DNA of 64,000 nt from a virus (lineage: Duplodnaviria; Caudoviricetes), in the IMG/VR virus record IMGVR_UViG_3300014968_000012, positions 23,250 through 87,249 of that record, one strand, 5' to 3'. Under the pieces are notes generated by a model. It did no database searches. It had not been told where the DNA came from and saw only the letters and a program-made list of their open reading frames with translations. Shown one piece after another: positions 1-64,000 of the stretch. The first letter of the stretch is position 1; each line of letters begins with the position of its first letter. Both the position numbers and the translations under genes were made by a program.

Positions 1-13
1 TCTGATCGTCCGT

Positions 14-1027
14 GTGCACTTCCAGGACGCGCGCTATGACTGGGCGCCGGAATCGCACATCCGCGCGCTGTTGGGGGACCTGGCCAGGCTCCAAGCCCTG
101 TCCTCCCACACTCTCGCCACCACGGACTCGCGTCTGGCCGGCGCCGGAATCCTGCTCATCGGCGATTCGGTGTCGCCGCCGCCGGGGAATCCCGGTGACG
201 AGGTCCAGCATTCCGACCCGTTCGTGGACAACCTGATTAACTCCATGGTGGTCCCGATCAATGATCGGAATTCTGCGAGTGCAGTTGTGCCATTTGTCGT
301 CCGCGTGCCGGACGAAGCCCTGGACAAGATCAAGCACATTACTTTTTCCACGCCGTTTGATGAGCAGGTTCCCAAGCTCACTGATATGACGTTGAAAAAG
401 ATCGCCATCGGCTTGTCAATGCCGCCGGAAATTCTGCTGGGAATTGGTGATACAAATCATTGGTCCGCCTGGGCCATTGACGAGAATGTCGTGAAGCTCA
501 GCATTGCGCCAGTGCTGGGCGTGATCTGCCAGGCGCTCACGTGCAACTACATGCGGCCGGCGTACGAGGCGGACCAGAAAAAGCCGTGCAATGCGGTGAT
601 CTGGTTCGACACGACCGAGCTCACGCAGCGCCCGGACAAGAGCGAAGACGCGCTGACCCTGAACGCGCGCGGCCTCATCTCCGACGCGACCACGCGCCGC
701 GCGTGCGGGTTCAGTGAGGACGACGCCCCGACCGACGCCGAGCGGCTGAAGAGCATCCTGTGGGACCTGGCCACGAACCCGGCCACCGCGGCGCTGATCC
801 TGCCCACACTCGGCGTGAACCTGCCCGAGCTCGCAAGCGGCCGGCTCACCCGCACGCCGGCCGTCATCTCCGAGCCCGACGGCACGGCCGACGACAGCGG
901 CGCCGAAGACGCCGAGCTCGCCGACCCGCCGCCCGTGGACAAGACGCGGTCCATCCCGGACCGGCCGTCCCGCAACACGCCGCCGGCCACGCCGGCACTC
1001 CCGGCCGGACGCGGGGGTGGCTCGTGA
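14..1027 (+). CDS. Phage portal protein, C-terminal part (gene probably starts before the window)
   Basis: GMPPEILLG...NHWSAWAIDE..VK..IAP and IWFDTTEL..RPD motifs typical of actinophage portals; lies directly upstream of the MuF gene. Confidence 0.85.
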   Translation: MHFQDARYDWAPESHIRALLGDLARLQALSSHTLATTDSRLAGAGILLIGDSVSPPPGNPGDEVQHSDPFVDNLINSMVVPINDRNSASAVVPFVVRVPDEALDKIKHITFSTPFDEQVPKLTDMTLKKIAIGLSMPPEILLGIGDTNHWSAWAIDENVVKLSIAPVLGVICQALTCNYMRPAYEADQKKPCNAVIWFDTTELTQRPDKSEDALTLNARGLISDATTRRACGFSEDDAPTDAERLKSILWDLATNPATAALILPTLGVNLPELASGRLTRTPAVISEPDGTADDSGAEDAELADPPPVDKTRSIPDRPSRNTPPATPALPAGRGGGS

Positions 1028-4000
1028 TCCCCGCCCCGTTCACCGTCGGCGACCCGTTCGCCGCGGCCCGCCTGCGCGCGACGGCCCACATCATCCGGTC
1101 CGAACGCGACCTCACCCGCAAGATCACGGCCGCGATGGACCGGTGGCTGGAAGGCGCCGTCAAGGCGATCTATGGCCGGCCCAACGCGCTGTCCCTGATC
1201 GCCGACGCCGGCGACGTGACCACCGGCACCGGCGCGGCCGGGGAGTCCCTGCCCAACCTGAATCTGTGGCCTGACCTGGGCTCGTGGCAAGTGATGATTG
1301 ACACGGTCGTCCTGCCCGAGATCACGAAACTGTTCGGGGACGCGTTCATCAAGGCGACCCGCGAGGCGGACATTCAGGACGCCCCATACAGTCAGGCCTA
1401 CATCGCGATTGTCCACGACCGGCTGAGCCGGAACCTGTGGCCGAACGACGTATTCGACGACGTCCGCGAGGTGATCGGCGACGGCATCGCCGAAGGCCTG
1501 TCCATCGACAACATCACCAAGAATCTTCGGTCGGTCCTCCAGGTAGATCACTACGCATGGGAGGCCCGCCGGATCGCGCGGACCGAGACCATGGGCGCCG
1601 TCAACGGCGGCCAGTGGAACGGCGCCAGCGCGTACGCCGAGCTCACCGGCGAGACGATGTTCAAACAGTGGTTTGCCACGATGGACACCCGCGTCCGGCT
1701 GGACCACTCCAGGGCCCACCAGCAAGTCGTCCCGATCCAGACGGACTTCGTCGTGGGCGGCTACATGATGGCCTATCCCGCCGCGCCCGACGGACCCGCC
1801 TCAGAGGTCTGCAACTGCCGCTGTGCCCTGTTGATCTTGGACGAGCAAGAGGCGTCCGCCTATATCGACGTCGGCGACTGGTCCGGCGACGACGGCGAAC
1901 AGGGCCCGGACGAAAACCTCCAGGACATCCTCACCGAAGCCGGGGTGTCCGACGCCGCTACCACCATCAGCCCGGATGATCTGGGGGTCTCCGTGACCGG
2001 CTCTACAGCCACGTTCGCAGGCAGCGCACCGACCATCGCGCCCGGCGCCCCGCCGGTCGTCCAGGCCCCCGGGGACACCGCCCCGGACGGCACGGACGGC
2101 CGCTACTGGTGGGGCATCCTGGCGCCGCTGGACACCGATTCCGCCGACGGCCGCGTGATCAGCGCCCCCGACGGCGGCGACCCGCGCACACGGCCGCTCC
2201 CCGTCCCGATCCTGTATCAGGACACGTTGGCCCCGGCCCACGACGGCGCGTTTCAGGTGGGCCTGATCCGGGCCGTGGGCGTCAAAAACGGCAACCTGTA
2301 CGGCGCCGGCACGTTCGACATGGAGGACCCCCGCGCCGCCGGCATCGCGCGCAAGGTGAAGAGCGGCAACGCCGGCTGGATCTCCGTGGACCTGGACGAC
2401 ACCACCATGGAGTTCGAAGCCGCCGCCGACGGCGACGAGGAACGCGGCCGGGTCGTCGCATCGGACTGGCGCCTGATGTCCGCCACGCTCGTGAACCAGC
2501 CCGCCTTCCCCGAAGCGAAGATCCAGACAGGACGGCCCGGCGACTACTTCCCCGAGCTGGACAAGGCGCTGGACGATTCGGACATCGGGGCTCACTCGGC
2601 GTACGACCCCGAGACGTACCAGATGTGTACCGACCGGCGCTGCGAGCGGTGCACCACGTTCCTGTCCACGGTGTTCGGGCTCTGCGTGGACCAGGACTGT
2701 ACGACGTGCAAGACCGGCGGGTGGCACGCCCCGCCCGCCACCGTCGCCGCGGCGACGCCCTGGCCGTTCACGTGCTGCGACAACTGCGTGGTCTGTGCCA
2801 CCGGCCACGAGCATGTGTACGGCGGCCGGTTCGCGTGCTGCCAGGACGCCGACTGTGAGATGTGCCCGGAGTACGGCGCCCCGTGCGACGACCCCGAGTG
2901 CGAATACTGCGGCAACCACACCGGCGCGGCCGCCGACGGCGACCAGGCGGCCGGCGCCGGCGCACACGCGAACCAGGACGGCCAGTGTGAACCGGACTGC
3001 GCGGACTGCGCGCTGGACGCGTACGCCTGCGACGACCCCGAGTGCGGCGAGTGCCGCGCCGTCGCCGCCGCGGTGGCGCTCGGGAAGACGGTCCCGCACA
3101 AGGGGTCCACCGGGCCGGCCAAGCCGTCCGGGAAGCGGCACGCCCACACCAGCAAGCACGGCAAGAACAAGGGGCGCCGCACGCTGTCCGTTCCGGCCAC
3201 GTCCGTGCGCCGACCGACGAAGCCGGCCACGAAGCCCACGGCGCCAGCGACGCGCACGGCCGCCCCCACCGCCGGCATGAGCATTCGAGAGGGGGGCGCG
3301 ATGCGCTTCACCGTCCTTCACCCGGACACCGGTCTTCCGGTGGCGGACCGCAACGCCGCATGGGACTCGGGCGCGGCCGCCAAGCGCGTGGCCGACTACG
3401 CGCGCACGAACGGCGCCCTGGACCCGGCCAAGTACGGAAAGGCGTTCCTGTACCGCGACGCCGGCGCCGACGCGGCCACCGCCGCGGCGTACAAGCTCGG
3501 ATACGCGGACATCGTGAACGGCCGGCTGACCATCATCCCCAAGGGCGTGTTCGCCGTCGCCGGCGCACTCCAGGGCGCCAGGACGCCGCTTCAGGTCCCG
3601 TCCGCCGAGCGGGCCGGCCTGCGCTCGGCGGTGGAACGGCTGTACGGCCGCCTCGCCTCAGCGCTCAAGGACGACACGATCAAGGCGCCGTGGAAGGACG
3701 ATGAGAAGACGGCGGCCCACGGCGCGGTCACGTTCGCCGCGCTGACCGCCGCCGGCGTGTTCGCCCCGCCCGTCGCCTGGTTCGATGACCCGCGCCTGGA
3801 CGGCCCCACGGGGACGATCGTCACCGACGAGGGACGCACGTACGGCCACATCGCCGCATGGGGCACGTGCCACACCGGCATCCCGGGCAAGTGCGTGAAG
3901 CCGCCGAAGTCCAAGAGCGGTTACGCGTACTTCCACCTCGGGCTCGTCCGCACCGCTGAGGGTGAGGACGTCCCGGTGGGGACGCTCCACTTCGGCACCG

Positions 4001-4608
4001 ACCACGCCGACACCCGCGCGTCGGTGAAACTCCACGACGCCCAGCGCCACTACGCCGACACCGGGTGCGCCGCCGCCGTGGTCCGCGTCGGTGAGGACAA
4101 GCACGGGATTTGGTTCGCCGGCGCCGTGCTGCCCGGCCTGGACGATGCCGGCCTGGCCACGCTGCGGCACGCCCCGCTGTCCGGGGACTGGCGCCAGGTG
4201 GCCGGCGCGCTGGAGCTCGTCGGCGCGCTGTGCGTGAACCAGCCCGGCTTCCCGATCCCGCGCACCAAGTGGAGCACCGACGAGGGCCAACAGGTCTTCG
4301 CGCTGTGCGCCGCCGGCGCGATCCAGCCGGCCCCGGTCGGCGGTCAGTGCTCGTGCGACGTCTGCCCGGCCCCTGTGGACGACGAGGTCCCGGGCCCGGA
4401 CGAGGCCCGCGCCGAGTTCGCCCGGCTCATGGCGCCCCTGGTCGCCGATGAGCTTCGGGGCGACGCCGCACGCGTCCGGGACGCCCGGGCAACGGCGGCG
4501 ATGAACTCCCTCAGCGGCGGCCGCTCGGGGGCGGCCGCGCCCAGCGATTCCGGTACTCGGCGCGACCGTCTGGCGCGCGCCGCGGCAACCCTTCGAAAGG
4601 GGGTCTGA
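1024..4608 (+). CDS. MuF-like minor head protein / capsid maturation protease fusion (~1194 aa)
   Basis: GTG overlaps the portal stop. MuF motif RIARTE...KQW.AT.D.RVR..H...EVCNCRC; protease-like domain (GILAP...DGR...HDG...WISVDLDD...PAF); Cys-rich insert; second protease-like domain (LSGDWR...LELVGAL.VNQPGFP). Confidence 0.85.
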   Translation: MIPAPFTVGDPFAAARLRATAHIIRSERDLTRKITAAMDRWLEGAVKAIYGRPNALSLIADAGDVTTGTGAAGESLPNLNLWPDLGSWQVMIDTVVLPEITKLFGDAFIKATREADIQDAPYSQAYIAIVHDRLSRNLWPNDVFDDVREVIGDGIAEGLSIDNITKNLRSVLQVDHYAWEARRIARTETMGAVNGGQWNGASAYAELTGETMFKQWFATMDTRVRLDHSRAHQQVVPIQTDFVVGGYMMAYPAAPDGPASEVCNCRCALLILDEQEASAYIDVGDWSGDDGEQGPDENLQDILTEAGVSDAATTISPDDLGVSVTGSTATFAGSAPTIAPGAPPVVQAPGDTAPDGTDGRYWWGILAPLDTDSADGRVISAPDGGDPRTRPLPVPILYQDTLAPAHDGAFQVGLIRAVGVKNGNLYGAGTFDMEDPRAAGIARKVKSGNAGWISVDLDDTTMEFEAAADGDEERGRVVASDWRLMSATLVNQPAFPEAKIQTGRPGDYFPELDKALDDSDIGAHSAYDPETYQMCTDRRCERCTTFLSTVFGLCVDQDCTTCKTGGWHAPPATVAAATPWPFTCCDNCVVCATGHEHVYGGRFACCQDADCEMCPEYGAPCDDPECEYCGNHTGAAADGDQAAGAGAHANQDGQCEPDCADCALDAYACDDPECGECRAVAAAVALGKTVPHKGSTGPAKPSGKRHAHTSKHGKNKGRRTLSVPATSVRRPTKPATKPTAPATRTAAPTAGMSIREGGAMRFTVLHPDTGLPVADRNAAWDSGAAAKRVADYARTNGALDPAKYGKAFLYRDAGADAATAAAYKLGYADIVNGRLTIIPKGVFAVAGALQGARTPLQVPSAERAGLRSAVERLYGRLASALKDDTIKAPWKDDEKTAAHGAVTFAALTAAGVFAPPVAWFDDPRLDGPTGTIVTDEGRTYGHIAAWGTCHTGIPGKCVKPPKSKSGYAYFHLGLVRTAEGEDVPVGTLHFGTDHADTRASVKLHDAQRHYADTGCAAAVVRVGEDKHGIWFAGAVLPGLDDAGLATLRHAPLSGDWRQVAGALELVGALCVNQPGFPIPRTKWSTDEGQQVFALCAAGAIQPAPVGGQCSCDVCPAPVDDEVPGPDEARAEFARLMAPLVADELRGDAARVRDARATAAMNSLSGGRSGAAAPSDSGTRRDRLARAAATLRKGV

Positions 4609-4609
4609 C

Positions 4610-4840
4610 ATGGGGTGCTGTGGCTCGTCCAGCACGTCCCCGGGTCCGTCTCACGCCTCGTGGGCCACCTCGTCGTCCACCAGCGGCACGGTGGCCCTGA
4701 AATGGCGCGTGACCAAGCGGGACGGCTCAGTGTCCTGGTTCGCGGACCAAATCCTTGCGTACGCCGAAGCCGGCGTCAGCGGGGGCGCCGTGGACTACGT
4801 GCCCGAGGGACAACCGACCGACACGGGGGTGAGCCCATAG
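4610..4840 (+). CDS. Small head-region protein (MGCCG N-terminus)
   Basis: Fills the gap between the protease fusion and capsid gene; GC3-biased codons. Confidence 0.55.
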   Translation: MGCCGSSSTSPGPSHASWATSSSTSGTVALKWRVTKRDGSVSWFADQILAYAEAGVSGGAVDYVPEGQPTDTGVSP

Positions 4841-4928
4841 GCGCCGCGTGTGAGGCAGCAAACGGGGGGGCGGAAATCGAGAACCACGGACCCGGCGACC
4901 CGGGTCCCCGCCCGAAGGATCACACGGA

Positions 4929-6695
4929 ATGAACCTGCTTGAGGAACTGATCCAGGCCCGCAACGGGGCTGAGTCGGAAGAGGCCCGGTTCTCGGCGATG
5001 GCCGACGTCCTGGCCGCTCATCCGGACGCGGACCTGGCGACCCTGATCAACGAGGCGTCGGCGAACGGTGACGCGCTGTTCGCGCTCGGGGACGACATGT
5101 CCGACGACGACGTGGAGACGATCGAGGCCCTGGCCGACGTCCGCCAGGCCGCCGAGCGCCGCACGGACGAGCTCGCGACGCTGCGGGCGGCCCGTACGAA
5201 GCGCGCGGCTGAGGCTCTGGAGCGGGCCAAGGCCAAGCGCGCGGCGGCCGCTGAGGGTGGCGACGGCGGCGACGGCGGCGAGGGTGAGGAAGGCGACGGC
5301 GGCGAGGAAGGCGGCGAGGGTGACGGCCGCCGGCGTCGCAGTTCCAACGCCGTGGTGCGCGACCGGCGCGCCCAGCTCGGGCAGATCCGGTCGTACAACC
5401 CGGGCAACCGGAACGAGGCCCAGCGCGCCCGGCCGAATGAGGGGTTCTGGACGATCGAGTCCAGCACCGGCGTGGACCTCGGGGACCTGTCCGGCCTGGC
5501 CGCGGCGGTCCAGCGGCGCATCGGCGGCCTGGAGCGCGCCGGCGTCGGCCGGACCGTGGAGGCGTCTATCGCGATGATCCGGCGCACGCTGCCGGAAGAG
5601 TACTTCGCGCAGGACGGCGGCAAGGAAGAGACCGTCACGCTGGCACAGCTTGACTCGATCAGGGACGAGCGGGCGGCGGCGCTGGTCGCGGCCGGCGGAT
5701 GGTGTGCGCCCTCAGAGATCATTTATACGCTGTGCCCGACGGCCAGCATGGAAGGTCTTCTGGACCACCCGACGGTCATCGTCCGGCGCGGTGGTCTGCG
5801 CTGGCCGCAGACGCCGGATTTCTCGACTGTGTACGGGAATGTCGGGTTCAACCAGTCGGAATCGCAGGCCGCGGCCGGGACCACGAAGACGTGCTACGAC
5901 ATCACGTGCCCCGGGTTCTCTGAGCAGCGGATGAACGCCATCGGGCTGTGCTTGAGGAGTGGAATCCTCACGGCTCAGGCGTACCCCGAGCTCGTGGAGT
6001 ACTACGTGGAACAGAGCCTCGTGGCTCATGCCCACCAGGTGAACGCCTTCAAGCTCGCGCAGATGCAGAGCCTCGCCACGACGGTGCACTTCCAGCCGGT
6101 GTCCGGCACCCCGAACACCATCGGGTACGGCCCCGGCGCGTTCGCGTCCATCCTGGGCTCCCTGGAGATCCAGGTGGAAGACCTGCGCGCGAAGTACAGG
6201 TGGGGCCTGAACGAGGTCCTGGAGTGCGTCGCGCCGACCTGGGCCGAGCCGCTGATCCGGTCGGACCTGTCCAAGCGCACGGGCGTGGACCTGGCGAACG
6301 TCACTGACGAGATGATCGCCGAGTACTTCGCCAACCGGTCCATGAACCTGACCCTGGTCCGGGATTGGCAGGACGCTGCGACAACCTCCGGTGGCGCCGG
6401 CTTCGGCGGCACCACGCCGATGCTGGCGTACCCGGCGACGGTGGGCTTCCTGCTCTACCACCCGGACACGTACATCATCGGCCAGGCCGACGTCATCGAC
6501 CTGTCGGCGATCTACGACAGCACGAACGTCCAGACGAACACCTTCACGCGGCTGTTCTCGGAGGAAGGCGTCCTGGTGGGGCGCCGGTGCTTCGAGCCGC
6601 GGTTCGTCCAGGTGGACACGTGCCCGACGGGTCTCACCGGCGGGTGGATCGCGCCGGCCACGTCCCTGCCGGTCCTCACCTGCCCGGCGGCGTAG
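4929..6695 (+). CDS. Major capsid protein (hexamer type) with N-terminal scaffold-like region
   Basis: AAGGWCAPSE..Y motif after a ~250 aa coiled-coil/acidic leader; RBS present; followed by a hairpin. Confidence 0.9.
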   Translation: MNLLEELIQARNGAESEEARFSAMADVLAAHPDADLATLINEASANGDALFALGDDMSDDDVETIEALADVRQAAERRTDELATLRAARTKRAAEALERAKAKRAAAAEGGDGGDGGEGEEGDGGEEGGEGDGRRRRSSNAVVRDRRAQLGQIRSYNPGNRNEAQRARPNEGFWTIESSTGVDLGDLSGLAAAVQRRIGGLERAGVGRTVEASIAMIRRTLPEEYFAQDGGKEETVTLAQLDSIRDERAAALVAAGGWCAPSEIIYTLCPTASMEGLLDHPTVIVRRGGLRWPQTPDFSTVYGNVGFNQSESQAAAGTTKTCYDITCPGFSEQRMNAIGLCLRSGILTAQAYPELVEYYVEQSLVAHAHQVNAFKLAQMQSLATTVHFQPVSGTPNTIGYGPGAFASILGSLEIQVEDLRAKYRWGLNEVLECVAPTWAEPLIRSDLSKRTGVDLANVTDEMIAEYFANRSMNLTLVRDWQDAATTSGGAGFGGTTPMLAYPATVGFLLYHPDTYIIGQADVIDLSAIYDSTNVQTNTFTRLFSEEGVLVGRRCFEPRFVQVDTCPTGLTGGWIAPATSLPVLTCPAA

Positions 6696-6705
6696 CCCTC
6701 TCTCC

Positions 6706-6739
6706 CGCGCGGCCGCGATTCTCTGTCGCGGCCGCGCGG
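6706..6739 (+). terminator. Hairpin after the capsid gene
   Basis: cgcgcggccgcga-ttctctg-tcgcggccgcgcg inverted repeat just after the stop. Confidence 0.6.
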
Positions 6740-6787
6740 CCCCTGTATCAAAACCCTGGCAAACACTGAACTTGAAAGGCGCCGGCC

Positions 6788-7939
6788 GTGGTCGAAGCAC
6801 AGGACTGGGTCAGCCCACCGAACTATCAGTTCAAGGGCTACGGGCTTTTCGCCGCGGCGACCGTGATCGAGCAAGAGCGGCCGTTCCTCGGGCAAATCGT
6901 CTGGGAGCAAGACGCGTGCACGATGTCCGACAACTGGGCGATCTGTGTCAACCCGGGGGCGCCGGCGGCGAACACCGGCGTCGGAACGCTGACGTCGTCG
7001 CTCGGTTCAAGCTCGCCGACGGCGACGGTGGTCACCTTCACGATCACCGGAATGCACCCGTCCGCCACGGTCCAGATCAACCCCGGCGACGGCCGGCCGC
7101 TCCCGGCGACGGTCACCACCGACGGGTCCGGGAACGCGACGCAGACGTACACGTACGTGAATCCGGGCGTCTACAACGCGTCCGCGTCCACCACGGACGG
7201 CCCGCCCCCGACCAACATCACGTGGACGCAGGTCAACATCAATGCGTCCCTGATGCCGAAGATCATCCCGGGGCCGCAGTACGGCAACGCCCGGGGCTTC
7301 GCCGTCTACAACGGGATTCAGTGCAACAAGCTCGGGCTGACTGAGGAAGTCAAGCGCGCGCAACGGCGCCTGATGTGGACCGAAGAGCGCCAGGTGGAGT
7401 ACTGCCTCATGTCGGGCCAGGGCGGGAACTTCCCCTACCTGGGCGGCTGGAACGTCGGCGTGGCCGGCGGCGTCCAGGTGCTCGACCCCGGCGGCGGTTC
7501 GGTCCTGGGGTTCGTGGACGCGCTGGGGTGGCTGGAAGGGGAGCTGGGCGAGCAACTGGGGCCGCAGGGCATCATTCACGCCTCGCGGTACCTGGCGCCG
7601 ACGTTCGCAGCGAACTGGCAAACACAGCTCACGTCCACCTCGGGCGCCAGCGCGCAGTCCAGGACCACGACGGCCGGGACCAAGACGGTTTTCGGGTCGG
7701 GCTATCCGGCCATCGGGCCGGACGGCAAGCCGGCGGCCGCCGGCACGTCGTGGCTGTACGCCACGGGCCCGATCGTGATCTACCGCTCCCCGGTCCAGAC
7801 ATACGAGGTGTTCGCCGGCACGTCCGCGACGCCGCGGAACACGGCCATCGTGCTGGCCGAGCGTCAGTACATGATCCAAGTGGACTGTCCGATTCTCGCC
7901 GTTCAGTGCAGCGTGCCGGCCCCTCCCCACCTGCCCTAA
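6788..7939 (+). CDS. Second capsid protein (pentamer-type) with an inserted Ig/PKD-like domain
   Basis: YGLF..A, F.VY...C, ERQVE, G.IHA, WLYATG, LAERQY...DC pattern; Thr-rich beta insert containing INPGDG...TYTY.NPGVYNAS. Confidence 0.7.
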   Translation: MVEAQDWVSPPNYQFKGYGLFAAATVIEQERPFLGQIVWEQDACTMSDNWAICVNPGAPAANTGVGTLTSSLGSSSPTATVVTFTITGMHPSATVQINPGDGRPLPATVTTDGSGNATQTYTYVNPGVYNASASTTDGPPPTNITWTQVNINASLMPKIIPGPQYGNARGFAVYNGIQCNKLGLTEEVKRAQRRLMWTEERQVEYCLMSGQGGNFPYLGGWNVGVAGGVQVLDPGGGSVLGFVDALGWLEGELGEQLGPQGIIHASRYLAPTFAANWQTQLTSTSGASAQSRTTTAGTKTVFGSGYPAIGPDGKPAAAGTSWLYATGPIVIYRSPVQTYEVFAGTSATPRNTAIVLAERQYMIQVDCPILAVQCSVPAPPHLP

Positions 7940-7949
7940 GGACAATCCC

Positions 7950-8558
7950 TTGACAATCATCGTGCCCAAGGATGCCGACGACTTCGACGCGCTGTTGAAC
8001 CTCGCGCTGAACGCCGACTATCCGGACAAGCGCATTGAGTTGCGCACGCACACGCCGTTCACGTCGCTGGACGTCCCCGAGGGACTGGCCCGCGCGATGG
8101 GCTTCGTCCCCGCCGACGAGGCCGCCGCCGCGGCGCCGCCGGCGTCGCCCGAAGCCGTCGTCTCCCCCGAGCTCGGCGCCGACGACGACGGCCAGGCCGC
8201 CGAGCCCACGGCGCCGGCGACCCCGGACGACGAGGCGCCGGCCCCGGACGCGACGGCCGCTCAGGTCGAAGCAACGGCCGACGTCCCCACCGACGACGCC
8301 CCGGCCCCGGCGCCGGCCGACGTGCCCGCCGACGCGCGGGCGACCGACGCCGCCGAGCCGACGGCCCCGGAGACCACCGACGCCGCCGAGCCGGCGCCGG
8401 CCACGGAAGCCCCCACCGCCGCCGAGCCCGCCACCGCTGAGGAGATCGCGCCCGACGCGGCCGCCGACGCGGACGACGAGCCGGCCGCCGCCAGTGAGCC
8501 GACCCCGAGCCGCAGGAGCGGCCGGGGCGGCAAGTCCAAGGAAGGACGGGACGTCTGA
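7950..8558 (+). CDS. Head-tail region protein with an acidic Ala/Pro/Thr-rich tail
   Basis: TTG start; the stop overlaps the tail tube ATG; low-complexity C-terminus. Confidence 0.7.
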   Translation: MTIIVPKDADDFDALLNLALNADYPDKRIELRTHTPFTSLDVPEGLARAMGFVPADEAAAAAPPASPEAVVSPELGADDDGQAAEPTAPATPDDEAPAPDATAAQVEATADVPTDDAPAPAPADVPADARATDAAEPTAPETTDAAEPAPATEAPTAAEPATAEEIAPDAAADADDEPAAASEPTPSRRSGRGGKSKEGRDV

Positions 8559-10162
8559 TGGCGCCTCCCCAGTATTGCCCGTCGTACGCGTTCGGGCGCC
8601 GCCTGCGCGTCACGCGCCTGGACGGGTGCGGTAACCCCGTCGTCGGGCCGAAGTCGCAGGTTGTCACCCGCGCGTTCACGGAAGTCGCAATCAGCCCGAA
8701 CATCCTCACCGGCGACGAGATCACGGTGAAGAACGCGGGGGGTGAGCTGTGCATCTCGGATAAGGCCCTTGATTCGATCAAGTGGCTGAACATCAAGATC
8801 ACGATGTGTTCGCAGGACCCCGACCTGATCAGCATCCTGAACCCGACCTACGCTCAGGAGACGGACGAGGCCGGGTCGGCGATCGGGTTCCGCATGGACA
8901 CCTCGCAGACGTACGACGCCGCGTTCGCCGTGGAGCTCTGGACCGACGTCACCGGCGTGAACCTCTGCTCTCTGTCCGGCGAGGCGCCCCCCGGCGCGCA
9001 GGTCGGGCAGTGGGGCTATCTGTTGTTACCTTTCTGTCAAGGCGGATCGCCCGGAGACCTCTCCGTTTCCAACAAGGAACTTCTGACCGTGTGGAACGGC
9101 CGCACCCTGCCCAACGCCCAATGGGGCGTCGGGCCGTGGCCGGTCCGGTACGACATGACTCAGAGTCCTTGGTCGCCGCGTCCGCTGAGGACGCCGGTCG
9201 CCGGCACTCAGCCGCTCGTGTTCTTCCTCACCACGCTGGCGCCGCCTCAGGACCAGTGCGGCGCCCAGCCGGTCCCGGCCACGGTGCTGCCCGCCCCGGC
9301 CGGCCTGGAGTTCCTGAGCGCGACCGGGACGACCCTGTCCGCCTCGTGGAACCAGGTCCCCAGCGCGCTGAACTACACGATGACCGTCGTCCAGCACGGC
9401 ACGACGACGCCCGTCTTCACGGCGACCGTCCCGCCGACGGCGCTCCAGGGCACCGTCAGCGGCCTGACCGCCGCGACGACGTACGACGTGACGGTGACCG
9501 CCGACGGCGACGGCTCCACGCGCATCACGTCCGTCCCGTCGGCCGTGGTCCAGATGAGCACCCTTCCCCAGCTCGCCACGCCGACGGTGTCCAGCACGAC
9601 GCCGGCGCCGACTCAGACGAGCTTCAACGTCTCTTTCCCGCCGGTCACGAACGCCGTGTCCTACGTCGCCACGGCGGTGAAGAACGGGACCACGTCGCCG
9701 GTCTACACCGGCACCATCACGCCGGGGTCGCCGAACGTGGCGCACTTCAGCGGCGGCGGGATCGCCGGCGGCAACACGTACACCGTGTCCGTGGTGGCCA
9801 AGGGCGACAACATCAGCTATGCGGACTCGGCGGCGGGTACGCAGGCGATGACCACCGCGGCGCTGATCGCTCTATCGTCGCCGTCCGGCCTGACGGTGCC
9901 GAGCGGCACCATCACGGCGACCGGGGCTCAAGCCTCGTGGACGGCCGTCGCCAACGCGAGCTCGTACACCGCGGCGACCACCGTCACGTCCGGCGGCGCG
10001 GCGGCCGGCACCACGACCGTGGGCCCGCCGAACACCGCCACCGCGGCGACGGTCACCGGGCTGACGACGGCGACCGGCTACACCATCAGCGTCACGGCCG
10101 TGGGTGACGGGATCACCTACGCCAACAGCACGCCGGCCACGCAGACGTTCACCACGCACTAG
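8558..10162 (+). CDS. Major tail (tube) protein with three C-terminal fibronectin-III-like repeats
   Basis: GRRLRVTRLDGCG N-terminus typical of cluster-B-like tail tubes; three repeats of SW..V..A..Y...Y.V.V.A.GD. Confidence 0.85.
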   Translation: MAPPQYCPSYAFGRRLRVTRLDGCGNPVVGPKSQVVTRAFTEVAISPNILTGDEITVKNAGGELCISDKALDSIKWLNIKITMCSQDPDLISILNPTYAQETDEAGSAIGFRMDTSQTYDAAFAVELWTDVTGVNLCSLSGEAPPGAQVGQWGYLLLPFCQGGSPGDLSVSNKELLTVWNGRTLPNAQWGVGPWPVRYDMTQSPWSPRPLRTPVAGTQPLVFFLTTLAPPQDQCGAQPVPATVLPAPAGLEFLSATGTTLSASWNQVPSALNYTMTVVQHGTTTPVFTATVPPTALQGTVSGLTAATTYDVTVTADGDGSTRITSVPSAVVQMSTLPQLATPTVSSTTPAPTQTSFNVSFPPVTNAVSYVATAVKNGTTSPVYTGTITPGSPNVAHFSGGGIAGGNTYTVSVVAKGDNISYADSAAGTQAMTTAALIALSSPSGLTVPSGTITATGAQASWTAVANASSYTAATTVTSGGAAAGTTTVGPPNTATAATVTGLTTATGYTISVTAVGDGITYANSTPATQTFTTH

Positions 10163-10229
10163 CGGGCCGTGGGCGGCCCCGGCGAGCGCGCCGGGGCCGT
10201 CGGCGCCGCCGAGCGTGCTCGCCGGTGCG

Positions 10230-10250
10230 GTGACAGGCCGGGCCTGTCAC
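10230..10250. promoter_or_regulatory. Palindromic operator-like site, copy 1
   Basis: GTGACAGG-ccggg-CCTGTCAC. Confidence 0.75.
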
Positions 10251-10386
10251 CGGTTCGGGGCCGGACCAGCGCGCGCGGCGCCCCTCTTCTGGATCTTGAA
10301 GTGATCGTCCCGAAAACGTTTCATTACAAGATTGCACTGCACTGCATTGCAAATCTGAAATGAAATCCTTAGTAAGGGTTGAACCC

Positions 10387-11199
10387 ATGACGAACCCCTG
10401 TACATGGCCCGTCGATACCTCGTGCGTCCCGGACTTCGCCGCCATCCCGTCCGACCTGTGGAGCACGTGCGTGGAGGCCGCCACCGGCATGCTGTGGCGC
10501 CTGACCGGCCGCAAGTTCGGCACGTGCCCGCGCATCGTGCGCCCGTGCCGCCGGCTCTGCGCGTCGCTGGGCTGGGGCATGGGGTGGGGGCCGTGGTGGA
10601 ACGGCTTCGGCGGCGGCTACTTCAATCCCGCGATCATCAATGGCGCGTGGATCAACTTGGTGTGCGGCTCGTGCACCGACGACTGTTCGTGCACGTACGT
10701 CCAGGCGCTTGAGCTCCCCGCCCCGATCGACAGCATCACCGCGATTTGGCAGAACGGCGCCACGCTGGACCCGTCGGCGTACCGGGTCGTCAACAAGTCC
10801 ACGGTCTACCGGACCGACGGCCAGGGGTGGCCCTACTGCCAGCGCCTTGACCTCCCGCTGACCTCACCCGACACGCTGGGCGTGAGCTATCAGTGGGGTG
10901 AGCCGGTCCCGGCCGGCGGCGCGATGATGACCGCCGTCCTGGCCCGGGAGCTCGTCAACGCGTGCACCGCCGGCAAGTGCCGGCTACCCGGCCGCGTCAC
11001 GAACGTGTCCCGCGACGGCGTGACCATGACGCTGGACCCGGAACTGTTCTACAAACTGCGCATGACCGGGCTCCCCGAGGTAGACCAGTGGATCGCGTCG
11101 GTGAACCCGTACGGCAACGTCCGGCCGCCTTACATCCGCTTCCCCGGCGACCGGCGCCCCAGCGTCCAGACCTTCCCCACCCCCGAGATCACGCCGTGA
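10387..11199 (+). CDS. Head-to-tail adaptor
   Basis: AT..LW.LTGRKFG.CP..VRPC, LA.EL..AC...CRLP.RV..VSR.GVT, TGL.EVD.WI..VNP motifs. Confidence 0.8.
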   Translation: MTNPCTWPVDTSCVPDFAAIPSDLWSTCVEAATGMLWRLTGRKFGTCPRIVRPCRRLCASLGWGMGWGPWWNGFGGGYFNPAIINGAWINLVCGSCTDDCSCTYVQALELPAPIDSITAIWQNGATLDPSAYRVVNKSTVYRTDGQGWPYCQRLDLPLTSPDTLGVSYQWGEPVPAGGAMMTAVLARELVNACTAGKCRLPGRVTNVSRDGVTMTLDPELFYKLRMTGLPEVDQWIASVNPYGNVRPPYIRFPGDRRPSVQTFPTPEITP

Positions 11200-11660
11200 G
11201 CCAAGCGCCGGCGGCGCCGCTGGGGATCGTCCCGGTGTCGTTCGCCGACGCCTGCGACTTCGTCCGGGCCTGGCACCGGCACCACCGGCCGCCGATCGGC
11301 TACAAATTCTGCATCGGCCTGGCCGCCGGCGCCGAGCTCGCCGGCGTCGCCATCGTCGGCCGGCCCGTCGCCCGACACCTCGCCGACGGCTACACGCTGG
11401 AGGTGACGCGCACGGCCGTGGCCGACGACGTCCCCAACGGAAACTCCATGCTCTACGGCGCGTGCTGGCGCGCGGCCCGGGCCCTGGGATACCGGCGCCT
11501 GATCACCTACACGCAGGACGGCGAGTCCGGCGCGTCGCTGCGGGGCGCCGGATGGCGGGTGGTCGGCCAGCGCCGGCCGCGCCCCGGGTGGGACACCCCG
11601 GCCCGGCCGCGACGGCTGAGCGGGACCGAGAACGTACAACGCACTCTGTGGGAGGCATGA
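11196..11660 (+). CDS. XF1762-family / Mom-like GNAT-fold protein
   Basis: FV..WHRHHRPP.G.KF.IG, GVAIVGRPVAR.L.DG.TLEV.R, N.SMLYGACWRAARALGYRRLITYT..GESGASLR.AGW. Confidence 0.8.
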   Translation: MSQAPAAPLGIVPVSFADACDFVRAWHRHHRPPIGYKFCIGLAAGAELAGVAIVGRPVARHLADGYTLEVTRTAVADDVPNGNSMLYGACWRAARALGYRRLITYTQDGESGASLRGAGWRVVGQRRPRPGWDTPARPRRLSGTENVQRTLWEA

Positions 11661-11663
11661 ACC

Positions 11664-12350
11664 ATGTCCGACGGCTACACCTGGGGCCAGGACAACGCCC
11701 CCACGTGCACACCCCGCGCCACGATGCGCACCGTCCTGGCCGAGCTCGCCCCGACCACCGACCCGGGCCCGATCCCCGAGACGATCCCCGCGCAGGACCC
11801 GCCGGGCATCTCCAGTTGTGAACTCTTGATCGCGACCGTTCTCAACTGCGTGTGCGTGGAACTCAACACCAAGGGCCGGCCGGTGTGCTCGTGCGCGATC
11901 CGGCACGCGATCCAGTGGCCGTCCATGGAAGGGTGCTGCGAGTGCGACTCCCCGGGCGGGGTGGGCGGCGTGCACGGCCAGGCTTGGGCCCGGTTCCAGC
12001 GCATCGACGCCGTCCCCTCGTCCACCGCGCTGGCCGACGACACCTCGTGCGACCAGTCCGTACAGTTCGTCTTTGACGTCGGGGTCCACCGGTGCGTCCC
12101 GGCGTTCGGCGATGAGAACGGCGGCCCGGTCAGCCCGGCGACCTACACGGCGGACGCGCTCGCGCTGATCAACGACGAAGCCCACATCCGGCGCGGGATC
12201 CTGTGCTGTCCCGAGCCCGGATACGGCTCGGTCCTGACCGGGTGGCGCTGGAAGGTGACGCAGTCCCTACCGCTCGGGCCGCTCGGCGGGTGCGCCGGCG
12301 TGGTGGTCACGGTGACCGCCACCGGCGTACAGCGGATCGGGATCCAGTAG
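11664..12350 (+). CDS. Tail terminator-like protein
   Basis: Position in the neck module; Cys-rich C..GQAWAR and V.V.RC...PLGP.GGC.G pattern. Confidence 0.6.
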   Translation: MSDGYTWGQDNAPTCTPRATMRTVLAELAPTTDPGPIPETIPAQDPPGISSCELLIATVLNCVCVELNTKGRPVCSCAIRHAIQWPSMEGCCECDSPGGVGGVHGQAWARFQRIDAVPSSTALADDTSCDQSVQFVFDVGVHRCVPAFGDENGGPVSPATYTADALALINDEAHIRRGILCCPEPGYGSVLTGWRWKVTQSLPLGPLGGCAGVVVTVTATGVQRIGIQ

Positions 12351-12392
12351 CCCGGGCCCGGGCCGCCCGGGCGCCGGTTCGGCGCCCGACCG

Positions 12393-12413
12393 GTGACAGG
12401 TCGGCCCTGTCAC
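12393..12413. promoter_or_regulatory. Palindromic operator-like site, copy 2
   Basis: GTGACAGG-tcggc-CCTGTCAC. Confidence 0.75.
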
Positions 12414-12481
12414 CCAACCGGCGCGCGCTGCGGGCCGCGGCCGGCGCGGCGCGGCCCCGAGCTCGGCGCGGTGGGGGCCCC

Positions 12482-13651
12482 TCAGAGCCCGGCCGTCTTC
12501 AGGCCCGCCGCGGTGGCGAGCAGCTGGACGCGGGGACGGTTGGCGGCCTGCGGGGCGACCAGGCACAGACTCCGTATCGCCGCGGCCGCCGACGGCTGGT
12601 CACCGGCGGCCAGGTGGGTGCGGGTCACGTCGTACCAGTAGCGTTCTCGCCGTTCGGTGCTGGCCAGCGCGCCGGGGTTGACCAGCCCGGCATAGCGCAG
12701 GGCGGCGCCGACGTCGGCAAGGTTGTTGTGCACGCTGATCCCGTAGTGGTCGGCTTGGGCGGGCCCGAAGAACCACAGGCCGTGTGCCTGTTCGCTGGGG
12801 AACCGGGAGGCGAGCTCGCGCCCCTCGCGGTAGTAGGCGGCGGCGTCGTGCGGCTTGCCGGCCATGCCGGCGGTGTAGGCGGCCGTGAGATAGAGGTGAC
12901 CTCGGGTGGCCAGTGCCAGGGGGCTGTTCGGGGCGTCGGCGGCCACGCGCTCGGCGGCGGCTTCGGCCATCTCATACCCGGGCCGGGGCTTGCCGGCGTG
13001 CCGCAGCATCACGCACATCATCCATGCGGCGTTGGCGTGGCTGATCGGGTCGCCGGCGAGCTCGGCGGACCTCAGTGCCCGGTCGGCGGTGAGGTACGCG
13101 TACGAGTCGTCGCCGACTTTCAGGAAGTGCTCTGTCGCCAGGACGTTGACCTGGACTTTCAGCGCGTGGTCGTCGGAGTTGTGCGCGAGGTTCAACAGGG
13201 CCGGGACGAGGTCGGTGAGTTGGGCGTACTGAGCCTCGCGGTAGAGGCGCTGGGCCCGGGCCAGTTCGGTACGCAGGTCAGCGGGCGGGATCGTGGCGCC
13301 GTTCGGGCGAAACAGCGCGACTTCGGCCGTGACGGTGGCGGCCACGGCGAGGAATGCACGACGGGGGAGCAATGGATCATCCTTGTCTGTCTTGGCGGCG
13401 CGTCTGGGGTAGAACCCTAGTTCCGCGTCACCGCCCGGGGCGTCCAAGATCAACGCGTACGCCTCGCGCGTCGCCTTGTTGGGCCACGTGGTGAGCCCGC
13501 GTTCCACGCGCCCGATTGCCTGATAGTCCACCCGGGGGCGGGGGTGGCCGGCGGCCTCCACGGCATTGCAGATTGCTTCGGCCAGGCCCTCTTGCGTCAG
13601 GCCCTTGGCCTTCCGCCGTCTCCGAATCTCGTGGTTCGGCTTGATTGTCAC
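12482..13651 (-). CDS. XRE-family HTH transcriptional regulator with a helical (TPR-like) C-terminal domain
   Basis: IRRRRKAKGLTQEGLAEAI...IGRVERG N-terminal HTH; long helical C-terminus typical of actinomycete XRE regulators. Confidence 0.85.
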   Translation of the reverse strand: MTIKPNHEIRRRRKAKGLTQEGLAEAICNAVEAAGHPRPRVDYQAIGRVERGLTTWPNKATREAYALILDAPGGDAELGFYPRRAAKTDKDDPLLPRRAFLAVAATVTAEVALFRPNGATIPPADLRTELARAQRLYREAQYAQLTDLVPALLNLAHNSDDHALKVQVNVLATEHFLKVGDDSYAYLTADRALRSAELAGDPISHANAAWMMCVMLRHAGKPRPGYEMAEAAAERVAADAPNSPLALATRGHLYLTAAYTAGMAGKPHDAAAYYREGRELASRFPSEQAHGLWFFGPAQADHYGISVHNNLADVGAALRYAGLVNPGALASTERRERYWYDVTRTHLAAGDQPSAAAAIRSLCLVAPQAANRPRVQLLATAAGLKTAGL

Positions 13652-13733
13652 ACAATCAGGCTACTTACAGCGTGCGCTATCTGCCTGATTTTTTGCCCTT
13701 CCGCTGAAACGTCGCAGGTAGGACGCTTGAGAC

Positions 13734-13994
13734 ATGACTACGCCGCCATGCACTGATATCGAACTCCCGCCCTTACACGCGGTGGTCCAGGACGACCGGA
13801 ACGGGCTGATCGGGATCGTGGCCGAGCGCCGCCACAAGGACGGCTATGTGTTCATCGACATGGGCGCGCACGTGGAGTGGGGCGTCCCGCTGGTCCACGC
13901 CGTGACGCTCGGCGGCTGGACGGGGCGCCAGGTGATCCCGGGCCCGCGCTCGGCGCCGCCGATCGAGTCCTACACGGACGACGACGAGCCATGA
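13734..13994 (+). CDS. Hypothetical protein
   Basis: Divergent from the XRE gene; globular composition. Confidence 0.55.
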   Translation: MTTPPCTDIELPPLHAVVQDDRNGLIGIVAERRHKDGYVFIDMGAHVEWGVPLVHAVTLGGWTGRQVIPGPRSAPPIESYTDDDEP

Positions 13995-14347
13995 TCCCGT
14001 GCCGCTCGTGCTGGGGCTCGGGCATGCGCACCGTCTACGGGCGCGGGGGGGCGCCCGTCCTGGCCACGCCGTGTCCGTGTCCCGCCGGCCTGATGGCGGC
14101 GCGGCGCGCGGCGTTCGGGGCGTTGCGGGCGGCGCCGGCGGTATTCCAGACGCAGACGCCGGCGCCGCCCGTGACACCCTCCATGCCCGACGCGGGGTTG
14201 CCCCTGTCCCCGCTGGCCGAACCGGCGCCGCTCCCGCCGATCCCGTCCCTGGTCTCCGGTCAGCTCTTCGCGACCCTGCGCGAGATGCACCGCCGTACGC
14301 CCCCGTACGGCGCGCCCCCGCTGGAGCTACGCACCGCCGCGGCGTAG
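13991..14347 (+). CDS. Hypothetical protein with CxxC...CxC
   Basis: ATGA overlap with the upstream gene; MIPCRSCWGSG...PCPC. Confidence 0.5.
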   Translation: MIPCRSCWGSGMRTVYGRGGAPVLATPCPCPAGLMAARRAAFGALRAAPAVFQTQTPAPPVTPSMPDAGLPLSPLAEPAPLPPIPSLVSGQLFATLREMHRRTPPYGAPPLELRTAAA

Positions 14348-14403
14348 ACGGTGAGCGCGGCCGCCTACGCTGATCAGCACCCGGACCGACATACCGTTGA
14401 TAT

Positions 14404-14880
14404 GTGGCCGTCGCCCGGGTTGTGATCAACGACGCCGCGCTGTCCCGACTCCTCAGGGGTCAGGACGGCGCGGTGGTCAAGGCGATGGCCGACGTCGGCC
14501 GGAAGGTCAGCAACGAAGCCAAGAGGCGATGCCCCGTCGATGAGGGCCGCCTACGCGCGTCGATCACCTCCACGACTCAGGTTGAAGGGAACCTGGTCGT
14601 CACGCGGGTGGGGACGCCGGTGGAGTACGCGTTGTACGTCCACAACGGGACCGGCATCTACGGTCCGTCCGGGATGCCCATCACCCCCAAGCGCGGTACC
14701 GGCCGGCTCGGTCACCGCGCGGCGCTGCGGTGGGTCCCGCGCGGCGGTGAGGCCGTGTACGCGTTCTGGGTCAGGGGCGTGAAGGGTCGGCCCTTCCTCA
14801 CGGACGCCCTGCGCGAGGTGCTTAAGCCGCTGGGGTGGCCGATCACGTACCGTAAGCCGACCGGCGGACCAGGGGCCTGA
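14404..14880 (+). CDS. HK97 gp10-like tail completion protein
   Basis: AKRRCPVDEGRLRASI...VGTPVEYALYVHNGTG...G.KGRPFLTDAL. Confidence 0.85.
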   Translation: MAVARVVINDAALSRLLRGQDGAVVKAMADVGRKVSNEAKRRCPVDEGRLRASITSTTQVEGNLVVTRVGTPVEYALYVHNGTGIYGPSGMPITPKRGTGRLGHRAALRWVPRGGEAVYAFWVRGVKGRPFLTDALREVLKPLGWPITYRKPTGGPGA

Positions 14881-14900
14881 AATCGGTATAACCTGCGCAC

Positions 14901-15431
14901 ATGACCGGATCTACTCACGAACTGGGACAGGTCGCGTACGAGGCGTACGCGGACGCCGTGGACTGGACCGCCTTCAACGGCGAGCGAATCCAGACCTGGG
15001 ACAACCAGGACCCCGCACGCCGCGCCGCATGGGCCGCGTCCGCCGAACGCGTCGAAGCGCTCACCAAAGCGCGCATCGCCGCCGGCCTCGTCTCCTCCCT
15101 CCCGCACGGGTGCCGCAGCAAGGCCCTGGAGTGCATCACCGCGGCGTCGCTGGCCGGTGAGGACACCGGCGCGCCGGCCGCGCTCACCGGGTGCTCGTCG
15201 TCGCAGTCCGCTGACGCCACCGCCTCGTGCCCGGGCGGCACGTGCGACGGCACCGGCACGCTGACGCTCTCCGAGCCGCCGGCCGACGCCGCCCCCGCCG
15301 ACGAGCCGGCGACGCCCGAGCCTGCACAGTCCTCGGACGCCGACTACGCCACCGGCGGCACCGTCCCGGCCCCGGCCCAGAGCCCGGACGCCGCGTGGCC
15401 GGCCTCGTCCGCGTCGGCGGCCGCCGAGTGA
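14901..15431 (+). CDS. Hypothetical protein (AYEAY...W...AW domain)
   Basis: GQVAYEAYADAV...W.......AAW..SA N-terminal domain plus a low-complexity tail. Confidence 0.65.
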   Translation: MTGSTHELGQVAYEAYADAVDWTAFNGERIQTWDNQDPARRAAWAASAERVEALTKARIAAGLVSSLPHGCRSKALECITAASLAGEDTGAPAALTGCSSSQSADATASCPGGTCDGTGTLTLSEPPADAAPADEPATPEPAQSSDADYATGGTVPAPAQSPDAAWPASSASAAAE

Positions 15432-15913
15432 TCGCCGCCCCGGACCGGCACGCCGACGAGGCCGTGTCGTACGAGGCGCCGACCGGCGAGGGTGGCCCCT
15501 GCGTCGCCAAGCCGCGGCCCGAGGTGGACCACGAGGAAGCCGGCGTCCAGCGCACCGGCGTGTGCCGCGATCCGGACGCCCCCCGGTTCGGGGTCGGCGC
15601 CCACATCGCCTATGACGCGTGGCGCGAGCACTTGGGCGGGGTGCTGCCCACCGGGCACGCGCTCCCCGACCTGGACGAACTCAACCCGTACGTCTCGGAC
15701 GCGTGGGACCAGGCCGGCGCGGCGTTCCTCCACGCCGTGTCCCTCACGGTCACCGACGCCGTCCAGGACGGCGCCGCCGACGCCGTGGGCGAGGCGTTCG
15801 CGCACGCGATCCACCACACCCGCCGGCCCGCCGACGCCGTGGGCGGCGTGGTCCTGGTGCCGCTGCGGGAGCTCGGCGCGGCCGCGGCGAGGAAGGGGCG
15901 CGCGCGATGGTGA
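15428..15913 (+). CDS. Hypothetical protein, paralogous to the upstream gene
   Basis: GTGA overlap; AHIAYDAW...LP..DEL...AW. Confidence 0.6.
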   Translation: MIAAPDRHADEAVSYEAPTGEGGPCVAKPRPEVDHEEAGVQRTGVCRDPDAPRFGVGAHIAYDAWREHLGGVLPTGHALPDLDELNPYVSDAWDQAGAAFLHAVSLTVTDAVQDGAADAVGEAFAHAIHHTRRPADAVGGVVLVPLRELGAAAARKGRARW

Positions 15914-16338
15914 CGCGCGGCAAGACGCCGCCGCCCCGCAGCGCAACCGGTAGCCGGTCCCGGGCCGGCGGCCGCGCGCCGGTCAAGGTGACCACGCCCA
16001 AGCCGAAGAACCTCGCGGACAAGTACCCGTTCGAACTGGGCGGCGTCACATACCACGCGAGGATGCCGAAGGACTTCGTGTGGATGCACATGGCGGCCGC
16101 CCGGAAGGCCGGCGCGAGCGGCGAGCAGAAAGCCGACGCCATGGTGTTGTTCCTGGACGCTTGTCTGACGCCGGCCGAGCGTGAGGACATCCGGAACCGG
16201 ATGCTGACGCCGCCGGAGGAAGACCCGGTGTCCGGCGTGGAGCTCTTGAAGGCGATCGACGCCCTGGCAGAGGTCTGGCGGCCGCTGATTGAGGCTGAGT
16301 TCGATCGCGCGATGGCGCGCCTGGACGAAGCCGATTAG
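15907..16338 (+). CDS. Tail assembly chaperone (G-like)
   Basis: Two genes upstream of the tape measure; FELGG.TY.ARMPK...FLDACL..AERE.I..RM pattern. Confidence 0.7.
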   Translation: MVTRGKTPPPRSATGSRSRAGGRAPVKVTTPKPKNLADKYPFELGGVTYHARMPKDFVWMHMAAARKAGASGEQKADAMVLFLDACLTPAEREDIRNRMLTPPEEDPVSGVELLKAIDALAEVWRPLIEAEFDRAMARLDEAD

Positions 16339-16343
16339 GGGTC

Positions 16344-16907
16344 GTGTTGGGGATCCCGGCGCGGTCGGCACAGGCCGACGTGGACGGCCACCTGGTCGAA
16401 CTGTCGGACTTTGCCGACCCGCCGGGCATCATCGAATCTCTGGGGACCGGCGACTGGTGGCGCCTGTTCTGCATGATCGATCAGCCGGACCATGAGCTGT
16501 ACCGGCGTATCTGCGACCGGCGCGACGGCTTCGACGCCGCGGCCGCGCTGTCCCTGACGCGCGTCCTGGTGGAGACGCTGACCGGCTACCCGTTCTTCAC
16601 GGCGTGCTCTCTGGCCGCCACGGCGGTGTCCGACTGGGCCACCCTGGACGGGATGGCGGCCTATCAGGGCTTCGACCCCTGGACCGCTCCCGTGGCCCGG
16701 ACGCTCGCGTTCGTCCACCACTGCCTGAAAACCTCCCGGGACACGCCCGGCGATCTCGCGCGTCTGGAGCACCAGTTGGCCGGCCCCGAGGCGGACGAGG
16801 ACCGCCCGCGCGCCCCTGACTCGTCGCTGGCGCGCGCTGAGGCGTCGATGGTGAACGAGTGGCTGGGCTACTTCGGCGACGGCGGCGAATCCTTGTACGG
16901 AGGATGA
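16344..16907 (+). CDS. Tail assembly chaperone (T-like) / pre-tape-measure protein
   Basis: Immediately upstream of the tape measure; W..LDG.AA..G.DP...P..R.L..V pattern. Confidence 0.65.
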   Translation: MLGIPARSAQADVDGHLVELSDFADPPGIIESLGTGDWWRLFCMIDQPDHELYRRICDRRDGFDAAAALSLTRVLVETLTGYPFFTACSLAATAVSDWATLDGMAAYQGFDPWTAPVARTLAFVHHCLKTSRDTPGDLARLEHQLAGPEADEDRPRAPDSSLARAEASMVNEWLGYFGDGGESLYGG

Positions 16908-16965
16908 CAACGCCTATTCTTGTCACTGACCGGATATCGGACATCGGGGACAAGGCGGCACAAGA

Positions 16966-19932
16966 GTGTCTGGAGGCTCGGACCCGCTCGCGCAATCGCT
17001 GATTGAGATCGTCGCCGACACGTCGAAGTTCCCGGACGAGCTCACGAAGAACGTAGAGAAGGCGTCCAGCGACGCCGCCGAAGCGGCGTCGAAGATCTTC
17101 AACGAGCAGATGGGGGCCACCGCCGCGGCGGCCGCCGAAGAGTTCGGCACGACCCTTGACGAAGGGCTGACCGTCGCGGCGACCGAGGGCGCCGAGACTT
17201 TCGGGACCGCCTTCGGACTCAAACTGGAAGCCTTCGGCGAGGAAGCCGCCGCCCAGCTCGTCGCCGCGTTCAAGGCGGCCATGAGGCCGGCCGTCGAAGA
17301 GGACGGCGAAGAGGAAGCGCAATCCTTCCTCGCCCGGTTCAAAGCGACGATGGAAACCGGGATGGCCGCCGTCGCCGAGAAAATGGGGATTGAGCTGGAG
17401 GAATCCTCCGCTGGGATCTCTGAGGCCGGCGCCGCCATCGGGGACAAGTTCGTGGAGGGGGTCAAGCTCGGCGGCGTGGCCCTGGCCGGCGTCACCGCCG
17501 AGATGACCAAATTCGGTCTTGAGGGCGCGGCCTCCATTCAGAAGTCGCAGATTGCCTTTGAGCACATGACCGGGTCGGCTCAGGCCGGCGTGGACGTGGT
17601 CAATCAACTGGAGCAACAGGCGGCCAAGACCCCGTTCCAGTTCCAAGATCTTCAGCCGGTCGCGCAACGGTTCCTGGCCATCGGGGACGCCGCCGGCATC
17701 ACCAGTAAGAACGTGACTCAGTTCACGGGCGCGCTGGAGGACGCGACCACGTTTGCCGGCGGGACGCCGGAGACTATGAACCGCGTCGCGTACGCCCTGG
17801 ACGAGGTCGCGAGTAAGGGCAAGCTCACCCAAGCGAGCGTTACTCAGCTGTCCCGGGACCTCCCGGGCCTGAACGTCCAACAGGTGCTCGCGGCCGGATC
17901 CGGTCAGACGTTGTCGCAGATCCAGGCCCAGATCCACGCCGGGACGCTGACCGCGAGCGCTGGCATCCAGGACTACATCAAGGGCCTGGAGAAGATGCCC
18001 GGCGTCGCCGGGTCGGCGGCCGCGGCGAGTGCCACCCTGGGCGGTTCGTTCGCCACGCTCAAGGACAACATCCGTCTGAGCCTGACTCAGGGCTTTACGC
18101 CGGTGATTCCCGAGATCACCAAGGTGATGAACTCGATCGTCCCCGTACTGAATCAGGGTTTTGAGAAACTGGGGCCGGTCATCGGTCAGGCGCTCGCCGC
18201 CATCCTCCCGCTGATCGCGCAACTGTTCACGGCGCTGGTTCCGATCATCGCGCCGCTGGTCCAGTTGCTCGCCGGGATCGCGCCGTCCTTGATTCAGAGC
18301 CTTTCGGTACTTTCGCCCGTTTTTGCCCAGATCGCGCAGAGCCTAGTACCCCTCGCGCCGGTCATCGGTCAACTCGTTGTCATGTTCACTCAGCTTGCGT
18401 TGCAGGCCATTAAGCCGTTCCTGCCCCTGCTCAGTGCTCTGCTTCCGATCCTCCAGGGCGCGACCACGGTTCTAAAGGTCTTGTCTCCCGTGCTGGTCCC
18501 GCTGATCCAGGCGTGGATCATCTGGGCGTCGGTGACCAAGGTTCTGTCCATCGCCATGGGCGTGCTGAACCTGGTCCTGGACGCGAACCCGTTCGTCCTG
18601 ATCGGGATCGCCGTCGTGGCGCTCATCGCCGGCCTCGTGGAGCTGTACCAGCACAGCAAGCTAGTGCGGGAGATCGTCGGCGACGTCGTCCACTTTTTCG
18701 CCACCGTGGCGATCGATGCGCTCCACTACTTCGAAGCCGGGTGGCGGGTCGTGATCGCCGCCGTGAAGGACGTCGTCGCGTTCTTCCAAAAAATGCCAGG
18801 CTATTTTCACGATGCGATGGGGGAAATTTCCAAGATCCTTGACGACGCCTGGCGCGGCATCGTCGCCGGGGCGAAAGCCGTCCTGGACTTTTTCACCGCT
18901 TTGCCCGGCGAAATTCTCAATGCCCTGATTGCCCTCCCGGGCGAATTGCTCCACCTGTTCCTAGACGGCCTGGCGTTGCTCCTTCACGGGATCGGCGACA
19001 TTCTGGGCTTGATCATCGTCTCATTCGAACTTTTGTACAAGGGCATCGTCTACGCCGTGACCGAGCTCCCCGGCGAGCTCTGGAACCTCTTCACCAGTGC
19101 CTTGTCAATGGCGAAAGATGCCGTGGTGGCCGGCGCCAAGGCCGTGATCGACTTCGTGGTTTCCTGGAACCTCGCGATCCTCCACGAACTTGAGGCGCTT
19201 CCGGGCCAGTTGTGGACGCTGTTCACCACCGCCATGTCCCTGGTCGGAAAAGCCGTCGATACCGGAATTTCTGACACGATTTCCTTTTTCAGGGCGCTTC
19301 CGGGCGAAGTGGTCCACGCGCTCGCCACCATCGGATCCGACCTGGCCAACGTGTTTTCGTCCATGTGGGACAAGGCGAGTGCCGTAGTGACTAAGGGCAT
19401 TGATACACTCGTGGGCTGGTTCAAGGCGATCCCGGGCAAGATCAGTGACCTTGGAAAGGATCTTGAGGCGTCCGGTGAGAAGTTGATCAAGTCCGTGTTC
19501 GATGGCTTCTCCAAGGTCCCCTCCATCGGAGAGAACATCGCCAAGTCCGTGGTGAACGCGGTCATTTCCGCGATCAACTGGGCCATCGATCAGGTGGACT
19601 CTGGCCTGGCGGATATCAACATTGCCGGCATCGGGTTCCCCAAGAAGACGATCCCTGACATCCCGCCGTGGAAGGCGTCCGGCGGGATCTTCGACCGTCC
19701 GACCGTGATCGGTGTCGGTGAGGCCGGCAAGGAAGTGGTCTTGCCGCTGACGAACCCCGCGCGCACGGCGGCGCTGGCCGCACAGTCCGGCCTGTTGGGC
19801 GTGCTCTCACAAGCCGGCATCGGCGGCGGCCGGCCGACACAGATCTTCCAGACCACCGTCAACACCGTGGCGCAGGACCCCGTCATGGTGGCCACACAGA
19901 CGGTCGGCAAGCTCGCGCGGAAGGTGGCCTGA
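16966..19932 (+). CDS. Tape measure protein (988 aa)
   Basis: Tape-measure N-terminal domain (AAKTPFQF.DL), amphipathic repeats, C-terminal ASGGIF.RPT..GVGEAG.EVVLPL. Confidence 0.95.
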   Translation: MSGGSDPLAQSLIEIVADTSKFPDELTKNVEKASSDAAEAASKIFNEQMGATAAAAAEEFGTTLDEGLTVAATEGAETFGTAFGLKLEAFGEEAAAQLVAAFKAAMRPAVEEDGEEEAQSFLARFKATMETGMAAVAEKMGIELEESSAGISEAGAAIGDKFVEGVKLGGVALAGVTAEMTKFGLEGAASIQKSQIAFEHMTGSAQAGVDVVNQLEQQAAKTPFQFQDLQPVAQRFLAIGDAAGITSKNVTQFTGALEDATTFAGGTPETMNRVAYALDEVASKGKLTQASVTQLSRDLPGLNVQQVLAAGSGQTLSQIQAQIHAGTLTASAGIQDYIKGLEKMPGVAGSAAAASATLGGSFATLKDNIRLSLTQGFTPVIPEITKVMNSIVPVLNQGFEKLGPVIGQALAAILPLIAQLFTALVPIIAPLVQLLAGIAPSLIQSLSVLSPVFAQIAQSLVPLAPVIGQLVVMFTQLALQAIKPFLPLLSALLPILQGATTVLKVLSPVLVPLIQAWIIWASVTKVLSIAMGVLNLVLDANPFVLIGIAVVALIAGLVELYQHSKLVREIVGDVVHFFATVAIDALHYFEAGWRVVIAAVKDVVAFFQKMPGYFHDAMGEISKILDDAWRGIVAGAKAVLDFFTALPGEILNALIALPGELLHLFLDGLALLLHGIGDILGLIIVSFELLYKGIVYAVTELPGELWNLFTSALSMAKDAVVAGAKAVIDFVVSWNLAILHELEALPGQLWTLFTTAMSLVGKAVDTGISDTISFFRALPGEVVHALATIGSDLANVFSSMWDKASAVVTKGIDTLVGWFKAIPGKISDLGKDLEASGEKLIKSVFDGFSKVPSIGENIAKSVVNAVISAINWAIDQVDSGLADINIAGIGFPKKTIPDIPPWKASGGIFDRPTVIGVGEAGKEVVLPLTNPARTAALAAQSGLLGVLSQAGIGGGRPTQIFQTTVNTVAQDPVMVATQTVGKLARKVA

Positions 19933-19934
19933 CC

Positions 19935-21368
19935 GTGGGATACGACGGGTGGATGCAGTACAACGGCGTTGAGATCGTCAACTCCCAGCGGACCGCGACC
20001 TACGTCAAGAACTACGGCGTGGCCGCCGTCGCGTGCTCGGGGTGCAACGGCGCGACGTCCGGCGTCCGCTACAGCGACCCCGTCACCGACAACGCCCCGT
20101 GGCTGGACCCCGCCGTCCCCTGGTCGAAAGACTTCCTGGGGTTCTTCGGGATCACCGTCGGCGGCGTGACCGTCGGCACCGGGAGCCGCACGCCCCTGGC
20201 GAAAGTCGGCGACGGTGCGGTGATGGGGCAACTGAGGCACGCCCACCGCGAGATCAATGCGCATGCGATGGGGTTTGCCCTGTCCGAACAGGGCATGTCG
20301 TGGGGTCAGACGTGGCTCTCGGGCATCCTCCAGGCCGGTTCTTCCATCCCCGCGTGCAACACCGCCTCGTGCAACGGCGTACCGGTCAACCTGTTGGCCT
20401 GGTGCCCGAACTGCGCGGATGACCCCGTGGCCTGCGCGGCGGCGAACCGGACGCTGTTTCAGGGCGCGCTGATGCAGGGTCCTGACTTCACGAACAAAGT
20501 CCGGATCGGGATGGACTGCGGCCGCGGCCGGCCGTGGATGTGGGATTCCGATTTCCTCATCGGCACGGGGAGGCCGTACGCGTTCCAGGACCCCATCACC
20601 GTGGCCACGCAAGCGCCCCTCATCGTCCCGACGGTGTGGCCGTGCGGCGGCTGGCAACAGCACACACCCGGGTCCGGGACATGCACGCTGCCCGACTGTT
20701 CCACCACCCTGTTCGGTCAGTGCATGGTGTGGACTCCGGTCAGTAACGCGGCGTGCAACGACCCGTGCGACGTCCTGGGCGGCGACTGCCTGTTGAACGA
20801 CCCGCTGTGCCCGTCGCCGGTCGCGCCGGTCGCGCCGGTGGAGCCCAACGACCCGTGCGTGTGCCTGGTGTCCATGTCCCCGGTCACCACCATGACCACC
20901 ATCACCGCCGGCACGCTGCCCCGGACGGCGGCGTTCGTGCCGCTTCTCCAGGTCAACGCCGGTACCGTCCCGGCGGCCGGCGCGCCGGCGGCGTGTGACC
21001 TGCGGCGCATCCTGTTGCGGTTCTATCGGGCCAGCGCCGGCGAGGTGTGCACGTACGCGAACCTGTCCACCTGCGACGTCGCCGGGGAGATCGGGATCCC
21101 GTACCTGCCCAAGGGCTCGGTCCTGACCATCGACGGCCGGCAACAGACGGCCACGGTGGTGTGCGCCGACGGCCGGGTGGAGACGCCCGTCCTGTTCACC
21201 TCGGACGGCCCGATGGCCCAGTGGCCGGTCCTGGGGTGCTCGGACGCCTGGTGCGTGGCGGTGACCATCGACGGCGGCGGCCAGGGCGGCGGCGTGCCGG
21301 GCACGTGCGGCACGAACGCCGACTCGTGGGTGTCGGTGTCGGTGGCGATCCGGGACGACGTGTGGTGA
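19935..21368 (+). CDS. Minor tail protein (distal-tail-like), Cys-rich
   Basis: Follows the tape measure; GVEIVN..RT..Y and APW.DP..P.S.DF.G motifs. Confidence 0.75.
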   Translation: MGYDGWMQYNGVEIVNSQRTATYVKNYGVAAVACSGCNGATSGVRYSDPVTDNAPWLDPAVPWSKDFLGFFGITVGGVTVGTGSRTPLAKVGDGAVMGQLRHAHREINAHAMGFALSEQGMSWGQTWLSGILQAGSSIPACNTASCNGVPVNLLAWCPNCADDPVACAAANRTLFQGALMQGPDFTNKVRIGMDCGRGRPWMWDSDFLIGTGRPYAFQDPITVATQAPLIVPTVWPCGGWQQHTPGSGTCTLPDCSTTLFGQCMVWTPVSNAACNDPCDVLGGDCLLNDPLCPSPVAPVAPVEPNDPCVCLVSMSPVTTMTTITAGTLPRTAAFVPLLQVNAGTVPAAGAPAACDLRRILLRFYRASAGEVCTYANLSTCDVAGEIGIPYLPKGSVLTIDGRQQTATVVCADGRVETPVLFTSDGPMAQWPVLGCSDAWCVAVTIDGGGQGGGVPGTCGTNADSWVSVSVAIRDDVW

Positions 21369-21378
21369 GGACGAGGCC

Positions 21379-22512
21379 ATGACCACTACCAATCCCGGGG
21401 TGCTGGGATGCCCGAGCACCTATACATGTTTCGTGTACTACCGCGGCGGCCGCGGCCGCCCGGTCGGGGTGCTGGACAACACGACGTTGATCACGTGGGA
21501 CCGCAAGCTGAACAACACCGGCGAGGCGGCCGTGACGATCGCCGCCGGCCAGGCTTCCTACGGGTGCTGTTCCCTGATGAACACGCTCGCGCAGGACGAG
21601 GCGGTCCGGGCGTACGAGCTCCATATCTACCGCGACCGGTCCCGGGTGTGGTGCGGGCCGATCACGCAGGTATCCGAGACGCGCGGCCCGACGAACGCGG
21701 TGTTCAACGTGGCGGCGCGCGACGTCCTGGCGTACGTGGACGACTACGGCCATTGGCTGTCCGTCGGGTACAACCTGTCCGGGGACCTCGTCACCATCGC
21801 GACGTCCATCCTGGGCGTGGATCTGCTCACCGACGACCCGAACATGTCGTCCCACATCGTCGCCACGCCGTCGGGGATCACGGCGACGCAGGCCGCCGCA
21901 TCGGAGTCGGGCAGCGTGCTGGGCGAGATCAACAAACTGGTGTCGCTGGGCCTGCGGTACACCACGTCGAATCGGGCTATCTACCTGGGCGGGTTGCTCG
22001 GGAACGCGTTCGGCGCGCCCATCCGTCTGAGCGTGGATGACATCGCCGGCGATGTCACGATCTTGCACGACGGGACGGTGTTCGCCAACACGATCTTTGG
22101 CGGCTCGGGGACGGCGTCGGCCCAGACGCCCAACGGGGCCGTGCCACCGCCGGACCCGCAGTTGATCACGCTGGGCGGCCCTGAGCCGGGTTGGCGCGGC
22201 CGCGTGGAACACGGCGTGTCGGCCACCGCCGGCACCGGCGGCACCACCGGCCAGTCCGCCGTCCTGGCGGCCGCGCAAGCGGCGTACTTCACCGGGCGGC
22301 GGCCGCGGCTGGTGCGCGTCGCGGACGGCTCTGTGGTGTCGCCGAACGCGTCCGTCACCGTGCCTCAGCTCATCCCGGGGACCCTGGTGAAGGTGGCCGG
22401 CGCCGACCGGTTCTGTACGTGGGTCGCGCAAGACCTCCAGCTTGTGAGGGTGACGGGATCTTTCGACAGCACCGGCGAGAAAATCGGCGTGAGTCTAGGA
22501 CCGGTGGGCTGA
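21379..22512 (+). CDS. Minor tail protein (hub/Tal-like)
   Basis: W.RKLNNTGEA.V, YELHIYRD..RVW.GPI, L.PGT.V motifs. Confidence 0.75.
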   Translation: MTTTNPGVLGCPSTYTCFVYYRGGRGRPVGVLDNTTLITWDRKLNNTGEAAVTIAAGQASYGCCSLMNTLAQDEAVRAYELHIYRDRSRVWCGPITQVSETRGPTNAVFNVAARDVLAYVDDYGHWLSVGYNLSGDLVTIATSILGVDLLTDDPNMSSHIVATPSGITATQAAASESGSVLGEINKLVSLGLRYTTSNRAIYLGGLLGNAFGAPIRLSVDDIAGDVTILHDGTVFANTIFGGSGTASAQTPNGAVPPPDPQLITLGGPEPGWRGRVEHGVSATAGTGGTTGQSAVLAAAQAAYFTGRRPRLVRVADGSVVSPNASVTVPQLIPGTLVKVAGADRFCTWVAQDLQLVRVTGSFDSTGEKIGVSLGPVG

Positions 22513-22763
22513 TGAGCGGCTACGCGAACGGCGGCTATCCGCTGGGGATGCCGGATTACCAGTTCGTAGACGACGAGACGGTGTTGGGCCAGCGGTTCAG
22601 CACCCTGGAGCGGGCCACGTTCGGATCGCCGCCGAAGCGGCCGGCCGTCGGGGACTGGGCGCTGGACATGGACGCGAACGGCGTCCTGGTGGCGGTCAAC
22701 CTGCGTACGTCCATGTCGTACCCGATCACGCTCGGGACGGGGACCGCGATCCCGCCGTCATAG
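22512..22763 (+). CDS. Small minor tail protein
   Basis: TGATG overlap; L.QR...LER motif. Confidence 0.6.
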   Translation: MSGYANGGYPLGMPDYQFVDDETVLGQRFSTLERATFGSPPKRPAVGDWALDMDANGVLVAVNLRTSMSYPITLGTGTAIPPS

Positions 22764-22810
22764 CACGTCCAATCGCATGAAATCTGAACATCCCGGGCTA
22801 GCCTGGTCGG

Positions 22811-23428
22811 GTGGCGAACGCTTGCGTCGGATACGGGTTCGTGATCAACGGGGACGGCTCCCTGGGGCTTGCCGGCCCGCGCTCGGGGTCCTGGCCGTAC
22901 GGCTCCAGCGGCGCATGCGCCGTCGGGAGCGCGAACGGCCTGCGGGTGGACACCACGACCGGGAACCTGTGGGTGGAGCCGCCGGATATCCGGACCTCGT
23001 CCCAGCTTTCCTTCACCGGCTCGTCCGCGACGTCGTCAACGTCCTGGCAAGACTTCGGGTTCGCCTCGCAGAACTTCACGAACGCCGACACGTGCCGGCC
23101 GGCGATCCTGTACGGCGAAGCGCTGATCACGTGGACCGTGAGCACCATCCCGGCCGGCTCGGGGATCTCGATCGCCGCCGACGTCTACACCACCACGCCC
23201 GGGTCTCCGGGCACGCAGACGCTTCGGTACTACCAACCGAACATGACCGGCGTCGGGACCGCTGATATCAACACGCTAACGATCCCGTTCCTGATCACCG
23301 TCGCCGCCGGTGCGACGCAAACCGTGTGGATGTCAGCGGCTCACAAGCTGGACTCCGGGACGGCCGGCTTCAGTACGCCGTCCCTGCGCTGGACCGCTGA
23401 GGTTCTGACCTCCCGGGCATCCTGGTGA
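22811..23428 (+). CDS. Minor tail protein, paralog 1 of 4
   Basis: Shared N-terminal C...G.L...WP...NGL..D...LW..P motif. Confidence 0.7.
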   Translation: MANACVGYGFVINGDGSLGLAGPRSGSWPYGSSGACAVGSANGLRVDTTTGNLWVEPPDIRTSSQLSFTGSSATSSTSWQDFGFASQNFTNADTCRPAILYGEALITWTVSTIPAGSGISIAADVYTTTPGSPGTQTLRYYQPNMTGVGTADINTLTIPFLITVAAGATQTVWMSAAHKLDSGTAGFSTPSLRWTAEVLTSRASW

Positions 23429-24771
23429 GCCCGGGCGCGGGGTGCTGGGCACCCGGGATCGCGTGGGACTCCGAGAACGCCGCGGCGTTCGTCGGGCCCC
23501 GTCACGGCGCGTGGCCGTACGGCGCCTGTCCCATCGCGTCGAACAACGGCCTGGTCCTGGACACCGCGGCGAACCTGGTCATGACCGATCCCCCGATCGG
23601 TATGTATACCTATGAACAGCACTGGAACCAGGCTCAGTCCGGGTCGCTCCCGGCGAACAGCCTGGTTCAAAACCCGAACTTCGTCAGCCTGACCGTCAAC
23701 AGCGGTCAACTCCCCACCCTGACCGTCCCCACCCCGACGTGCGGGACGCCGATCGTCCGGGACCGGGCACTGATCACGTTGGACATGTGGGTGGGGTCCC
23801 GTTCCAACATCCAAATCCTGTTGCCGGCCGGCGTGGCGGGCGGGGCGAACTATGAGGCTGAGGTGGAAAACGGGGTTCTCGCCCCGTCGCCGTCCATCGG
23901 CACGGTGGGCAACGTCGGGTCGCTCGGCGGCTCGGGGACCGTCCAAAACTGTTCCTGGTCCGACGAGCCGTACGGGGTGTCGTCACTGGACCAGACAGGC
24001 GCCCCCAACGGCCTGTTGGGCTCGGTCGCCATGTCCTACACGGCATCGCCGGTGGCGTCGGTGTACCACGTCGGCGGCCCGTCGATCGACTCCGGTCAGC
24101 CGTACACGATGGCCGTGTGGGTCAAGCCGATCTCCTATCCGGCGTCCGGCAACTGGCACCAGTTCGTCTTCATGTCCGGGACGAACACCCCGCTGATCTA
24201 CGGTCAGATTTCCTCGTCCGGGGGCCTGCGGTACCTGCGCGCGGCCGCCGACTCCGGGGCGACGACGTACGACGGCTGGGACGACTCGGCGACGGCGAAC
24301 CTCATCCCGCTGAACGTGTGGTCCCTGGTCCTGCTGTACTGCGACGGGACGAACGTCAGTTACCAGGTGTACCCGGCCGGCGGGACCATGTCGTCCCGGC
24401 CGAACAAGGCGATCACGATCGGGACGTACGCCGGAACCCATAACTGGGGCATCGGTGGACTCGGTACCCAACCGTCCGTGAACGGCTACGTGTCGAACCC
24501 GATTCTGTTCACACGGGTGCTGACCGCCTCTGAGGTCACTCAGATCATGGCGACGCCGTACACGATCCCGGGCCTGTCCTCCATCCACTTCCGGTTGAAC
24601 GACGCCGTCAAGCGCCGGCGGGCGGTCCGGACGTGGACGCGGCCGTACGCGAACTCAAGCCTGACGCGGCAACTCTTGGTGAAGCTCTTCAGCGGCGGCG
24701 CGAACGCGACCGTGATCAATTCGTGGTCCATCAATCTCCAGGGACTCGCGTTGTCCCCGAACGTCGGATAG
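23425..24771 (+). CDS. Minor tail protein, paralog 2 of 4, with a LamG/concanavalin-like domain
   Basis: Shared N-terminus; YTMAVWVKP...NVWSLVLLY.DGT...Y...LF.RVLTASEV.QI is LamG-like. Confidence 0.75.
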   Translation: MSPGAGCWAPGIAWDSENAAAFVGPRHGAWPYGACPIASNNGLVLDTAANLVMTDPPIGMYTYEQHWNQAQSGSLPANSLVQNPNFVSLTVNSGQLPTLTVPTPTCGTPIVRDRALITLDMWVGSRSNIQILLPAGVAGGANYEAEVENGVLAPSPSIGTVGNVGSLGGSGTVQNCSWSDEPYGVSSLDQTGAPNGLLGSVAMSYTASPVASVYHVGGPSIDSGQPYTMAVWVKPISYPASGNWHQFVFMSGTNTPLIYGQISSSGGLRYLRAAADSGATTYDGWDDSATANLIPLNVWSLVLLYCDGTNVSYQVYPAGGTMSSRPNKAITIGTYAGTHNWGIGGLGTQPSVNGYVSNPILFTRVLTASEVTQIMATPYTIPGLSSIHFRLNDAVKRRRAVRTWTRPYANSSLTRQLLVKLFSGGANATVINSWSINLQGLALSPNVG

Positions 24772-24784
24772 GGGGCGGGGCGCG

Positions 24785-25420
24785 ATGCCGAACCTTGAGG
24801 TGTGCACCGATCCCGCGTTCACCAGCGGGAGTCTCGGGGAACTGAAGCTCGCTGGCGTCGGGTCGGACGCGTGGCCGCTGGGCGGTTCGATCAGCGCGGA
24901 AAACGGCCTGAACGTGGACGCGACCAAGGGCGTGTGGACCGCGCCGCACGGGTGCTATTCGCAGTATCAGAAATTCGTCGTGAGCGGCACGAACTCCCCG
25001 CTGGACAGCACGCACACGAGCATCGTGCTTCCGGTCGGGAACTTCACGTTCACGAACCCCTCACCGGTCCAACAGGGCCGGCTGTTCGCGTTCACGCAAC
25101 TGCGGATGGACTTCACCCTGGCCGCGGCGACGCTGATCCAGATGACCGGCATGGGCAACATCCTGGGCCAGGCCACGCCGCTTCCCACGGCGCCGACGGT
25201 GCCCGTGGGGAACCCGACGGCGAGCACGCAGAGCGTGTCGGGGACGGTCCAGGGGAACAGCGAAATCCTGTTGGCCGGCGGGGCGACGGCGACGTATGGG
25301 CGGTTCGGCCAGGCGAGCTTCCTCGGGGGCGGCGCCGGAAGTCTCTTGGTCAACTGGTCGTTTGACATCCTCTTCGTGTTGATCTTGCTGGACCCGACGC
25401 AGGCGGGAGGCGTCTCCTGA
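24785..25420 (+). CDS. Minor tail protein, paralog 3 of 4
   Basis: Shared N-terminal motif (AWP...ENGLNVD..KGVW..P). Confidence 0.7.
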   Translation: MPNLEVCTDPAFTSGSLGELKLAGVGSDAWPLGGSISAENGLNVDATKGVWTAPHGCYSQYQKFVVSGTNSPLDSTHTSIVLPVGNFTFTNPSPVQQGRLFAFTQLRMDFTLAAATLIQMTGMGNILGQATPLPTAPTVPVGNPTASTQSVSGTVQGNSEILLAGGATATYGRFGQASFLGGGAGSLLVNWSFDILFVLILLDPTQAGGVS

Positions 25421-26073
25421 TGGTCAACATTCTGGTGTGCACGGGGTCGGCGTTCGGGGTCGGGCCGCTGGGCGAACTGGAGCCGGCGAACGTCCGCGCG
25501 CAGGCGTGGCCGTGGTCGTCGGCGCCGGCGACGGCCGCCACGCAGATGCAGACGGCCAACGGCCTGCGGTACGACGAGAGCACCGCCACGCCCGGCGGCG
25601 GCCTGTGGGTCGCGCAGGTGTGCCCGTCGCAGGTGTCGAACTCCCAAACCGGCACGCCGGCGCTGAGCCTCCCGGCGAGCTCGGTCCAGGCCGAAGCGAC
25701 CCTGGCGAACGTCGCGTTCACGAACCCCTCGTCCCTGCAAACGATGCTGGTTCAGGCGACGGCGACGTGGCGGGCGGTCCTGGCGGCCGGCCAACAGGCG
25801 ACCGAGCTTTGGGCCGGGATGACGATCGGCGGGACGTCCTACTTCCCGTGGTCCATCGTCACGTCCGACGGGGGCGCCGTGTTGGCCGCGACGCCGAAGA
25901 CGTACAACGCCTCGTTGCCGTTCGTCTTCACGGTGCCGCCCGGGTCCACGGTCCAGATGACGCCGCGACTGGGCGTGCACAACCTTTCGACCACGACGGC
26001 GATCACGTGGACCTCGTGGGCGTGGTCGGTCGCGGCGACGGCGATCCTTGCCGACCCCGTCACGGCCGGCTGA
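25420..26073 (+). CDS. Minor tail protein, paralog 4 of 4
   Basis: Shared N-terminal motif (AWP...ANGLRYD...GGLW). Confidence 0.7.
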   Translation: MVNILVCTGSAFGVGPLGELEPANVRAQAWPWSSAPATAATQMQTANGLRYDESTATPGGGLWVAQVCPSQVSNSQTGTPALSLPASSVQAEATLANVAFTNPSSLQTMLVQATATWRAVLAAGQQATELWAGMTIGGTSYFPWSIVTSDGGAVLAATPKTYNASLPFVFTVPPGSTVQMTPRLGVHNLSTTTAITWTSWAWSVAATAILADPVTAG

Positions 26074-26179
26074 GGACGCGGTCCGACCATCGGACGGCCG
26101 CCGTCCGCAGCGGGCCGCCAGTGGGCGTCCGTGGCGCCGTACGCCTCGTCGCACCGGGGCGCCCGGGGGCGCGGATTCG

Positions 26180-26200
26180 GTGACAGGCCCGACCTGTCAC
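26180..26200. promoter_or_regulatory. Palindromic operator-like site, copy 3
   Basis: GTGACAGG-cccga-CCTGTCAC. Confidence 0.75.
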
Positions 26201-26646
26201 CGGTGCGGCGACGGTTAAGCGCAGGTCAGCGGGTGGTCCGCCCGGACGGCGACGCGGTCCGTCCACGGACGGCGACCGGACGGCCGACGCCGGCGGGGTC
26301 CGGTCGGGCCGCCGCGGCGCCGGGTCCGGCGGGGACGGCACGCCCGACACGCGTAGCGGCCACTGCGTCGCAGACGTAGCGGACGCTACGGGCGTCCGTG
26401 GGCCGGTCCCGGGACCAGCAATGCCGGGCGCCCTACGAACCGCCGCCGGCGCCCCCTGGCCGACCGTCCGCGCCGAACGCTCGGCGCCCCGCCGCGGGCG
26501 GTCCGACGCCGGCGCCGCGCCGTCCACGGCCCGGGCCCGGCGCTCGCCGACGGGCCACCCGGACGCCGTCGGCCACGGCCGCCGCTACGGCCCGCGCAGG
26601 GGCGCCCGTGGCCGCCGAGCCGCGGCCACCCCTGGTCATCGATCGG

Positions 26647-26667
26647 GTGACAGGCGCGCCCTGTCAC
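26647..26667. promoter_or_regulatory. Palindromic operator-like site, copy 4
   Basis: GTGACAGG-cgcgc-CCTGTCAC, ~40 bp upstream of the 26704 ATG. Confidence 0.75.
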
Positions 26668-26703
26668 TTGTTAAGTACACAACAAGTGCGCTACGGTGGC
26701 CCC

Positions 26704-27048
26704 ATGAGCACCAGAGGAACCCTCTCCCTCGTCCACAACGCGGGCCACACCACCCCGGCCCCGGCGGCGACGTCGGCCCCGGCCGCGACGGAACCCGACG
26801 AGACGGACGCGCCCGGACTCCAGACCACCGACGGCCCGACCCCGCTCAAGACGCGGTCCATCACGGCGGACACGGTCACCTTCCGCGACGCCGAGAACAC
26901 GGTGAAGCGGATCGCTTCCCGGGCCGGGCTGAAGCGCTGGACCGTCTGGGCGGCCATGCTCCGGTTCGCCATGAAGAACGAGGAAGGCGTCCTGGCCGAA
27001 CTCGCCGAGATCATGACCGCGCCCAACGCGAACTCGCAATCCGCCTGA
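26704..27048 (+). CDS. Small putative DNA-binding protein (ribbon-helix-helix / centromere-binding-like)
   Basis: Disordered N-terminus followed by a beta-alpha-alpha pattern (KTRSITAD..TFRDAE...KRWTVWAAMLRFAM). Confidence 0.5.
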   Translation: MSTRGTLSLVHNAGHTTPAPAATSAPAATEPDETDAPGLQTTDGPTPLKTRSITADTVTFRDAENTVKRIASRAGLKRWTVWAAMLRFAMKNEEGVLAELAEIMTAPNANSQSA

Positions 27049-27107
27049 CACGCACCACCGCCCCATCCAAGCCGCCAAGATCAGCAAGTCTGAGGAGACC
27101 AGAAGAG

Positions 27108-27644
27108 ATGACCGTCCAGCCCCTCGCCGCCGCCGTCACGCCGGCCGCCCCCGGCGCCGACGCGTGGATCCCGGCCCCGGCCCCGGCCGCCGACAACACC
27201 GCCACGGCGGACAAGCCCAAGGGCAAGCGCCGGAAGAAGACCGGTGAGGACGTCACGGCGGACATGCTGCCCCGCATGCTCCGTTCGCTGCGTCAGTCCT
27301 GGACCGACAACCCCGAGCTGATGGCCTACTACCCGGAGTTGCTGCGCATTCTCCAGGAGTCGCGTCAGGTGGCCGTGGCCAACACCCTGGAGGGTCGCCG
27401 CCAGGACGTGTCCGACGTCCACGCCTGGTCCGCCCGGGACCTGGGCGAGGCGCTGGGCATCACGCGTCAGTCCGCGCTTGAGCTCGCGACCAAGGGCCGC
27501 GCGGTCCTGGCCGAAGAGGCGGGGTACACGAACGTGTCCCGGTTCACCGCCGCCTACCGCGAGCGGATCAAGACGGCCGGCGTCCGGGCGAAGGTGGTGG
27601 AACTGCGCGAGCGGTTCGGCCAGCGCACCGGCACGGACGGCTGA
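27108..27644 (+). CDS. HTH DNA-binding protein
   Basis: WSARDLGEALGITRQSA HTH motif; RBS upstream. Confidence 0.7.
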   Translation: MTVQPLAAAVTPAAPGADAWIPAPAPAADNTATADKPKGKRRKKTGEDVTADMLPRMLRSLRQSWTDNPELMAYYPELLRILQESRQVAVANTLEGRRQDVSDVHAWSARDLGEALGITRQSALELATKGRAVLAEEAGYTNVSRFTAAYRERIKTAGVRAKVVELRERFGQRTGTDG

Positions 27645-27677
27645 GGCGTAGCGGCGACTACGCCGCCCCGAGCATGA

Positions 27678-27716
27678 CCAAGGGCCCGGAACCCCCCGCA
27701 GGGATCCGGGCCCTTG
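27678..27716. terminator. Bidirectional hairpin between convergent genes
   Basis: aagggcccgga...tccgggccctt. Confidence 0.6.
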
Positions 27717-27757
27717 GTGTTGCACGGGAATCGGTCCCGAGCGGCGCACGCTCCAGA

Positions 27758-28342
27758 CTACGGCGCGCCGGCCTCGTCGCCGGCGTCCGTCGGCGCCGGG
27801 CACGCGGCGTGTCGGTAGAACGTCGGCGCGCCGGTGGTCACGTGCCGGGAGACCACGAAGATGCGGCCCTGCGACACGGCCCGGGCCAGGAACACGTTCA
27901 GCACGCTGACGCTCGCGGCCGTCACGATCGGCCGTTCACACACGGTACAGATCACCTTCACGCCGCCGCTGGCCGCCGCCGCCACCGTGTCCGGCTTCGG
28001 CGACACGGCATCGCGCAAGCGTTGCGCGTCCCGGGCCAGCGTAGAGGCGGCGCCCTTGACGTCCCGGCAAATCGCGCCCACGCGCTCGTCACAGTCGGGG
28101 CCGGCGGCGATGGCGTCGGCCACGTTGGACAGCATGGAGCCCACCGCGGCGGCGGTCCACATGAGGTCCGCCACGAGCGCGGCGGGGAGCTGGGCGCCGG
28201 AAGCCTGGAGCATTGCCGGTTGGAGCCGGGCGCGGGCGGCCTCCACCGGCCCGATCATCTCGGTGACGAGTGCGGCCGTGGTCTCGGCAGTCTGGGCGGC
28301 GATGAATCCGAGCGGTGGCGGCGTGGCGTTTGGTTCGGTCAC
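27758..28342 (-). CDS. Hypothetical protein with a C-terminal CxxC...H.C zinc motif
   Basis: RBS and codon bias; ICTVCERP...RHAAC. Confidence 0.65.
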   Translation of the reverse strand: MTEPNATPPPLGFIAAQTAETTAALVTEMIGPVEAARARLQPAMLQASGAQLPAALVADLMWTAAAVGSMLSNVADAIAAGPDCDERVGAICRDVKGAASTLARDAQRLRDAVSPKPDTVAAAASGGVKVICTVCERPIVTAASVSVLNVFLARAVSQGRIFVVSRHVTTGAPTFYRHAACPAPTDAGDEAGAP

Positions 28343-28414
28343 AGCGAGGTTCCCTCCATCGGGGGCTGACGGGGGCGGCCCCCGCGCGGGGTGCGCGGGG
28401 GCCGGTGAAGCTTG

Positions 28415-29998
28415 TCAGAACGTGGCGCCGGCGGCGGCTTCGGCGGCAATCGCCGCCTGTCCGCAGCGCAGGCAGACGCGCTCATTGTCTATGAGGTACG
28501 TCACCTCGCGCGGGTTGATCTCGTCGCCGCAGGCCGGGCACGGCCCCGTGGGGTCCGGCTCGGGGCTCGGGCCGGGCCGCGTGTCGGCGTTGCCCTGGAT
28601 GTGCCAGGGCTCTTCCATGGAGTCCGGCTCGGCGGCGTCGTCCGGCGGCTCTTCGGCCCACTCGTCGCCGCGGCGCTCGTTGTCGCCGAGATCGTCCGCC
28701 GCCGCGCCGGCGTCCCCGGCGGGGATGTCCAGCCGCATGGTGTCCGACACCAGCGGGACGTTCGCCGTCGGGTCGCTGGCGGCCGCCGAGTCCGGCGCCG
28801 CCGGCACGCTCGGCGCGGCCTGGTGGCCGGCGTCGGCCGGAGCGGCGTCGGCGCTCGGGGCGGCGGGAGCCGGGACAAGCGCTTGCAGCGCCTTGCCGAG
28901 CGTTGCGCGCGCGTCGGGGATGAATACGTGGATCAGGTTGCCGCGCTGGTGGTACCGGGCGCCCCGCCAGATGTGGCGAAGCGCTTCCGGGTCGTCGGCG
29001 ACCAGGCGGGCCGCGTCGTACGCCTGGATCGCGGCGTCCGTCATGTCGAAGACCTGGGCGGCGGCCTCGTCGGCGGCGGTGTGCGGGTCGGGGAGGATGA
29101 CCCCGGACTGGATCAGTTCCTCCGCGATGTAGAGGCCTGCGAACTTGTCCGGGTAGGCCTTCCGCAGCGCGAGCGCTTCGGCGCACTTGGCGATCATGTG
29201 GTCAGGCATCGTCGCGGCCAGCGCTTTGGGGTTCGGGTAGAACGAGGCGAACCGGGCCACGCCCCACACCGGCGCCCGGAAGCCCCGGTGAAGCACGCCG
29301 ACGCGGGCGGCGTGCGGGTTGCCGTCGCCGAGCCACACGTCCATCCACTGACCGTTGCGGCCGCACCACAGCGGTTCCGTCTGCCCCTCGTACGTGCCCT
29401 GACGTGAGGCCACGAGGCGGAACCCGTCGATATAGGTCGCCACTTTGTAGACCGGGACCGAGCGCTGGACGTCGCGCATCACGTCGCCGATGAGTTCTTT
29501 CGTCGTCGTGTTCCGGTTGTCGGAGCGCAGATAGATCGCGTTGTCGAACGGGCTCAGGTCGGTACGCCGCCAGACGCGGAACAACAGCCGGCGGGCCGCC
29601 CGGTGCTCGGGGACGCCCATCGCGTCAAGTTCCTCGTGTTCCTCGTCGGTGAAGTCCGACCGGTTGGCCAGGCCGTCGAAGTCCGGCCGCAGGAACGCCG
29701 GCGCGGTCCGGCGCTCGCCGGCGTCCGGGGCCGGCGCCGCCGGCGCGGCGGGGGCCTCGTCGGCGGTGGACTCGGCGGCCGGCGTCGCCGGCGTGGCGTC
29801 CGGGGCCGGCTCGGCGGCGGCCGCGTTCTTCACGGCGCTGGCGCGGGGGCGGCGCGGCCTGGTCGGCTTGGGCGTCTCGCCGACGGCCTGACCGTCGGCG
29901 GTGGGGGCCGTCGGATTGGCGTCGTTACCTGCCGTTTTGGTCTTGGCCGTCTTGGCGGTGCTCTTGCTCTCGGGTACCGTGGTCATACGGCATCGCAT
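28415..29998 (-). CDS. bet: Bet/Red-beta-family single-strand annealing protein with long disordered extensions
   Basis: LSPF...IY, IDGFRLVA.R, P.AARVGV..RG, W.....MP.HM.AKCAEALALRKAYP...GLY..EE. Confidence 0.88.
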   Translation of the reverse strand: MRCRMTTVPESKSTAKTAKTKTAGNDANPTAPTADGQAVGETPKPTRPRRPRASAVKNAAAAEPAPDATPATPAAESTADEAPAAPAAPAPDAGERRTAPAFLRPDFDGLANRSDFTDEEHEELDAMGVPEHRAARRLLFRVWRRTDLSPFDNAIYLRSDNRNTTTKELIGDVMRDVQRSVPVYKVATYIDGFRLVASRQGTYEGQTEPLWCGRNGQWMDVWLGDGNPHAARVGVLHRGFRAPVWGVARFASFYPNPKALAATMPDHMIAKCAEALALRKAYPDKFAGLYIAEELIQSGVILPDPHTAADEAAAQVFDMTDAAIQAYDAARLVADDPEALRHIWRGARYHQRGNLIHVFIPDARATLGKALQALVPAPAAPSADAAPADAGHQAAPSVPAAPDSAAASDPTANVPLVSDTMRLDIPAGDAGAAADDLGDNERRGDEWAEEPPDDAAEPDSMEEPWHIQGNADTRPGPSPEPDPTGPCPACGDEINPREVTYLIDNERVCLRCGQAAIAAEAAAGATF

Positions 29999-30125
29999 CC
30001 TTTCGACATTGCTTGGCGGCGTGGCGATTTGGTTTTGGTGTCAGGTGGGACGTAGGGGCGTCATATCCGCTGGGGCTCGTCCGGTGTCAGCCGGCTTGCC
30101 CGCCCGGTGTGGCGTCCCTCGTCGT

Positions 30126-30620
30126 CTATCCGGCGCGTTTCCGGCTGGGAAGCGTGCGGCGGGTGGGTTTCCCGTCGGGGTCCAGCACACCGATGCTCTT
30201 GCCCCAGTGGACCAGCGCGTCCGTCTCGCAGTACGCGCCGGCGTAGGACTTCCCGCCGCCGGGCTTCTCCTCCACGTTGTGCACGAGGCCGGCCGGGAAC
30301 TTCCCGGTGGACAGCCACGTACGTAGGCTCACGGCCGTGATGCCCAAGAGCTCGGGCACGTCGGCGTAGGCAGTGGTGGAGCTCGGCGGCCGCACCGGCG
30401 CGGGGAACCGGCCGGCGGCGAGCATGGTCGTGGCCAAGGGGACCTGTTCCGACGTGAGCGTGTAGCGCTCGCCGTTGTTCAGGTCCACCACCCATGAGGG
30501 CTTGGACTCCCGGGAGCCGGTCACGTACGTGAACCCCTGGATCAGGTGGTCGTCCATGGCGAATTGCAGCATGCTGCGTCGCTCTTCGATGAGCTCCCAC
30601 GGGTTGTGCGGACGTGCCAT
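30126..30620 (-). CDS. HTH (excisionase/MerR-like) protein
   Basis: YADVPELLGITAVSLRTWLSTGKFP. Confidence 0.65.
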   Translation of the reverse strand: MARPHNPWELIEERRSMLQFAMDDHLIQGFTYVTGSRESKPSWVVDLNNGERYTLTSEQVPLATTMLAAGRFPAPVRPPSSTTAYADVPELLGITAVSLRTWLSTGKFPAGLVHNVEEKPGGGKSYAGAYCETDALVHWGKSIGVLDPDGKPTRRTLPSRKRAG

Positions 30621-30708
30621 GCGGCCTCATTTCGGGGTCGGGGAAGACGATTAAATGTTACAGTCTGGCCCGCCACATAGCAACGTGGCGGGAGGGCTTG
30701 CGCGCTGG

Positions 30709-31116
30709 TCAGCGGCCGGCGGTGTGCGCGATCCGGGCGAGCTCGGCGCGGGCCCCGAAGTACTCGGCGGCGCGGGCCTCCCGCTCCTTGCGCTTGCTGA
30801 CGATCATCAGTTGGAGCGTGCTCAGGGCCTCGTCCTGGCGCGAGATCGGGTCGGAGTTGTTGCCGGCGTACTCCACGATCCAGCCCGAGAACGTGGACCC
30901 CTCGCGCTTGGTGAACTTGCGCACGGTGCCCGGGGCGTGCCATCCGCCGTCGCGGCCCGTGTAGTCCAGGTCAGCGTCCTGGATCCGGCCGTCCCGGTGG
31001 TCCAGCTCCACGAGCCACCACGCGCCGGCGGCCACCTTCACGAGGAACAACAGCGGCTCGTCTTCGACGGGCGTCGCGATGCGGCCGCACTTGGTGGTGA
31101 TCTTCTGAGTCTTCAC
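30709..31116 (-). CDS. Hypothetical protein (cassette gene)
   Basis: Directly downstream of a promoter-leader cassette. Confidence 0.7.
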   Translation of the reverse strand: MKTQKITTKCGRIATPVEDEPLLFLVKVAAGAWWLVELDHRDGRIQDADLDYTGRDGGWHAPGTVRKFTKREGSTFSGWIVEYAGNNSDPISRQDEALSTLQLMIVSKRKEREARAAEYFGARAELARIAHTAGR

Positions 31117-31123
31117 GGTGGTT

Positions 31124-31188
31124 CCCCTCGTTCGCTTGGCGGCGTGTTCGTCCTCTGACGATACAGTGTCGAGTTCGGCACTGTCAAC
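31124..31188 (-). promoter_or_regulatory. Conserved promoter-leader cassette
   Basis: TTGACA(31187-82)-N18-TATCGT, then CACGCCGCCAAGCGA and an RBS. Confidence 0.85.
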
Positions 31189-31385
31189 GCGAGTGATGGG
31201 GCGGCCGCCTGGAGGGGAGACGAGAAACGGGCCGTCCGGCGGCGGTGATCGCGGCGCCGGACGGCCCGTGCGCGGACGGCGCCGGCCGGGGGGGTGAGCC
31301 TGCGCGGTCCGAACTAGCAGGCGCGCCGCGCGACGGTGTTACGCGGTGTTGCGGGGAGAACACGCGGCGCGCCCTACTTACGAAG

Positions 31386-32039
31386 CTAGCGCGGCTCCCC
31401 GCCGACGGCCAGCACCCCGGCCGACCCGTCACTGAGCCGGGCCCGCTCGGCGTTGACGATCATCTCCAGGAACGAGCCCGGGCGCGCCCCGTCGGACACC
31501 AGCCACATGATGATCTGATCCCGCGCGACCTCGGGGCCCGGGAGCCCGCGCACGGCGGCGAGCGCGCACATGTAGCCGTACACGCCGGCTTCGGCCAGGG
31601 CCGCGCGCAGGCCGGCCCGCTGGTGCGGCGCCAGCGATTCCAGCGCGTCCGACTCGGCGCCGTCGGCGGCCTCGTCGGAGTGGGTCAGCAGACGTCGAAG
31701 CTCGGCGCGGGCCCGCGTCCACGCCTCGCCGTCCACCGGCCCGGGCTCGTCCAGCCACCGCGCGGCGGCCGCCGCGGCTTCGGCTTCCTCGGGCGTCGGG
31801 TGGGCGGCGACGTACGCCGCCACGGCGGCCCCGTGGGGCAGCGGCTCCCGGACGCCGTCCGAGCACGAGCACAATCCGAAGCGCCGGCGCGGCCCGCACG
31901 AGCCGTCGCCGCGGCGGTGGTAGCACTCCGAGTCGTCGGCGTGCACCTTGATGACGGTCCGCAGGTGGATGACGGGCAGGACCGGCGCGGCGCTCACCGC
32001 GTCGGCGTCGCCGCCGGGGGTCGTGATGCTCTCGGGCAT
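31386..32039 (-). CDS. Hypothetical protein
   Basis: RBS GAGAGGAACC; codon bias; C.H...C...CSC cluster. Confidence 0.65.
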   Translation of the reverse strand: MPESITTPGGDADAVSAAPVLPVIHLRTVIKVHADDSECYHRRGDGSCGPRRRFGLCSCSDGVREPLPHGAAVAAYVAAHPTPEEAEAAAAAARWLDEPGPVDGEAWTRARAELRRLLTHSDEAADGAESDALESLAPHQRAGLRAALAEAGVYGYMCALAAVRGLPGPEVARDQIIMWLVSDGARPGSFLEMIVNAERARLSDGSAGVLAVGGEPR

Positions 32040-32152
32040 CGTGGTTCCTCTCGATCGGTGGGGGCGTGGCGCCCCGGGGCTCAGGTAGAGAACGAGCGCG
32101 GCCGCCGACGCGTGGTGTGCGCCGGCGGCCGCGCTCGCGCAGGGGACGTGCG

Positions 32153-32482
32153 TCAGAACAGGTCGGCCAGCGGCGCCGGCCAGAGCCGGGCAAGCTGGAC
32201 GGCCGCCCAGTCCCGGGCCCGCTCGTCGGGCGCCGGCGCCGGGTCCCCGGGCGTCGCCGGCGCCGGGCGCCGGGTGGCGGACATGCCCCGGTCGTACAGG
32301 ACGGCCCGGACGTGTTCCTCCAGGGAACTGATCCGGGGCGTGGCCGGTCGGCCCCGCATCGGGTGGGCGGCCAACAGGACGCCGAGCTCGGGCCGGGTCA
32401 GGCGGAACGTCGTCGGGACGGATGCCCGCTCGGCGCCGTCGGTGTGCCCGACGGTCGTCCGGAACGTCATCGGCGCCGGCAC
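32153..32482 (-). CDS. Hypothetical protein
   Basis: Operonic with the upstream gene; start codon uncertain. Confidence 0.5.
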   Translation of the reverse strand: MPAPMTFRTTVGHTDGAERASVPTTFRLTRPELGVLLAAHPMRGRPATPRISSLEEHVRAVLYDRGMSATRRPAPATPGDPAPAPDERARDWAAVQLARLWPAPLADLF

Positions 32483-32483
32483 G

Positions 32484-33134
32484 TCAGCGGCCCGTCTCGC
32501 CGGCGCTCGGCGTGCCGAACGCGGCGTGCACGATCCGGCGCACGGCGGCCAGGCGCTCGTCCGCGCCGTCGGGGTACCGGTCGTGGTGGTCCTCGTGGTC
32601 TTGCCACCCGTACGCCGCCTGGACGCGGACCTCGTCCTGGGCCCGGTGCCGGATCACGTCCACGATGGCGTCCCGGTCCTTGGCGTTCCAGGGGAACACG
32701 GCGGCGGGGTTGTGGTCCGGGCTGAAGATGAGGCGGTACATCAGCCCCACGAGCTCGGATTCCGTGAGCTCCAGCGTCACCGGGATGCGCGGCGGGTTGG
32801 CGACGTAGTCCCGGGCCGGCCCGAGGTCCGGCGCCGGCACGATGCACGGGAACAGCGCCGTCCGGGGCTCCCCGGTCTTGCGGCGGCGCAGGCCGACCAG
32901 GGCGGCGCGCCGGTGCTCGGTCGTCTCGCCGTTCACCCACCGGACGCGGACGGTGTCGCCGTGGTCCTCCACGAGGCGGCCGGCCATGATCGGGTCCCGC
33001 CGGTCGGCGATGTCCTGGCGGTGGGCGACGATGGCGCCGGCCTGGAAGCGGAGCGCGTTCGTGAGCGCCAGGTACGCGGTGTACGAGTGGTCGCCGTCGG
33101 GGACCGGCGGCGTGGTCGGGTCTGTGCTGGTCAT
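32484..33134 (-). CDS. Hypothetical protein
   Basis: RBS AGGAAGGAAC; operator copy 5 immediately upstream. Confidence 0.7.
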   Translation of the reverse strand: MTSTDPTTPPVPDGDHSYTAYLALTNALRFQAGAIVAHRQDIADRRDPIMAGRLVEDHGDTVRVRWVNGETTEHRRAALVGLRRRKTGEPRTALFPCIVPAPDLGPARDYVANPPRIPVTLELTESELVGLMYRLIFSPDHNPAAVFPWNAKDRDAIVDVIRHRAQDEVRVQAAYGWQDHEDHHDRYPDGADERLAAVRRIVHAAFGTPSAGETGR

Positions 33135-33160
33135 GGTGGGTCTTGTTCCTTCCTGGTGAG

Positions 33161-33181
33161 GTGACAGGGCGGTCCTGTCAC
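33161..33181. promoter_or_regulatory. Palindromic operator-like site, copy 5
   Basis: GTGACAGG-gcggt-CCTGTCAC next to an RBS. Confidence 0.75.
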
Positions 33182-33238
33182 CGGTGGGACTGGCCGGCGG
33201 CGGCCGCGTTGTCAGCCGCGGCCGCCGCCGGCGGGCGG

Positions 33239-33679
33239 TCAGTGGTCGGTGTGGGCCGGCTCGGCGGCCGGCGGGGTGTCGGCGGCGGCCGCGCGGCGCT
33301 CGTCCCGCAGGGCGGCGCGGTAAGCCACCCATTCCTCGGGGCTCATGCCGGAGTTGCTGAACTCCCGGACGCTGTCCATCACGCGGCCCTTGAACCTGCG
33401 GACCGCCTCGCCGGCGTCGCGCGCCGGGACGTCGGCCGGGATCGGCTCGTACGTCAACAGGACGTCGGCCATCAGGTCCACGGCCGCCTCGTACGCCGCG
33501 CTCGCCGCGCCGTACGCCGGGCTCTGGCGCGGGTGGCCGCCGCGGGCCGCGATCTTGGCGCGCAGGTGCTCCATGTCGGCGAAGCGCGCGCCGCAGGCCT
33601 TGAACATCGCGGGCAACAGCGCGGCGGGCGGGAGCGCCGGCGGCGCCGGGTATGTGACCGCCCGGGGCTGGTTCGTCAT
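33239..33679 (-). CDS. Hypothetical protein
   Basis: RBS AGGAAGGAAC; operator copy 6 immediately upstream. Confidence 0.7.
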   Translation of the reverse strand: MTNQPRAVTYPAPPALPPAALLPAMFKACGARFADMEHLRAKIAARGGHPRQSPAYGAASAAYEAAVDLMADVLLTYEPIPADVPARDAGEAVRRFKGRVMDSVREFSNSGMSPEEWVAYRAALRDERRAAAADTPPAAEPAHTDH

Positions 33680-33702
33680 GGTGCTGGTTCCTTCCTGGTT
33701 CG

Positions 33703-33723
33703 GTGACAGGGCCGGCCTGTCAC
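33703..33723. promoter_or_regulatory. Palindromic operator-like site, copy 6
   Basis: GTGACAGG-gccgg-CCTGTCAC next to an RBS. Confidence 0.75.
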
Positions 33724-33792
33724 CCGTCGGGCTGGGCGGCGGCGCTCGGGCTCGGGGCCCGGGCGCCGCCGCCGGTGGGCGTAGCGGACCGG

Positions 33793-34485
33793 TTAGAACG
33801 GCGGCTCGTTGATCGCCTTGTGGCACCCGCAGTCGCAGGCGGGGTCGAAGACCGGGAGGAACCAGCGGTCCCGGACCCGGTCGTCCCCGTAGCCGCCGGC
33901 CTCCCACGGCGGGGTGTCGGTGCGGAACTCCACGCCGTAGCCGGTGACCCGGTCGTGGTCGTGCATGCCGTACGTCGCCGGCTCCACCGCGTACCGGCCG
34001 TACTCGTCGTCGCGCTCGGGGGTGTACGGGAGCGTCCACAGCGGGGCGCCGGTGGCGTTCGCCGCCTCCACCGCGGCGTCCCACGTCGCGCGGGCCGCGA
34101 CCTCGTACGCCTCGTACGTGCCGGGCAGCGACGCGAGCTCGTCCAGGGTGAACGTGCCGGGGCGCATCCACGTGGGGCGGTTCGGGTCGGGGGTGTAGGG
34201 CAGGGGCGGGAGCGCGGGGCGGGTCGCGGTGGTCATGGTGTCCTCGTCGGTCGTGGTGGTCGGGGTGTCGTTGCACTTGGTCCGCAGGGCCTTGAACGCG
34301 CCGGCCAGGGCGGTGAGGGTGACGAGCGCCGGGTGGCCGGCGGGGAGCTGGGCGCGCAGGGCGTCCATCTCGCCGGCGACGCGGGCGGCCTGAAACGCGG
34401 CGTTGGCCAGGACGTCGTCCAGGGCGGCGGCGAACGGGGCCGGCGTGGTGGCCGGCGCCGGGGCGGTGGCGATCAGGGTTCGCAT
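33793..34485 (-). CDS. Hypothetical protein (cassette gene)
   Basis: Downstream of a cassette; ends in CDCGC...EPPF. Confidence 0.7.
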   Translation of the reverse strand: MRTLIATAPAPATTPAPFAAALDDVLANAAFQAARVAGEMDALRAQLPAGHPALVTLTALAGAFKALRTKCNDTPTTTTDEDTMTTATRPALPPLPYTPDPNRPTWMRPGTFTLDELASLPGTYEAYEVAARATWDAAVEAANATGAPLWTLPYTPERDDEYGRYAVEPATYGMHDHDRVTGYGVEFRTDTPPWEAGGYGDDRVRDRWFLPVFDPACDCGCHKAINEPPF

Positions 34486-34493
34486 CGTTCGTT

Positions 34494-34563
34494 CCTTACT
34501 CGCTTGGCGGCGTGGTCTTCCTTGCACGAATTACGTTACAGTGCCGATTCCCACACTGTCAAC
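34494..34563 (-). promoter_or_regulatory. Conserved promoter-leader cassette
   Basis: TTGACA(34562-57)-N18-TAACGT; CACGCCGCCAAGCGAG. Confidence 0.88.
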
Positions 34564-34594
34564 ATCCAGTGTGGGGATCGGCGCCGGGGAGGGA

Positions 34595-34960
34595 TCAGAG
34601 CAGGCCCAGCGACCACAGCGCGCCGGAACGGATCCCGTACCGGTCGTCGTCGGTCAGGCCGGGCAGGGTGCTGAGGTGGAAGAGGATCACGAACTCCGCG
34701 GCCGCGCGGCGCTCGGCGCGGTCCGCGTCGGCGTAATCGGCGGCCAGGGACTCGGTCAGCGTGGCCACGAGGAACATTTCCGGGGTGACGACGCCGGCGA
34801 CGACGCGCGCGCAGGTCACGCAAAGCCGGTCCTTGGGCTCACTCGGCTGACCGTTCACGCCGGGCCGGGCCTCGTACCCCATGCCGCACTCGGCGCACAT
34901 CCCGCAGCGGACGTAGCCGCCGCGGGCCGGGGTCATGTTGGCGGCATTGATGGAAGGCAT
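34595..34960 (-). CDS. Hypothetical zinc-finger protein (cassette gene)
   Basis: CAEC...CVTC; downstream of a cassette. Confidence 0.7.
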   Translation of the reverse strand: MPSINAANMTPARGGYVRCGMCAECGMGYEARPGVNGQPSEPKDRLCVTCARVVAGVVTPEMFLVATLTESLAADYADADRAERRAAAEFVILFHLSTLPGLTDDDRYGIRSGALWSLGLL

Positions 34961-34964
34961 TTCG

Positions 34965-35037
34965 GGTCCTTACTCGCTTGGCGGCGTGGTCTTCCTTGCG
35001 AGAACTACGTTACAGTGTCGCGCCCCGCACTGTCAAC
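34965..35037 (-). promoter_or_regulatory. Conserved promoter-leader cassette
   Basis: TTGACA(35036-31)-N18-TAACGT; CACGCCGCCAAGCGAG. Confidence 0.88.
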
Positions 35038-35065
35038 ACAGTGCGGGGCGCGACGGGCGGGGCGG

Positions 35066-35398
35066 CTAGCGGACCAGGGCGGCCAGGCCGGCGGCGTCGG
35101 CCAGGCGCTCGGGCGTGCGCGCGGTCACCGTCTCGGGGACCAGGCGGATGTCCGCGTTCAGGCCGACGTTCAGCATCCGGAAGTCGGCCGGGTCGCCGGC
35201 GTACGCCGAGACGATCAGGGCGCACGCGGTGTCCGACGGGACGGCCGGCGCCTTGACGTTCTGGACCTCGTACCAGCCGCCGGAGGACAGGCGGACCAGG
35301 CGCCCGACGAGCTCCAGGCGCAGGGTCGCCAGGTCACGGCCGGCGCAGGTGTAAGCCTCGTACGCCTTGTCCAGGTTGGCGGCGGCGAACTTGTTCAT
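35066..35398 (-). CDS. Hypothetical protein (cassette gene)
   Basis: Downstream of a cassette. Confidence 0.7.
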   Translation of the reverse strand: MNKFAAANLDKAYEAYTCAGRDLATLRLELVGRLVRLSSGGWYEVQNVKAPAVPSDTACALIVSAYAGDPADFRMLNVGLNADIRLVPETVTARTPERLADAAGLAALVR

Positions 35399-35401
35399 CG
35401 T

Positions 35402-35471
35402 GGTCCCTCTCGCTTGGCGGCGTGTTTCCTTACGAGAGAAACGTTACAGTGCCGCACCCCACACTGTCAAC
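35402..35471 (-). promoter_or_regulatory. Conserved promoter-leader cassette
   Basis: TTGACA(35470-65)-N18-TAACGT; CACGCCGCCAAGCGAGAGGGACC. Confidence 0.9.
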
Positions 35472-35509
35472 GTGTGCGAGGTGCGGCACTGTTACCGCAG
35501 GTCAGGACC

Positions 35510-36169
35510 CTACGAGCGGTGACCGCCGCGGGGCGCGATGGCGTCGCGCCGCTTCTGTTCGGAGACGGTCAGGCCGCCCACCGTCGTGGCGTCCAGCTCG
35601 GCGGCGCGCGCCAGGTGAAGGGCGTCGTCCGCGTCGGCGAACACCGAATGCGCCAGGGCGGTGAGGTCGTCCACCTGCGTGCGGGCGGCGCGGGCGGCGG
35701 CGATGCGCTCGCGCGTCGCGGCGGCACGGGCGGCGAGCTCGGCGGCCGGCGCGGCGATAGCGTGGTCACGGGCCATCCGGTCCCGGGCGGCGCGGCCGTC
35801 GTCCTCCCGGCGCTTGAGCTCGGTCAGGCCGTCGTGGACGGCCCGGGCCCGGGCCAGCGTGACTTGCGCCGCGCGGTGGGCGCGGCCGCCGGCGCTGTCC
35901 TCGTCCGGGCACAACCCCTGACGTTCGATGCGCTCGCCGTCGGCGTGGACGTGGACGACCGGGCAGCGCTCGGACGCCAGGTCTTCGGCGTGCCAGGCCG
36001 CGCGGTACGTCTCCCAAGCGCCCCGGATCAGCACCTCCAGGCCCGGGCAGTAGTGCGGCCGGCCGGCGTCGTCGGCGACGTCGGCGCGCGCGGCCGCGTC
36101 CATCGCCGGCGCCTGGTCGGCCAGCGCGATGGCAGCGAACGGGTCGGCCGCCGGTTGAACGTGATTCAT
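35510..36169 (-). CDS. Hypothetical protein
   Basis: RBS AAGGA; codon bias. Confidence 0.65.
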   Translation of the reverse strand: MNHVQPAADPFAAIALADQAPAMDAAARADVADDAGRPHYCPGLEVLIRGAWETYRAAWHAEDLASERCPVVHVHADGERIERQGLCPDEDSAGGRAHRAAQVTLARARAVHDGLTELKRREDDGRAARDRMARDHAIAAPAAELAARAAATRERIAAARAARTQVDDLTALAHSVFADADDALHLARAAELDATTVGGLTVSEQKRRDAIAPRGGHRS

Positions 36170-36252
36170 GAATCGTGATCCTTAGGTCAGGTGGCTGAGG
36201 TGTCGGCCCCGGTGCCGGGCGCTGTCAGACGCCCGGCACCGGGGGTCGTGCT

Positions 36253-36552
36253 CTACAGCGCGGCGGCCAGGGCGTCGCGCTCGGCGTCGCCGGCGGCGCG
36301 CATGATCGTGGCCTCCAGCGACGCGATGGCGGCCAGGACGTCGCGGTGGACGCCGCCGAACTCGGCGTCGGTGAGCGTGTCCCACGCGGCGCGGCGCTGG
36401 GCGATCACGGCGGCGTGCTCCACCGCGTCGGGCGAGGCGCCGGCGAGGCGGGCCCGGCCCTGGGCGGTGGTGTACGCGTTGCCGGCGGCGCGGGTCGCCT
36501 CTTCCATCACGGCCACGTAGGACTCGCGCTGGTGGCTGGGGTCGGTGCTCAT
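36253..36552 (-). CDS. Hypothetical protein (cassette gene)
   Basis: Downstream of a cassette. Confidence 0.7.
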   Translation of the reverse strand: MSTDPSHQRESYVAVMEEATRAAGNAYTTAQGRARLAGASPDAVEHAAVIAQRRAAWDTLTDAEFGGVHRDVLAAIASLEATIMRAAGDAERDALAAAL

Positions 36553-36560
36553 GGGGCGGT

Positions 36561-36623
36561 GGTTCCTTTCGCTTGGCGGCGTTGCGATGGCAACGTTACG
36601 GTGTCGGATGCGGAACTGTCAAC
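36561..36623 (-). promoter_or_regulatory. Conserved promoter-leader cassette (leftward member of a divergent pair)
   Basis: TTGACA(36622-17)-N18-TAACGT; CGCCGCCAAGCGAAAGGAACC. Confidence 0.85.
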
Positions 36624-36698
36624 ACCGAAGTGACCGGCCGCGACGCCTCATCAAAGACGTGTAGTGCGGTGGCGTGCGCGGCCGCCACTCCCCATCAT

Positions 36699-36729
36699 GT
36701 TGACAGTGTCGCGCTCGGCAACGTATCGT
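36699..36729 (+). promoter_or_regulatory. Cassette-type promoter lacking the conserved leader (rightward member of the divergent pair)
   Basis: TTGACA(36700-05)-N18-TATCGT(36724-29). Confidence 0.75.
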
Positions 36730-36771
36730 CTGGCGCGTCAGAGCTCCACCCGCCCGACGGAAGGAACCGCG

Positions 36772-37437
36772 GTGAACGCCACGCAGACCAAGCGGCGCCC
36801 CTGGCCGCGCGTGTGGGTCGTCCTGCCCGACGGCCACGTGGTCCAGCACGCGACGAACCGCGCGCCGGCCGTCGCCGTCGTGGTGCCGACCGGCCGGCCG
36901 GACCGCCCGTGGGCCGTCGTGTCGTACGTGAAGTCCGAGCGGACCGCCCGGTGGGTGGTCCGGACGCGCGGCCTGGTCGGCGACGTCCGGACGCTGCCCG
37001 TGTACGACAACGAGGCCGCCCGGGACGCCGCGCTGGAGGCCCTGCGCACGCAGGACGAGCGCGACCGGACGGCGCGCGCGGCGGCTCGGCGGGCCGGCAA
37101 GAACGCCACCGACTCGCACGCCCCCGGCGCCGGCCGCGACGCCACGGACGAGGAATGGGAAGCGCTCGCCGTCCCGGCGCCGGTCAAGCTGGACCGGGCC
37201 GTCATGGTGCTGACCCTGCTCAAGAACGGGCGCGGCGTGATCGAAGGACCCGGGTTCACCGCCACGTTCCACGGCCACCGGGGCATGTTCTACGCCACGC
37301 AGACCACCGCCGGCCCGAAGCCGGTTGTCGCCGCCGCGCGCAACCGGGACGAGGCGGTCCGGGACCTGGCGGTGGCGCTGGGCGTGGTCGCGGACCGGTA
37401 CGTGGTTCAGGTGGAGATGACGCGCGACGGCCGCTGA
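36772..37437 (+). CDS. Hypothetical protein
   Basis: GTG after the RBS GGAAGGAA. Confidence 0.7.
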   Translation: MNATQTKRRPWPRVWVVLPDGHVVQHATNRAPAVAVVVPTGRPDRPWAVVSYVKSERTARWVVRTRGLVGDVRTLPVYDNEAARDAALEALRTQDERDRTARAAARRAGKNATDSHAPGAGRDATDEEWEALAVPAPVKLDRAVMVLTLLKNGRGVIEGPGFTATFHGHRGMFYATQTTAGPKPVVAAARNRDEAVRDLAVALGVVADRYVVQVEMTRDGR

Positions 37438-37468
37438 CCTGCGGCGTTACAGTGCCGCGCTCCACAGT

Positions 37469-37536
37469 GTTGACAATGTGGGGAGCGACACTGTAACGTC
37501 TCTCTCGTAAGAACACGCCGCCAAGCGAGAGGGACC
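37469..37536 (+). promoter_or_regulatory. Conserved promoter-leader cassette
   Basis: TTGACA(37470-75)-N18-TAACGT; CACGCCGCCAAGCGAGAGGGACC. Confidence 0.9.
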
Positions 37537-37539
37537 GAC

Positions 37540-38058
37540 ATGAACACCACGACCACCGCCACCGCCCCCGCCTTCCGTCTCGACCGGAACTCGGAAACGG
37601 CCGTCATCCTCCAGAACGCCGGCTTTGAGGACGCGGCGGTCATCATGCGCGACGGCATCAAGGACGGCGGCCAGCGCGTCGGCGTGGTCTACTTCGACGC
37701 CGAGCGGCTGGAGTACGTCGCGTACGTGGACGGCGAGCGCGACGCGTTCACCTCGGGTGAGCGCTTCGACGCCGCCGCCAAGCTCGTGGAGTCCCTGCCC
37801 GCGCCCGTCGTGCCGGAGTGGACCACGATGCCGGCGCAGGACATGAAGCCGGGTTACCGCTACTGGAGCGTGCGCCCGGGCTATGAGTCCAATTGGACGA
37901 TCAAGTCCGTAGAGATCAGCGAGGCGTCGTACCAGGTGGACCGCGGGAACGGCTGGTTCACCCCCGTGCTGGTCACCGTGACCCGCCGCGACGGCGTGGC
38001 CCAGACCCACGAGTACGGCGACGAGGTGGCGATACAGGGCCCTTGGAAGACTGTCTGA
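37540..38058 (+). CDS. Hypothetical protein (cassette gene)
   Basis: Downstream of a cassette. Confidence 0.75.
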   Translation: MNTTTTATAPAFRLDRNSETAVILQNAGFEDAAVIMRDGIKDGGQRVGVVYFDAERLEYVAYVDGERDAFTSGERFDAAAKLVESLPAPVVPEWTTMPAQDMKPGYRYWSVRPGYESNWTIKSVEISEASYQVDRGNGWFTPVLVTVTRRDGVAQTHEYGDEVAIQGPWKTV

Positions 38059-38092
38059 CCGCGCCCAGCCCGCGCCGTGTCGGCCCCCACAC

Positions 38093-38160
38093 TTGACAGT
38101 GTGGGGGCCGACACTGTAACGTCTTCCATGTCAGCAAGCCACGCCGCCGCCAGTGAGGAA
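38093..38160 (+). promoter_or_regulatory. Conserved promoter-leader cassette (diverged leader)
   Basis: TTGACA(38093-98)-N18-TAACGT; CACGCCGCCgccagtGAGGAACC. Confidence 0.85.
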
Positions 38161-38166
38161 CCCGAG

Positions 38167-39147
38167 ATGACCCGCCAGAAGACCCCGTCCGTGTCGGCGC
38201 TCGCCGTGCTCGCCGTCCTGTCGTACAACCCCGACGAGGCGGTGTTCGTCAGCACCATGACCCACGAGTGGCCGACGCGCCCGGCCAGCATCGCCCAAGC
38301 GCTGAACCGCCTCGTCCGACAGGGCCACGTCGTGCGCGCCGAGCGCCACGGGATCCCGTACTACCACCTCGCCGAGTCGGCCCGCGCGCTCACCGGCGCG
38401 CCGGCGCCCGTCGCCGCCGAGTCGGCCCCGGAGACCACCGCCATGGCGCCGGCTCCCCTCACCGCCGACGAGGTCCGCGCACTGAAGCTCACCGCGACCA
38501 TGGAGCGGTCCTTGAGGAACCTCGTCGCCGGCCCGGTCGGATACTGGGGCAACGCGCTGAGCTCCCGGAAGGTCCACGGAAAGGCGGCTGAGGGTCTGGT
38601 GGCGCGCGGCCTGGCCCTGTTCGACCGGGAAGAGCTGTGCACGCCTCAGGGGTGCGTGTGCAAGGGGCACAGCATGGACCAGACCCGGCGTAGCCCCCAC
38701 TACCGGATTTCCGAGCTCGGGAAGCGTGTCGTCGCGGCCCTGGAGACGCCGGCCGAGTCCGCCGGCGAGCTCGCCGACGCGCCGGCGCCCGTGGCCGCCG
38801 AGCCGGCCGCCGGGACCACCGCCGCGGCGCCGGCGGTCACCGCCGACGAGGTGGCGGCGCTCAAGCTGAGCACGACCATGGCCCGGTCCCTGGTGAACCT
38901 CGTCCCCGGGCCGGTCGGTTACTGGGGATACGCCCTGAGCGCCCGGAAGGTCCACGGCGGCGCGGTGGAAGGGCTCGTCCGGCGCGGCCTGGCCGTCAAC
39001 GAGGTGAGCCCGTGCACGGCCGACGGGTGGTGCGTGTGCGCCGGCGTCTACGGCGACCGGTCCCGGCCGGCCTACCACTACCGGGCGACCGAGCTCGGGG
39101 AGCGCGTCGCCGTCGCGCTGGTGGCCGTGGCGGCGCTGGCGGCGTGA
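38167..39147 (+). CDS. Protein with three winged-helix-like modules (the last two are an internal duplication)
   Basis: Two ~110 aa repeats TADEV.ALKL..TM.RSL.NLV.GPVGYWG.ALS.RKVHG.A.EGLV.RGLA...C...CVC...YR..ELG.RV. Confidence 0.8.
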   Translation: MTRQKTPSVSALAVLAVLSYNPDEAVFVSTMTHEWPTRPASIAQALNRLVRQGHVVRAERHGIPYYHLAESARALTGAPAPVAAESAPETTAMAPAPLTADEVRALKLTATMERSLRNLVAGPVGYWGNALSSRKVHGKAAEGLVARGLALFDREELCTPQGCVCKGHSMDQTRRSPHYRISELGKRVVAALETPAESAGELADAPAPVAAEPAAGTTAAAPAVTADEVAALKLSTTMARSLVNLVPGPVGYWGYALSARKVHGGAVEGLVRRGLAVNEVSPCTADGWCVCAGVYGDRSRPAYHYRATELGERVAVALVAVAALAA

Positions 39148-39196
39148 GGCCGGCGGGGCGGCGCCGGCCGTGGAGCCGGCGCCGCACCCGCAAGTG

Positions 39197-39263
39197 TTGA
39201 CAGTGTCGCTACCGACACTGTAACGTTTCTCTCGTAAGGACACGCCGCCAAGCGAGAGGGACC
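39197..39263 (+). promoter_or_regulatory. Conserved promoter-leader cassette
   Basis: TTGACA(39197-202)-N18-TAACGT; CACGCCGCCAAGCGAGAGGGACC. Confidence 0.9.
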
Positions 39264-39268
39264 CGACC

Positions 39269-39652
39269 ATGACCGCCACCACCACCACCGTCCGAATCAA
39301 GGGCCGCGCGCGCTGGGCCGCCAAGGGCACGACGACGGACATCACCACGTGCGAGTTCTGCGGTCGGGAGAAGCTTCGCAAGACCGTGATCCTGGTCCCG
39401 CTGGACGAGGACGGGAACCCCGACGGCGAGGTGACGCACGCCGGGACCTCGTGCGCGGCCGTCCACCTGGCCGTCTCCACGTCCGCCGTGACCACGGCCG
39501 CCCGGGTCGCCAACCACCGGCGCGCGCAGGCCGTGACCGAGTACGCCGAGCTCGGCAAGAGCATGGAGGCCGCCGCCGAGCGGAACGACATGCGGACGTG
39601 GCACGTCCTGGCCGTCGCCCGCGGCCAGGTCTGGGGCCTGGCGTACAACTAG
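39269..39652 (+). CDS. Hypothetical zinc-binding protein (cassette gene)
   Basis: TTCEFCGR..L.KTV.L...DGEV...GTSCA motif, common in phages. Confidence 0.75.
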   Translation: MTATTTTVRIKGRARWAAKGTTTDITTCEFCGREKLRKTVILVPLDEDGNPDGEVTHAGTSCAAVHLAVSTSAVTTAARVANHRRAQAVTEYAELGKSMEAAAERNDMRTWHVLAVARGQVWGLAYN

Positions 39653-39681
39653 GGGCCGGCGCGCGCGAGCACCCGCCGGGA

Positions 39682-39725
39682 AGAGCCCGGCGCCGACGGA
39701 ATGCGGCCGTCCGGCGCCGGGCTTT
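39682..39725 (+). terminator. Terminator hairpin; 44 bp identical to 40153-40196
   Basis: agagcccggcgcc...ggcgccgggcttt. Confidence 0.75.
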
Positions 39726-39739
39726 TCCACGTCCAGCAT

Positions 39740-39810
39740 GTTGACAGTGCGGGATACGACACTGTAACGTAGTTCATGCAAGGGAACACGCCGCCAAGCG
39801 AGAGGGACCC
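39740..39810 (+). promoter_or_regulatory. Conserved promoter-leader cassette
   Basis: TTGACA(39741-46)-N18-TAACGT; CACGCCGCCAAGCGAGAGGGACC. Confidence 0.9.
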
Positions 39811-39814
39811 GACC

Positions 39815-40108
39815 ATGACCGCCAAGACCACCGCGCAGGCAATCAGCGCCGTCCGTTCCAACTACGCCGCCTTGCGGCGCCTGGCCACCTCCGGCGGCCG
39901 CACCGCCGCCACCACGAACGCGATAGGTCGCCGCCGGATGGCCATTGAGGCGGCCGTCAAGAGCCTTCCGCGCGACCTGGCCGGGGACCTGGCCTTCGAA
40001 AACACCCTTATCGAGAACATCGCCGCGTCGCGCCGCAACGGTGTTGAGCGACCCGAACTCGCCGGCCGCCTGGCCGCTTGCCGGCGCCGGGTCCGCGCCA
40101 GCGCCTAA
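39815..40108 (+). CDS. Hypothetical protein (cassette gene)
   Basis: Downstream of a cassette. Confidence 0.7.
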   Translation: MTAKTTAQAISAVRSNYAALRRLATSGGRTAATTNAIGRRRMAIEAAVKSLPRDLAGDLAFENTLIENIAASRRNGVERPELAGRLAACRRRVRASA

Positions 40109-40152
40109 AGCCCCCTCCCGGCGCCCCGCCAGCGCGCCGAGCCCCGCCGGGG

Positions 40153-40196
40153 AGAGCCCGGCGCCGACGGAATGCGGCCGTCCGGCGCCGGGCTTT
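40153..40196 (+). terminator. Terminator hairpin; 44 bp identical to 39682-39725
   Basis: Same sequence as the copy 471 bp upstream. Confidence 0.75.
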
Positions 40197-40210
40197 CTCA
40201 CGCCCCGTAT

Positions 40211-40281
40211 GTTGACAGTGTGGGGAGCGACACTGTAACGTAGTCCGTGCAAGCAAGCCACGCCGCCAAGCGAGAGGGACC
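40211..40281 (+). promoter_or_regulatory. Conserved promoter-leader cassette
   Basis: TTGACA(40212-17)-N18-TAACGT; CACGCCGCCAAGCGAGAGGGACC. Confidence 0.9.
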
Positions 40282-40285
40282 CCCG

Positions 40286-40726
40286 ATGAAGGTCGAACAC
40301 ATCCGCCAGGACACGGCGCCCGTCGCTCTCGGGCTCCAGGTCATCCACGTGGACAACCTGGACGCCCCGTGCCTCGTGGACGCCGGCGTGGTCGTCGGCA
40401 TCACCGGCGACCGGGCGGACGTCTACTGGGCCGACACGATGATCAGCAACCACCCCGTCGCGCACCTCGCGACGATCCGGCGGGCCGACTCGACCGAGCG
40501 CCCGGCGGTCCGCGCCCTCGTCCCCCGCGTCGCCGACGCGTACGACGAGGTCACCGCCCGCAAGGTCACCGCGATGATCGCCGACAACTGCGCGGCGATG
40601 GCCAAGCGCCGGCCCGGCACCCGCCCGGAGCAGTGGCGCCGGCCGGTGACGCGGTTCGTGATGGACACCCTGCGCGCGCAGAACCCGCGCATGTACGCCG
40701 CCGCCGCCCGCGTCCTGGGCGCCTGA
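40286..40726 (+). CDS. Hypothetical protein (cassette gene; SH3-like N-terminus)
   Basis: Downstream of a cassette; G.VVGITGD.ADVYW. Confidence 0.7.
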   Translation: MKVEHIRQDTAPVALGLQVIHVDNLDAPCLVDAGVVVGITGDRADVYWADTMISNHPVAHLATIRRADSTERPAVRALVPRVADAYDEVTARKVTAMIADNCAAMAKRRPGTRPEQWRRPVTRFVMDTLRAQNPRMYAAAARVLGA

Positions 40727-40795
40727 CCCACCACACCGAAACCGGCGCGGCCGCCGACCCCCGGCGGCCGCGCCCACCCGAGAGGAACCAGCACC

Positions 40796-41290
40796 ATGGA
40801 CGAAAGCACCACCTACGTGGCCCGCGCCGGCGTCCCCGTCGCCGTCGGCCGGCCGGTCCTGTTGGCCACCGACATGTCCCGGGCCGTGCCCGGGCCGTCC
40901 GCCGGCACGTGGTACGCCGGGATCGTCGTCGGCATCGACGGCGACGAGGCGACCGTGACGTACTCCAACGGCTACACCACGGCGATCCCCACGGACAAGC
41001 TCGTCACGATCAAGCCGTCTGACGAGCACATGGAACCGGCGGTGTGGGCCGAGATCCCCAGCCCCGCGCAGGTGTGGCAGATGACCACTCCCCGCGCCGT
41101 CGCGGACGCCACGAACGAGCTCGCCGTCCAGCTGCTCTACGGCACCAAGCCGCCGGAGGGAGCCGGCGCCGGCGCCGACGTCCAGACGGCCGGCATCGTG
41201 CACGCGCTGAACGTCATCGCCGCCACGTGCCCGGCGAAGTTCGCCGCCGCGGTGGAGCTCGCGCGCCAGGTCACCGCCTGGGAGTTCTGA
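40796..41290 (+). CDS. Hypothetical protein (SH3/Tudor-like N-terminus)
   Basis: WYAGIVVGIDGD.ATVTY.NG; RBS GAGAGGAACC. Confidence 0.7.
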   Translation: MDESTTYVARAGVPVAVGRPVLLATDMSRAVPGPSAGTWYAGIVVGIDGDEATVTYSNGYTTAIPTDKLVTIKPSDEHMEPAVWAEIPSPAQVWQMTTPRAVADATNELAVQLLYGTKPPEGAGAGADVQTAGIVHALNVIAATCPAKFAAAVELARQVTAWEF

Positions 41291-41359
41291 GCGGCGCGGG
41301 CGGCGGCCGCCGGGCGCGATCCCGGCGGCCGCCGCCCGGACTTGTTCAGCGCTTCACCG

Positions 41360-41380
41360 CTGACAGGGCCGACCTGTCAC
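41360..41380. promoter_or_regulatory. Palindromic operator-like site, copy 7 (one mismatch)
   Basis: cTGACAGG-gccga-CCTGTCAC upstream of the 41411 ATG. Confidence 0.7.
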
Positions 41381-41410
41381 CGAATCCACGACGAGAGGAA
41401 CACCGCCCCC

Positions 41411-41839
41411 ATGGCCGCATGGACCCGTATCAGACTCCGCAAGACGCGCCGGGGCCTCCCCGTGGCCGCGTTCCGCCCGACCTACTGGGCCGACCAAGAC
41501 GACTTGGCCACCATCCTGGGATTGAAGATCTTGGAAACGCTGGACAAGGACGAGGTCTGGGAGCGCCTGCGCGCGATCGAAGCCGCCGGCGACGCGGCCG
41601 GCTTCGACGCGGCCGCCGGCTACGCCCGGGTGATCGACGGCGCGGACGCCGCCGTGGCGCCCCACCCGCGCGCGGCCCTGGAGCTACTGCGCGAGGCGTT
41701 CCACCGCGGCGGCGAGTCCACCGTGACAATTGCCGGCGACGAACTCCGCGAGTGGTCGGACTCGTGGCCGCCGGTCGTGATCGACGCGTGCAAGGCGGCC
41801 GGCGCCGCGCTGGCCGCCGCCGTCTTCGACTTCGACTAG
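41411..41839 (+). CDS. Hypothetical protein
   Basis: RBS GAGAGGAA; codon bias. Confidence 0.7.
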   Translation: MAAWTRIRLRKTRRGLPVAAFRPTYWADQDDLATILGLKILETLDKDEVWERLRAIEAAGDAAGFDAAAGYARVIDGADAAVAPHPRAALELLREAFHRGGESTVTIAGDELREWSDSWPPVVIDACKAAGAALAAAVFDFD

Positions 41840-41899
41840 CCGCGCCGAGCTCGGCGCCGGCCGGGAACGAGGCGGCGCCCCCGGGCTGGATTGCTCGGG

Positions 41900-42300
41900 G
41901 GCGCCTGTATTCACCGGTCGGGGCGACCGACGCAAGAACGCCGGCGGCCCGCAAAGGGTAGGGCTCTGATGTTACCGGCGAGAACCCCCCGTGAGGGTTC
42001 TGCGTCGCGCCGGGTGGCGCCACGGCGCACGGGCTACGGGCGCGCGCCATACGCCGGGAGTACTTCGCCCGTATGGAGTATCTCGATTTCGCGCCACATC
42101 TTCGCCCGGACGGCGTAACGTGCATCCGTGGTGATCAGGGCCCGCACACGCCGGGCGCTGGTCGTTCACCGGGAGGCGCGCGCCGTGCGAATAGGAATGC
42201 TCATCCATGGGACGGCGCGCGCCAACCTGTCCGACCATACGCCGAGTAGGCGGTGATCGTGCTTAGATGACCGCCAGTGCAAAAACAGAAACACCCCCCG
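41900..42300 (+). ncRNA. Candidate structured RNA or leader upstream of rep
   Basis: ORF-poor ~590 bp gap with nested stems (gacgca/tgcgtc, cgccgg/ccggcg, agaaccc/gggttct, cgcccgg/ccgggcg); boundaries approximate. Confidence 0.35.
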
Positions 42301-42429
42301 GTCGCACGGGGGGCGTTCTGTGGATTCGCCCCGGGGCGAACCCGAAGCATGAGCCGCACGACCGTTTCTGCCAAGTCCCGGTCCGCGGCCGCCCACGTTC
42401 GTACCAGACACGAAAGGGGGCGCTCACCT

Positions 42430-43944
42430 ATGAGCGTACCTAACGGCGCCGACGTCCGCAGCACATCAGCGGACGAGGCCGACGACGGCGACGAGCTGTC
42501 ACCGGCTGATGACTGGCCGACGTTCTACACGCAGGTGCCGCATTGGATCATGCTCGCGAGCGTCAGCCCCAAAGCGAAACTCCTATATCAGTTCTTTGCG
42601 TCCCACCTGTCGCCGGGCAAGTCCGTGGCGTTCCCGAAACAGGTCACGATCGCCATCGTCCTGGAGCTCGCCAAGCCGGAACAGGTGAAGCGGTACACGG
42701 ACGAGCTCGTGGGCATCGGCGCCGTGGTGGTCAGGCAGTACCGCCACGCCTCGCGCGGTTACCCGTACAACCGGTACACGCTGCGGTTCAACCCGCCGGA
42801 CGGCTGGGCCGGGCCGCTGTCCCTCACGGACTTCTATGCGCGGCTCAAGAGCGCGCGCGGCGCCCGGACGAAAATCAAGACCCTGTCTGACCTGGGAGTT
42901 TCCGGGGAATCGGCCTTACCCCCTTCCGAGGGGGGTAGCAAAGTCGCAGGTCAGGGCCCTACCCCCTCCGAGGGGGGTAAGCAACCCCCTTCCGGCGGGG
43001 GTAGGCAAGCCCCCTTGGAAGGGGGGCAAGAACTAGAACAAGGGGAACCAGAACAAGGGGAACTAGAACCACCTACAAGCCGAACCGTCCCCGACGGCCG
43101 TAGGCCCCTTACGCAAGTAGGGGACGGCCCCGGCGGCGCAAGCGCCGCGCCAGGAACGATGACCAGCGCGAACGGAACCCACCCGGCCGCCGGCGCCAAG
43201 CCGCCGCGCGCGGCCCGCTCGGGCAAGCCGGCGATGAGCGTTGCCGAGCGCCACGGCCACCGCGCCGCCCTGCGCTCGTTGCTGAACGCGCTCGTGGACG
43301 ACGACGTGTTGCCCCGCGCATTCGTCGCGTCCCTGCCCGGGATACTCCCCAACAACCTGGCCGAGTCCTACGGCGCCGCGCTGGAGGGCCGCTCGCGCCA
43401 CCAGGTCGGCGAGCGCATCGCACGCCGGTGGGGCGACCGTGGGTACGCCCACGCGTTCACGATGGGCGAGATTCGCAAGCCGGTCGGGGCGCTGTTCGAC
43501 ATGCTGGCCCGGCCCGAGTGCCCGGACTTCCGGTGTGAGGACGGGTTCAACGTGGACAGCGGCGCGCCGTGCGCCCGGTGTTCCGAGCGCATCGCCGACC
43601 GGCGCGCGGCCGCCGAAGCGTGCCCGGATCCGGACTGTGTGGACGGCGTGAACGAGCGCACCGACACCGTGTGCGTGCACTGTCACCAGTGGGCGCGCGA
43701 GGTGGTGGAGCGCCGGGCCGCCGGCGACGTCCCGCCGAACCCCTTCCTGGCCGGCCCCGCCGCGGCGACCGTCGGCGACACCCCGCGCGTGCCGGACCAG
43801 CGCGGCCCGGCCGACGGGCCCGGCGCCGGGCTTCCCGAGGAAAGCGCTGCGGAGTACTTCACGGCCCGAGGACAACTGTCGGTCGTGGCCAAAGAGCAAA
43901 CGGCCCGCCTCGCTCGCGCCGACCGCAACGGGGCGCCAGCCTAG
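42430..43944 (+). CDS. Replication initiator-like protein (N-terminal wHTH, C-terminal Zn-binding domain)
   Basis: FYTQVPHWIM...S..AK.LY...L...Y..ELV..G...N.Y N-terminus typical of actinobacterial phage/plasmid initiators; contains internal iterons; C-terminal CPD.RCEDG...C..C. Confidence 0.75.
   Translation: MSVPNGADVRSTSADEADDGDELSPADDWPTFYTQVPHWIMLASVSPKAKLLYQFFASHLSPGKSVAFPKQVTIAIVLELAKPEQVKRYTDELVGIGAVVVRQYRHASRGYPYNRYTLRFNPPDGWAGPLSLTDFYARLKSARGARTKIKTLSDLGVSGESALPPSEGGSKVAGQGPTPSEGGKQPPSGGGRQAPLEGGQELEQGEPEQGELEPPTSRTVPDGRRPLTQVGDGPGGASAAPGTMTSANGTHPAAGAKPPRAARSGKPAMSVAERHGHRAALRSLLNALVDDDVLPRAFVASLPGILPNNLAESYGAALEGRSRHQVGERIARRWGDRGYAHAFTMGEIRKPVGALFDMLARPECPDFRCEDGFNVDSGAPCARCSERIADRRAAAEACPDPDCVDGVNERTDTVCVHCHQWAREVVERRAAGDVPPNPFLAGPAAATVGDTPRVPDQRGPADGPGAGLPEESAAEYFTARGQLSVVAKEQTARLARADRNGAPA
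42917..43070. repeat. Putative replication origin: four palindromic iterons plus 15-bp direct repeats inside rep
   Basis: CCCCC-N5/6-GGGGG(G)TAG-type units at 42917, 42959, 42983 and 43007, then (GAAC[T/C]AGAACAAGGG)x2 plus a partial third. Confidence 0.7.
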
Positions 43945-44020
43945 GCGCGCCCCGGCCCGGGGCGCGCGGGAGGTGCGAAAGCTCCCCGCGCGCCCGGGAA
44001 CAAGTGTTCCCACCTGCGGG

Positions 44021-44040
44021 ACAGTACCGTACGGTACTGT
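44021..44040. promoter_or_regulatory. Perfect 20-bp palindrome upstream of the Phd-like gene
   Basis: ACAGTACCGTACGGTACTGT. Confidence 0.75.
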
Positions 44041-44059
44041 TGCGCGGTACCGTGCTTGC

Positions 44060-44500
44060 ATGAGCACTGATACCGAAACCCGCCCCGCCACGCCGCCGCC
44101 GCCACCTCAGCCGATCCCTGGGAGGATCATGCACGACTACGCCCGACCGGTCTTGATCGGGCTCCAGGACTTCCGCGGCAAAGTCGGCGACTGGTGCCGG
44201 CGCGTGGCCAACACCGAAACCGTGGTCCTGATCACCGAACGCGGCCGGCCCCTGGCCTACCTGTCGTCCGGCGCCTACGCCCCGAAAGACAACATGGGCC
44301 AGGCCATCGGGACCCACCCCGACCACCGCCAGGCCCGCTTCCAGTGCCTCGCCTGCGGAACCGTCCTGACCGACACCGGCGACGTCGCCGAGCTCGCCGC
44401 CGAGCTCGCCAAGCATACCAAGCGTCACACCGCCCAGTCCCACATCACACCCGCCGGGGACCCCTCGTCCCCGCCGATCCCGGAGGACAGACCAGCATGA
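44060..44500 (+). CDS. Phd/YefM-like antitoxin domain fused to a C2H2-like zinc finger
   Basis: IGLQDFRGKVGDWCRRV....TVVLITERGRPLAYL; FQCLAC...KHTKRH. Confidence 0.65.
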   Translation: MSTDTETRPATPPPPPQPIPGRIMHDYARPVLIGLQDFRGKVGDWCRRVANTETVVLITERGRPLAYLSSGAYAPKDNMGQAIGTHPDHRQARFQCLACGTVLTDTGDVAELAAELAKHTKRHTAQSHITPAGDPSSPPIPEDRPA

Positions 44501-45084
44501 CCACACCGCCCGCCGCCACGCTCCACCCCAACGTCCACGACGCCCCGATCCCGGGCGTGCCCGGTCTTCGGGCGCTGGACCCGATGGCCGTGAACCTCGC
44601 GGCCGCCGACTTCCTGGAGGACGTCGCGGTCCAGCTCGCCGCCGGATCCGACGGCGTGAACGGGAACATGTTGCTGGCCGGCTACCACACCGCCGACGCC
44701 ATCGCCGCGCACGGGCTACCGCCGGGCCGCTCCACGGAGGACGTCGTCCTGGCGCAAGCCTGGTACGGCCTGACCATCGCCACACACCGCGTGCCCGAAC
44801 CCGACGCCATGCCCATGTCCGTGTTCGAACTCACCGACCCGGCGAACCAGGAAGCGGCGCTGATGGTGATCATCTTCGCCATCGCCGAAATGCGACTGTG
44901 CCCGGACCCCACCGCCGATGAGGACCCCGCCGCGGTGTTCGCCGCCGCGCTGCAATCCGGCCAGGTCTTCGCCGCCCTGGGCGAGCGCCTGTTGTCCGCC
45001 GTCGCCGACTCCCCGGCGTTCCCCGCCGAAGTCCTGGCCGCCCTGGACGCCGCCGGCCAGGCCGCCGAAAGCGGCGCCCGGTGA
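44497..45084 (+). CDS. Hypothetical protein
   Basis: ATGA overlap. Confidence 0.7.
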   Translation: MTTPPAATLHPNVHDAPIPGVPGLRALDPMAVNLAAADFLEDVAVQLAAGSDGVNGNMLLAGYHTADAIAAHGLPPGRSTEDVVLAQAWYGLTIATHRVPEPDAMPMSVFELTDPANQEAALMVIIFAIAEMRLCPDPTADEDPAAVFAAALQSGQVFAALGERLLSAVADSPAFPAEVLAALDAAGQAAESGAR

Positions 45085-45761
45085 CCGAAGACACCTCGGG
45101 CATCCCCGATTCGCCCGTGGACCTCGTGGAGGCCGCCGCCCGGATCATCGCCGAGTACCCGAGCGCGATCGTCCGCAACGGCCTCCCCACCGTGACCGAG
45201 ATCAGGGCCGCCATGCGCGTGCTTCAGATCCCGCTGTACTCCCGGCTTGAGGCCTTCCTGTCGGGGATGGACGACGAGCGCCAGCGCACCGTCCTGTTGG
45301 CCGTCCTGAACGCGTACGTCACCGGGTACGGCGCGCTCCAGGACGACACCGACCACCTGGACCGCACCGACCTGGCCGGCCTGATCCGGTCCGCAGAGTC
45401 CGAGATCAACACCGCCCCCGGCCAGGACAGCGGCAACCCACTGATCACGTTCGTGACCCTGGAATGGCGCCTGATGTGGGCCGGCTTCGTGGTCGAAGCG
45501 CTCGGGGACAGCGTCCAGCCCGGATCCCGGGAACAGACGCCGGTCCCGGCCCTGATCGCGATCCTTCGGGCGGCCCTGTTGCTCGTCATGGACTGGCGCG
45601 AGGCGACGGCCGTCATGCCCGACGCCGTCACGTCCGAGGGTGACACCAGCGTGACAATCCGCTCCCCACGGTCCTTCCAGGCCAAGGATGAGGTAGCGGC
45701 CGCCTTGAAGCACCTCAAGCGGCTGTTACCGACTCAGCCCCCGAAAGGACGTGCGACGTGA
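45081..45761 (+). CDS. Hypothetical protein
   Basis: GTGA overlap. Confidence 0.7.
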   Translation: MTEDTSGIPDSPVDLVEAAARIIAEYPSAIVRNGLPTVTEIRAAMRVLQIPLYSRLEAFLSGMDDERQRTVLLAVLNAYVTGYGALQDDTDHLDRTDLAGLIRSAESEINTAPGQDSGNPLITFVTLEWRLMWAGFVVEALGDSVQPGSREQTPVPALIAILRAALLLVMDWREATAVMPDAVTSEGDTSVTIRSPRSFQAKDEVAAALKHLKRLLPTQPPKGRAT

Positions 45762-47623
45762 CAGGCCAGTTCGACCCGCAACCTGACGCCCCGCTGCCCG
45801 GCATGGACGGCGCCGGCGACCCGGCGCCGACCATGGAAGCGATGGCCGCCGCCGGCGCCGCGTCGCTGGCACGGCACTACGCCGAGCGTGGCGTCTCGGC
45901 GCAGGGCTCGGCGCTCGGGGGGCGCTACCCGCAATCCGATGACGAGCCCGTACCCGACGGCTACGTGGAAGCCCGAGATCAGAGCGGGGACCGTGTGTTC
46001 CTGGAATGGGCCACGATCCCCGCGCCGCTCCAGTCCGCCTACGCCGCCGCCGGCTTCGGGCCGGCGGCGGCCGCCCCCGACGGGACGCCGTCGTTCACGT
46101 GCCCCGACTGCCACATGATGAGCATCAATCCCGGCGACGTCGCCAACGGCTATTGCGGGAACTGCAAGACGTTCCCCGCCGACCGGGCCGCCCGCGCCGA
46201 GCTCGCCAGCGCCCACCCGGACCGGGATATCAGCGCCGGCGCGGAAATCGGATGGCCGGCCCGGGGCGTGTCCCGTCTCCCCGCCGAGCTCGTCAGCATG
46301 CGTCACGCCCTGGCGGCCGCGCTCCCGTCCCAGGTGTTCGCCGAGATGTGGGACGAGACGGGCGGCTTCCCCGACGAGGTGGCCGCCGTCTACGCCAGGG
46401 CCCTGGTCTACCGCACCCCTGAGGAGATGGCCGCCCGGATCAAACTGCGGTGGGAAACCCGCTACGCCCCGGCGCTGGAGGTCCGGCGCCCGAGCTCGTG
46501 GGCGGCGATCCTGACCGACCTCGTGGCGCCCCCGCACTGTGCCGACCTGCGCTGCGAGAACGGCCGGCGCCAGGACACCGGCCAGGCATGCCACAACGTC
46601 AGCGGCGCCGGCATCGTGGCCAACACCGACCCGGCCGCGGCGGTGGACGCCGGCGACTTGGCGCTTCGGATGGAACGCATGGGAACCCCGACGGCCAGCG
46701 CCGATCCCCGCGTGGTCGCCGAGCGCGTCACCGTCAACCGGGCGTGGCTGGACACGGTCCTGGCCGGCAACGCCGAGATGCTGGGCCGGCTCGGCGCCGT
46801 CGATGAGATCACCGCGCACGCGCGCAAGACCCTGGACTGTGCCGAGTACGACCGGGACGCCGCCCAAGCCGAGATTGAGACGCTGCGGCGCGCGCTGACC
46901 GAGGCCATGGCCAAGCTCGGCATGATCCCCGACGACGTCCCCGACTACGTCCCGGCCGGCTTCGCCAACAACGGATGGGTCAGGGACATGACCGATTCCC
47001 TGGCGCGCGCCCGGGAGAGCGAAGCCGCGGCGAACGAGCGCGCCCGCCTGTTCGCCGCCGAGCTCGCCGCGCTCCAGACGGCCGGGGACGGCGAGTTCCC
47101 GGTGACGCTGCCCGTGAGCGACGAGGAAGCCGCCGCGCTCGGGCCGCACAACGCGTCCACGTTCGGGACCCGGGTCGCGGTCAACCTGACGTGGCTCCAC
47201 AACGTCAGGGCCCTGGTCTACCGGCTCACCGACGAGCGCGAGCACAGCGGCCGCCTGTTGCAGAGCCAAGGGGACCGGCTGACCGCCGTCTACCGGGAAC
47301 GTAGCCTGTGGGCCGCCATCGTCGTGGGCCTCGTCGGCGGCGGCCGCTGTGCCGTCGCGGACCCGGCGTGGCCGGGATGGCCCGGGATCTACGCCGACGC
47401 CCCCGGGGCGCCCGGCCAGATCTCGGCTCTGATCAGCCCGGAGGACGCCGTCCTGATGGCGCCGCTGCGGGCCCTGGAGACGAACCCGTGGGACGGCCAC
47501 GACCAGGCGCAGCGGAACGAGCGCCTGGTGGAGTGGGTGCGGTGGGCCGCCTCGTCCGGCCGGACGATGGTCCCGCTGAGCCCGCTTGACCACCGGATGC
47601 CGCCGGGCCTCACACACCCGTAG
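45758..47623 (+). CDS. Mosaic protein: Zn ribbon, Rep C-terminal-like domain, coiled coil, WDGH-motif domain
   Basis: FTCPDC...GYCGNC; RI..RW..RYA...P.C.D.RCE.G; C-terminal Y.ER...GQIS...WDGH. Confidence 0.75.
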   Translation: MTGQFDPQPDAPLPGMDGAGDPAPTMEAMAAAGAASLARHYAERGVSAQGSALGGRYPQSDDEPVPDGYVEARDQSGDRVFLEWATIPAPLQSAYAAAGFGPAAAAPDGTPSFTCPDCHMMSINPGDVANGYCGNCKTFPADRAARAELASAHPDRDISAGAEIGWPARGVSRLPAELVSMRHALAAALPSQVFAEMWDETGGFPDEVAAVYARALVYRTPEEMAARIKLRWETRYAPALEVRRPSSWAAILTDLVAPPHCADLRCENGRRQDTGQACHNVSGAGIVANTDPAAAVDAGDLALRMERMGTPTASADPRVVAERVTVNRAWLDTVLAGNAEMLGRLGAVDEITAHARKTLDCAEYDRDAAQAEIETLRRALTEAMAKLGMIPDDVPDYVPAGFANNGWVRDMTDSLARARESEAAANERARLFAAELAALQTAGDGEFPVTLPVSDEEAAALGPHNASTFGTRVAVNLTWLHNVRALVYRLTDEREHSGRLLQSQGDRLTAVYRERSLWAAIVVGLVGGGRCAVADPAWPGWPGIYADAPGAPGQISALISPEDAVLMAPLRALETNPWDGHDQAQRNERLVEWVRWAASSGRTMVPLSPLDHRMPPGLTHP

Positions 47624-47775
47624 GGATAACAGGCCTCGTGCGCTGTGCTCGAAAATCGGCACGGCGCCGGGTCCGCGCCCGGGGTGGCGGCTCCGCTCGC
47701 CGCACACCCCGGGCACCCAGGGCCACGGCCCCGGCGCAGTATCAACCACCTGACACACCGAAGGACCAGCCGCCA

Positions 47776-48951
47776 ATGTCCATGTATGACGACGAGTACG
47801 ACGACGAAGACCGGTACGACTTCGCCACCGGCGACGGATACGACGACGACCCCGACGGGTACGACGACAACCCCGACGACGCCACCGCCGCAGATGATCC
47901 CGACTGGCGCGACTTCCAAGACGACGGCGACGACAGCCCCGAGCCGCCGGACGGCTACTACCACGAGGAAGTCCCCCTGGACGGCCTCACCCTTGGGGAC
48001 ACCGTCGTGGGCGACGGCATCGGGGACCTGGACGGGCATTACTGCGAGGTGGTCCACCTCGTTTACGACGAGTCCGGCGCCGTCGTGGCGCTGTACCTGG
48101 AAGACCCCTGGCGCAACGTGCACGCCGTGGACATGGACGCGCTGTGGCTGGGCCTGCGCTTCCAGCACGACGACGAGCCCTGCGAGGTAACCGAGGTGAC
48201 CCAAGACCCCGACGGCGCGCGCCGGCTACACCTGCGAAGCACCGAAACCCCGGACCTCCCCGTCCCGTCCGTCCGCGCCGCGGACACGGCCGTCCCGATG
48301 GCCACCATCATGCGCGTGGACCCCTACGCGCCCGGGACATGGGCCCTGACCTGGATGCGCGTTGGGCGACAGGATGGACCTGTCACCGAACAGACTCCGG
48401 TTCCCACCCCGGACGACGGCTACATGGAGCGCTGCGAGTGGGGCGCCGCGTGGCACAGAGGACCGCAGTACGACCCGGACCGCCCCGAGCTCGGCACCGT
48501 CTACGTCGCCGAGTTCCACGCCCGGCTCTACGGCCCCAGTCCCAAGCTCGTGGCCGAGATCACCGCTGCGGCCGCCGGCGACCGGACGGACACCCTCGTC
48601 CTGACCGGCTGGGGACCGGTCCCGATGTGGTCGCCGTTCGGCGACTGGAAGGCCCACCCCCGGATCACCGTCCACATCACCCCGGCCGCCCACCTGACCG
48701 TCACCCACGAGCCCGGCGGCGCGCTCGGCGAGGCGCCCCCGCTGTCCACTCTCCTGATCAGCGTCCGCACGACCCTGGCCGACCGGGACCACGCCGACAC
48801 CGGCGCGATGGCCACCGGCCTGTTCCTGTCCGCCAGCAACGACCCCCAGCCGCCGCCGGCCGTCGCCGACGACCCCGACGACGTCTATCACCACGACCCG
48901 GTCCGCGTCATGGACCAGGCCGCCGCCGCCATCGGAAGGACCAAGCCGTGA
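47776..48951 (+). CDS. Hypothetical protein with a highly acidic N-terminus
   Basis: RBS AAGGA; the first ~65 aa are dominated by D/E/Y. Confidence 0.7.
   Translation: MSMYDDEYDDEDRYDFATGDGYDDDPDGYDDNPDDATAADDPDWRDFQDDGDDSPEPPDGYYHEEVPLDGLTLGDTVVGDGIGDLDGHYCEVVHLVYDESGAVVALYLEDPWRNVHAVDMDALWLGLRFQHDDEPCEVTEVTQDPDGARRLHLRSTETPDLPVPSVRAADTAVPMATIMRVDPYAPGTWALTWMRVGRQDGPVTEQTPVPTPDDGYMERCEWGAAWHRGPQYDPDRPELGTVYVAEFHARLYGPSPKLVAEITAAAAGDRTDTLVLTGWGPVPMWSPFGDWKAHPRITVHITPAAHLTVTHEPGGALGEAPPLSTLLISVRTTLADRDHADTGAMATGLFLSASNDPQPPPAVADDPDDVYHHDPVRVMDQAAAAIGRTKP
48366..48386. promoter_or_regulatory. Palindromic operator-like site, copy 8 (intragenic, one mismatch)
   Basis: GcGACAGG-atgga-CCTGTCAC. 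Confidence 0.55.
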
Positions 48952-49607
48952 CCGCCCCCGAGAACCACGCCGCCGAGCCCGAGACGACCGAGCCCGGCAC
49001 CGACGCCGCGCCGGCCATCGATGGCGCCGGCGCCGACGAGGCGGCCACCGCCGAAGAGCTCACCGCCGCCCAGCTCGCCGAAGACTTCGCCGCCGGCGTC
49101 GCCGCCCGCCGGGCCGACCACGCCGGCGACTTCGTCCAGAACGATTCTCCCGGAACGGGGGACCGGCCCGACGCGACCCCGGACGCTCTCGTGGGCGCTC
49201 TCGTCACCGCCGGCCCGGTCCCGATCGGCGACTACGTGGACCCCGCCTACACCGCCGGACGCAGCATGCTGCATTACCTCATCGTGTACGGCCGCGCGTA
49301 CGGCGTGGTCGGCCGGTCCCTGCGCGTCTGGGCCGGCCGCGCCCAAGACTGGGAAACGGCGCTGGAGGCGGCGGCCGCCGACTACTACGCCGAGCACGGG
49401 GAACCGCCGGTCCCCGAGGGCATGTCGCTTTGGTACGACCCCGAGACCCGAACCGGGTTCCTGCGCGTGTACGCCGCATACGTGCAACCCGAGCCGTTCG
49501 TCCGCGTCTCCGAGCACGCCGCCGACGCGCGCCAGATCGCGAACGGCATCGGCCCGGACGACCCCATGGCCGACGAGGCGCCGGCCGGGACGGGGGACCG
49601 ACTGTGA
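48948..49607 (+). CDS. Hypothetical protein
   Basis: GTGA overlap. Confidence 0.7.
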   Translation: MTAPENHAAEPETTEPGTDAAPAIDGAGADEAATAEELTAAQLAEDFAAGVAARRADHAGDFVQNDSPGTGDRPDATPDALVGALVTAGPVPIGDYVDPAYTAGRSMLHYLIVYGRAYGVVGRSLRVWAGRAQDWETALEAAAADYYAEHGEPPVPEGMSLWYDPETRTGFLRVYAAYVQPEPFVRVSEHAADARQIANGIGPDDPMADEAPAGTGDRL

Positions 49608-49822
49608 CCGCCGGCGCCCCGGCCCCCGAGCTCGTTGTCTCGGCGCGCGCCGCCCTGGCCACGTTCGGCGCCGAGTGCGTGAACGCCGCGCGCGCCCTGG
49701 CCGCCGGCCTGGCCACCGCCGCGGCCGGCGCCGCCGCCTACTGCGACGCCGTCACGGCCGGCCACGCCGCGGCGGTGGCCGCCCGCGTCCAGGCCCCGGC
49801 CCGGGAAGGCGACCGAGCATGA
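49604..49822 (+). CDS. Small Ala-rich hypothetical protein
   Basis: Overlaps both neighbours by 4 bp. Confidence 0.55.
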   Translation: MTAGAPAPELVVSARAALATFGAECVNAARALAAGLATAAAGAAAYCDAVTAGHAAAVAARVQAPAREGDRA

Positions 49823-50202
49823 GCGCGCCTCAGAGCCTCGTCCCCGGAGAGCCGGTCAAGACGGCTACGGACGTCATGGTGGCCGGGATCATCGCCGCCT
49901 TTTCCAACTGGCGCACCTCGCTGAACGAGGCCGTCCCCGCCGGCGACCCCGAGCAACTGGCGTCCGGCGCGCTCCAACAGTTCGCCGTCACCCTCACCCC
50001 GGACAACGTGGCGAAGTTGCTCGGCGCCACGACCGTGATCGCCGACCTGTTGCGGTACGCGAACCTCCCGAGCCGCACGACCGAGCCCATCGCCGAATCC
50101 CTGGTGCAACTGGGAACCCTGGTCCGGGAAACCCTCACGTTCGCCGGCTGGATCGCCCCCGACGCCCCCGCCGCCGGCCCGAGCCCGGAGACCCCACGAT
50201 GA
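49819..50202 (+). CDS. Hypothetical protein
   Basis: ATGA overlap. Confidence 0.65.
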   Translation: MSAPQSLVPGEPVKTATDVMVAGIIAAFSNWRTSLNEAVPAGDPEQLASGALQQFAVTLTPDNVAKLLGATTVIADLLRYANLPSRTTEPIAESLVQLGTLVRETLTFAGWIAPDAPAAGPSPETPR

Positions 50203-50798
50203 GCCCCGCGCGCGGAAGGCGTTGGGTGCTGGACGGGTACGAGGTGGAGTGTTGGGACCACTTCCAGCGCTGGTACACCCCGATCCGGGAACAGTGGCTC
50301 AAGCTCAGGGGCGCGCCGCCCATGAGCACCGGACACCTGATCCTGACTCGGGGGTTCGATGACACCGACCCGATCAGCGGCCACCACGCCGCGGCGGCCG
50401 CCATCGCGATGCAGTGCGGGCACGCCGACGCCCACCCGGGCCACAAGCTCGTGATCTCCCCGTGCCGAAGCGCCGTGATCGACGGTCAGCCGCGGCGGCG
50501 GTGTCAGCCCTACCGTCTGCCCGAGGACACCCGGTTCCCGGACGGCTACTACGTGGAGTGCATGAGCCATTTCGTGCCGCCGCGGACCCGGGCACTACGG
50601 GCCCTGACACTCGGGCTGATCCCGACACGCCCCACCGGCGACTCGCTCACGATCGCCCAGTTCAGCGGAACCGCCCCGGGGGTCAGCGGCGACGCGGCAC
50701 AAGCCGCCATCGACGCCGCCGGCGAGCACACCGGCAAGAACCCGAACCACCGTGTCCTGATTCGGCCCTACACGAACGACGACGAGGGGGAGGAATGA
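50199..50798 (+). CDS. Hypothetical protein
   Basis: ATGA overlap. Confidence 0.65.
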   Translation: MSPARGRRWVLDGYEVECWDHFQRWYTPIREQWLKLRGAPPMSTGHLILTRGFDDTDPISGHHAAAAAIAMQCGHADAHPGHKLVISPCRSAVIDGQPRRRCQPYRLPEDTRFPDGYYVECMSHFVPPRTRALRALTLGLIPTRPTGDSLTIAQFSGTAPGVSGDAAQAAIDAAGEHTGKNPNHRVLIRPYTNDDEGEE

Positions 50799-51355
50799 TC
50801 ACATACAGGGGAGGGGCCCCGAGCCCCGGGGAGCTCGGCACCGACGACGGCCCCGAGCACTGGGCCGGCGTCCTGTTGACGCTGAACCGGCGCACACCCG
50901 GCCGCGTGGTGTACCTCCACGACGGCGCCGAACGCGTGCACTCGATAAGCGGCCGGTTCCCCCGGCCACTGTGGGCGCGCGTCACCGAACCCGGGGCACT
51001 CGTCCAGGTCGGCCGGCTGGACCGCGTGTGGGTGGCACCGATGAACCCGCCGGACCCGGACAAGCTCGCGCTGTACGGCGAGGGAACCGCCACCGGCGCG
51101 GCCGCCGCGGCGCTTCGCCGTCACCCGCTGGCGGTCCGGGCCGACGTGTCCGGCGCCGTCAAGATGGCCCGCAGCGCCACCGACGGCACGACCGAGATAC
51201 TGGTGACGGCGTGGCGGGTGTGCGGCGTGGAGATCGGCGCCCTGGACCCGAACCCGATGCGCCCCATCCTGGTGACGCGTATCTGGCGGATAGACCCGGC
51301 CCGCACCATCACCGACGGCAACGGAACGGACACCACCGCGGCGGCGGCGTCGTGA
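50795..51355 (+). CDS. Hypothetical protein
   Basis: ATGA overlap; RBS GGAGG. Confidence 0.65.
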   Translation: MITYRGGAPSPGELGTDDGPEHWAGVLLTLNRRTPGRVVYLHDGAERVHSISGRFPRPLWARVTEPGALVQVGRLDRVWVAPMNPPDPDKLALYGEGTATGAAAAALRRHPLAVRADVSGAVKMARSATDGTTEILVTAWRVCGVEIGALDPNPMRPILVTRIWRIDPARTITDGNGTDTTAAAAS

Positions 51356-51816
51356 CCCTGACCAAAGCCAAGCGGCCCGGCGCGGATCCGTGCACCTTCT
51401 GTCCCTACCGCCTGGACGTCCCGGCCGGCGTCTGGTCCCCGGACGAGTACGCCAAGCTCTTGCCGTACGACGGCGAGACGTGGCAACAGCCGGTCGCGCT
51501 CTTCCTGTGCCACGACCGGGAGCGCGCCGGCCGCGTGTGCTCGGGCTGGGCCGGGTGCCACGACGGGGACGAGCTCATGGCCCTGCGCGTCGCGGCCGCC
51601 GAAGGTTCCATGACGCCCGAGGACATCGCCGCAACGCGCGACTACGTGAGCCCGGTCCCGCTGTTCCCGTCGGCGCGCGCCGCCGTGGACCACGGCCTGT
51701 CCGGCGTCGCCGACCCGTCGCCGGAAGCCGTCGCCGCCGCGCTCAAGATCGTGGGCGGCCGCGAGCGCCGGCGGGCCCTGCGCGCGCGGCGCGAGCGGGA
51801 AGGGAAGACGCGGTGA
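51352..51816 (+). CDS. DUF6283-like Cys-rich protein
   Basis: PC..CPYR.DVP.GVW...EY.KL..YD..T..QP...F.CH...C.GW..CH. Confidence 0.7.
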   Translation: MTLTKAKRPGADPCTFCPYRLDVPAGVWSPDEYAKLLPYDGETWQQPVALFLCHDRERAGRVCSGWAGCHDGDELMALRVAAAEGSMTPEDIAATRDYVSPVPLFPSARAAVDHGLSGVADPSPEAVAAALKIVGGRERRRALRARREREGKTR

Positions 51817-52262
51817 GTCTGTGCGACGACGGCCCGGACGTCCCGTTCGTGGGGGTCCTGGCGTGCCTGAACACCGTCACCACGGACGGCCGACTGATCC
51901 GGCACCCTCGCGGCGCGTCGGTGGCGCACTACCCGTTCCCGGTCCCGCTGATGTACTCGGACGACCCCGACGCGTTCAGCCTGGCCAACGTGTCGCACAC
52001 CGGCGAGGTTCGGACCCTGGACGCGGTGGACCGGCTTTCCCTGTGGGGAACCGGCGTGCTGTGCCCGGCGCTCGCCGAGATCATCAGGGCTCACGAGTCC
52101 CTGTCGGTCAGCGTGGTGATGGACGATCTCCGGTACGTGCCCCGGCGCTCACGCCGCGGCGACGTCCTGGACGTGGCCGAGTCCTGGACGGTCGCCGGCG
52201 TCCGCGTCCACCCGCCGGGCCACCGGGGCGCGTTCCCCGGTGCGGCCGTCATCCTGGCGTGA
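51813..52262 (+). CDS. Stand-alone paralog of the prohead protease domain
   Basis: GVLA.L...T.DGR.I, PVP.MY.D, LWG.G, SVSV..DD, W......AFP.A align with 2100-2525 of the head fusion protein. Confidence 0.6.
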   Translation: MSLCDDGPDVPFVGVLACLNTVTTDGRLIRHPRGASVAHYPFPVPLMYSDDPDAFSLANVSHTGEVRTLDAVDRLSLWGTGVLCPALAEIIRAHESLSVSVVMDDLRYVPRRSRRGDVLDVAESWTVAGVRVHPPGHRGAFPGAAVILA

Positions 52263-52389
52263 GCGCGAGGGGTCCCGCCGGCGCGACGTCGCCGACGGGA
52301 CCCCCGTCGCCGGTGACATTCCCTGGCACATCGCCGGTGACATCCTGAAACGCACATCGCACGATGCTGCGTAGAGTAGCGTCGGCCCT

Positions 52390-52728
52390 ATGGGAAACCT
52401 CATGAATGCCGACGACGCCCCGACGTCGCGCATGGACGGCGCCGGCTTCGTCGCCGTCCCGCTGTGGGTGCTGCGCTCGGGGATCTCAAGCCACGCGTTC
52501 AAGCTGTACGCGCACATCGCGGCCATGACGCCGCCGGTGCCGCCTATCCCGGGCGTGATGGTGCTCCAATCCGATCTCGCGACCTTCCTCGGACTGGCCA
52601 ACGGGGTGGCGGCCCGGCGGTACGTGGACGAGCTCGTGGCCGCCGGCATGCTCGTTGTGGAAGAGGTCCGCACCCACGACGGCATGCGGCGCCGGAACCG
52701 CTACAGCGTGGTGCGGGACAAGCCGTGA
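52390..52728 (+). CDS. wHTH protein, paralog of the Rep N-terminal domain
   Basis: FVAVPLWVL..GIS..AFKLYA...LA..LGL......RYVDELVAAG......RNRY. Confidence 0.75.
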   Translation: MGNLMNADDAPTSRMDGAGFVAVPLWVLRSGISSHAFKLYAHIAAMTPPVPPIPGVMVLQSDLATFLGLANGVAARRYVDELVAAGMLVVEEVRTHDGMRRRNRYSVVRDKP

Positions 52729-53093
52729 CCGACCACCACGAGACGACCCCGGAGGACGTCGCCGAGATGCAGCGCTGGCCCGCCGGCCGCAAGCTACTGG
52801 CGGCCCGTGACGCGCTGATCCACACGCACGCCATCGCGCCGGAAGACGTCCGGCTCACCCACGTTCCTGCGGCGCCGCCGGCATCCATCACGGCGAGCGC
52901 CGTCGGTATCAGCGTGCGCCGAGACGGCGTGTGGTGCTCCCTGGAGTGGGACCAGGCGGCTTTCGTCTGGAACCTTCGTCGCGGGACGCTGGACGTCGGC
53001 CGGGTCCCCGCTTCGACGCCGTTCCTGTTCGGCGACAGTGACGCCGACCTCGTCTATGGCGGCAAGGTGGCATCACTTCTGGCCGGGGGGTGA
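52725..53093 (+). CDS. Hypothetical protein
   Basis: GTGA overlap. Confidence 0.65.
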   Translation: MTDHHETTPEDVAEMQRWPAGRKLLAARDALIHTHAIAPEDVRLTHVPAAPPASITASAVGISVRRDGVWCSLEWDQAAFVWNLRRGTLDVGRVPASTPFLFGDSDADLVYGGKVASLLAGG

Positions 53094-53100
53094 CCGCGCG

Positions 53101-53436
53101 ATGACCGACGCCGACACGGCCCCCGCGCTGGCCGCCGAGCCCGAGCCGGTGGCCATGGCGATGCGAAGCGGCATCGTGCACAACGTGCGCGAGCGCGACG
53201 GCCTCATGTTCCACGTCTTCCGTCCGGATCCCTCCACCATGGCGGCGTGCTCGGGGTGGCTTCTGGACGATCTCTTCGTTCTGCCTCCCGACGAGGTCCC
53301 GTACTCGCGCCGGTGCCAGCGGCCGGCGTGCCGGTCGAAGTGGGAAGCCGCGCTGAAGCCGCCAGCGGGGAACGGGGGCGGGCCGGCGGCGGCCTCGAAC
53401 CTTTCCGGCGCGGTGTGCGGACCGCTCGAACCCTGA
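53101..53436 (+). CDS. Hypothetical Zn-binding protein
   Basis: H...ACSG...RCQRPAC. Confidence 0.6.
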   Translation: MTDADTAPALAAEPEPVAMAMRSGIVHNVRERDGLMFHVFRPDPSTMAACSGWLLDDLFVLPPDEVPYSRRCQRPACRSKWEAALKPPAGNGGGPAAASNLSGAVCGPLEP

Positions 53437-53502
53437 GGCGGCCGCCGCCTTTGGGTCACCCGACGGCCACTCTACCCACGGCGCCCCCGGGCCGCCCCGC
53501 CA

Positions 53503-53565
53503 TTGACAGTGTCGAAACCGGCACAGTAACGTTTTCGGCGAAAGCACGCCGCCAAGCGAGAGGAC
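53503..53565 (+). promoter_or_regulatory. Conserved promoter-leader cassette
   Basis: TTGACA(53503-08)-N18-TAACGT; CACGCCGCCAAGCGAGAGGACC. Confidence 0.88.
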
Positions 53566-53575
53566 CACACGCACG

Positions 53576-53884
53576 ATGACCGACGCCAAGACCACCGCCC
53601 CCGAGCCGCCGGCCGCCGACGAGAACCGCCGCGTCCTGGTCATCACGGGCCCGGACGGCGAGGGGACGCAGTACCAGGACGCGACACAGATCAGCTTCAG
53701 CACGGCCGGCGACGGCCGCGCCGTCATGGCGATCTCGTTCGGCCGGCCCGACGTCGGCGTGGACATGCACCTGGTGGTGGCACTGACGCAAGAGACGCTG
53801 GACGCCGTCCTGACCGACGGCCGCGAGTACCACGACCGTGCGAACGGCCGCGGCCGCTGGAAGGGGATCAACCCCGAGCGGTAG
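53576..53884 (+). CDS. Hypothetical protein (cassette gene)
   Basis: Downstream of a cassette. Confidence 0.7.
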   Translation: MTDAKTTAPEPPAADENRRVLVITGPDGEGTQYQDATQISFSTAGDGRAVMAISFGRPDVGVDMHLVVALTQETLDAVLTDGREYHDRANGRGRWKGINPER

Positions 53885-53955
53885 CCGTACGCTGGGCACA
53901 GGACGGACCACGTTCTTGCCCAGTGCGACCACACGAAGGCTTGGAGTGAAGTCCA

Positions 53956-54078
53956 GGAAGCCCCCCGGCGTGGAAACCGGGGGGCTTCCGCCGTTCCCGG
54001 GCCCGAGCGCCGGCGCGCGCCGGCCAGCGCCGGACAGAGAGAAGCCCCCCTGGTCTCCCACGAACCAGGGGGGCTTCT
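53956..54078. terminator. Two tandem GAAGCCCCCC...GGGGGGCTTC hairpins between convergent units
   Basis: ggaagccccccgg/ccggggggcttcc and gaagcccccctgg/ccagggggcttc. Confidence 0.65.
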
Positions 54079-54146
54079 GTGCAGACGAACAGCGCCCGGA
54101 CGAAGCGCTGGTCTGGACCGGATCGTAACGGCCGCGCGCGCCGGGA

Positions 54147-54494
54147 TCAGGGATGCTCGTCGGGTTCGTCATCCTGTGGTGGTACCGATTCAGCCCCGTG
54201 ATGTCCCTCGCGCACGTGCGCGTGGAGCTCGGCGGCTATCGTCTTGAGCCGCTTCCGGATATCGATTTGGTCGGCGCCCTGCGCGGTCAGGATGGCCAGG
54301 ATCGCGGTCACGTCGTCGCGCAGGGACCGGGACCCGTTCTGGGCCGGCCCGGGCGTGAGCTCGTCCACCCCGACCTGTGTCACGTTCTCCAGGCGCCGGA
54401 TGTGCCGCTTGATCCACCGGCACACCACGGCGCTGAGGAAACCGGCGATCCCGCACAGCGACGCCGCGGTGGAAATCCACTGTGTCAGGTCCAC
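54147..54494 (-). CDS. Single-TM membrane protein (holin-associated / DUF2746-like)
   Basis: N-terminal TM helix followed by EL.P...NGS.SLRD.V coiled coil. Confidence 0.55.
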   Translation of the reverse strand: MDLTQWISTAASLCGIAGFLSAVVCRWIKRHIRRLENVTQVGVDELTPGPAQNGSRSLRDDVTAILAILTAQGADQIDIRKRLKTIAAELHAHVREGHHGAESVPPQDDEPDEHP

Positions 54495-54709
54495 CAGATC
54501 ACCCCGTCCGCCGGCGGTAGGCCGCCCGGGCGCGCCGGAGTCGCCAGACAGAGCGACGCGCCCGGACGTGGCGCCATGCTCGCACATCCGGGCGCCCCGC
54601 GATCATGAGGCGCGCTGGCGCCCGAGCGTACGGGATCTGACGAAACCCCGTAGCGGCCAGCGGGGGCCGGCTGTACCGTGGCCGAACCGCCGCGCTCCGG
54701 TATGAAAAA

Positions 54710-55600
54710 CGCCAACATCCATTGGAAGGGATGGGGCCGATCCTCGGGGCGCGGCGCTTTCGACGCCGGCCACGCCCGAGCTGGGCGCCCGGCGCGCCGG
54801 CGGGGAGGTAGCGCCGGGGGGGTGCGCGCGCCTGGTCTGCGAGCGCGCCCCCGAGCCCCGGGTACAAGGCGCGGCGGTGTCCGCGCCCAACCCTCACGTG
54901 AGCGCGGACACCGCCGCCGCGGCGCTCACCGCCCCCCGGGGCGCCGCAGGGGCGCCCCGCCGGATCCGGTCACGGCCGGGCGCCCTGGTCCTGTTGGCAC
55001 GCACGCCCGGCGTCCGGCTGATGCGGGAGCCGATTACCGACGTCGGGACGTGCGTGCGGTGAGCGATCCCCACATCACCGCGGGCGGCCACTCGCGGAAC
55101 AGGCTATGTCGCACAAGTGACGCGTGTCCGGCGATTGGGATAATTCGTTCCCTGATTCACGGTCGCGGCCCGCCTTCCCTCCAGGGAAAAGACGGGCCGC
55201 GCGCGGGGGTGGGGAAGCGTCGGGAGCAGTTGACGCGTACACCCGGCATCCGAAACGAAAGGGAGGTTCCCGTCCGTCCTTGGCCGTGGCCGCCGCCCGA
55301 CGCCGTCACCCTCACGACACGCCCCACACAACGGTCGGGGTCGTTGCGACACACGGCGCGTTCCTTGCAGGGAAGTTACGCAGGGTGCTGCGGGGGAGTG
55401 TCGTCCGGCTATCGTCGGGCGGCGGCCACCGGGAGACAGACTAGGGCGCCCCGGCCGAGCGTGTCAGGGGAATGCGACAATCCGCGTTCGTTTGTTCACG
55501 GAAAGTCACGTCACCGTCGGCGACGTGCGCCGGAACCCTATTCCCCTGTGTATGCGCGCTCTTGCATGCGCGACACAGTGTCAGCGTTCTGCGACCTAGC
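54710..55600 (+). ncRNA. Candidate large structured non-coding RNA (~0.9 kb)
   Basis: No credible ORF; perfect 16-bp and 17-bp stems, a ~20-bp long-range stem 54973-54995/55435-55457 and many nested hairpins; G-U pairs favour the + strand; boundaries approximate. Confidence 0.55.
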
Positions 55601-55620
55601 GCAACGTGGCGCGGTACGCC

Positions 55621-55649
55621 GAAGCCCCCGGCGCGTGGCCGGGGGCTTC
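55621..55649. terminator. Bidirectional hairpin
   Basis: gaagcccccgg-cgcgtgg-ccgggggcttc. Confidence 0.7.
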
Positions 55650-55672
55650 GGCGGAACGGTGGCGCCGGTGGG

Positions 55673-56068
55673 TCAGCGGACGTAGTGCGCGCGGCCGTAG
55701 GTCTTGCGGTGGACCATCACGACCGGCCGGCGGGCGGCGCGCTTGGCGGCCTGCGCGGCGCGGTACGCCTTGCTCTCCTCCACGCTGTCCTCTTCCCGGT
55801 CCATCCACGTGGCGCGCGGCGAGGGGTGCTCCAGGCGGGCCCGGGCCTGCGCGAAGCGGCGCACGGCGGCCACCTCGTCGCGCGTCGGGTTCGCGATGTG
55901 GTCCAGCTCCATGGACATCCAGAACGCCACGGCGTCGGCGCGGCGGTGGCCCAGCTCCACGTCCTCGGGCGTGGCCGACACGACCGGGAACCAGTCGGGC
56001 AGGGTGTCCACGATCGCGTCCACGCCGAGCTCGGCGGCGCGGTCCTGGGCGGTGGCGGTGATGGTCAT
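55673..56068 (-). CDS. Hypothetical protein (cassette gene)
   Basis: Downstream of a cassette. Confidence 0.7.
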   Translation of the reverse strand: MTITATAQDRAAELGVDAIVDTLPDWFPVVSATPEDVELGHRRADAVAFWMSMELDHIANPTRDEVAAVRRFAQARARLEHPSPRATWMDREEDSVEESKAYRAAQAAKRAARRPVVMVHRKTYGRAHYVR

Positions 56069-56075
56069 CGGTGTG

Positions 56076-56144
56076 TCCTCTTCGCTTGGCGGCGTGTTCT
56101 TCTGACAAGAGAAACGTTACAGTGTCGCGTCCCACACTGTCAAC
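56076..56144 (-). promoter_or_regulatory. Conserved promoter-leader cassette
   Basis: TTGACA(56143-38)-N18-TAACGT; CACGCCGCCAAGCGAAGAGGAC. Confidence 0.88.
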
Positions 56145-56184
56145 GGGCGGGGCACGGGCATCCCGCGCCCCCCGCTGGTGCGGA

Positions 56185-56868
56185 TCAGGCGGCCAGCGCC
56201 AGGGCGGCCCGGGCCGGGGCGTAGCGCTCGCGAGCGGACTCGGCGAGGTGGTACAGCGGCGTCCCGTCGAAGTCGGCCGACTCGATCACGTCGCCAGCGG
56301 CGACCATCCGGCGCAGGGTCGCGGCCAGGGTGGACGCCCGGAAACCGGTGTGCTCGGGGTGGACCGTCGTCGCCTGGATCGGGTTGTACGACAGGGTCGC
56401 GGCGATGGCCAGGGCGGACGCCGACGGCTTGCGCGTCCGGGTCTTCGTGGTCTTCGCCGGCGCGGCCGCCGGGGCGGACTCGGCGGCCGGGGCCGGCTCG
56501 GCGACGCCCAGCACGGCGCGGCCGGCTTCGGTCAGGACCGCCACGACGTCGCACCGCTTGGCCATCCGGCCGGCGTAGTCCGCCATCATCGGGACGTCCG
56601 GGAACAGGTCCACCGTGTAGAAGTCGCCGCGGCGCTCCACCGCGACCAGGCCCCCGCCCACCAGGTCCACGATCTCGTCCGTGACCAGCGTTTCCCAGTT
56701 GCGGTCCCCCCGGTACATGGCGCCGATCTGGCAACCCTCGATCGCGGCCACCTTGTGCTCGTGGCGCGGGCCGTACTGAGTCGAGAACATCCCCGAGACG
56801 TGACCGGCGTGGACGGTGGCCAGAAGCTCGCGCATCACGGGGCCTATCCGCAGGGTCTTGGCGCTCAT
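56185..56868 (-). CDS. Two-domain cassette protein with a C-terminal wHTH shared with 38167-39147
   Basis: PSASALAIAATLSYNP...YHLAESAR. Confidence 0.75.
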   Translation of the reverse strand: MSAKTLRIGPVMRELLATVHAGHVSGMFSTQYGPRHEHKVAAIEGCQIGAMYRGDRNWETLVTDEIVDLVGGGLVAVERRGDFYTVDLFPDVPMMADYAGRMAKRCDVVAVLTEAGRAVLGVAEPAPAAESAPAAAPAKTTKTRTRKPSASALAIAATLSYNPIQATTVHPEHTGFRASTLAATLRRMVAAGDVIESADFDGTPLYHLAESARERYAPARAALALAA

Positions 56869-56871
56869 CGG

Positions 56872-56940
56872 GGTGTCCTCTCGCTTGGCGGCTTGTCCTT
56901 ACGAGAGAAACGTTACAGTGTCGGACCCGACATTGTCAAC
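56872..56940 (-). promoter_or_regulatory. Conserved promoter-leader cassette
   Basis: TTGACA(56939-34)-N18-TAACGT; GCCGCCAAGCGAGAGGAC. Confidence 0.88.
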
Positions 56941-57147
56941 ATGTGAGGCGCGAAGAAAGGCCCCGGGCAGCACTTCCCGGGGCCCTTCATGCACCGCGCC
57001 CAGCCCAGCCGACGGGCCTTACGGTGCTCGGGCCGCACGCGCCACCTCCCCCAGCGTCACAGGGAGGCCGCACCACCGGCCCGCCGCGCGTACCCGATGA
57101 GCCCTGATCGTCCCGTATCCGACCACCGGCGCGCGCCGATCACCACG

Positions 57148-58764
57148 TTACGTCAGCGTCCAGGCACACGACGGCGTGGCGCCCGTGTAGGTCAGCGTGA
57201 TGGCCGAGCCCGACGGCACCGACACCGGCCCGGACGTGACCGGCTTCGCCTGACCGTCCACAGAGATCCCCGTGACACCGGCGCCGCTCACCATCACCTC
57301 AGCGTCCCGCCAGAACGGGTTGTGCAGCGCCGTCCCGCTCGCCGGAACCGTCGGCGCGTCGGCGGCCGCGACGGCGCCCGTCTTCTGGTCGCTATTGATG
57401 ATCTTGACGTGGGTCGTGCCCGTCACCGCCGTGGCCGCCGGCGGGTTCAGCGCGCCGTTCAACGAGACGCCGTCGGTGCCGTTGGACCCGATCGTGATCC
57501 GGCCAGACGCCGGCGACACGCACGAGTCCGTGAAGATGGGCCCGGGCCCCCACTCCACGTCCGCCATTTCGATGATCAGCTTTCCCGTGGACCCGGCCAT
57601 CTGGATCAAGTTGTGGCCGTTCTCGTTGCACATGTAGTCCACGTGGTTCTGATGCGGCGTGGACTGGTTAGACCACACGATGAAGTTCGTGTAGTTGTTC
57701 ACCAGCCGCAGGGACTCAGCCTGGAGGTGTTCGTACACGACCAGGCCGTACGTCAACCCCTGCGCGCCGAAGAACCCGATGTCACACCGGGCGTTGTTCG
57801 ACGGGAGCGGCATCGCCAGGCCGAACGCCCACCCTGGCGGCGGGATCAGCGGCGCGCCGTTCACGCCGGGGTCCTGCGCGGCCAGGACTACCGCGCTCTT
57901 GACGTAGGCCTGCGCGAAGCACCGCAGGTCGATACCCGAGACGTTCGGATGGTTCGGGACCGACACCTGGACGTTGTCGATGATCGGCAGGACGTTGCTC
58001 CAGTGCGCCGGCGGGTTGCTCCCGAGCCCCTGAGTGGTCGGGCCGCCGATCACGCTCGCCTCGCCGGCCGCCGGGATGCTGCCCCCCGCGTCCCACGTGG
58101 ACTTGAGCACCGCGCCGGCCTGTTGCGGGACCTTCTGTAGCCAGTGGTACAGCGGCGACTGATCCCCGACGTACGGGCACGTCCAGGTACCGATCATCTT
58201 CATGCCGGTGTCCGCGCCGGGCGCTGAATCAGTGCTCGTGTACGGCCACGGAAGTTGCGCGTTCCCGGAGTGGGCCGTACTCGGCGCGCTCGCGATGTGG
58301 TACGTCAGCGCGTCCAGAACCACGCTGTAGACGCCGTTATGGGACGCGGCGTAAGCCCACGCGTCGGCGTGGCACGCGTTCAGCGCGGCCGTGTCGTCGT
58401 GGTCGCCGTCGCCGACGGCCCCGTACGCCGAGACGGGGAACTCCCACGGCTTGAGCACCGGCGGCGCGCTGGACTTCCCGCACGTCGTGGGGTCGATCGT
58501 GCTCACCTGCGTGGCGCTGAGCGGGACGTACTGCCATGACGTGTTGGCTGCCGTGGAGTAGTCCGTCCCGCCGTCCTTCATGATCAGCCCCGACGGCATC
58601 GGGTTCGGAACCTCAAAGATCATTTGCTGATCCGTGCTGGTCCGTACCACCGCCGACGGGTTCGCAGACTGCCAGCACACGAGGCGCTGAGCGATCCACG
58701 TCGTAGGGTCCCCCCCGTGCGAATAATCCGCGTAGAACCGGAAACCACCGGTCGTCAGCGTCAT
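57148..58764 (-). CDS. Right-handed beta-helix (pectate lyase superfamily) tailspike/depolymerase-like protein
   Basis: VSAYGAVGDGDHDDTAALNAC motif; Asn/Gly-rich beta-helix body; RBS GGGAGG. Confidence 0.75.
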   Translation of the reverse strand: MTLTTGGFRFYADYSHGGDPTTWIAQRLVCWQSANPSAVVRTSTDQQMIFEVPNPMPSGLIMKDGGTDYSTAANTSWQYVPLSATQVSTIDPTTCGKSSAPPVLKPWEFPVSAYGAVGDGDHDDTAALNACHADAWAYAASHNGVYSVVLDALTYHIASAPSTAHSGNAQLPWPYTSTDSAPGADTGMKMIGTWTCPYVGDQSPLYHWLQKVPQQAGAVLKSTWDAGGSIPAAGEASVIGGPTTQGLGSNPPAHWSNVLPIIDNVQVSVPNHPNVSGIDLRCFAQAYVKSAVVLAAQDPGVNGAPLIPPPGWAFGLAMPLPSNNARCDIGFFGAQGLTYGLVVYEHLQAESLRLVNNYTNFIVWSNQSTPHQNHVDYMCNENGHNLIQMAGSTGKLIIEMADVEWGPGPIFTDSCVSPASGRITIGSNGTDGVSLNGALNPPAATAVTGTTHVKIINSDQKTGAVAAADAPTVPASGTALHNPFWRDAEVMVSGAGVTGISVDGQAKPVTSGPVSVPSGSAITLTYTGATPSCAWTLT

Positions 58765-58868
58765 GGCCCAAACCTCCCGAGATGTCAGATTTTGGACAAC
58801 TCCAGCGTAGGGACGGCACGCCGCCCGAGAGCCCCGCAGCGCCGCCCCGGTGATGCCAGAATCCGGTC

Positions 58869-59327
58869 ATGACTACGTACACGCCGCCGACCACCACGGC
58901 CACCGCCGACGCGGCCCGGCGCCCGAGCACCCAGAGAGCAGGCGCCGCCCGCCACCGCCGCACCCGCCCGGCCGTCCGCCAGCGCGCCGCGATGATGACC
59001 GCGCGCGGCGTCCTGGCCCTGGCCATCGTCCGCGCCTCCCGCGCCGACGCCGCCCCCGGGACCCGGACCGAGCCGACCGCCAACCCCGCCGCGGCCCGGG
59101 CTCGGCGCCGCCTCATCATCCGACCCGCCGCCGCACTCGGGACCGCCGCCCTGGCCGCCATCCTCGGGAGCGGCGCCGACCCGACGGCGCGCGCCGCCGG
59201 CCGCGCCGGCGACCCCGACGAGACGAACTGTCTCCCCGGCGCCGCGATCCTGCCCTTCCCTCAGTGGGCATGCGGCGACCGGCGCGCGCCGTCGGTCACG
59301 GTCCACACGGACGGCGAAGCGGCATGA
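58869..59327 (+). CDS. Hypothetical Ala/Arg-rich protein
   Basis: ATGA overlap with the next gene; low complexity. Confidence 0.45.
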   Translation: MTTYTPPTTTATADAARRPSTQRAGAARHRRTRPAVRQRAAMMTARGVLALAIVRASRADAAPGTRTEPTANPAAARARRRLIIRPAAALGTAALAAILGSGADPTARAAGRAGDPDETNCLPGAAILPFPQWACGDRRAPSVTVHTDGEAA

Positions 59328-59770
59328 GCGCCGCCCGACGCCGCGGCAAGGGAGGATTCCGGACGCGCCTCACCAGTGCGGCGGCCGCGCCCGAGCGCGC
59401 CCCGACGCCGGCCCGACCCCATCCCACACGTCCCGTCATCGTGACAATCGGCGGCCGCCCGGTCGTCTTCCGGGCCGTCCCGAGCATGTGGGACGCTTAC
59501 CGCCGGATGGCCCCCGACCTGACCCGATACCGCGAGCTGGGCGCCCGAGTCGAAATCCTGATGAAGATCGTCGCCCTGTTCGTCAGTGACGCCGACCTGG
59601 AGTACATCAAGGGCACGCTGACGAGCGCCGACGGCGGGACCAGCATCGCCGAACTCATGGCCGCAGTGGACAAGGTGCTGGCGGACATGGAGATCCAACT
59701 CATCCGCGCCGCCGTGTCCAAGGGCCCGGGCGACGAGAAAGACCCCTACGGCCCGGGGCCGACCACCTGA
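59324..59770 (+). CDS. Tail-assembly-chaperone-like paralog
   Basis: Pattern similarity to 15907-16338 (V.IGG..V.FR...; LF.S.AD.E.I...L; S..ELM.A.D.V). Confidence 0.45.
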   Translation: MSAARRRGKGGFRTRLTSAAAAPERAPTPARPHPTRPVIVTIGGRPVVFRAVPSMWDAYRRMAPDLTRYRELGARVEILMKIVALFVSDADLEYIKGTLTSADGGTSIAELMAAVDKVLADMEIQLIRAAVSKGPGDEKDPYGPGPTT

Positions 59771-59886
59771 GCACCGACCGAAGCCCCCGGGAACGCCCCG
59801 GGGGCTCAGTTGTCGTACAAGCTCCCTCGCGGCCGCCGAGAGCGCCGCCGAGCCGTCGCACCAGCCCCGACCTGGGCCGGGATTCG

Positions 59887-59907
59887 GTGACAGGCCGAGC
59901 CTGTCAC
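59887..59907. promoter_or_regulatory. Palindromic operator-like site, copy 9
   Basis: GTGACAGG-ccgag-CCTGTCAC. Confidence 0.75.
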
Positions 59908-59992
59908 CCGTTGGACTCGTAACCGAAGCCCCGGCCGACCGGACCACCACGGCGCCGAGCGCCCCGTGGAAGCCCCCTGCGGCCCGCGTACC

Positions 59993-60490
59993 ATGACGCG
60001 GATGGAAGCCCCCGCCATCCGGCCACCCCTCACGCGGTACCTGTGTCCTCTCCCGTCGTGCGACTGGCACCACGACGAACCGGACGCGGCGTGGTCGGAC
60101 GCCTCAGCGGTGTTCGACGCCATGGCGCCCGGGTTGCCGGACCTCATGGCCGCGTTCGACGCCGTGACCCCCGACGACTACGCCGCGGCGAGCGCCGTTC
60201 TCGGACCGGACGGCGTCCTGGCCACGATGTGCGGCGCGCTCGCCATGAGTCGGGCACGCCACACGGATGACCTGTTGTGGACGCACTTCCAGACGCACCC
60301 CCTGACGGAATGGGTGCTGGAGGCCGCGCGGCTCGGCGCCGAGCTCGCCGCGCTGAACCACCGGCCGTTGCCCAGCGCGCCGCTGCCCGAGGACCCGTCG
60401 CTGAGGGATTGGGTGCTGGAGGTGCTGCGGATGGGGAACGAGCTCGCCGAGCTCCAGGCGGCGCCGGCCGACCAGGGGCCGGCGGACTGA
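59993..60490 (+). CDS. Hypothetical protein with a C2H2-like motif and a short C-terminal repeat
   Basis: YLCPLPSCDWHH...HFQTH; EWVLEAARLGAEL / DWVLEVLRMGNEL; start uncertain. Confidence 0.65.
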   Translation: MTRMEAPAIRPPLTRYLCPLPSCDWHHDEPDAAWSDASAVFDAMAPGLPDLMAAFDAVTPDDYAAASAVLGPDGVLATMCGALAMSRARHTDDLLWTHFQTHPLTEWVLEAARLGAELAALNHRPLPSAPLPEDPSLRDWVLEVLRMGNELAELQAAPADQGPAD

Positions 60491-60544
60491 GCACGAGAAC
60501 GGCCCCGGGCGACGTCTCCCGGGGCCGCTTCGTCGGACGCCACC

Positions 60545-60835
60545 CTACCGACGTCGCCGGCCGTGCGGCCCGGCGATCCGGCGGTACGCCAACCACGCTT
60601 GGAACCCGGTCACGTACGCCACCGGCCACACCGTCACGGCGGCCGCCGCCACGAAGCGGCGCCCGTACAGCTCGTCGTTGAAGCGGCACAGGTTCATCAT
60701 CGTGCGCGCGTCCGTGGCGTAGGCCACGGCCAGCGCTTGAGTGATCGGGCCGCCCTGCGCGGCTCGGGGGACCACCCACCACGCCATGTAGCCGGCGGGA
60801 AGACCGGTCAGGACCCATACCAGGGCCGGGAGCAT
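60545..60835 (-). CDS. Small membrane protein
   Basis: Two hydrophobic segments and a basic tail. Confidence 0.55.
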   Translation of the reverse strand: MLPALVWVLTGLPAGYMAWWVVPRAAQGGPITQALAVAYATDARTMMNLCRFNDELYGRRFVAAAAVTVWPVAYVTGFQAWLAYRRIAGPHGRRRR

Positions 60836-60920
60836 GACCACCACCTCTTTCGGGGAAGTTCGCTGATGCAAGCTACCGTCAGTGAGTAATCCAGCGCAGG
60901 GCGCTGACACAATTCGTGAC

Positions 60921-61238
60921 ATGGACACTCAGCAAGGCGCGGCGCCCCCGGCGTACGTCCGGTGTCGGTTCCACGTCCCGACGCCCGACGGTCCCCGGCA
61001 CATCCCCGTGGAGGGGCCCGACGGCTCGGACTGTCTGCTCACCGTGCACCCGCCGGCCGTCGGCGACGTCGTCCGCGTCCAGGCCAAGCACTCGGGCGGG
61101 GACTTCGTCGTCCGCCGGCGCTTCTGGGAACCGGTGCCGTACGGCTCCCGCCAGTGGCCCGCCGGGAACCAGGTCCCGTACTGCGGCCCGGTGCTGCAAC
61201 TGGAGGTCACCCCGTACCAGCCCGAGGGGCTTCGGTGA
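60921..61238 (+). CDS. Hypothetical protein
   Basis: PP.VGD.V...F.V.RR.W pattern. Confidence 0.6.
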   Translation: MDTQQGAAPPAYVRCRFHVPTPDGPRHIPVEGPDGSDCLLTVHPPAVGDVVRVQAKHSGGDFVVRRRFWEPVPYGSRQWPAGNQVPYCGPVLQLEVTPYQPEGLR

Positions 61239-61465
61239 GCGCGGCCGCCGTCCCGGCCTGTACCGACGAACAGCACCAGGTGGAATCGATGATCATCGAT
61301 CACGGTCGCGTCGGTGCGCTGTGCCTGGTCCTGGGCGCCGACTGCCAGTGCGGCGCCCAGCGCATCCGGCTCACGTTCACGCACAGCGAAGCCGCCGACT
61401 TCCACGCCGAGCTCGGCGCGGCGCTCGCGCGCCCGCACGAGACAGAGCCCCGGGCCCATCCATAG
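61235..61465 (+). CDS. Small hypothetical protein
   Basis: GTGA overlap. Confidence 0.5.
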   Translation: MSAAAVPACTDEQHQVESMIIDHGRVGALCLVLGADCQCGAQRIRLTFTHSEAADFHAELGAALARPHETEPRAHP

Positions 61466-61521
61466 GGCCCGGGGCTCGGTCGGGGGCTTAGCAAGAGCCG
61501 TGATTTTATCCGCGCTGGTCT

Positions 61522-61794
61522 TTACCCCTGGTGCATGGAGGCCGGGTCACCGATCAGGGAGACTTCCACGGCGTCCGGCCACGCGAGGGAGAACGCCTTG
61601 TCCAGCGCCTCGTCAGTCGTGAAGCCGTCCGTCCCGTCCTCAGTGGTCTGCAACACTTCCGCCGGCTCCCCGCACTGGAAGACGTTCCACGCCTGCGGGT
61701 CGGCGGCCGTGCGTGTCATGTAGGCCATGACGGGACGGGACACGGTGGAGGCGTCGCACAGGAAGACGGTGCGAACGTGGGCGGGGATCTCCAC
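61522..61794 (-). CDS. Small hypothetical protein
   Basis: Operonic with 61796-62356. Confidence 0.5.
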   Translation of the reverse strand: MEIPAHVRTVFLCDASTVSRPVMAYMTRTAADPQAWNVFQCGEPAEVLQTTEDGTDGFTTDEALDKAFSLAWPDAVEVSLIGDPASMHQG

Positions 61795-61795
61795 G

Positions 61796-62356
61796 TCACG
61801 CCCCCTCGCGCGGGATCGCCGCGCCCATGATGAGTGCCGCCACCATCGTGTTATAGACGTCCTCCCGGTCCATCCCGAGTCCGGACGCCAGGATCCCGGC
61901 CGGTCCCGGGTACGGCATGCCCGGGAACCCGACGCCGTGCCAGGCTTCCGAGTCGCCGGTGAACTTGGCGGCCTCGTCGTGGAGCTGGGCGGCGTACAGC
62001 GCGCCGTTCACGTGCTCGGACTCGGGGAGTTCGTACTCCCGGCTCTGCCACGCCAGGCTGAGCAGGATCGCCGCGCGCGTCTCGCCGGCGGCTTCGGCCC
62101 AGACCTGGTCCAACAGGGCCGGGTTCGTCGCGGCGGCGTCCGGGTTCTCGTCGTGTTCGGCCAGCGCCCCGGACAGGTAGCCCATCACGTCGGGGATCTG
62201 GAAGGCGATCCCCATCAGCGCCATGGGGTCGCTCCCGCCGCCGGCCGCCAGGTTGTCCCAGACGTTCCCGCCCGGGACGGTGCTCGGGACGGTGAGGTCA
62301 AAGATCGGGATCTCGCCGGGGAAGTCGCCGGCGGCGGGTCCCTCGTTCTGCGTCAT
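61796..62356 (-). CDS. Hypothetical acidic protein
   Basis: RBS AGGAG; codon bias. Confidence 0.7.
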   Translation of the reverse strand: MTQNEGPAAGDFPGEIPIFDLTVPSTVPGGNVWDNLAAGGGSDPMALMGIAFQIPDVMGYLSGALAEHDENPDAAATNPALLDQVWAEAAGETRAAILLSLAWQSREYELPESEHVNGALYAAQLHDEAAKFTGDSEAWHGVGFPGMPYPGPAGILASGLGMDREDVYNTMVAALIMGAAIPREGA

Positions 62357-62507
62357 GCTCGTGTGTCTCCTGTCGTGTGTGGTCTGATCGTCGGTGCGGC
62401 GGTGGCCGGCCTACTACGGATGGGCCGGCCGCCGTCGGTGTTGAAGCCTTCCACGGTCCGGTGACAGTCCGCGACCGGTTCGGGACGACGTGGCTACTCT
62501 GTGCCGC

Positions 62508-62729
62508 ATGAGCACCCTGAATCGTCCTCACGTGGATCTTGAAGCGATCCGCGCCCGGAACGCACGCGCCGCGGCGTCGGGCGCCGTCACCCTGCGGTTC
62601 GACGGGAACGCGCCGGCTGACATGGCGATGGCGTCGCTACGCCAGACGCGCCAGGACGTCGCCGCGCTCTTGGCGCTCGTGGACTGGTTCGACTGTCGCT
62701 CTACGGACCCTGTCGCTGACGAGGGGTAG
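62508..62729 (+). CDS. Small hypothetical protein
   Basis: DLEAIRAR...DVAALLA.V motif common in actinophages. Confidence 0.55.
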   Translation: MSTLNRPHVDLEAIRARNARAAASGAVTLRFDGNAPADMAMASLRQTRQDVAALLALVDWFDCRSTDPVADEG

Positions 62730-62732
62730 ACC

Positions 62733-62756
62733 CTACCCCCCTTGGAAGGGGGGTAG
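62733..62756. repeat. Isolated palindrome matching the rep-internal iterons
   Basis: CTACCCCCCTT-GG-AAGGGGGGTAG; shares CCCCCTTGGAAGGGGGG with 43010-43026. Confidence 0.7.
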
Positions 62757-62903
62757 CGGATCGGCTTACCTTTCGTCAGCGGCTTACCACTCCCCCGCGA
62801 CCACTCCCCCGGTGTGACGGCCCGTCAGTTGATCACTCCGCATAATGCACATTATGCGGATGATCGTTTCAGCAAAACCGAGGTCAGGGGGAGTGTCCGG
62901 GGT

Positions 62904-63797
62904 TCAGGCCCCGTCCGGTCCCTCACCGCCGGGCGTGTCGCCGGCGCCGGGCGCCTCGTCGTCCCCATCCGGCGCCTCGTCGTCGCCGGCGGCCGCCGCG
63001 CCCAAGCGCTGATTGATCGTGGTCCGGGCGATCCCGGACGCCCGGTGGATGGCCGCTTTCGTGACGCCGGCCTCGTGGGCGAACATCACCAGCGCGTCAC
63101 CCTGAGCCGTGGCCATCCGCCACGCCTCCAGCAACATCCGGCCGACGTACGGCGCGACGTACTCCCGGTCGCGCTCGTCCAGGGGCGCGCTGCCCCCGGG
63201 GTCCGGGAAGAACCAGCCCCGAGGGATCGGGTGCTGGGCGACCGGCCAGGGCGCGGCGCCGAGCGCCGGCAGAAGCACCCGCCCCCGGGCCCAGTCCAAG
63301 CGGCGCTCCACCGCCGCGGCGAGGCGCTGGTGATCGACGCCCGCCGGGCCGCCGGCGGCGGCCTCTATCTGTTCGGCCGTGGCCCACCGCAGGATGTCCC
63401 GCTGATACGCCTCCAGCAACTCGTCCAGCGACGCCCAGCCCTGGTCCACCTCCACGAGCTCGCGCGCGGCCCGGCGCACGCGCTCAATCTCGGCGCTCCA
63501 GCCGTCAGCGCCCCGCGTGTCCCCCGACCCCCGCAGCGCGCGCAGGACGGGAATCCACGGTTCCACCGCGTCCAGTTGCGCCCGGGCGATGTCGTCCCAC
63601 TCACCGCGCTTGCACTCCACGTCCAGGCGCGCGAGCATCCGGCCGCCGGCGTCCACGAGCCGCAGCACGAAGCCCGGCGCCTTCCACACCCCGTTGTCCA
63701 TGTTGTGACTGCGATACTGAATCTCGCCCCACCTGGCCGCGGCCTGGACCTCCCCGGCCCGGCCCGGCTCGGCACGTTCCACGATCCTGATCGCCAT
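62904..63797 (-). CDS. Protein with a C-terminal HTH (putative regulator)
   Basis: AHEAGVTKAAIHRASGIARTTINQRL; RBS GAGGGG. Confidence 0.7.
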   Translation of the reverse strand: MAIRIVERAEPGRAGEVQAAARWGEIQYRSHNMDNGVWKAPGFVLRLVDAGGRMLARLDVECKRGEWDDIARAQLDAVEPWIPVLRALRGSGDTRGADGWSAEIERVRRAARELVEVDQGWASLDELLEAYQRDILRWATAEQIEAAAGGPAGVDHQRLAAAVERRLDWARGRVLLPALGAAPWPVAQHPIPRGWFFPDPGGSAPLDERDREYVAPYVGRMLLEAWRMATAQGDALVMFAHEAGVTKAAIHRASGIARTTINQRLGAAAAGDDEAPDGDDEAPGAGDTPGGEGPDGA

Positions 63798-63818
63798 GTG
63801 CACCCCTCATGTCTCGGC

Positions 63819-63855
63819 GTAGCGTGCGCTACGGGAGCAACGTAGCGCACGCTAC
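63819..63855. promoter_or_regulatory. Perfect 15-bp inverted repeat (double operator) upstream of the HTH gene
   Basis: GTAGCGTGCGCTACG-ggagcaa-CGTAGCGCACGCTAC; each arm is itself nearly palindromic. Confidence 0.7.
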
Positions 63856-64000
63856 TGACATGATGAGCGGCGTTCGGCAAAGTAGGACGTCAGGGCCCTA
63901 CGACGCGCCCCCCGGCGGGAGCTCGCGCCGCCGACCCCGCCCGACGTCCCGGCCGCGGCCGGCGTCCCTCTCGACACGCTCCACCGTCACCGTCACCGCC

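Follow-up and report, generated by a model that had tools for sequence, protein, structure and literature searches.

Promoter-early stem-loops (PeSLs), mobile regulatory cassettes described in T4-type phages of Gram-negative hosts, are known from RB49/phi1, PST/T4, and nt-1/KVP40 (Arbiol et al. 2010, PMC2839356; Comeau et al. 2014, PMC4122927). They combine a sigma70 promoter with a stem-loop lying between or overlapping the promoter boxes, followed by a Shine-Dalgarno (SD) sequence and a start codon; they precede ORFans, and indels are bounded by the elements (PMC2839356; PMC4122927). Among actinophages, Cluster K mycobacteriophages carry SAS/ESAS elements (PMC3203893), whose function is still unverified according to PMC12699233.

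Here, we analysed a 64,000-nt window (positions 23,250 to 87,249 of IMG/VR record IMGVR_UViG_3300014968_000012) from an uncultured, integrase-less, high-GC soil virus (genome of 87 kb, 87,249 bp; 72% G+C), a siphovirus-like actinophage of a lineage unrelated to T4-type phages. The motif TTGACA-N18-TA(A/T)CGT occurs 14 times in the window and not once in 100 shuffles. We interpret these repeats as PeSL-type composite terminator-promoter-leader modules that would both insulate early genes driven by host RNA polymerase (RNAP) and act as recombination joints, a reading to which we assign a probability of roughly 65%. Each module would comprise a G+C-rich hairpin closing the preceding unit, which either immediately precedes the promoter or overlaps it with the -35 box in the loop; a near-consensus primary-sigma promoter that host RNAP could use without phage factors; and a fixed 40-47-nt leader carrying the ACGCCGCCAAGCGA box and an SD site. 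Arranged in this way, the modules would partition both non-structural arms into insulated units, each with one to five genes that for the most part have no known function. A previous sequence-only reading had described a repeated promoter-leader module: the repeated module is real and its promoter positions agree with ours to within 1 nt, but the putative terminator half, represented by upstream or overlapping hairpins, had been overlooked.

The -35 hexamer is a perfect TTGACA in all 14 copies, the spacer is invariantly 18 nt long, and the -10 box, which retains T1, A2, and T6, fits TAnnnT. The -10 variant TATCGT was found in two copies, the number given in the sequence-only reading, at 31158 (-) and 36700 (+). 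In a weight-matrix scan over the whole 87,249-bp genome, the 14 sites scored 40-54 bits and were separated by a clean gap from the rest, the next-best site (25 bits) being merely the mirror arm of one hairpin. All promoters are intergenic and point at a gene (14/14). Within the 87-kb genome, they occur in the two non-structural arms only, all copies including a lone leader box spanning 30009-56939 of the window; the whole-genome scan revealed none among the structural genes or within the first 23 kb. Judged by its sequence, TTGACA-18 nt-TAACGT is a primary-sigma pattern. High uniformity beyond both hexamers resembles phage-specific promoters and could indicate that a phage-encoded or modified polymerase or sigma factor reads these sites, which would then form a middle or late class. 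We consider this very improbable, as the invariant TTGACA, the 18-nt spacing, and TAnnnT follow the primary-sigma pattern, no RNA polymerase or sigma family match was obtained among about 60 scanned proteins, and the structural genes are free of these sites. The modules and associated features are as follows.

28415..29986 (-), RecT-family single-strand annealing protein, 523 aa
30009..30023 (-), lone leader box (1 mismatch, no promoter), then SD-like AAAGGA and the start of the RecT-like gene
31114..31187 (-), module P31158: promoter 31158-31187 with TATCGT -10 box and 8-bp spacer hairpin; box 31132-31146; start GTG 31116 (-); predicted unit of 30709-31116, 30126-30620, the box-only site, RecT-like 28415-29986, and probably 27758-28258
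34483..34586 (-), module P34533: promoter 34533-34562; 18-bp hairpin 34539-34586 with the -35 box in the loop; box 34500-34514; ATG 34485; predicted five-gene unit from 33793-34485 down to 31386-32039
34958..35054 (-), module P35007: promoter 35007-35036; perfect 17-bp hairpin 35017-35054, loop TTGA; box 34974-34988; ATG 34960; one gene, 34595-34960
35396..35492 (-), module P35441: promoter 35441-35470; 19-bp hairpin 35446-35492 surrounding the -35 box; box 35410-35424; ATG 35398; one gene, 35066-35398
36550..36622 (-), module P36593, leftward half of a divergent pair: variant promoter 36593-36622; no upstream gene or terminator; box 36569-36583; ATG 36552; genes 36253-36552 and 35510-36169
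36700..36774 (+), module P36700, rightward half of the divergent pair: promoter 36700-36729, TATCGT; no leader box; GTG 36772; one gene, 36772-37437
37442..38190 (+), block replaced in metagenome contig L131: P37470, a 172-aa gene, P38093, and the opening codons of the gene that follows
37446..37542 (+), module P37470: promoter 37470-37499; imperfect 21-bp hairpin 37446-37497 surrounding the -35 box; box 37514-37528; ATG 37540; one gene, 37540-38058, swapped out in L131
38077..38169 (+), module P38093: promoter 38093-38122; perfect 17-bp hairpin 38077-38114, loop TTGA; degenerate box; ATG 38167; one gene, 38167-39147
39153..39271 (+), module P39197: promoter 39197-39226 with 9-bp spacer hairpin; separate upstream hairpin 39153-39191 (16 bp, -38 kcal/mol); box 39241-39255; ATG 39269; one gene, 39269-39652
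39661..39817 (+), module P39741: promoter 39741-39770; hairpin 39677-39731 with TTTT tail; box 39787-39801; ATG 39815; one gene, 39815-40108
40132..40288 (+), module P40212: promoter 40212-40241; hairpin 40146-40203; box 40259-40273; ATG 40286; three genes to 41839, followed by a hairpin and a stretch poor in ORFs
53437..53578 (+), module P53503: promoter 53503-53532; upstream hairpin 53437-53501; box 53545-53559; ATG 53576; gene 53576-53884
56066..56171 (-), module P56114: promoter 56114-56143; upstream hairpin 56149-56171; box 56082-56096; ATG 56068; gene 55673-56068, then 1.1 kb without coding signal
56866..56988 (-), module P56910: promoter 56910-56939; terminator-like hairpin 56955-56988 with TTTCTTC tail; box 56881-56895 (1 mismatch); ATG 56868; gene 56185-56868

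In 14/14 copies, 40-47 nt separate the -10 box from the start codon, and an SD-like GGGA/AGGA is found 6-12 nt ahead of the latter. Upstream of this separate SD lies the leader box of 14-15 nt, which matches ACGCCGCCAAGCGA with at most one mismatch in 12 of the 14 promoter copies; P36700 is without it, and that of P38093 is degenerate. Throughout the window, the box CACGCCGCCAAGCGA occurs nine times exactly and four times with one mismatch, the lone copy at 30009-30023 belonging to the latter. Both the promoter-only and the leader-only copy of the sequence-only reading were thus recovered, the first as P36700 and the second as the promoterless box in front of the RecT-like gene. No conserved RNA fold was found in the leader, for whose box we infer a role in translation.

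Predicted transcription units comprise one to five genes. Nine are single-gene units, while P36593 would drive two genes, P40212 three, P31158 at least four, and P34533 five, so that the 'one or two short genes' previously assumed for every unit do not apply to the last three. As in the sequence-only reading, the module lies ahead of mostly unannotated genes. The immediate-early timing and the host-takeover or anti-defence functions put forward there are hypothetical: in a PHROG search, 20 of 20 cassette proteins remained without a match. A Pfam search of the cassette proteins returned one weak winged-helix match alone, an N-terminal MarR_2 match in protein 38167-39147 (E = 1e-4, below the Pfam cut-off). 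The gene for this protein contains an internal 380-nt repeat, and a 75-aa domain is common to it and protein 56185-56868. Two searched cassette proteins are near-ORFans among 5.8 billion proteins. The array flags about 24 genes, mostly unannotated, as candidate early host-interaction genes, with early timing itself being our prediction.

Twelve promoters have a co-directional gene upstream, and a strong hairpin was detected before 11 of them. The two divergent promoters (P36593 and P36700) have no such hairpin and, because no co-directional gene lies upstream of them, need no terminator. Spacer hairpins are present in all copies. In five to six copies, promoter-overlapping hairpins of 17-21 bp use the promoter spacer as their 3' arm and hold the -35 box in the loop, and six other copies have separate upstream hairpins of -21 to -45 kcal/mol. 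According to an arm-swap test, the spacer of the same module is the best pairing partner of the upstream arm at 34533, 35007, 35441, and 38093, and likewise in the L131 allele of P37470 (-33 to -43 kcal/mol with the own spacer versus a mean of -20 to -29 kcal/mol with other spacers). Inner stem positions vary and co-vary with the partner arm: pairing rather than sequence is conserved in the hairpin arms. Since no more than 2-4 U occur in the 9 nt after the promoter-embedded hairpins, and hairpins lacking a U-tract did not terminate transcription by recombinant mycobacterial RNAP in vitro (PMC3993855), the putative terminator and insulator is open to other readings; the hairpin may instead be an attenuator, a 3'-end stabiliser, a processing site, or a DNA cruciform. 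A bolder idea, which we regard as doubtful, is that the embedded palindromes constitute a switch, with an RNA hairpin or DNA cruciform deciding whether the next promoter fires, and that the array is self-contained for expression and exchange. Neighbouring cassettes would then be coupled, or early expression would become supercoiling-sensing; a single global post-transcriptional regulator could act on the shared leader box, and cassettes might, with the RecT-like protein, be both expressed and exchanged, possibly via excised mini-circles.

In contrast to the inner stem, the outer half-sites ACAGTG and CACTGT are sequence-conserved in 12-13 of 14 copies, and the 3' spacer half CGRCACTGT is conserved in all 14 irrespective of its pairing partner and even where unpaired in the spacer, which suggests protein recognition in addition to pairing. 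In a genome search, the dyad ACAGTG-N10-CACTGT was found only within these promoters. These observations would fit an operator regulon, in which a dimeric phage regulator, such as an early shut-off or autoregulatory repressor, binds the dyad GTTgACAGTG-N10-CACTGTAAC over the -35/-10 region, the repeats being kept for co-regulation and recombination being incidental. Candidate regulators would be the two promoter-expressed proteins sharing the winged-helix-like domain (38167-39147 and 56185-56868), in line with the weak MarR_2 match of the former and the recurrence of the 75-aa domain in the latter. However, co-variation of the inner stem points to selection on pairing and not on a protein contact surface, no free-standing operator exists in the genome, and the winged-helix match lies below the Pfam threshold, with no PDB relative found and an unusable fold model of the candidate (pLDDT 46). 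A lysogeny repressor in particular is unlikely because no integrase is encoded. We therefore judge the regulon rather unlikely as the main explanation, while it would be compatible with the composite-module reading as an added layer.

Evidence for cassette exchange consists of one event on one metagenome contig of 1.9 kb (L131), in which an unrelated ORFan replaces one cassette while both flanks are about 99% identical (left, 5 mismatches in 480 nt; right, about 8 in 800 nt). Here, the 172-aa gene has an unrelated 136-aa ORFan as its counterpart, and both flanking modules, P37470 and P38093, are present as diverged alleles. The breakpoints lie at the outer edges of the modules, at the stop codon on the left and at the RBS and first codons on the right, and the junctions are graded, not precise. 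At the junctions, no run of identity reaches 21 nt, which makes a k-mer assembly chimera unlikely. A second metagenome contig is collinear across four modules. A cassette-bounded difference between relatives, on which the sequence-only reading had staked its proposal, is thus at hand, although recombination of flanking genes with a third phage could look alike without the modules being causal. Further signs of recombination come from the modules themselves: within a single module, the nearest neighbour differs between upstream arm, promoter, and leader, and a 30-mer in the P38093 allele of L131 is identical in P35007 of the opposite arm. In addition, 122-nt direct repeats (39661-39782 and 40132-40253; 86% identical) flank the single gene 39815-40108.

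Palindromic repeats bordering cassettes, one of them between direct repeats, are also reminiscent of dedicated site-specific or transpositional sites such as integron-like attC sites, MITEs, or homing elements. This seems barely credible to us: the whole 87-kb record lacks genes for tyrosine or serine recombinases, integrases, or resolvases (no match to profiles PF00589 and PF00239, for which positive controls worked), target-site duplications are absent, the swap junctions are graded, and every copy is gene-oriented with promoter geometry. The comparison with an 'integron without integrase' consequently holds as a metaphor only. Homologous recombination is the likely exchange mechanism, and the modules would be its preferred joints because about 80-120 nt of similar sequence recur 14 times. 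The RecT-family protein encoded inside the array (28415-29986) is a candidate for the phage's own catalyst of recombination between short diverged modules, which it would probably drive; for such a role, lambda Red offers a precedent (PMC2327257). If the modules act as recombination joints, it follows that whole cassettes could be replaced, lost, or gained with their expression signals left intact. This would offer one explanation for the turnover of accessory genes at gene boundaries in actinophages, and the 30-nt consensus promoter, hairpin insulators, and fixed leader could serve as compact parts for Streptomyces and mycobacterial genetics.

Compared with known systems, the array shares with SAS/ESAS an asymmetric box in one orientation just 5' of non-structural start codons in an actinophage, an inverted repeat with variable spacer that precedes the box in a subset, and an association with genes of different families. 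However, the SAS consensus GGGATAGGAGCCC had no match in the window at up to two mismatches and 3-7 nt from start codons. The SD forms part of the SAS, which is found 3-7 nt from the start codon, whereas the box described here is located upstream of a separate SD and its inverted repeat lies inside a canonical -35/-10 promoter, an embedding not described for ESAS. The early region of the Streptomyces phage phiC31, reportedly studied by Ingham et al. in 1994-1995, is said to have a set of similar early promoters along with hairpin terminators that lack poly-U tails; these promoters are reportedly not of sigma70 consensus and are controlled via conserved inverted repeats bound by a repressor. 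By layout, the likeness is that of a high-GC actinophage early region with short transcripts, repeated promoters, and U-less hairpins. Cluster O mycobacteriophages (PMC4351075), also actinophages, have 8-9 strongly predicted SigA-type promoters in non-structural arms, a divergent promoter pair, and a repeated dyad-symmetric motif. Their 17-bp dyad is mostly away from promoters and not involved in indels (PMC4351075), whereas here the dyad is found inside promoters only and the swap is module-bounded.

The closest match is to PeSLs, an analogy already drawn in the sequence-only reading, with which the host-type promoter, stem-loop, SD/start, and placement in non-structural arms all agree. Both have a strong sigma70-type promoter with a stem-loop between the boxes, over the -35 box, or upstream, an SD and start codon at the 3' end of the element, and a location before ORFans in plastic non-structural regions, where the elements delimit the differences seen between close relatives (here one event). 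Direct repeats flank single genes in both, in PeSLs as the substrate for mini-circle excision and here as a putative one. In contrast, phage lineage and sequence are unrelated to those of T4-type phages, the spacer length of 18 nt is invariant and comes with a dyad conserved in sequence, hairpins of 17-21 bp with co-varying arms hold the -35 box in their loops, the module also carries a conserved leader box of 14-15 nt, and 14 copies are present versus about 50. Because the AT-rich tract upstream of the -35 box is absent and a G+C-rich hairpin is found instead, we class the array as a PeSL variant rather than as a PeSL strictly of the T4 kind. The actinophage setting and the module anatomy, with its embedded hairpin and leader box, are new for this PeSL-like kind and suggest that the same solution, portable expression signals doubling as recombination joints of orphan genes, arose independently in a high-GC actinophage.

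The motif TTGACA-N18-TA(A/T)CGT occurred in 14 copies in the window and in none of the shuffled sequences. When the whole genome was scanned with a weight matrix, these 14 sites scored 40-54 bits, with the mirror arm of one hairpin as the next best match (25 bits); additional diverged promoter copies were rejected, as the scan gave none. Their coordinates and details in an earlier sequence-only reading, which had proposed about 14 promoter-leader cassettes with one or two genes each, proved right to within 1 nt. All 14 promoters (named P plus left coordinate) are intergenic and aimed at a gene, with 40-47 nt between the -10 box and the start codon; seven point leftward and seven rightward. They are confined to two non-structural arms, 31158-40241, organised about the divergent pair P36593/P36700, and 53503-56939, and neither the structural genes nor the first 23 kb of the record contain a copy. 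Promoter activity and early timing are predicted from the motif.

A short conserved motif between promoter and start codon, the leader box CACGCCGCCAAGCGA, was exact at nine promoters and carried one mismatch at three more; it was degenerate at P38093 and absent at P36700. The leader as a structured RNA was rejected: RNAalifold returned no conserved structure (-1 kcal/mol, three invariant pairs, no covariation), single leaders folded weakly, and Rfam gave no matches, leaving a linear box plus a Shine-Dalgarno (SD) sequence. Because one copy of the box lies without a promoter at 30009-30023, inside an operon and ahead of the gene for a RecT-like protein, the box probably acts after transcription initiation, presumably in translation.

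The proposed module of promoter and leader held, and hairpins upstream of the promoters, missing from that description, have to be added to it. When the 45-70 nt ahead of each promoter were folded, nearly every joint showed a hairpin. At P34533, P35007, P35441, P37470, and P38093, the upstream sequence mirrors the promoter's own spacer, forming stems of 17-21 bp at -30 to -38 kcal/mol, of which two are perfect; the loop contains TTGA(CA). P39197, P39741, P40212, P53503, P56114, and P56910 instead have a separate strong hairpin 3-20 nt upstream (-21 to -45 kcal/mol), with T-rich tails on three of the six; here the spacer stems are shorter, with 8-9 bp for P39197 and P53503, and with 12-13 pairs and internal loops for the other four, where they extend into the -35 and -10 boxes. 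The divergent promoters P36593/P36700 lack both an upstream gene and a terminator-like hairpin of this sort.

A swap test set each upstream arm against all 16 spacer alleles. The own spacer was the best or second-best partner at P34533, P35007, P35441, P38093, and the allele of P37470 in L131, a metagenome contig of a close relative. Arms therefore vary among copies yet stay complementary within each copy; selection acts on hairpin pairing. A mismatched-arm recombination 'scar' at P37470 was considered and dropped, as the complete fold remains a good hairpin of 21 bp. [quoted passage not shown]

Nearly all promoter copies keep the sequence of the outer dyad ACAGTG/CACTGT and of the right half CGRCACTGT, and this dyad may also be an operator. 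Winged-helix matches among candidate regulators were weak, and a lysogeny repressor at the dyad was made less plausible by the missing integrase (see below). The sole Xre-like protein found in the genome is the 389-aa product of 12482-13651 (-), a lone minus-strand gene within the plus-strand structural module, with a weak N-terminal Xre-type HTH (HTH_3/HTH_31). A perfect 20-bp palindrome, ACAGTACCGTACGGTACTGT, is present in a single copy at 44021-44040; its ends, ACAGT/ACTGT, are similar to the half-sites of the promoter dyad.

Scanning JGI metagenome contigs for the pattern identified two close relatives from one sample, L131 (1,907 bp) and L132 (2,564 bp), which align to the phage at ~97% identity overall. 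L132 is collinear over P34533, P35007, P35441, and P36593. The sequence-only reading had set cassette-bounded change among relatives as its test, and such a replacement, of window positions 37442-38190, was indeed found in L131. Its left flank (5 mismatches in 480 nt) ends at the stop codon of 36772-37437 and its right flank (~8 mismatches in 800 nt) begins at the first codons of 38167-39147. In between, both promoter modules of L131 are diverged alleles, in which the hairpin arms again match each other, and they enclose an unrelated 136-aa ORF instead of the 172-aa gene of the phage. An assembly chimera via a shared k-mer would be an unlikely source of this arrangement, since no identical run at the junctions reaches 21 nt and divergence climbs gradually.

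This evidence for exchange is a single event, with breakpoints at the modules' outer edges. The single gene 39815-40108 sits between the two copies of a 122-nt direct repeat that spans terminator plus promoter, the copies being 86% identical; within one module, the upstream arm, the promoter, and the leader are closest to different other modules; and the L131 allele before gene 38167 shares an identical 30-mer with P35007 of the opposite arm. Together with a RecT-family annealing protein encoded within the array (28415-29986 (-)), these features point the same way and agree with exchange at modules. Lambda Red proteins recombine diverged sequences efficiently (PMC2327257). The only full-length homologue found for the RecT-family protein (69% identity) was on a 6.7-kb JGI contig, and the remaining matches span the RecT core only. 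At 523 aa the protein is unusually long, with an N-terminal extension of ~140 aa that is low-complexity and Ala/Pro/Thr-rich, and a zinc-ribbon-like CxxC...CxxC tail at the C-terminus.

Nine promoters each precede one gene; the units of P36593, P40212, and P34533 contain two, three, and five genes, respectively, and that of P31158 at least four, including the RecT-like gene. A hairpin at ~41870-41905 closes the P40212 unit, and the ~550 nt after it lack coding periodicity. Between this unit and an 11-kb operon (42430-53436) lies an ORF-poor region of ~600 nt, 41840-42430. The operon contains no copy of the repeated promoter motif; its promoter must lie within 41840-42430 and is of another type. 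The hairpin at ~41870-41905 is one of two strong G+C-rich hairpins in this region; the other, at 42289-42318, has a minus-strand T-run. A further ~1.1 kb (54500-55650), directly downstream of the P56114 unit on the minus strand, lacks third-position G+C periodicity in any frame and has no Rfam match; judging from sequence, P56114 may drive a long non-coding transcript over it.

None of 20 cassette proteins had a PHROG match, and Pfam gave only a sub-threshold MarR_2 winged-helix match, in 38167-39147 (+). A 75-aa domain of this protein is also present in 56185-56868, and within its gene a segment is duplicated in tandem at a period of ~380 nt (38437-38616 / 38815-38994, 76% identical). The genes 40286-40726 and 40796-41290 are paralogues. 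Among 5.8 billion proteins, a 326-aa cassette protein had two matches and the L131-specific ORF product matched itself alone. The 172-aa protein (37540-38058 (+)) has one full-length homologue at 87% and no Pfam match of its own; its C-terminal 80-aa domain is present in 25 protein clusters of 77-281 aa, function unassigned. Because a 1,674-aa protein of immunoglobulin I-set repeats contains this domain 11 times, the domain may be Ig-like. Atlas, PDB sequence search, and a single-sequence fold gave no clue to cassette-protein function; host takeover or anti-defence, as the sequence-only reading proposed, would be candidate roles.

The virus record (87,249 bp, of which the window covers 23250-87249) was judged 99% complete, and the window has a G+C content of ~72%. 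Its gene products include a MuF-like head protein, a tape-measure protein, tail proteins with fn3 and lectin-like domains, and the RecT-family protein; no tRNA genes were found in it. The major capsid protein shares ~35% identity with its counterparts in Gordonia, Mycobacterium, and Microbacterium phages. With positive search controls, neither a tyrosine nor a serine integrase was found in the phage. Based on this gene content, the capsid similarity, and the lack of an integrase, the phage is a tailed actinophage and probably not integrative. Additional Pfam matches were:

44129-44500, Phd/YefM antitoxin-like N-terminus, weak match (E = 2e-4)
51352-51816, DUF6283, clear match (E = 8e-33)
62904-63803 (-), SAV2148-like HEPN, weak match (E = 5e-3)

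Megablast of INPHARED and PLSDB revealed no close cultured relative, and DNA-pattern, protein, and alignment queries no relatives in IMG/VR. More distant relatives were apparent from protein matches. We rejected 118 IMG/VR leader-box matches (single chance matches in G+C-rich contigs), four GTDB genome-scan matches (chance, in unrelated phyla), and the metagenome matches L128-L130 and L133 (chance matches).

Promoter-early stem-loops (PeSLs) of T4-type phages combine repeated early promoters of sigma70 consensus with a stem-loop, which lies between the boxes, overlaps the -35 or -10, or stands upstream; they carry an SD and a start codon at their 3' end, precede ORFans in plastic regions, and bound indels between near-identical phages (PMC2839356, PMC4122927). 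The anatomy of the modules fits this published definition, bearing out the analogy drawn in the first reading. In contrast to PeSLs, however, the modules belong to a different host phylum and phage lineage, are without an AT-rich upstream tract, have a spacer fixed at 18 nt with a sequence-conserved dyad, form long co-varying hairpins that place the -35 in the loop, and add a leader box. This box is like the start-associated sequence (SAS) of Cluster K mycobacteriophages in position, but unlike it in sequence. Based on the matching anatomy together with the differences in lineage, upstream tract, spacer, hairpin, and leader box, the modules are classed as a variant of the PeSL kind in an actinophage.

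Follow-up and report, generated by a model that had tools for sequence, protein, structure and literature searches.

Among phages of this group, the closest precedent for a long non-coding transcript is set by the early Pleft ncRNAs of the Cluster A mycobacteriophages L5, D29 and StarStuff, which were documented by RNA-seq and northern blots. They lie at the right end of the genome, and expressing them is toxic (Dedrick et al. 2017, PMC5712189). The locus described here, a gap between two phage genes, likewise belongs to an actinophage and likewise spans several hundred bp free of ORFs downstream of a phage promoter, which in the present case is a candidate one. Unlike the Pleft RNAs, the gap is known from sequence alone, has a same-strand gene downstream of it and resembles none of 50,697 phage records in sequence. 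A second comparison is offered by the large RNAs GOLLD (RF01998), ROOL and OLE, which have in common with the gap their size class (0.5-0.9 kb) and many hairpins and, in the case of GOLLD and ROOL, a mobile-element or phage context (PMC12286853, PMC5737381). What defines these families is deep covariation over many lineages, whereas the gap is represented by two or three near-identical haplotypes, has no Rfam match at E<=10 beyond chance level, and most of its predicted pairs are not conserved.

Stem-loops at the 5' terminus stabilize mRNAs in the E. coli ompA leader, the Bacillus ermC and aprE leaders and the phage SP82 stabilizer, all of which are short hairpins. The gap resembles them in having a stable stem within 1-2 nt of a predicted start, followed by a long leader, and differs from them in that the stem closes a 144-nt multi-helix domain, with both the start site and the stabilizing effect being predictions. 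Finally, the gap is reminiscent of temperate-actinophage attP cores in that it is non-coding, has an inverted repeat at the point of crossover and is joined to host-like DNA in one hybrid contig; it departs from them in that there is no adjacent or evidently active integrase and only one junction.

The window analyzed here, a 64,000-nt stretch to which all positions refer unless the genome is named, comprises bases 23250-87249 of an 87,249-nt IMG/VR virus record with a GC content of 71%. The record encodes a MuF/protease fusion, major head and tail proteins, a tape measure protein, RecT, a Rep-like protein and a ParB-domain protein, and the phage is a soil actinophage-type siphovirus without a close cultured relative. 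Rhizosphere samples that contain it are JGI 3300009174, 3300025911 and 3300037069 and ENA ERZ27252502. A large gene upstream of the portal gene was considered as the terminase and rejected, Pfam giving only an Ig-like domain. Fourteen near-identical promoter-operator cassettes occur in the window, each combining a -35 TGACA, an 18-nt spacer and a -10 TANNNT with an operator dyad, ACAGTG-N10-CACTGT, inside the spacer.

The original prediction had placed a structured RNA in an ORF-poor gap of more than 1.1 kb, and the gap itself was confirmed as non-coding. In the GC frame plot, the minus-strand genes at 54147-54494 and 55673-56068 both display the typical high-GC coding signature, and the sequence separating them has no coding phase. 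A 2-nt indel in contigs L023/L024 upstream of the GTG at 54494 indicates that the downstream gene starts at this codon and not at the ATG at 54587, so that the gap extends over 54495-55672 (1,178 nt). Gene callers predicted a 327-aa plus-strand ORF within it; this was rejected as a protein because its GC3 is ~0.72, Pfam gives no match, and 5.8 billion clusters / 1.84 billion representatives contain no homolog of it. The gap sequence is identical or near-identical in three independent assemblies of the identical strain (L011, L018 and L019) and is therefore not an assembly artifact. Upstream of it lies a 131-aa minus-strand gene. The downstream gene (115 aa, minus strand) has no cassette promoter of its own, and no other recognizable promoter for it was found besides a site at 55438-55467 inside the gap. 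Its product, as read by eye, has a hydrophobic N-terminal stretch that may form a membrane helix.

No homolog of the gap was found in the phage (50,697 records) and plasmid (72,556 records) collections, nor in IMG/VR when searched via the flanking proteins, the gene upstream of the portal gene and conserved 20-21-mers. Metagenome and genome collections returned only chance 20-mer matches (L007, L008), and a host search through the phylum of L008, in which the genomes reached were small, gave one chance-level match. All usable relatives were obtained from exact-protein look-ups of the two flanking genes. Beyond the identical strain, they include a mosaic strain (L009/L010) that is near-identical over 53850-54835, coding and non-coding DNA alike; its left-flank identity was rejected as a sign of constraint, since the coding DNA next to it matches just as closely, a pattern indicative of mosaic exchange. 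A second haplotype, ~10% divergent and recovered from two samples, covers only the two flanks of the gap, with L023/L024 extending over 54495-54922 and L014, L015 and L006 running from 55162 (or 55207, or 55421) to 55672. The divergent comparison accordingly spans 54495-54922 and 55162-55672, with the center (54923-55161) outside it. Identity to the second haplotype is 95-98% over 54495-54822, falls to 68-72% over 55207-55386, below that of the flanking coding DNA (~87-97%), and is 79-93% over 55387-55626. The distant relatives L016 and L017 lack a homologous gap, and their flanking genes are unrelated. L016 carries a 620-nt hairpin-dense gap of its own.

With respect to structure, all the stems listed in the original prediction are present, including the 16-bp, 17-bp and 9-bp stems, the long hairpin at 54997-55057 and the acgacac/gtgtcgt pairing, and the expectation that the gap folds beyond shuffled controls was likewise borne out. 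Folding z-scores were -6.65 (plus strand) and -9.74 (minus strand) against whole-sequence shuffles and -6.5 (plus) and -8.2 (minus) against 80-nt block shuffles that keep the local GC content and an 83%-GC island, compared with +0.6 to -3.6 for 20 same-length control strand-segments of the same genome. The predicted transcript from 55430 to 54470 gave a z of -7.5. In 200-nt sliding windows z was only moderately negative, since such windows cut the long-range stems. The minimum-free-energy folds contain 24 G-U pairs on the plus strand and 24 on the minus strand, a symmetry that makes strand assignment from a single sequence uninformative; the earlier reading of the wobble pairs as plus-strand G-U pairs thus holds for the long-range stem (two G-U pairs) and fails for the fold as a whole. 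Rfam 15 yielded 0 matches at gathering thresholds over the whole window, and at E<=10 on 54400-55800 it yielded chance-level matches only, the best (E 0.17) to a miRNA hairpin model. These searches, which included GOLLD, ROOL, OLE, raiA, group I/II introns, tmRNA and RNase P, agree with the initial statement that the sequence matches no known RNA family.

The pattern TGACA-N18-TANNNT has 15 matches in the 64-kb window, where 0.10 would be expected. Fourteen of these are the cassettes, and the sole remaining match (minus strand, 55438-55466) lies in the gap; no match occurs in the first 20 kb of the genome or in the distant relative L016. We refer to this site (CTGACA, 18-nt spacer, TAGTCT; 55438-55467, minus strand) as Pgap. 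Its hexamers are imperfect, and it shares the geometry of the cassettes and not the full cassette, the dyad ACAGTG-N10-CACTGT being absent from its spacer. The palindrome GGGCGCCC was considered as an operator in the promoter spacer and rejected, as it is not conserved in L014. In L014, L015 and L006 the Pgap hexamers are kept and the spacer carries three changes, a pattern expected for a promoter and not for a helix arm. Judged by its sequence, Pgap is promoter-like, a candidate promoter of the cassette type without the operator.

A start 6-8 nt past the -10 hexamer is predicted to fall at ~55429-55431, the first base of a 17-bp stem (55286-302/55413-29; pair probability 0.95-0.98) that closes a 144-nt stem-loop domain at 55286-55429 on the minus strand. 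The outer stem shows no change, even though identity across the 110 nt inside it is ~70%. Conservation of pairing was assessed by predicting structures from the window sequence alone and scoring them against the changes in the second haplotype (415 nt with comparators). For the domain, this amounts to a comparison of only two sequences, with the structure derived from one of them. On the minus strand, the domain comprises 52 pairs with 99% of cells paired, and eight of nine changed pairs are kept: two are double changes (A-U to G-C), six are one-sided changes of the wobble type and one pair is lost. One of the double changes, in a 7-bp helix, hinges on where the aligner places a 2-nt gap. Controls with slid partners were 31-53% paired. 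On the plus strand, three of six changed pairs are kept (one double, two singly) and three are lost, and A-C mismatches stand where the minus strand has G-U. The fold energies of the two haplotypes are -88.4 and -96.0 on the minus strand versus -86.0 and -86.5 on the plus strand. One small hairpin of the domain is partly deleted in the second haplotype.

To the right of Pgap, an 84-nt element (55465-55548) is closed by an invariant 9-bp stem, 55465-73/55540-48, with a pair probability of 0.87 on the plus and 0.92 on the minus strand. Its arms and the adjacent blocks are conserved, and its interior helices are broken in the second haplotype. A further block upstream of the promoter-like site, 55560-55612, is invariant in L006, L014 and L015 and contains at 55574-55584 the perfect palindrome GACACAGTGTC, which resembles a half-site of the cassette operator and may serve as an operator itself. 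The stop codon of the 131-aa gene is immediately followed by T1 (55617-55653, minus strand), a terminator-type hairpin with a perfect 16-bp stem and a 5-nt loop. It is one of three GAAGCCCCC-stem hairpins in the phage, and its stem is kept in the second haplotype via a matched C/G insertion. The terminator that had been proposed at 55621 is thus present as a hairpin and lacks, on either strand, the U-tract that a canonical intrinsic terminator has in addition to such a stem. We liken T1 to the U-less hairpins common in actinobacteria and regard termination there as putative.

To the left of the 144-nt domain, a minus-strand hairpin at 55207-55244, with an outer GGGUG/CACCC and an inner GCGUC/GACGC stem, keeps its stems in three haplotypes, with SNPs and indels confined to the loop (the L019 SNPs are at 55225 and 55230). 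The 9-bp stem 55164-72/55193-201, which contains an inner ttccc/gggaa hairpin, has a probability of 0.64 on the plus and 1.00 on the minus strand; its sequence differs in L014, whose contig ends there. The part of the gap lowest in GC (55101-55144) has consensus matches to promoters in both directions, namely a plus-strand sigma-70-like site at 55117-55144 (GTGACG-16-GATAAT with TG) and a minus-strand site at 55101-55130 (CGGACA-18-TAGCCT). Farther left are a 61-nt imperfect palindrome or long hairpin at 54997-55057 (probability 1.00 on both strands) and a cluster of hairpins with 83% GC at 54818-54959, comprising those at 54818-54852, 54871-54917 and 54937-54959. The left third of the gap (54495-54855, minus strand) is 97-98% identical in three haplotypes, and we interpret it as the distal leader, or a control region, of the 115-aa gene; recent recombination may instead account for this identity, the adjacent coding DNA being 92-100% identical. 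A weak hairpin of ~5 bp (54703-54740) comes before the gap's only U5 run (minus strand, 54703-54707).

We tentatively favor, at somewhat less than an even chance, the interpretation that the gap is a composite control region, used chiefly from the minus strand, in which a promoter is followed by a hairpin-rich leader or ncRNA of ~0.73-0.94 kb that runs leftward toward the 115-aa gene. According to this model, T1 would end transcription of the upstream 131-aa gene, and the conserved blocks at 55467-55612, in which sequence is conserved and pairing is not, would act as upstream DNA. Some 150 nt past T1, the operator-less Pgap (55467-55438) would launch a leftward transcript at ~55430, the first 144 nt of which would form the very stable stem-loop with the 17-bp closing stem, a putative 5' stabilizer. 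The RNA would then continue across ~0.9 kb of hairpin-rich sequence into the 115-aa gene (start 54494), with which it would be co-transcribed; alternatively, it could end at the weak hairpin and U5 run at 54703, giving an RNA of ~0.73 kb, with read-through controlling the gene. If so, the proposed large ncRNA is most likely a long structured 5' leader. We count in favor of this model the uniqueness and conservation of Pgap, the lack of a cassette promoter at the downstream gene, the pairing within the domain, the greater stability of the minus-strand folds, the folding z-scores and the T1 family. Against it we count that minus-strand pairs outside a few helices are mostly broken, that 55207-55386 is only 68-72% identical, that the helix at 55563-55617 and the long-range stem favor the plus strand, which also has the sigma-70-like site, that two or three haplotypes only are available, that the Pgap hexamers are imperfect and that part of the compensation depends on gap placement.

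An unlikely competitor is that the gap is a largely unconstrained spacer, a gene-poor mosaic junction that has accumulated GC-rich hairpins and palindrome copies, in which only T1 and a promoter would be functional and foldability would be a by-product of repeated palindromes in 72-83% GC DNA. Some ~20 perfect, GC-rich hairpins of at least 11 bp are scattered across the genome, several of them between genes, and 5 of the 18 genome copies of GGGCGCCC, any two of which are able to pair, lie in the gap. The fate of the predicted pairs points the same way, with 10-11 changed pairs broken versus 3 kept among plus-strand helices of probability >=0.9, 16-19 broken versus 6-7 kept on the plus strand at >=0.7, and 10-12 broken versus 8-9 kept on the minus strand at >=0.7. 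Neither strand thus preserves the global fold, and the plus strand appears neutral. The perfect 16-bp hairpin 54871-86/54902-17 acquires a single mismatch in L023/L024 without compensation, divergence over 55207-55386 is faster than that of coding DNA, and in a distant relative the corresponding position is occupied by real genes. Contigs of relatives also end at many points inside the gap, namely 54835/6 (four contigs), 54911, 54922, 55068-55094, 55162, 55194, 55211, 55421 and 55541. A mere spacer is nevertheless difficult to reconcile with block-shuffle z-scores of -6.5 to -8.2, well outside the range of the genome itself, with the 17-bp and 9-bp stems that stay invariant amid 70%-identical surroundings, with the minus-strand pairing kept in the 144-nt domain, and with a left portion of 360 nt that is 97-98% identical.

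We consider it quite unlikely that Pgap instead drives a stand-alone structured ncRNA on the minus strand, extending ~0.73 kb from ~55430 to 54703. Such an RNA, of ~0.7-0.9 kb, would constitute a novel class confined to one small lineage of soil actinophages, with an activity independent of coding, for example in host takeover, defense evasion or antitermination into the membrane-protein gene. It would draw on the same Pgap and 5'-domain evidence as the leader and on the strong excess folding, and the U5 run behind the small hairpin at 54703-54740 would supply its end. Moreover, L5, D29 and StarStuff express abundant, stable ncRNAs from an ORF-free region of ~500 bp (PMC5712189). Set against this, the hairpin at the proposed end is weak, the search for a promoter belonging to the downstream gene alone found none, only a single domain shows covariation, and in the collections searched no homolog exists beyond near-identical strains. 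As regards the structure expected of an ornate RNA class, comparators only ~10% divergent show one domain that keeps its pairs and most other changed pairs broken, and the lineage is too narrow for proof by covariation.

The original prediction offered a DNA-level element as an alternative, and this may still hold. A recombination site, with the palindrome 54997-55057 as an attP core and the surrounding repeats as protein-binding arms, is one such element and is, in our estimate, decidedly unlikely. The phage would on this hypothesis integrate upstream of an actinobacterial rsiG-like gene, as contig L020 is 100% phage over 53905-55031 and then continues for 238 nt of unrelated, host-like sequence that encode an RsiG-like N-terminus (PF22802, E 3.5e-20), a fragment with no match in the 50,697 phage or 72,556 plasmid records. 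The switch at 55031/55032 coincides with the apex of the inverted repeat, as in core-type sites. This evidence comes from a single 1.4-kb metagenome contig that is possibly chimeric; L020 at 55031 is the only junction-like contig, no second host-phage junction having been found, and contig ends do not cluster at 55031. Their scatter fits GC-rich hairpins and strain heterogeneity better than a single point of recombination. An integrase-related gene is present at genome 6003-7142 (Phage_int_SAM_1, phrog_1, XerD N-domain), at least 14 kb from the gap. Only its N-terminal SAM-like/XerD domain was matched, with no catalytic-domain match, and the catalytic domains PF00589 and PF00239 are absent from the record. 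The protein ends shortly past a degenerate HxxR motif, and from its translation, read by eye, and a weak second XerD alignment, the segment bearing the catalytic tyrosine of XerD is missing. The Rep and ParB-domain proteins are, in addition, compatible with a non-integrating lifestyle.

The original prediction itself, a plus-strand RNA of ~0.9 kb, or of ~0.5 kb from 55117-55144 to T1, with a domain closed by the long-range stem 54973-95/55435-57, we judge very improbable. This stem has a pair probability of ~1 on the plus strand and does not form on the minus strand, the plus strand offers a promoter-like site with T1 downstream, and the helix at 55563-55617 reads better on that strand, where it includes G-U pairs in the window sequence and shows two double changes among relatives. 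However, in L014, L015 and L006 three paired positions in the 3' arm of the closing stem have changed from C to A, and this arm coincides with the spacer and -10 of the minus-strand Pgap; 10-11 of the 13-14 changed high-confidence plus-strand pairs are broken, and the plus strand of the 144-nt domain has A-C mismatches where the minus strand pairs G-U. A single plus-strand RNA closed in this manner is thus not supported. A MITE or inverton built on the 17-bp inverted repeat was rejected, there being no target duplication, other copies or invertase and the same orientation in all contigs, and Rep iterons are absent from the gap.

Returning to the leftward leader, current evidence supports an ordinary class of elements (promoter, 5' stem-loop, structured leader and terminator hairpins) over a new ornate RNA. 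If the leftward transcript is real, a small membrane-protein gene would be controlled by a hairpin-dense leader of unusual length (~0.9 kb). Transcription of this leader would start from an unrepressed form of the promoter that, when it bears the operator, precedes 14 other sites in the window. The Pleft RNAs of L5 and D29 are the only characterized precedent and are themselves without known function, and the gap would then provide a simple experimental handle on long structured leaders and ncRNAs in actinophages.

At least 12 independent assemblies of the phage and its relatives end within the non-coding gap (54495-55672), at window positions 54835-55541. The contig ends counted there belong to L018 and L019 from the same strain, L009 and L010 from the mosaic strain, L006, L014, L015, L023 and L024 from the second haplotype (~10% divergent), and four further contigs. 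Four assemblies terminate at one identical base, 54835/6, which lies in the loop of a GC-rich hairpin, and only three span the whole gap or almost the whole of it.

The palindromic 8-mer GGGCGCCC occurs at 54590, 54783, 54950, 54978 and 55444, so that 5 of its 18 copies in the 87-kb genome fall within the 1.18-kb gap; the copies are able to pair mutually and contribute to the long-range "stems" of the gap, and the one at 55444 is not retained in L014. Perfect hairpins with common GAAGCCCCC stems are located at gene ends at 53956-53989, 54040-54078 and 55617-55653 (T1), and these three constitute a phage-specific, terminator-type family lacking U-tracts. Two copies of the motif CTGACAC[A/T]GTG, similar to the -35/operator half of the promoter-operator cassettes of the phage, were additionally identified: one at 55574-55584, approximately 115 nt upstream of the promoter-like site Pgap (55438-55467, minus strand) and invariant in relatives, and the other at 54478-54488, where the 115-aa gene begins.

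The 2.4-kb near-identical contig L019 differs by only four SNPs, all confined to 29 nt of the gap (55225-55253), a stretch that would form loop and linker segments in the predicted leftward leader RNA. At 52291-53129, an indel of ~840 bp distinguishes the window phage from the L009/L010-type strain, with flanks otherwise 93–97% identical; it looks like a mosaic module boundary adjoining the wHTH repressor-like gene. The distant relative L016, whose membrane-protein homolog is 48% identical to that of the window phage, carries its own non-coding gap of 620 nt (L016:5062-5682), which precedes this homolog by about 1.3 kb. This region yields folding z-scores of -8.3 and -6.6; neither its sequence nor the genes on either side are related to those of the window gap.

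In the 1,365-nt JGI contig L020 (sample 3300025911), positions 1-238 are joined to phage DNA at window position 55031, coinciding exactly with the apex of the 61-nt imperfect palindrome at 54997-55057. The non-phage side comprises the part of an actinobacterial RsiG-like gene that encodes the N-terminus, together with its upstream region, and the join reflects either the junction of a lysogen or a chimeric assembly. Outside the window, the phage genome record encodes a 379-aa ORF (G000:C1:6003-7142, equivalent to L021:6003-7142) with a XerD-like N-terminal SAM-like domain, assigned to phrog_1 integrase. No catalytic-domain match was recognised in this ORF; it contains a degenerate HxxR motif, soon after which the protein terminates, and by visual inspection it lacks the segment bearing the catalytic tyrosine in XerD. 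It appears to be the remnant of an integrase or a derivative without catalytic function.
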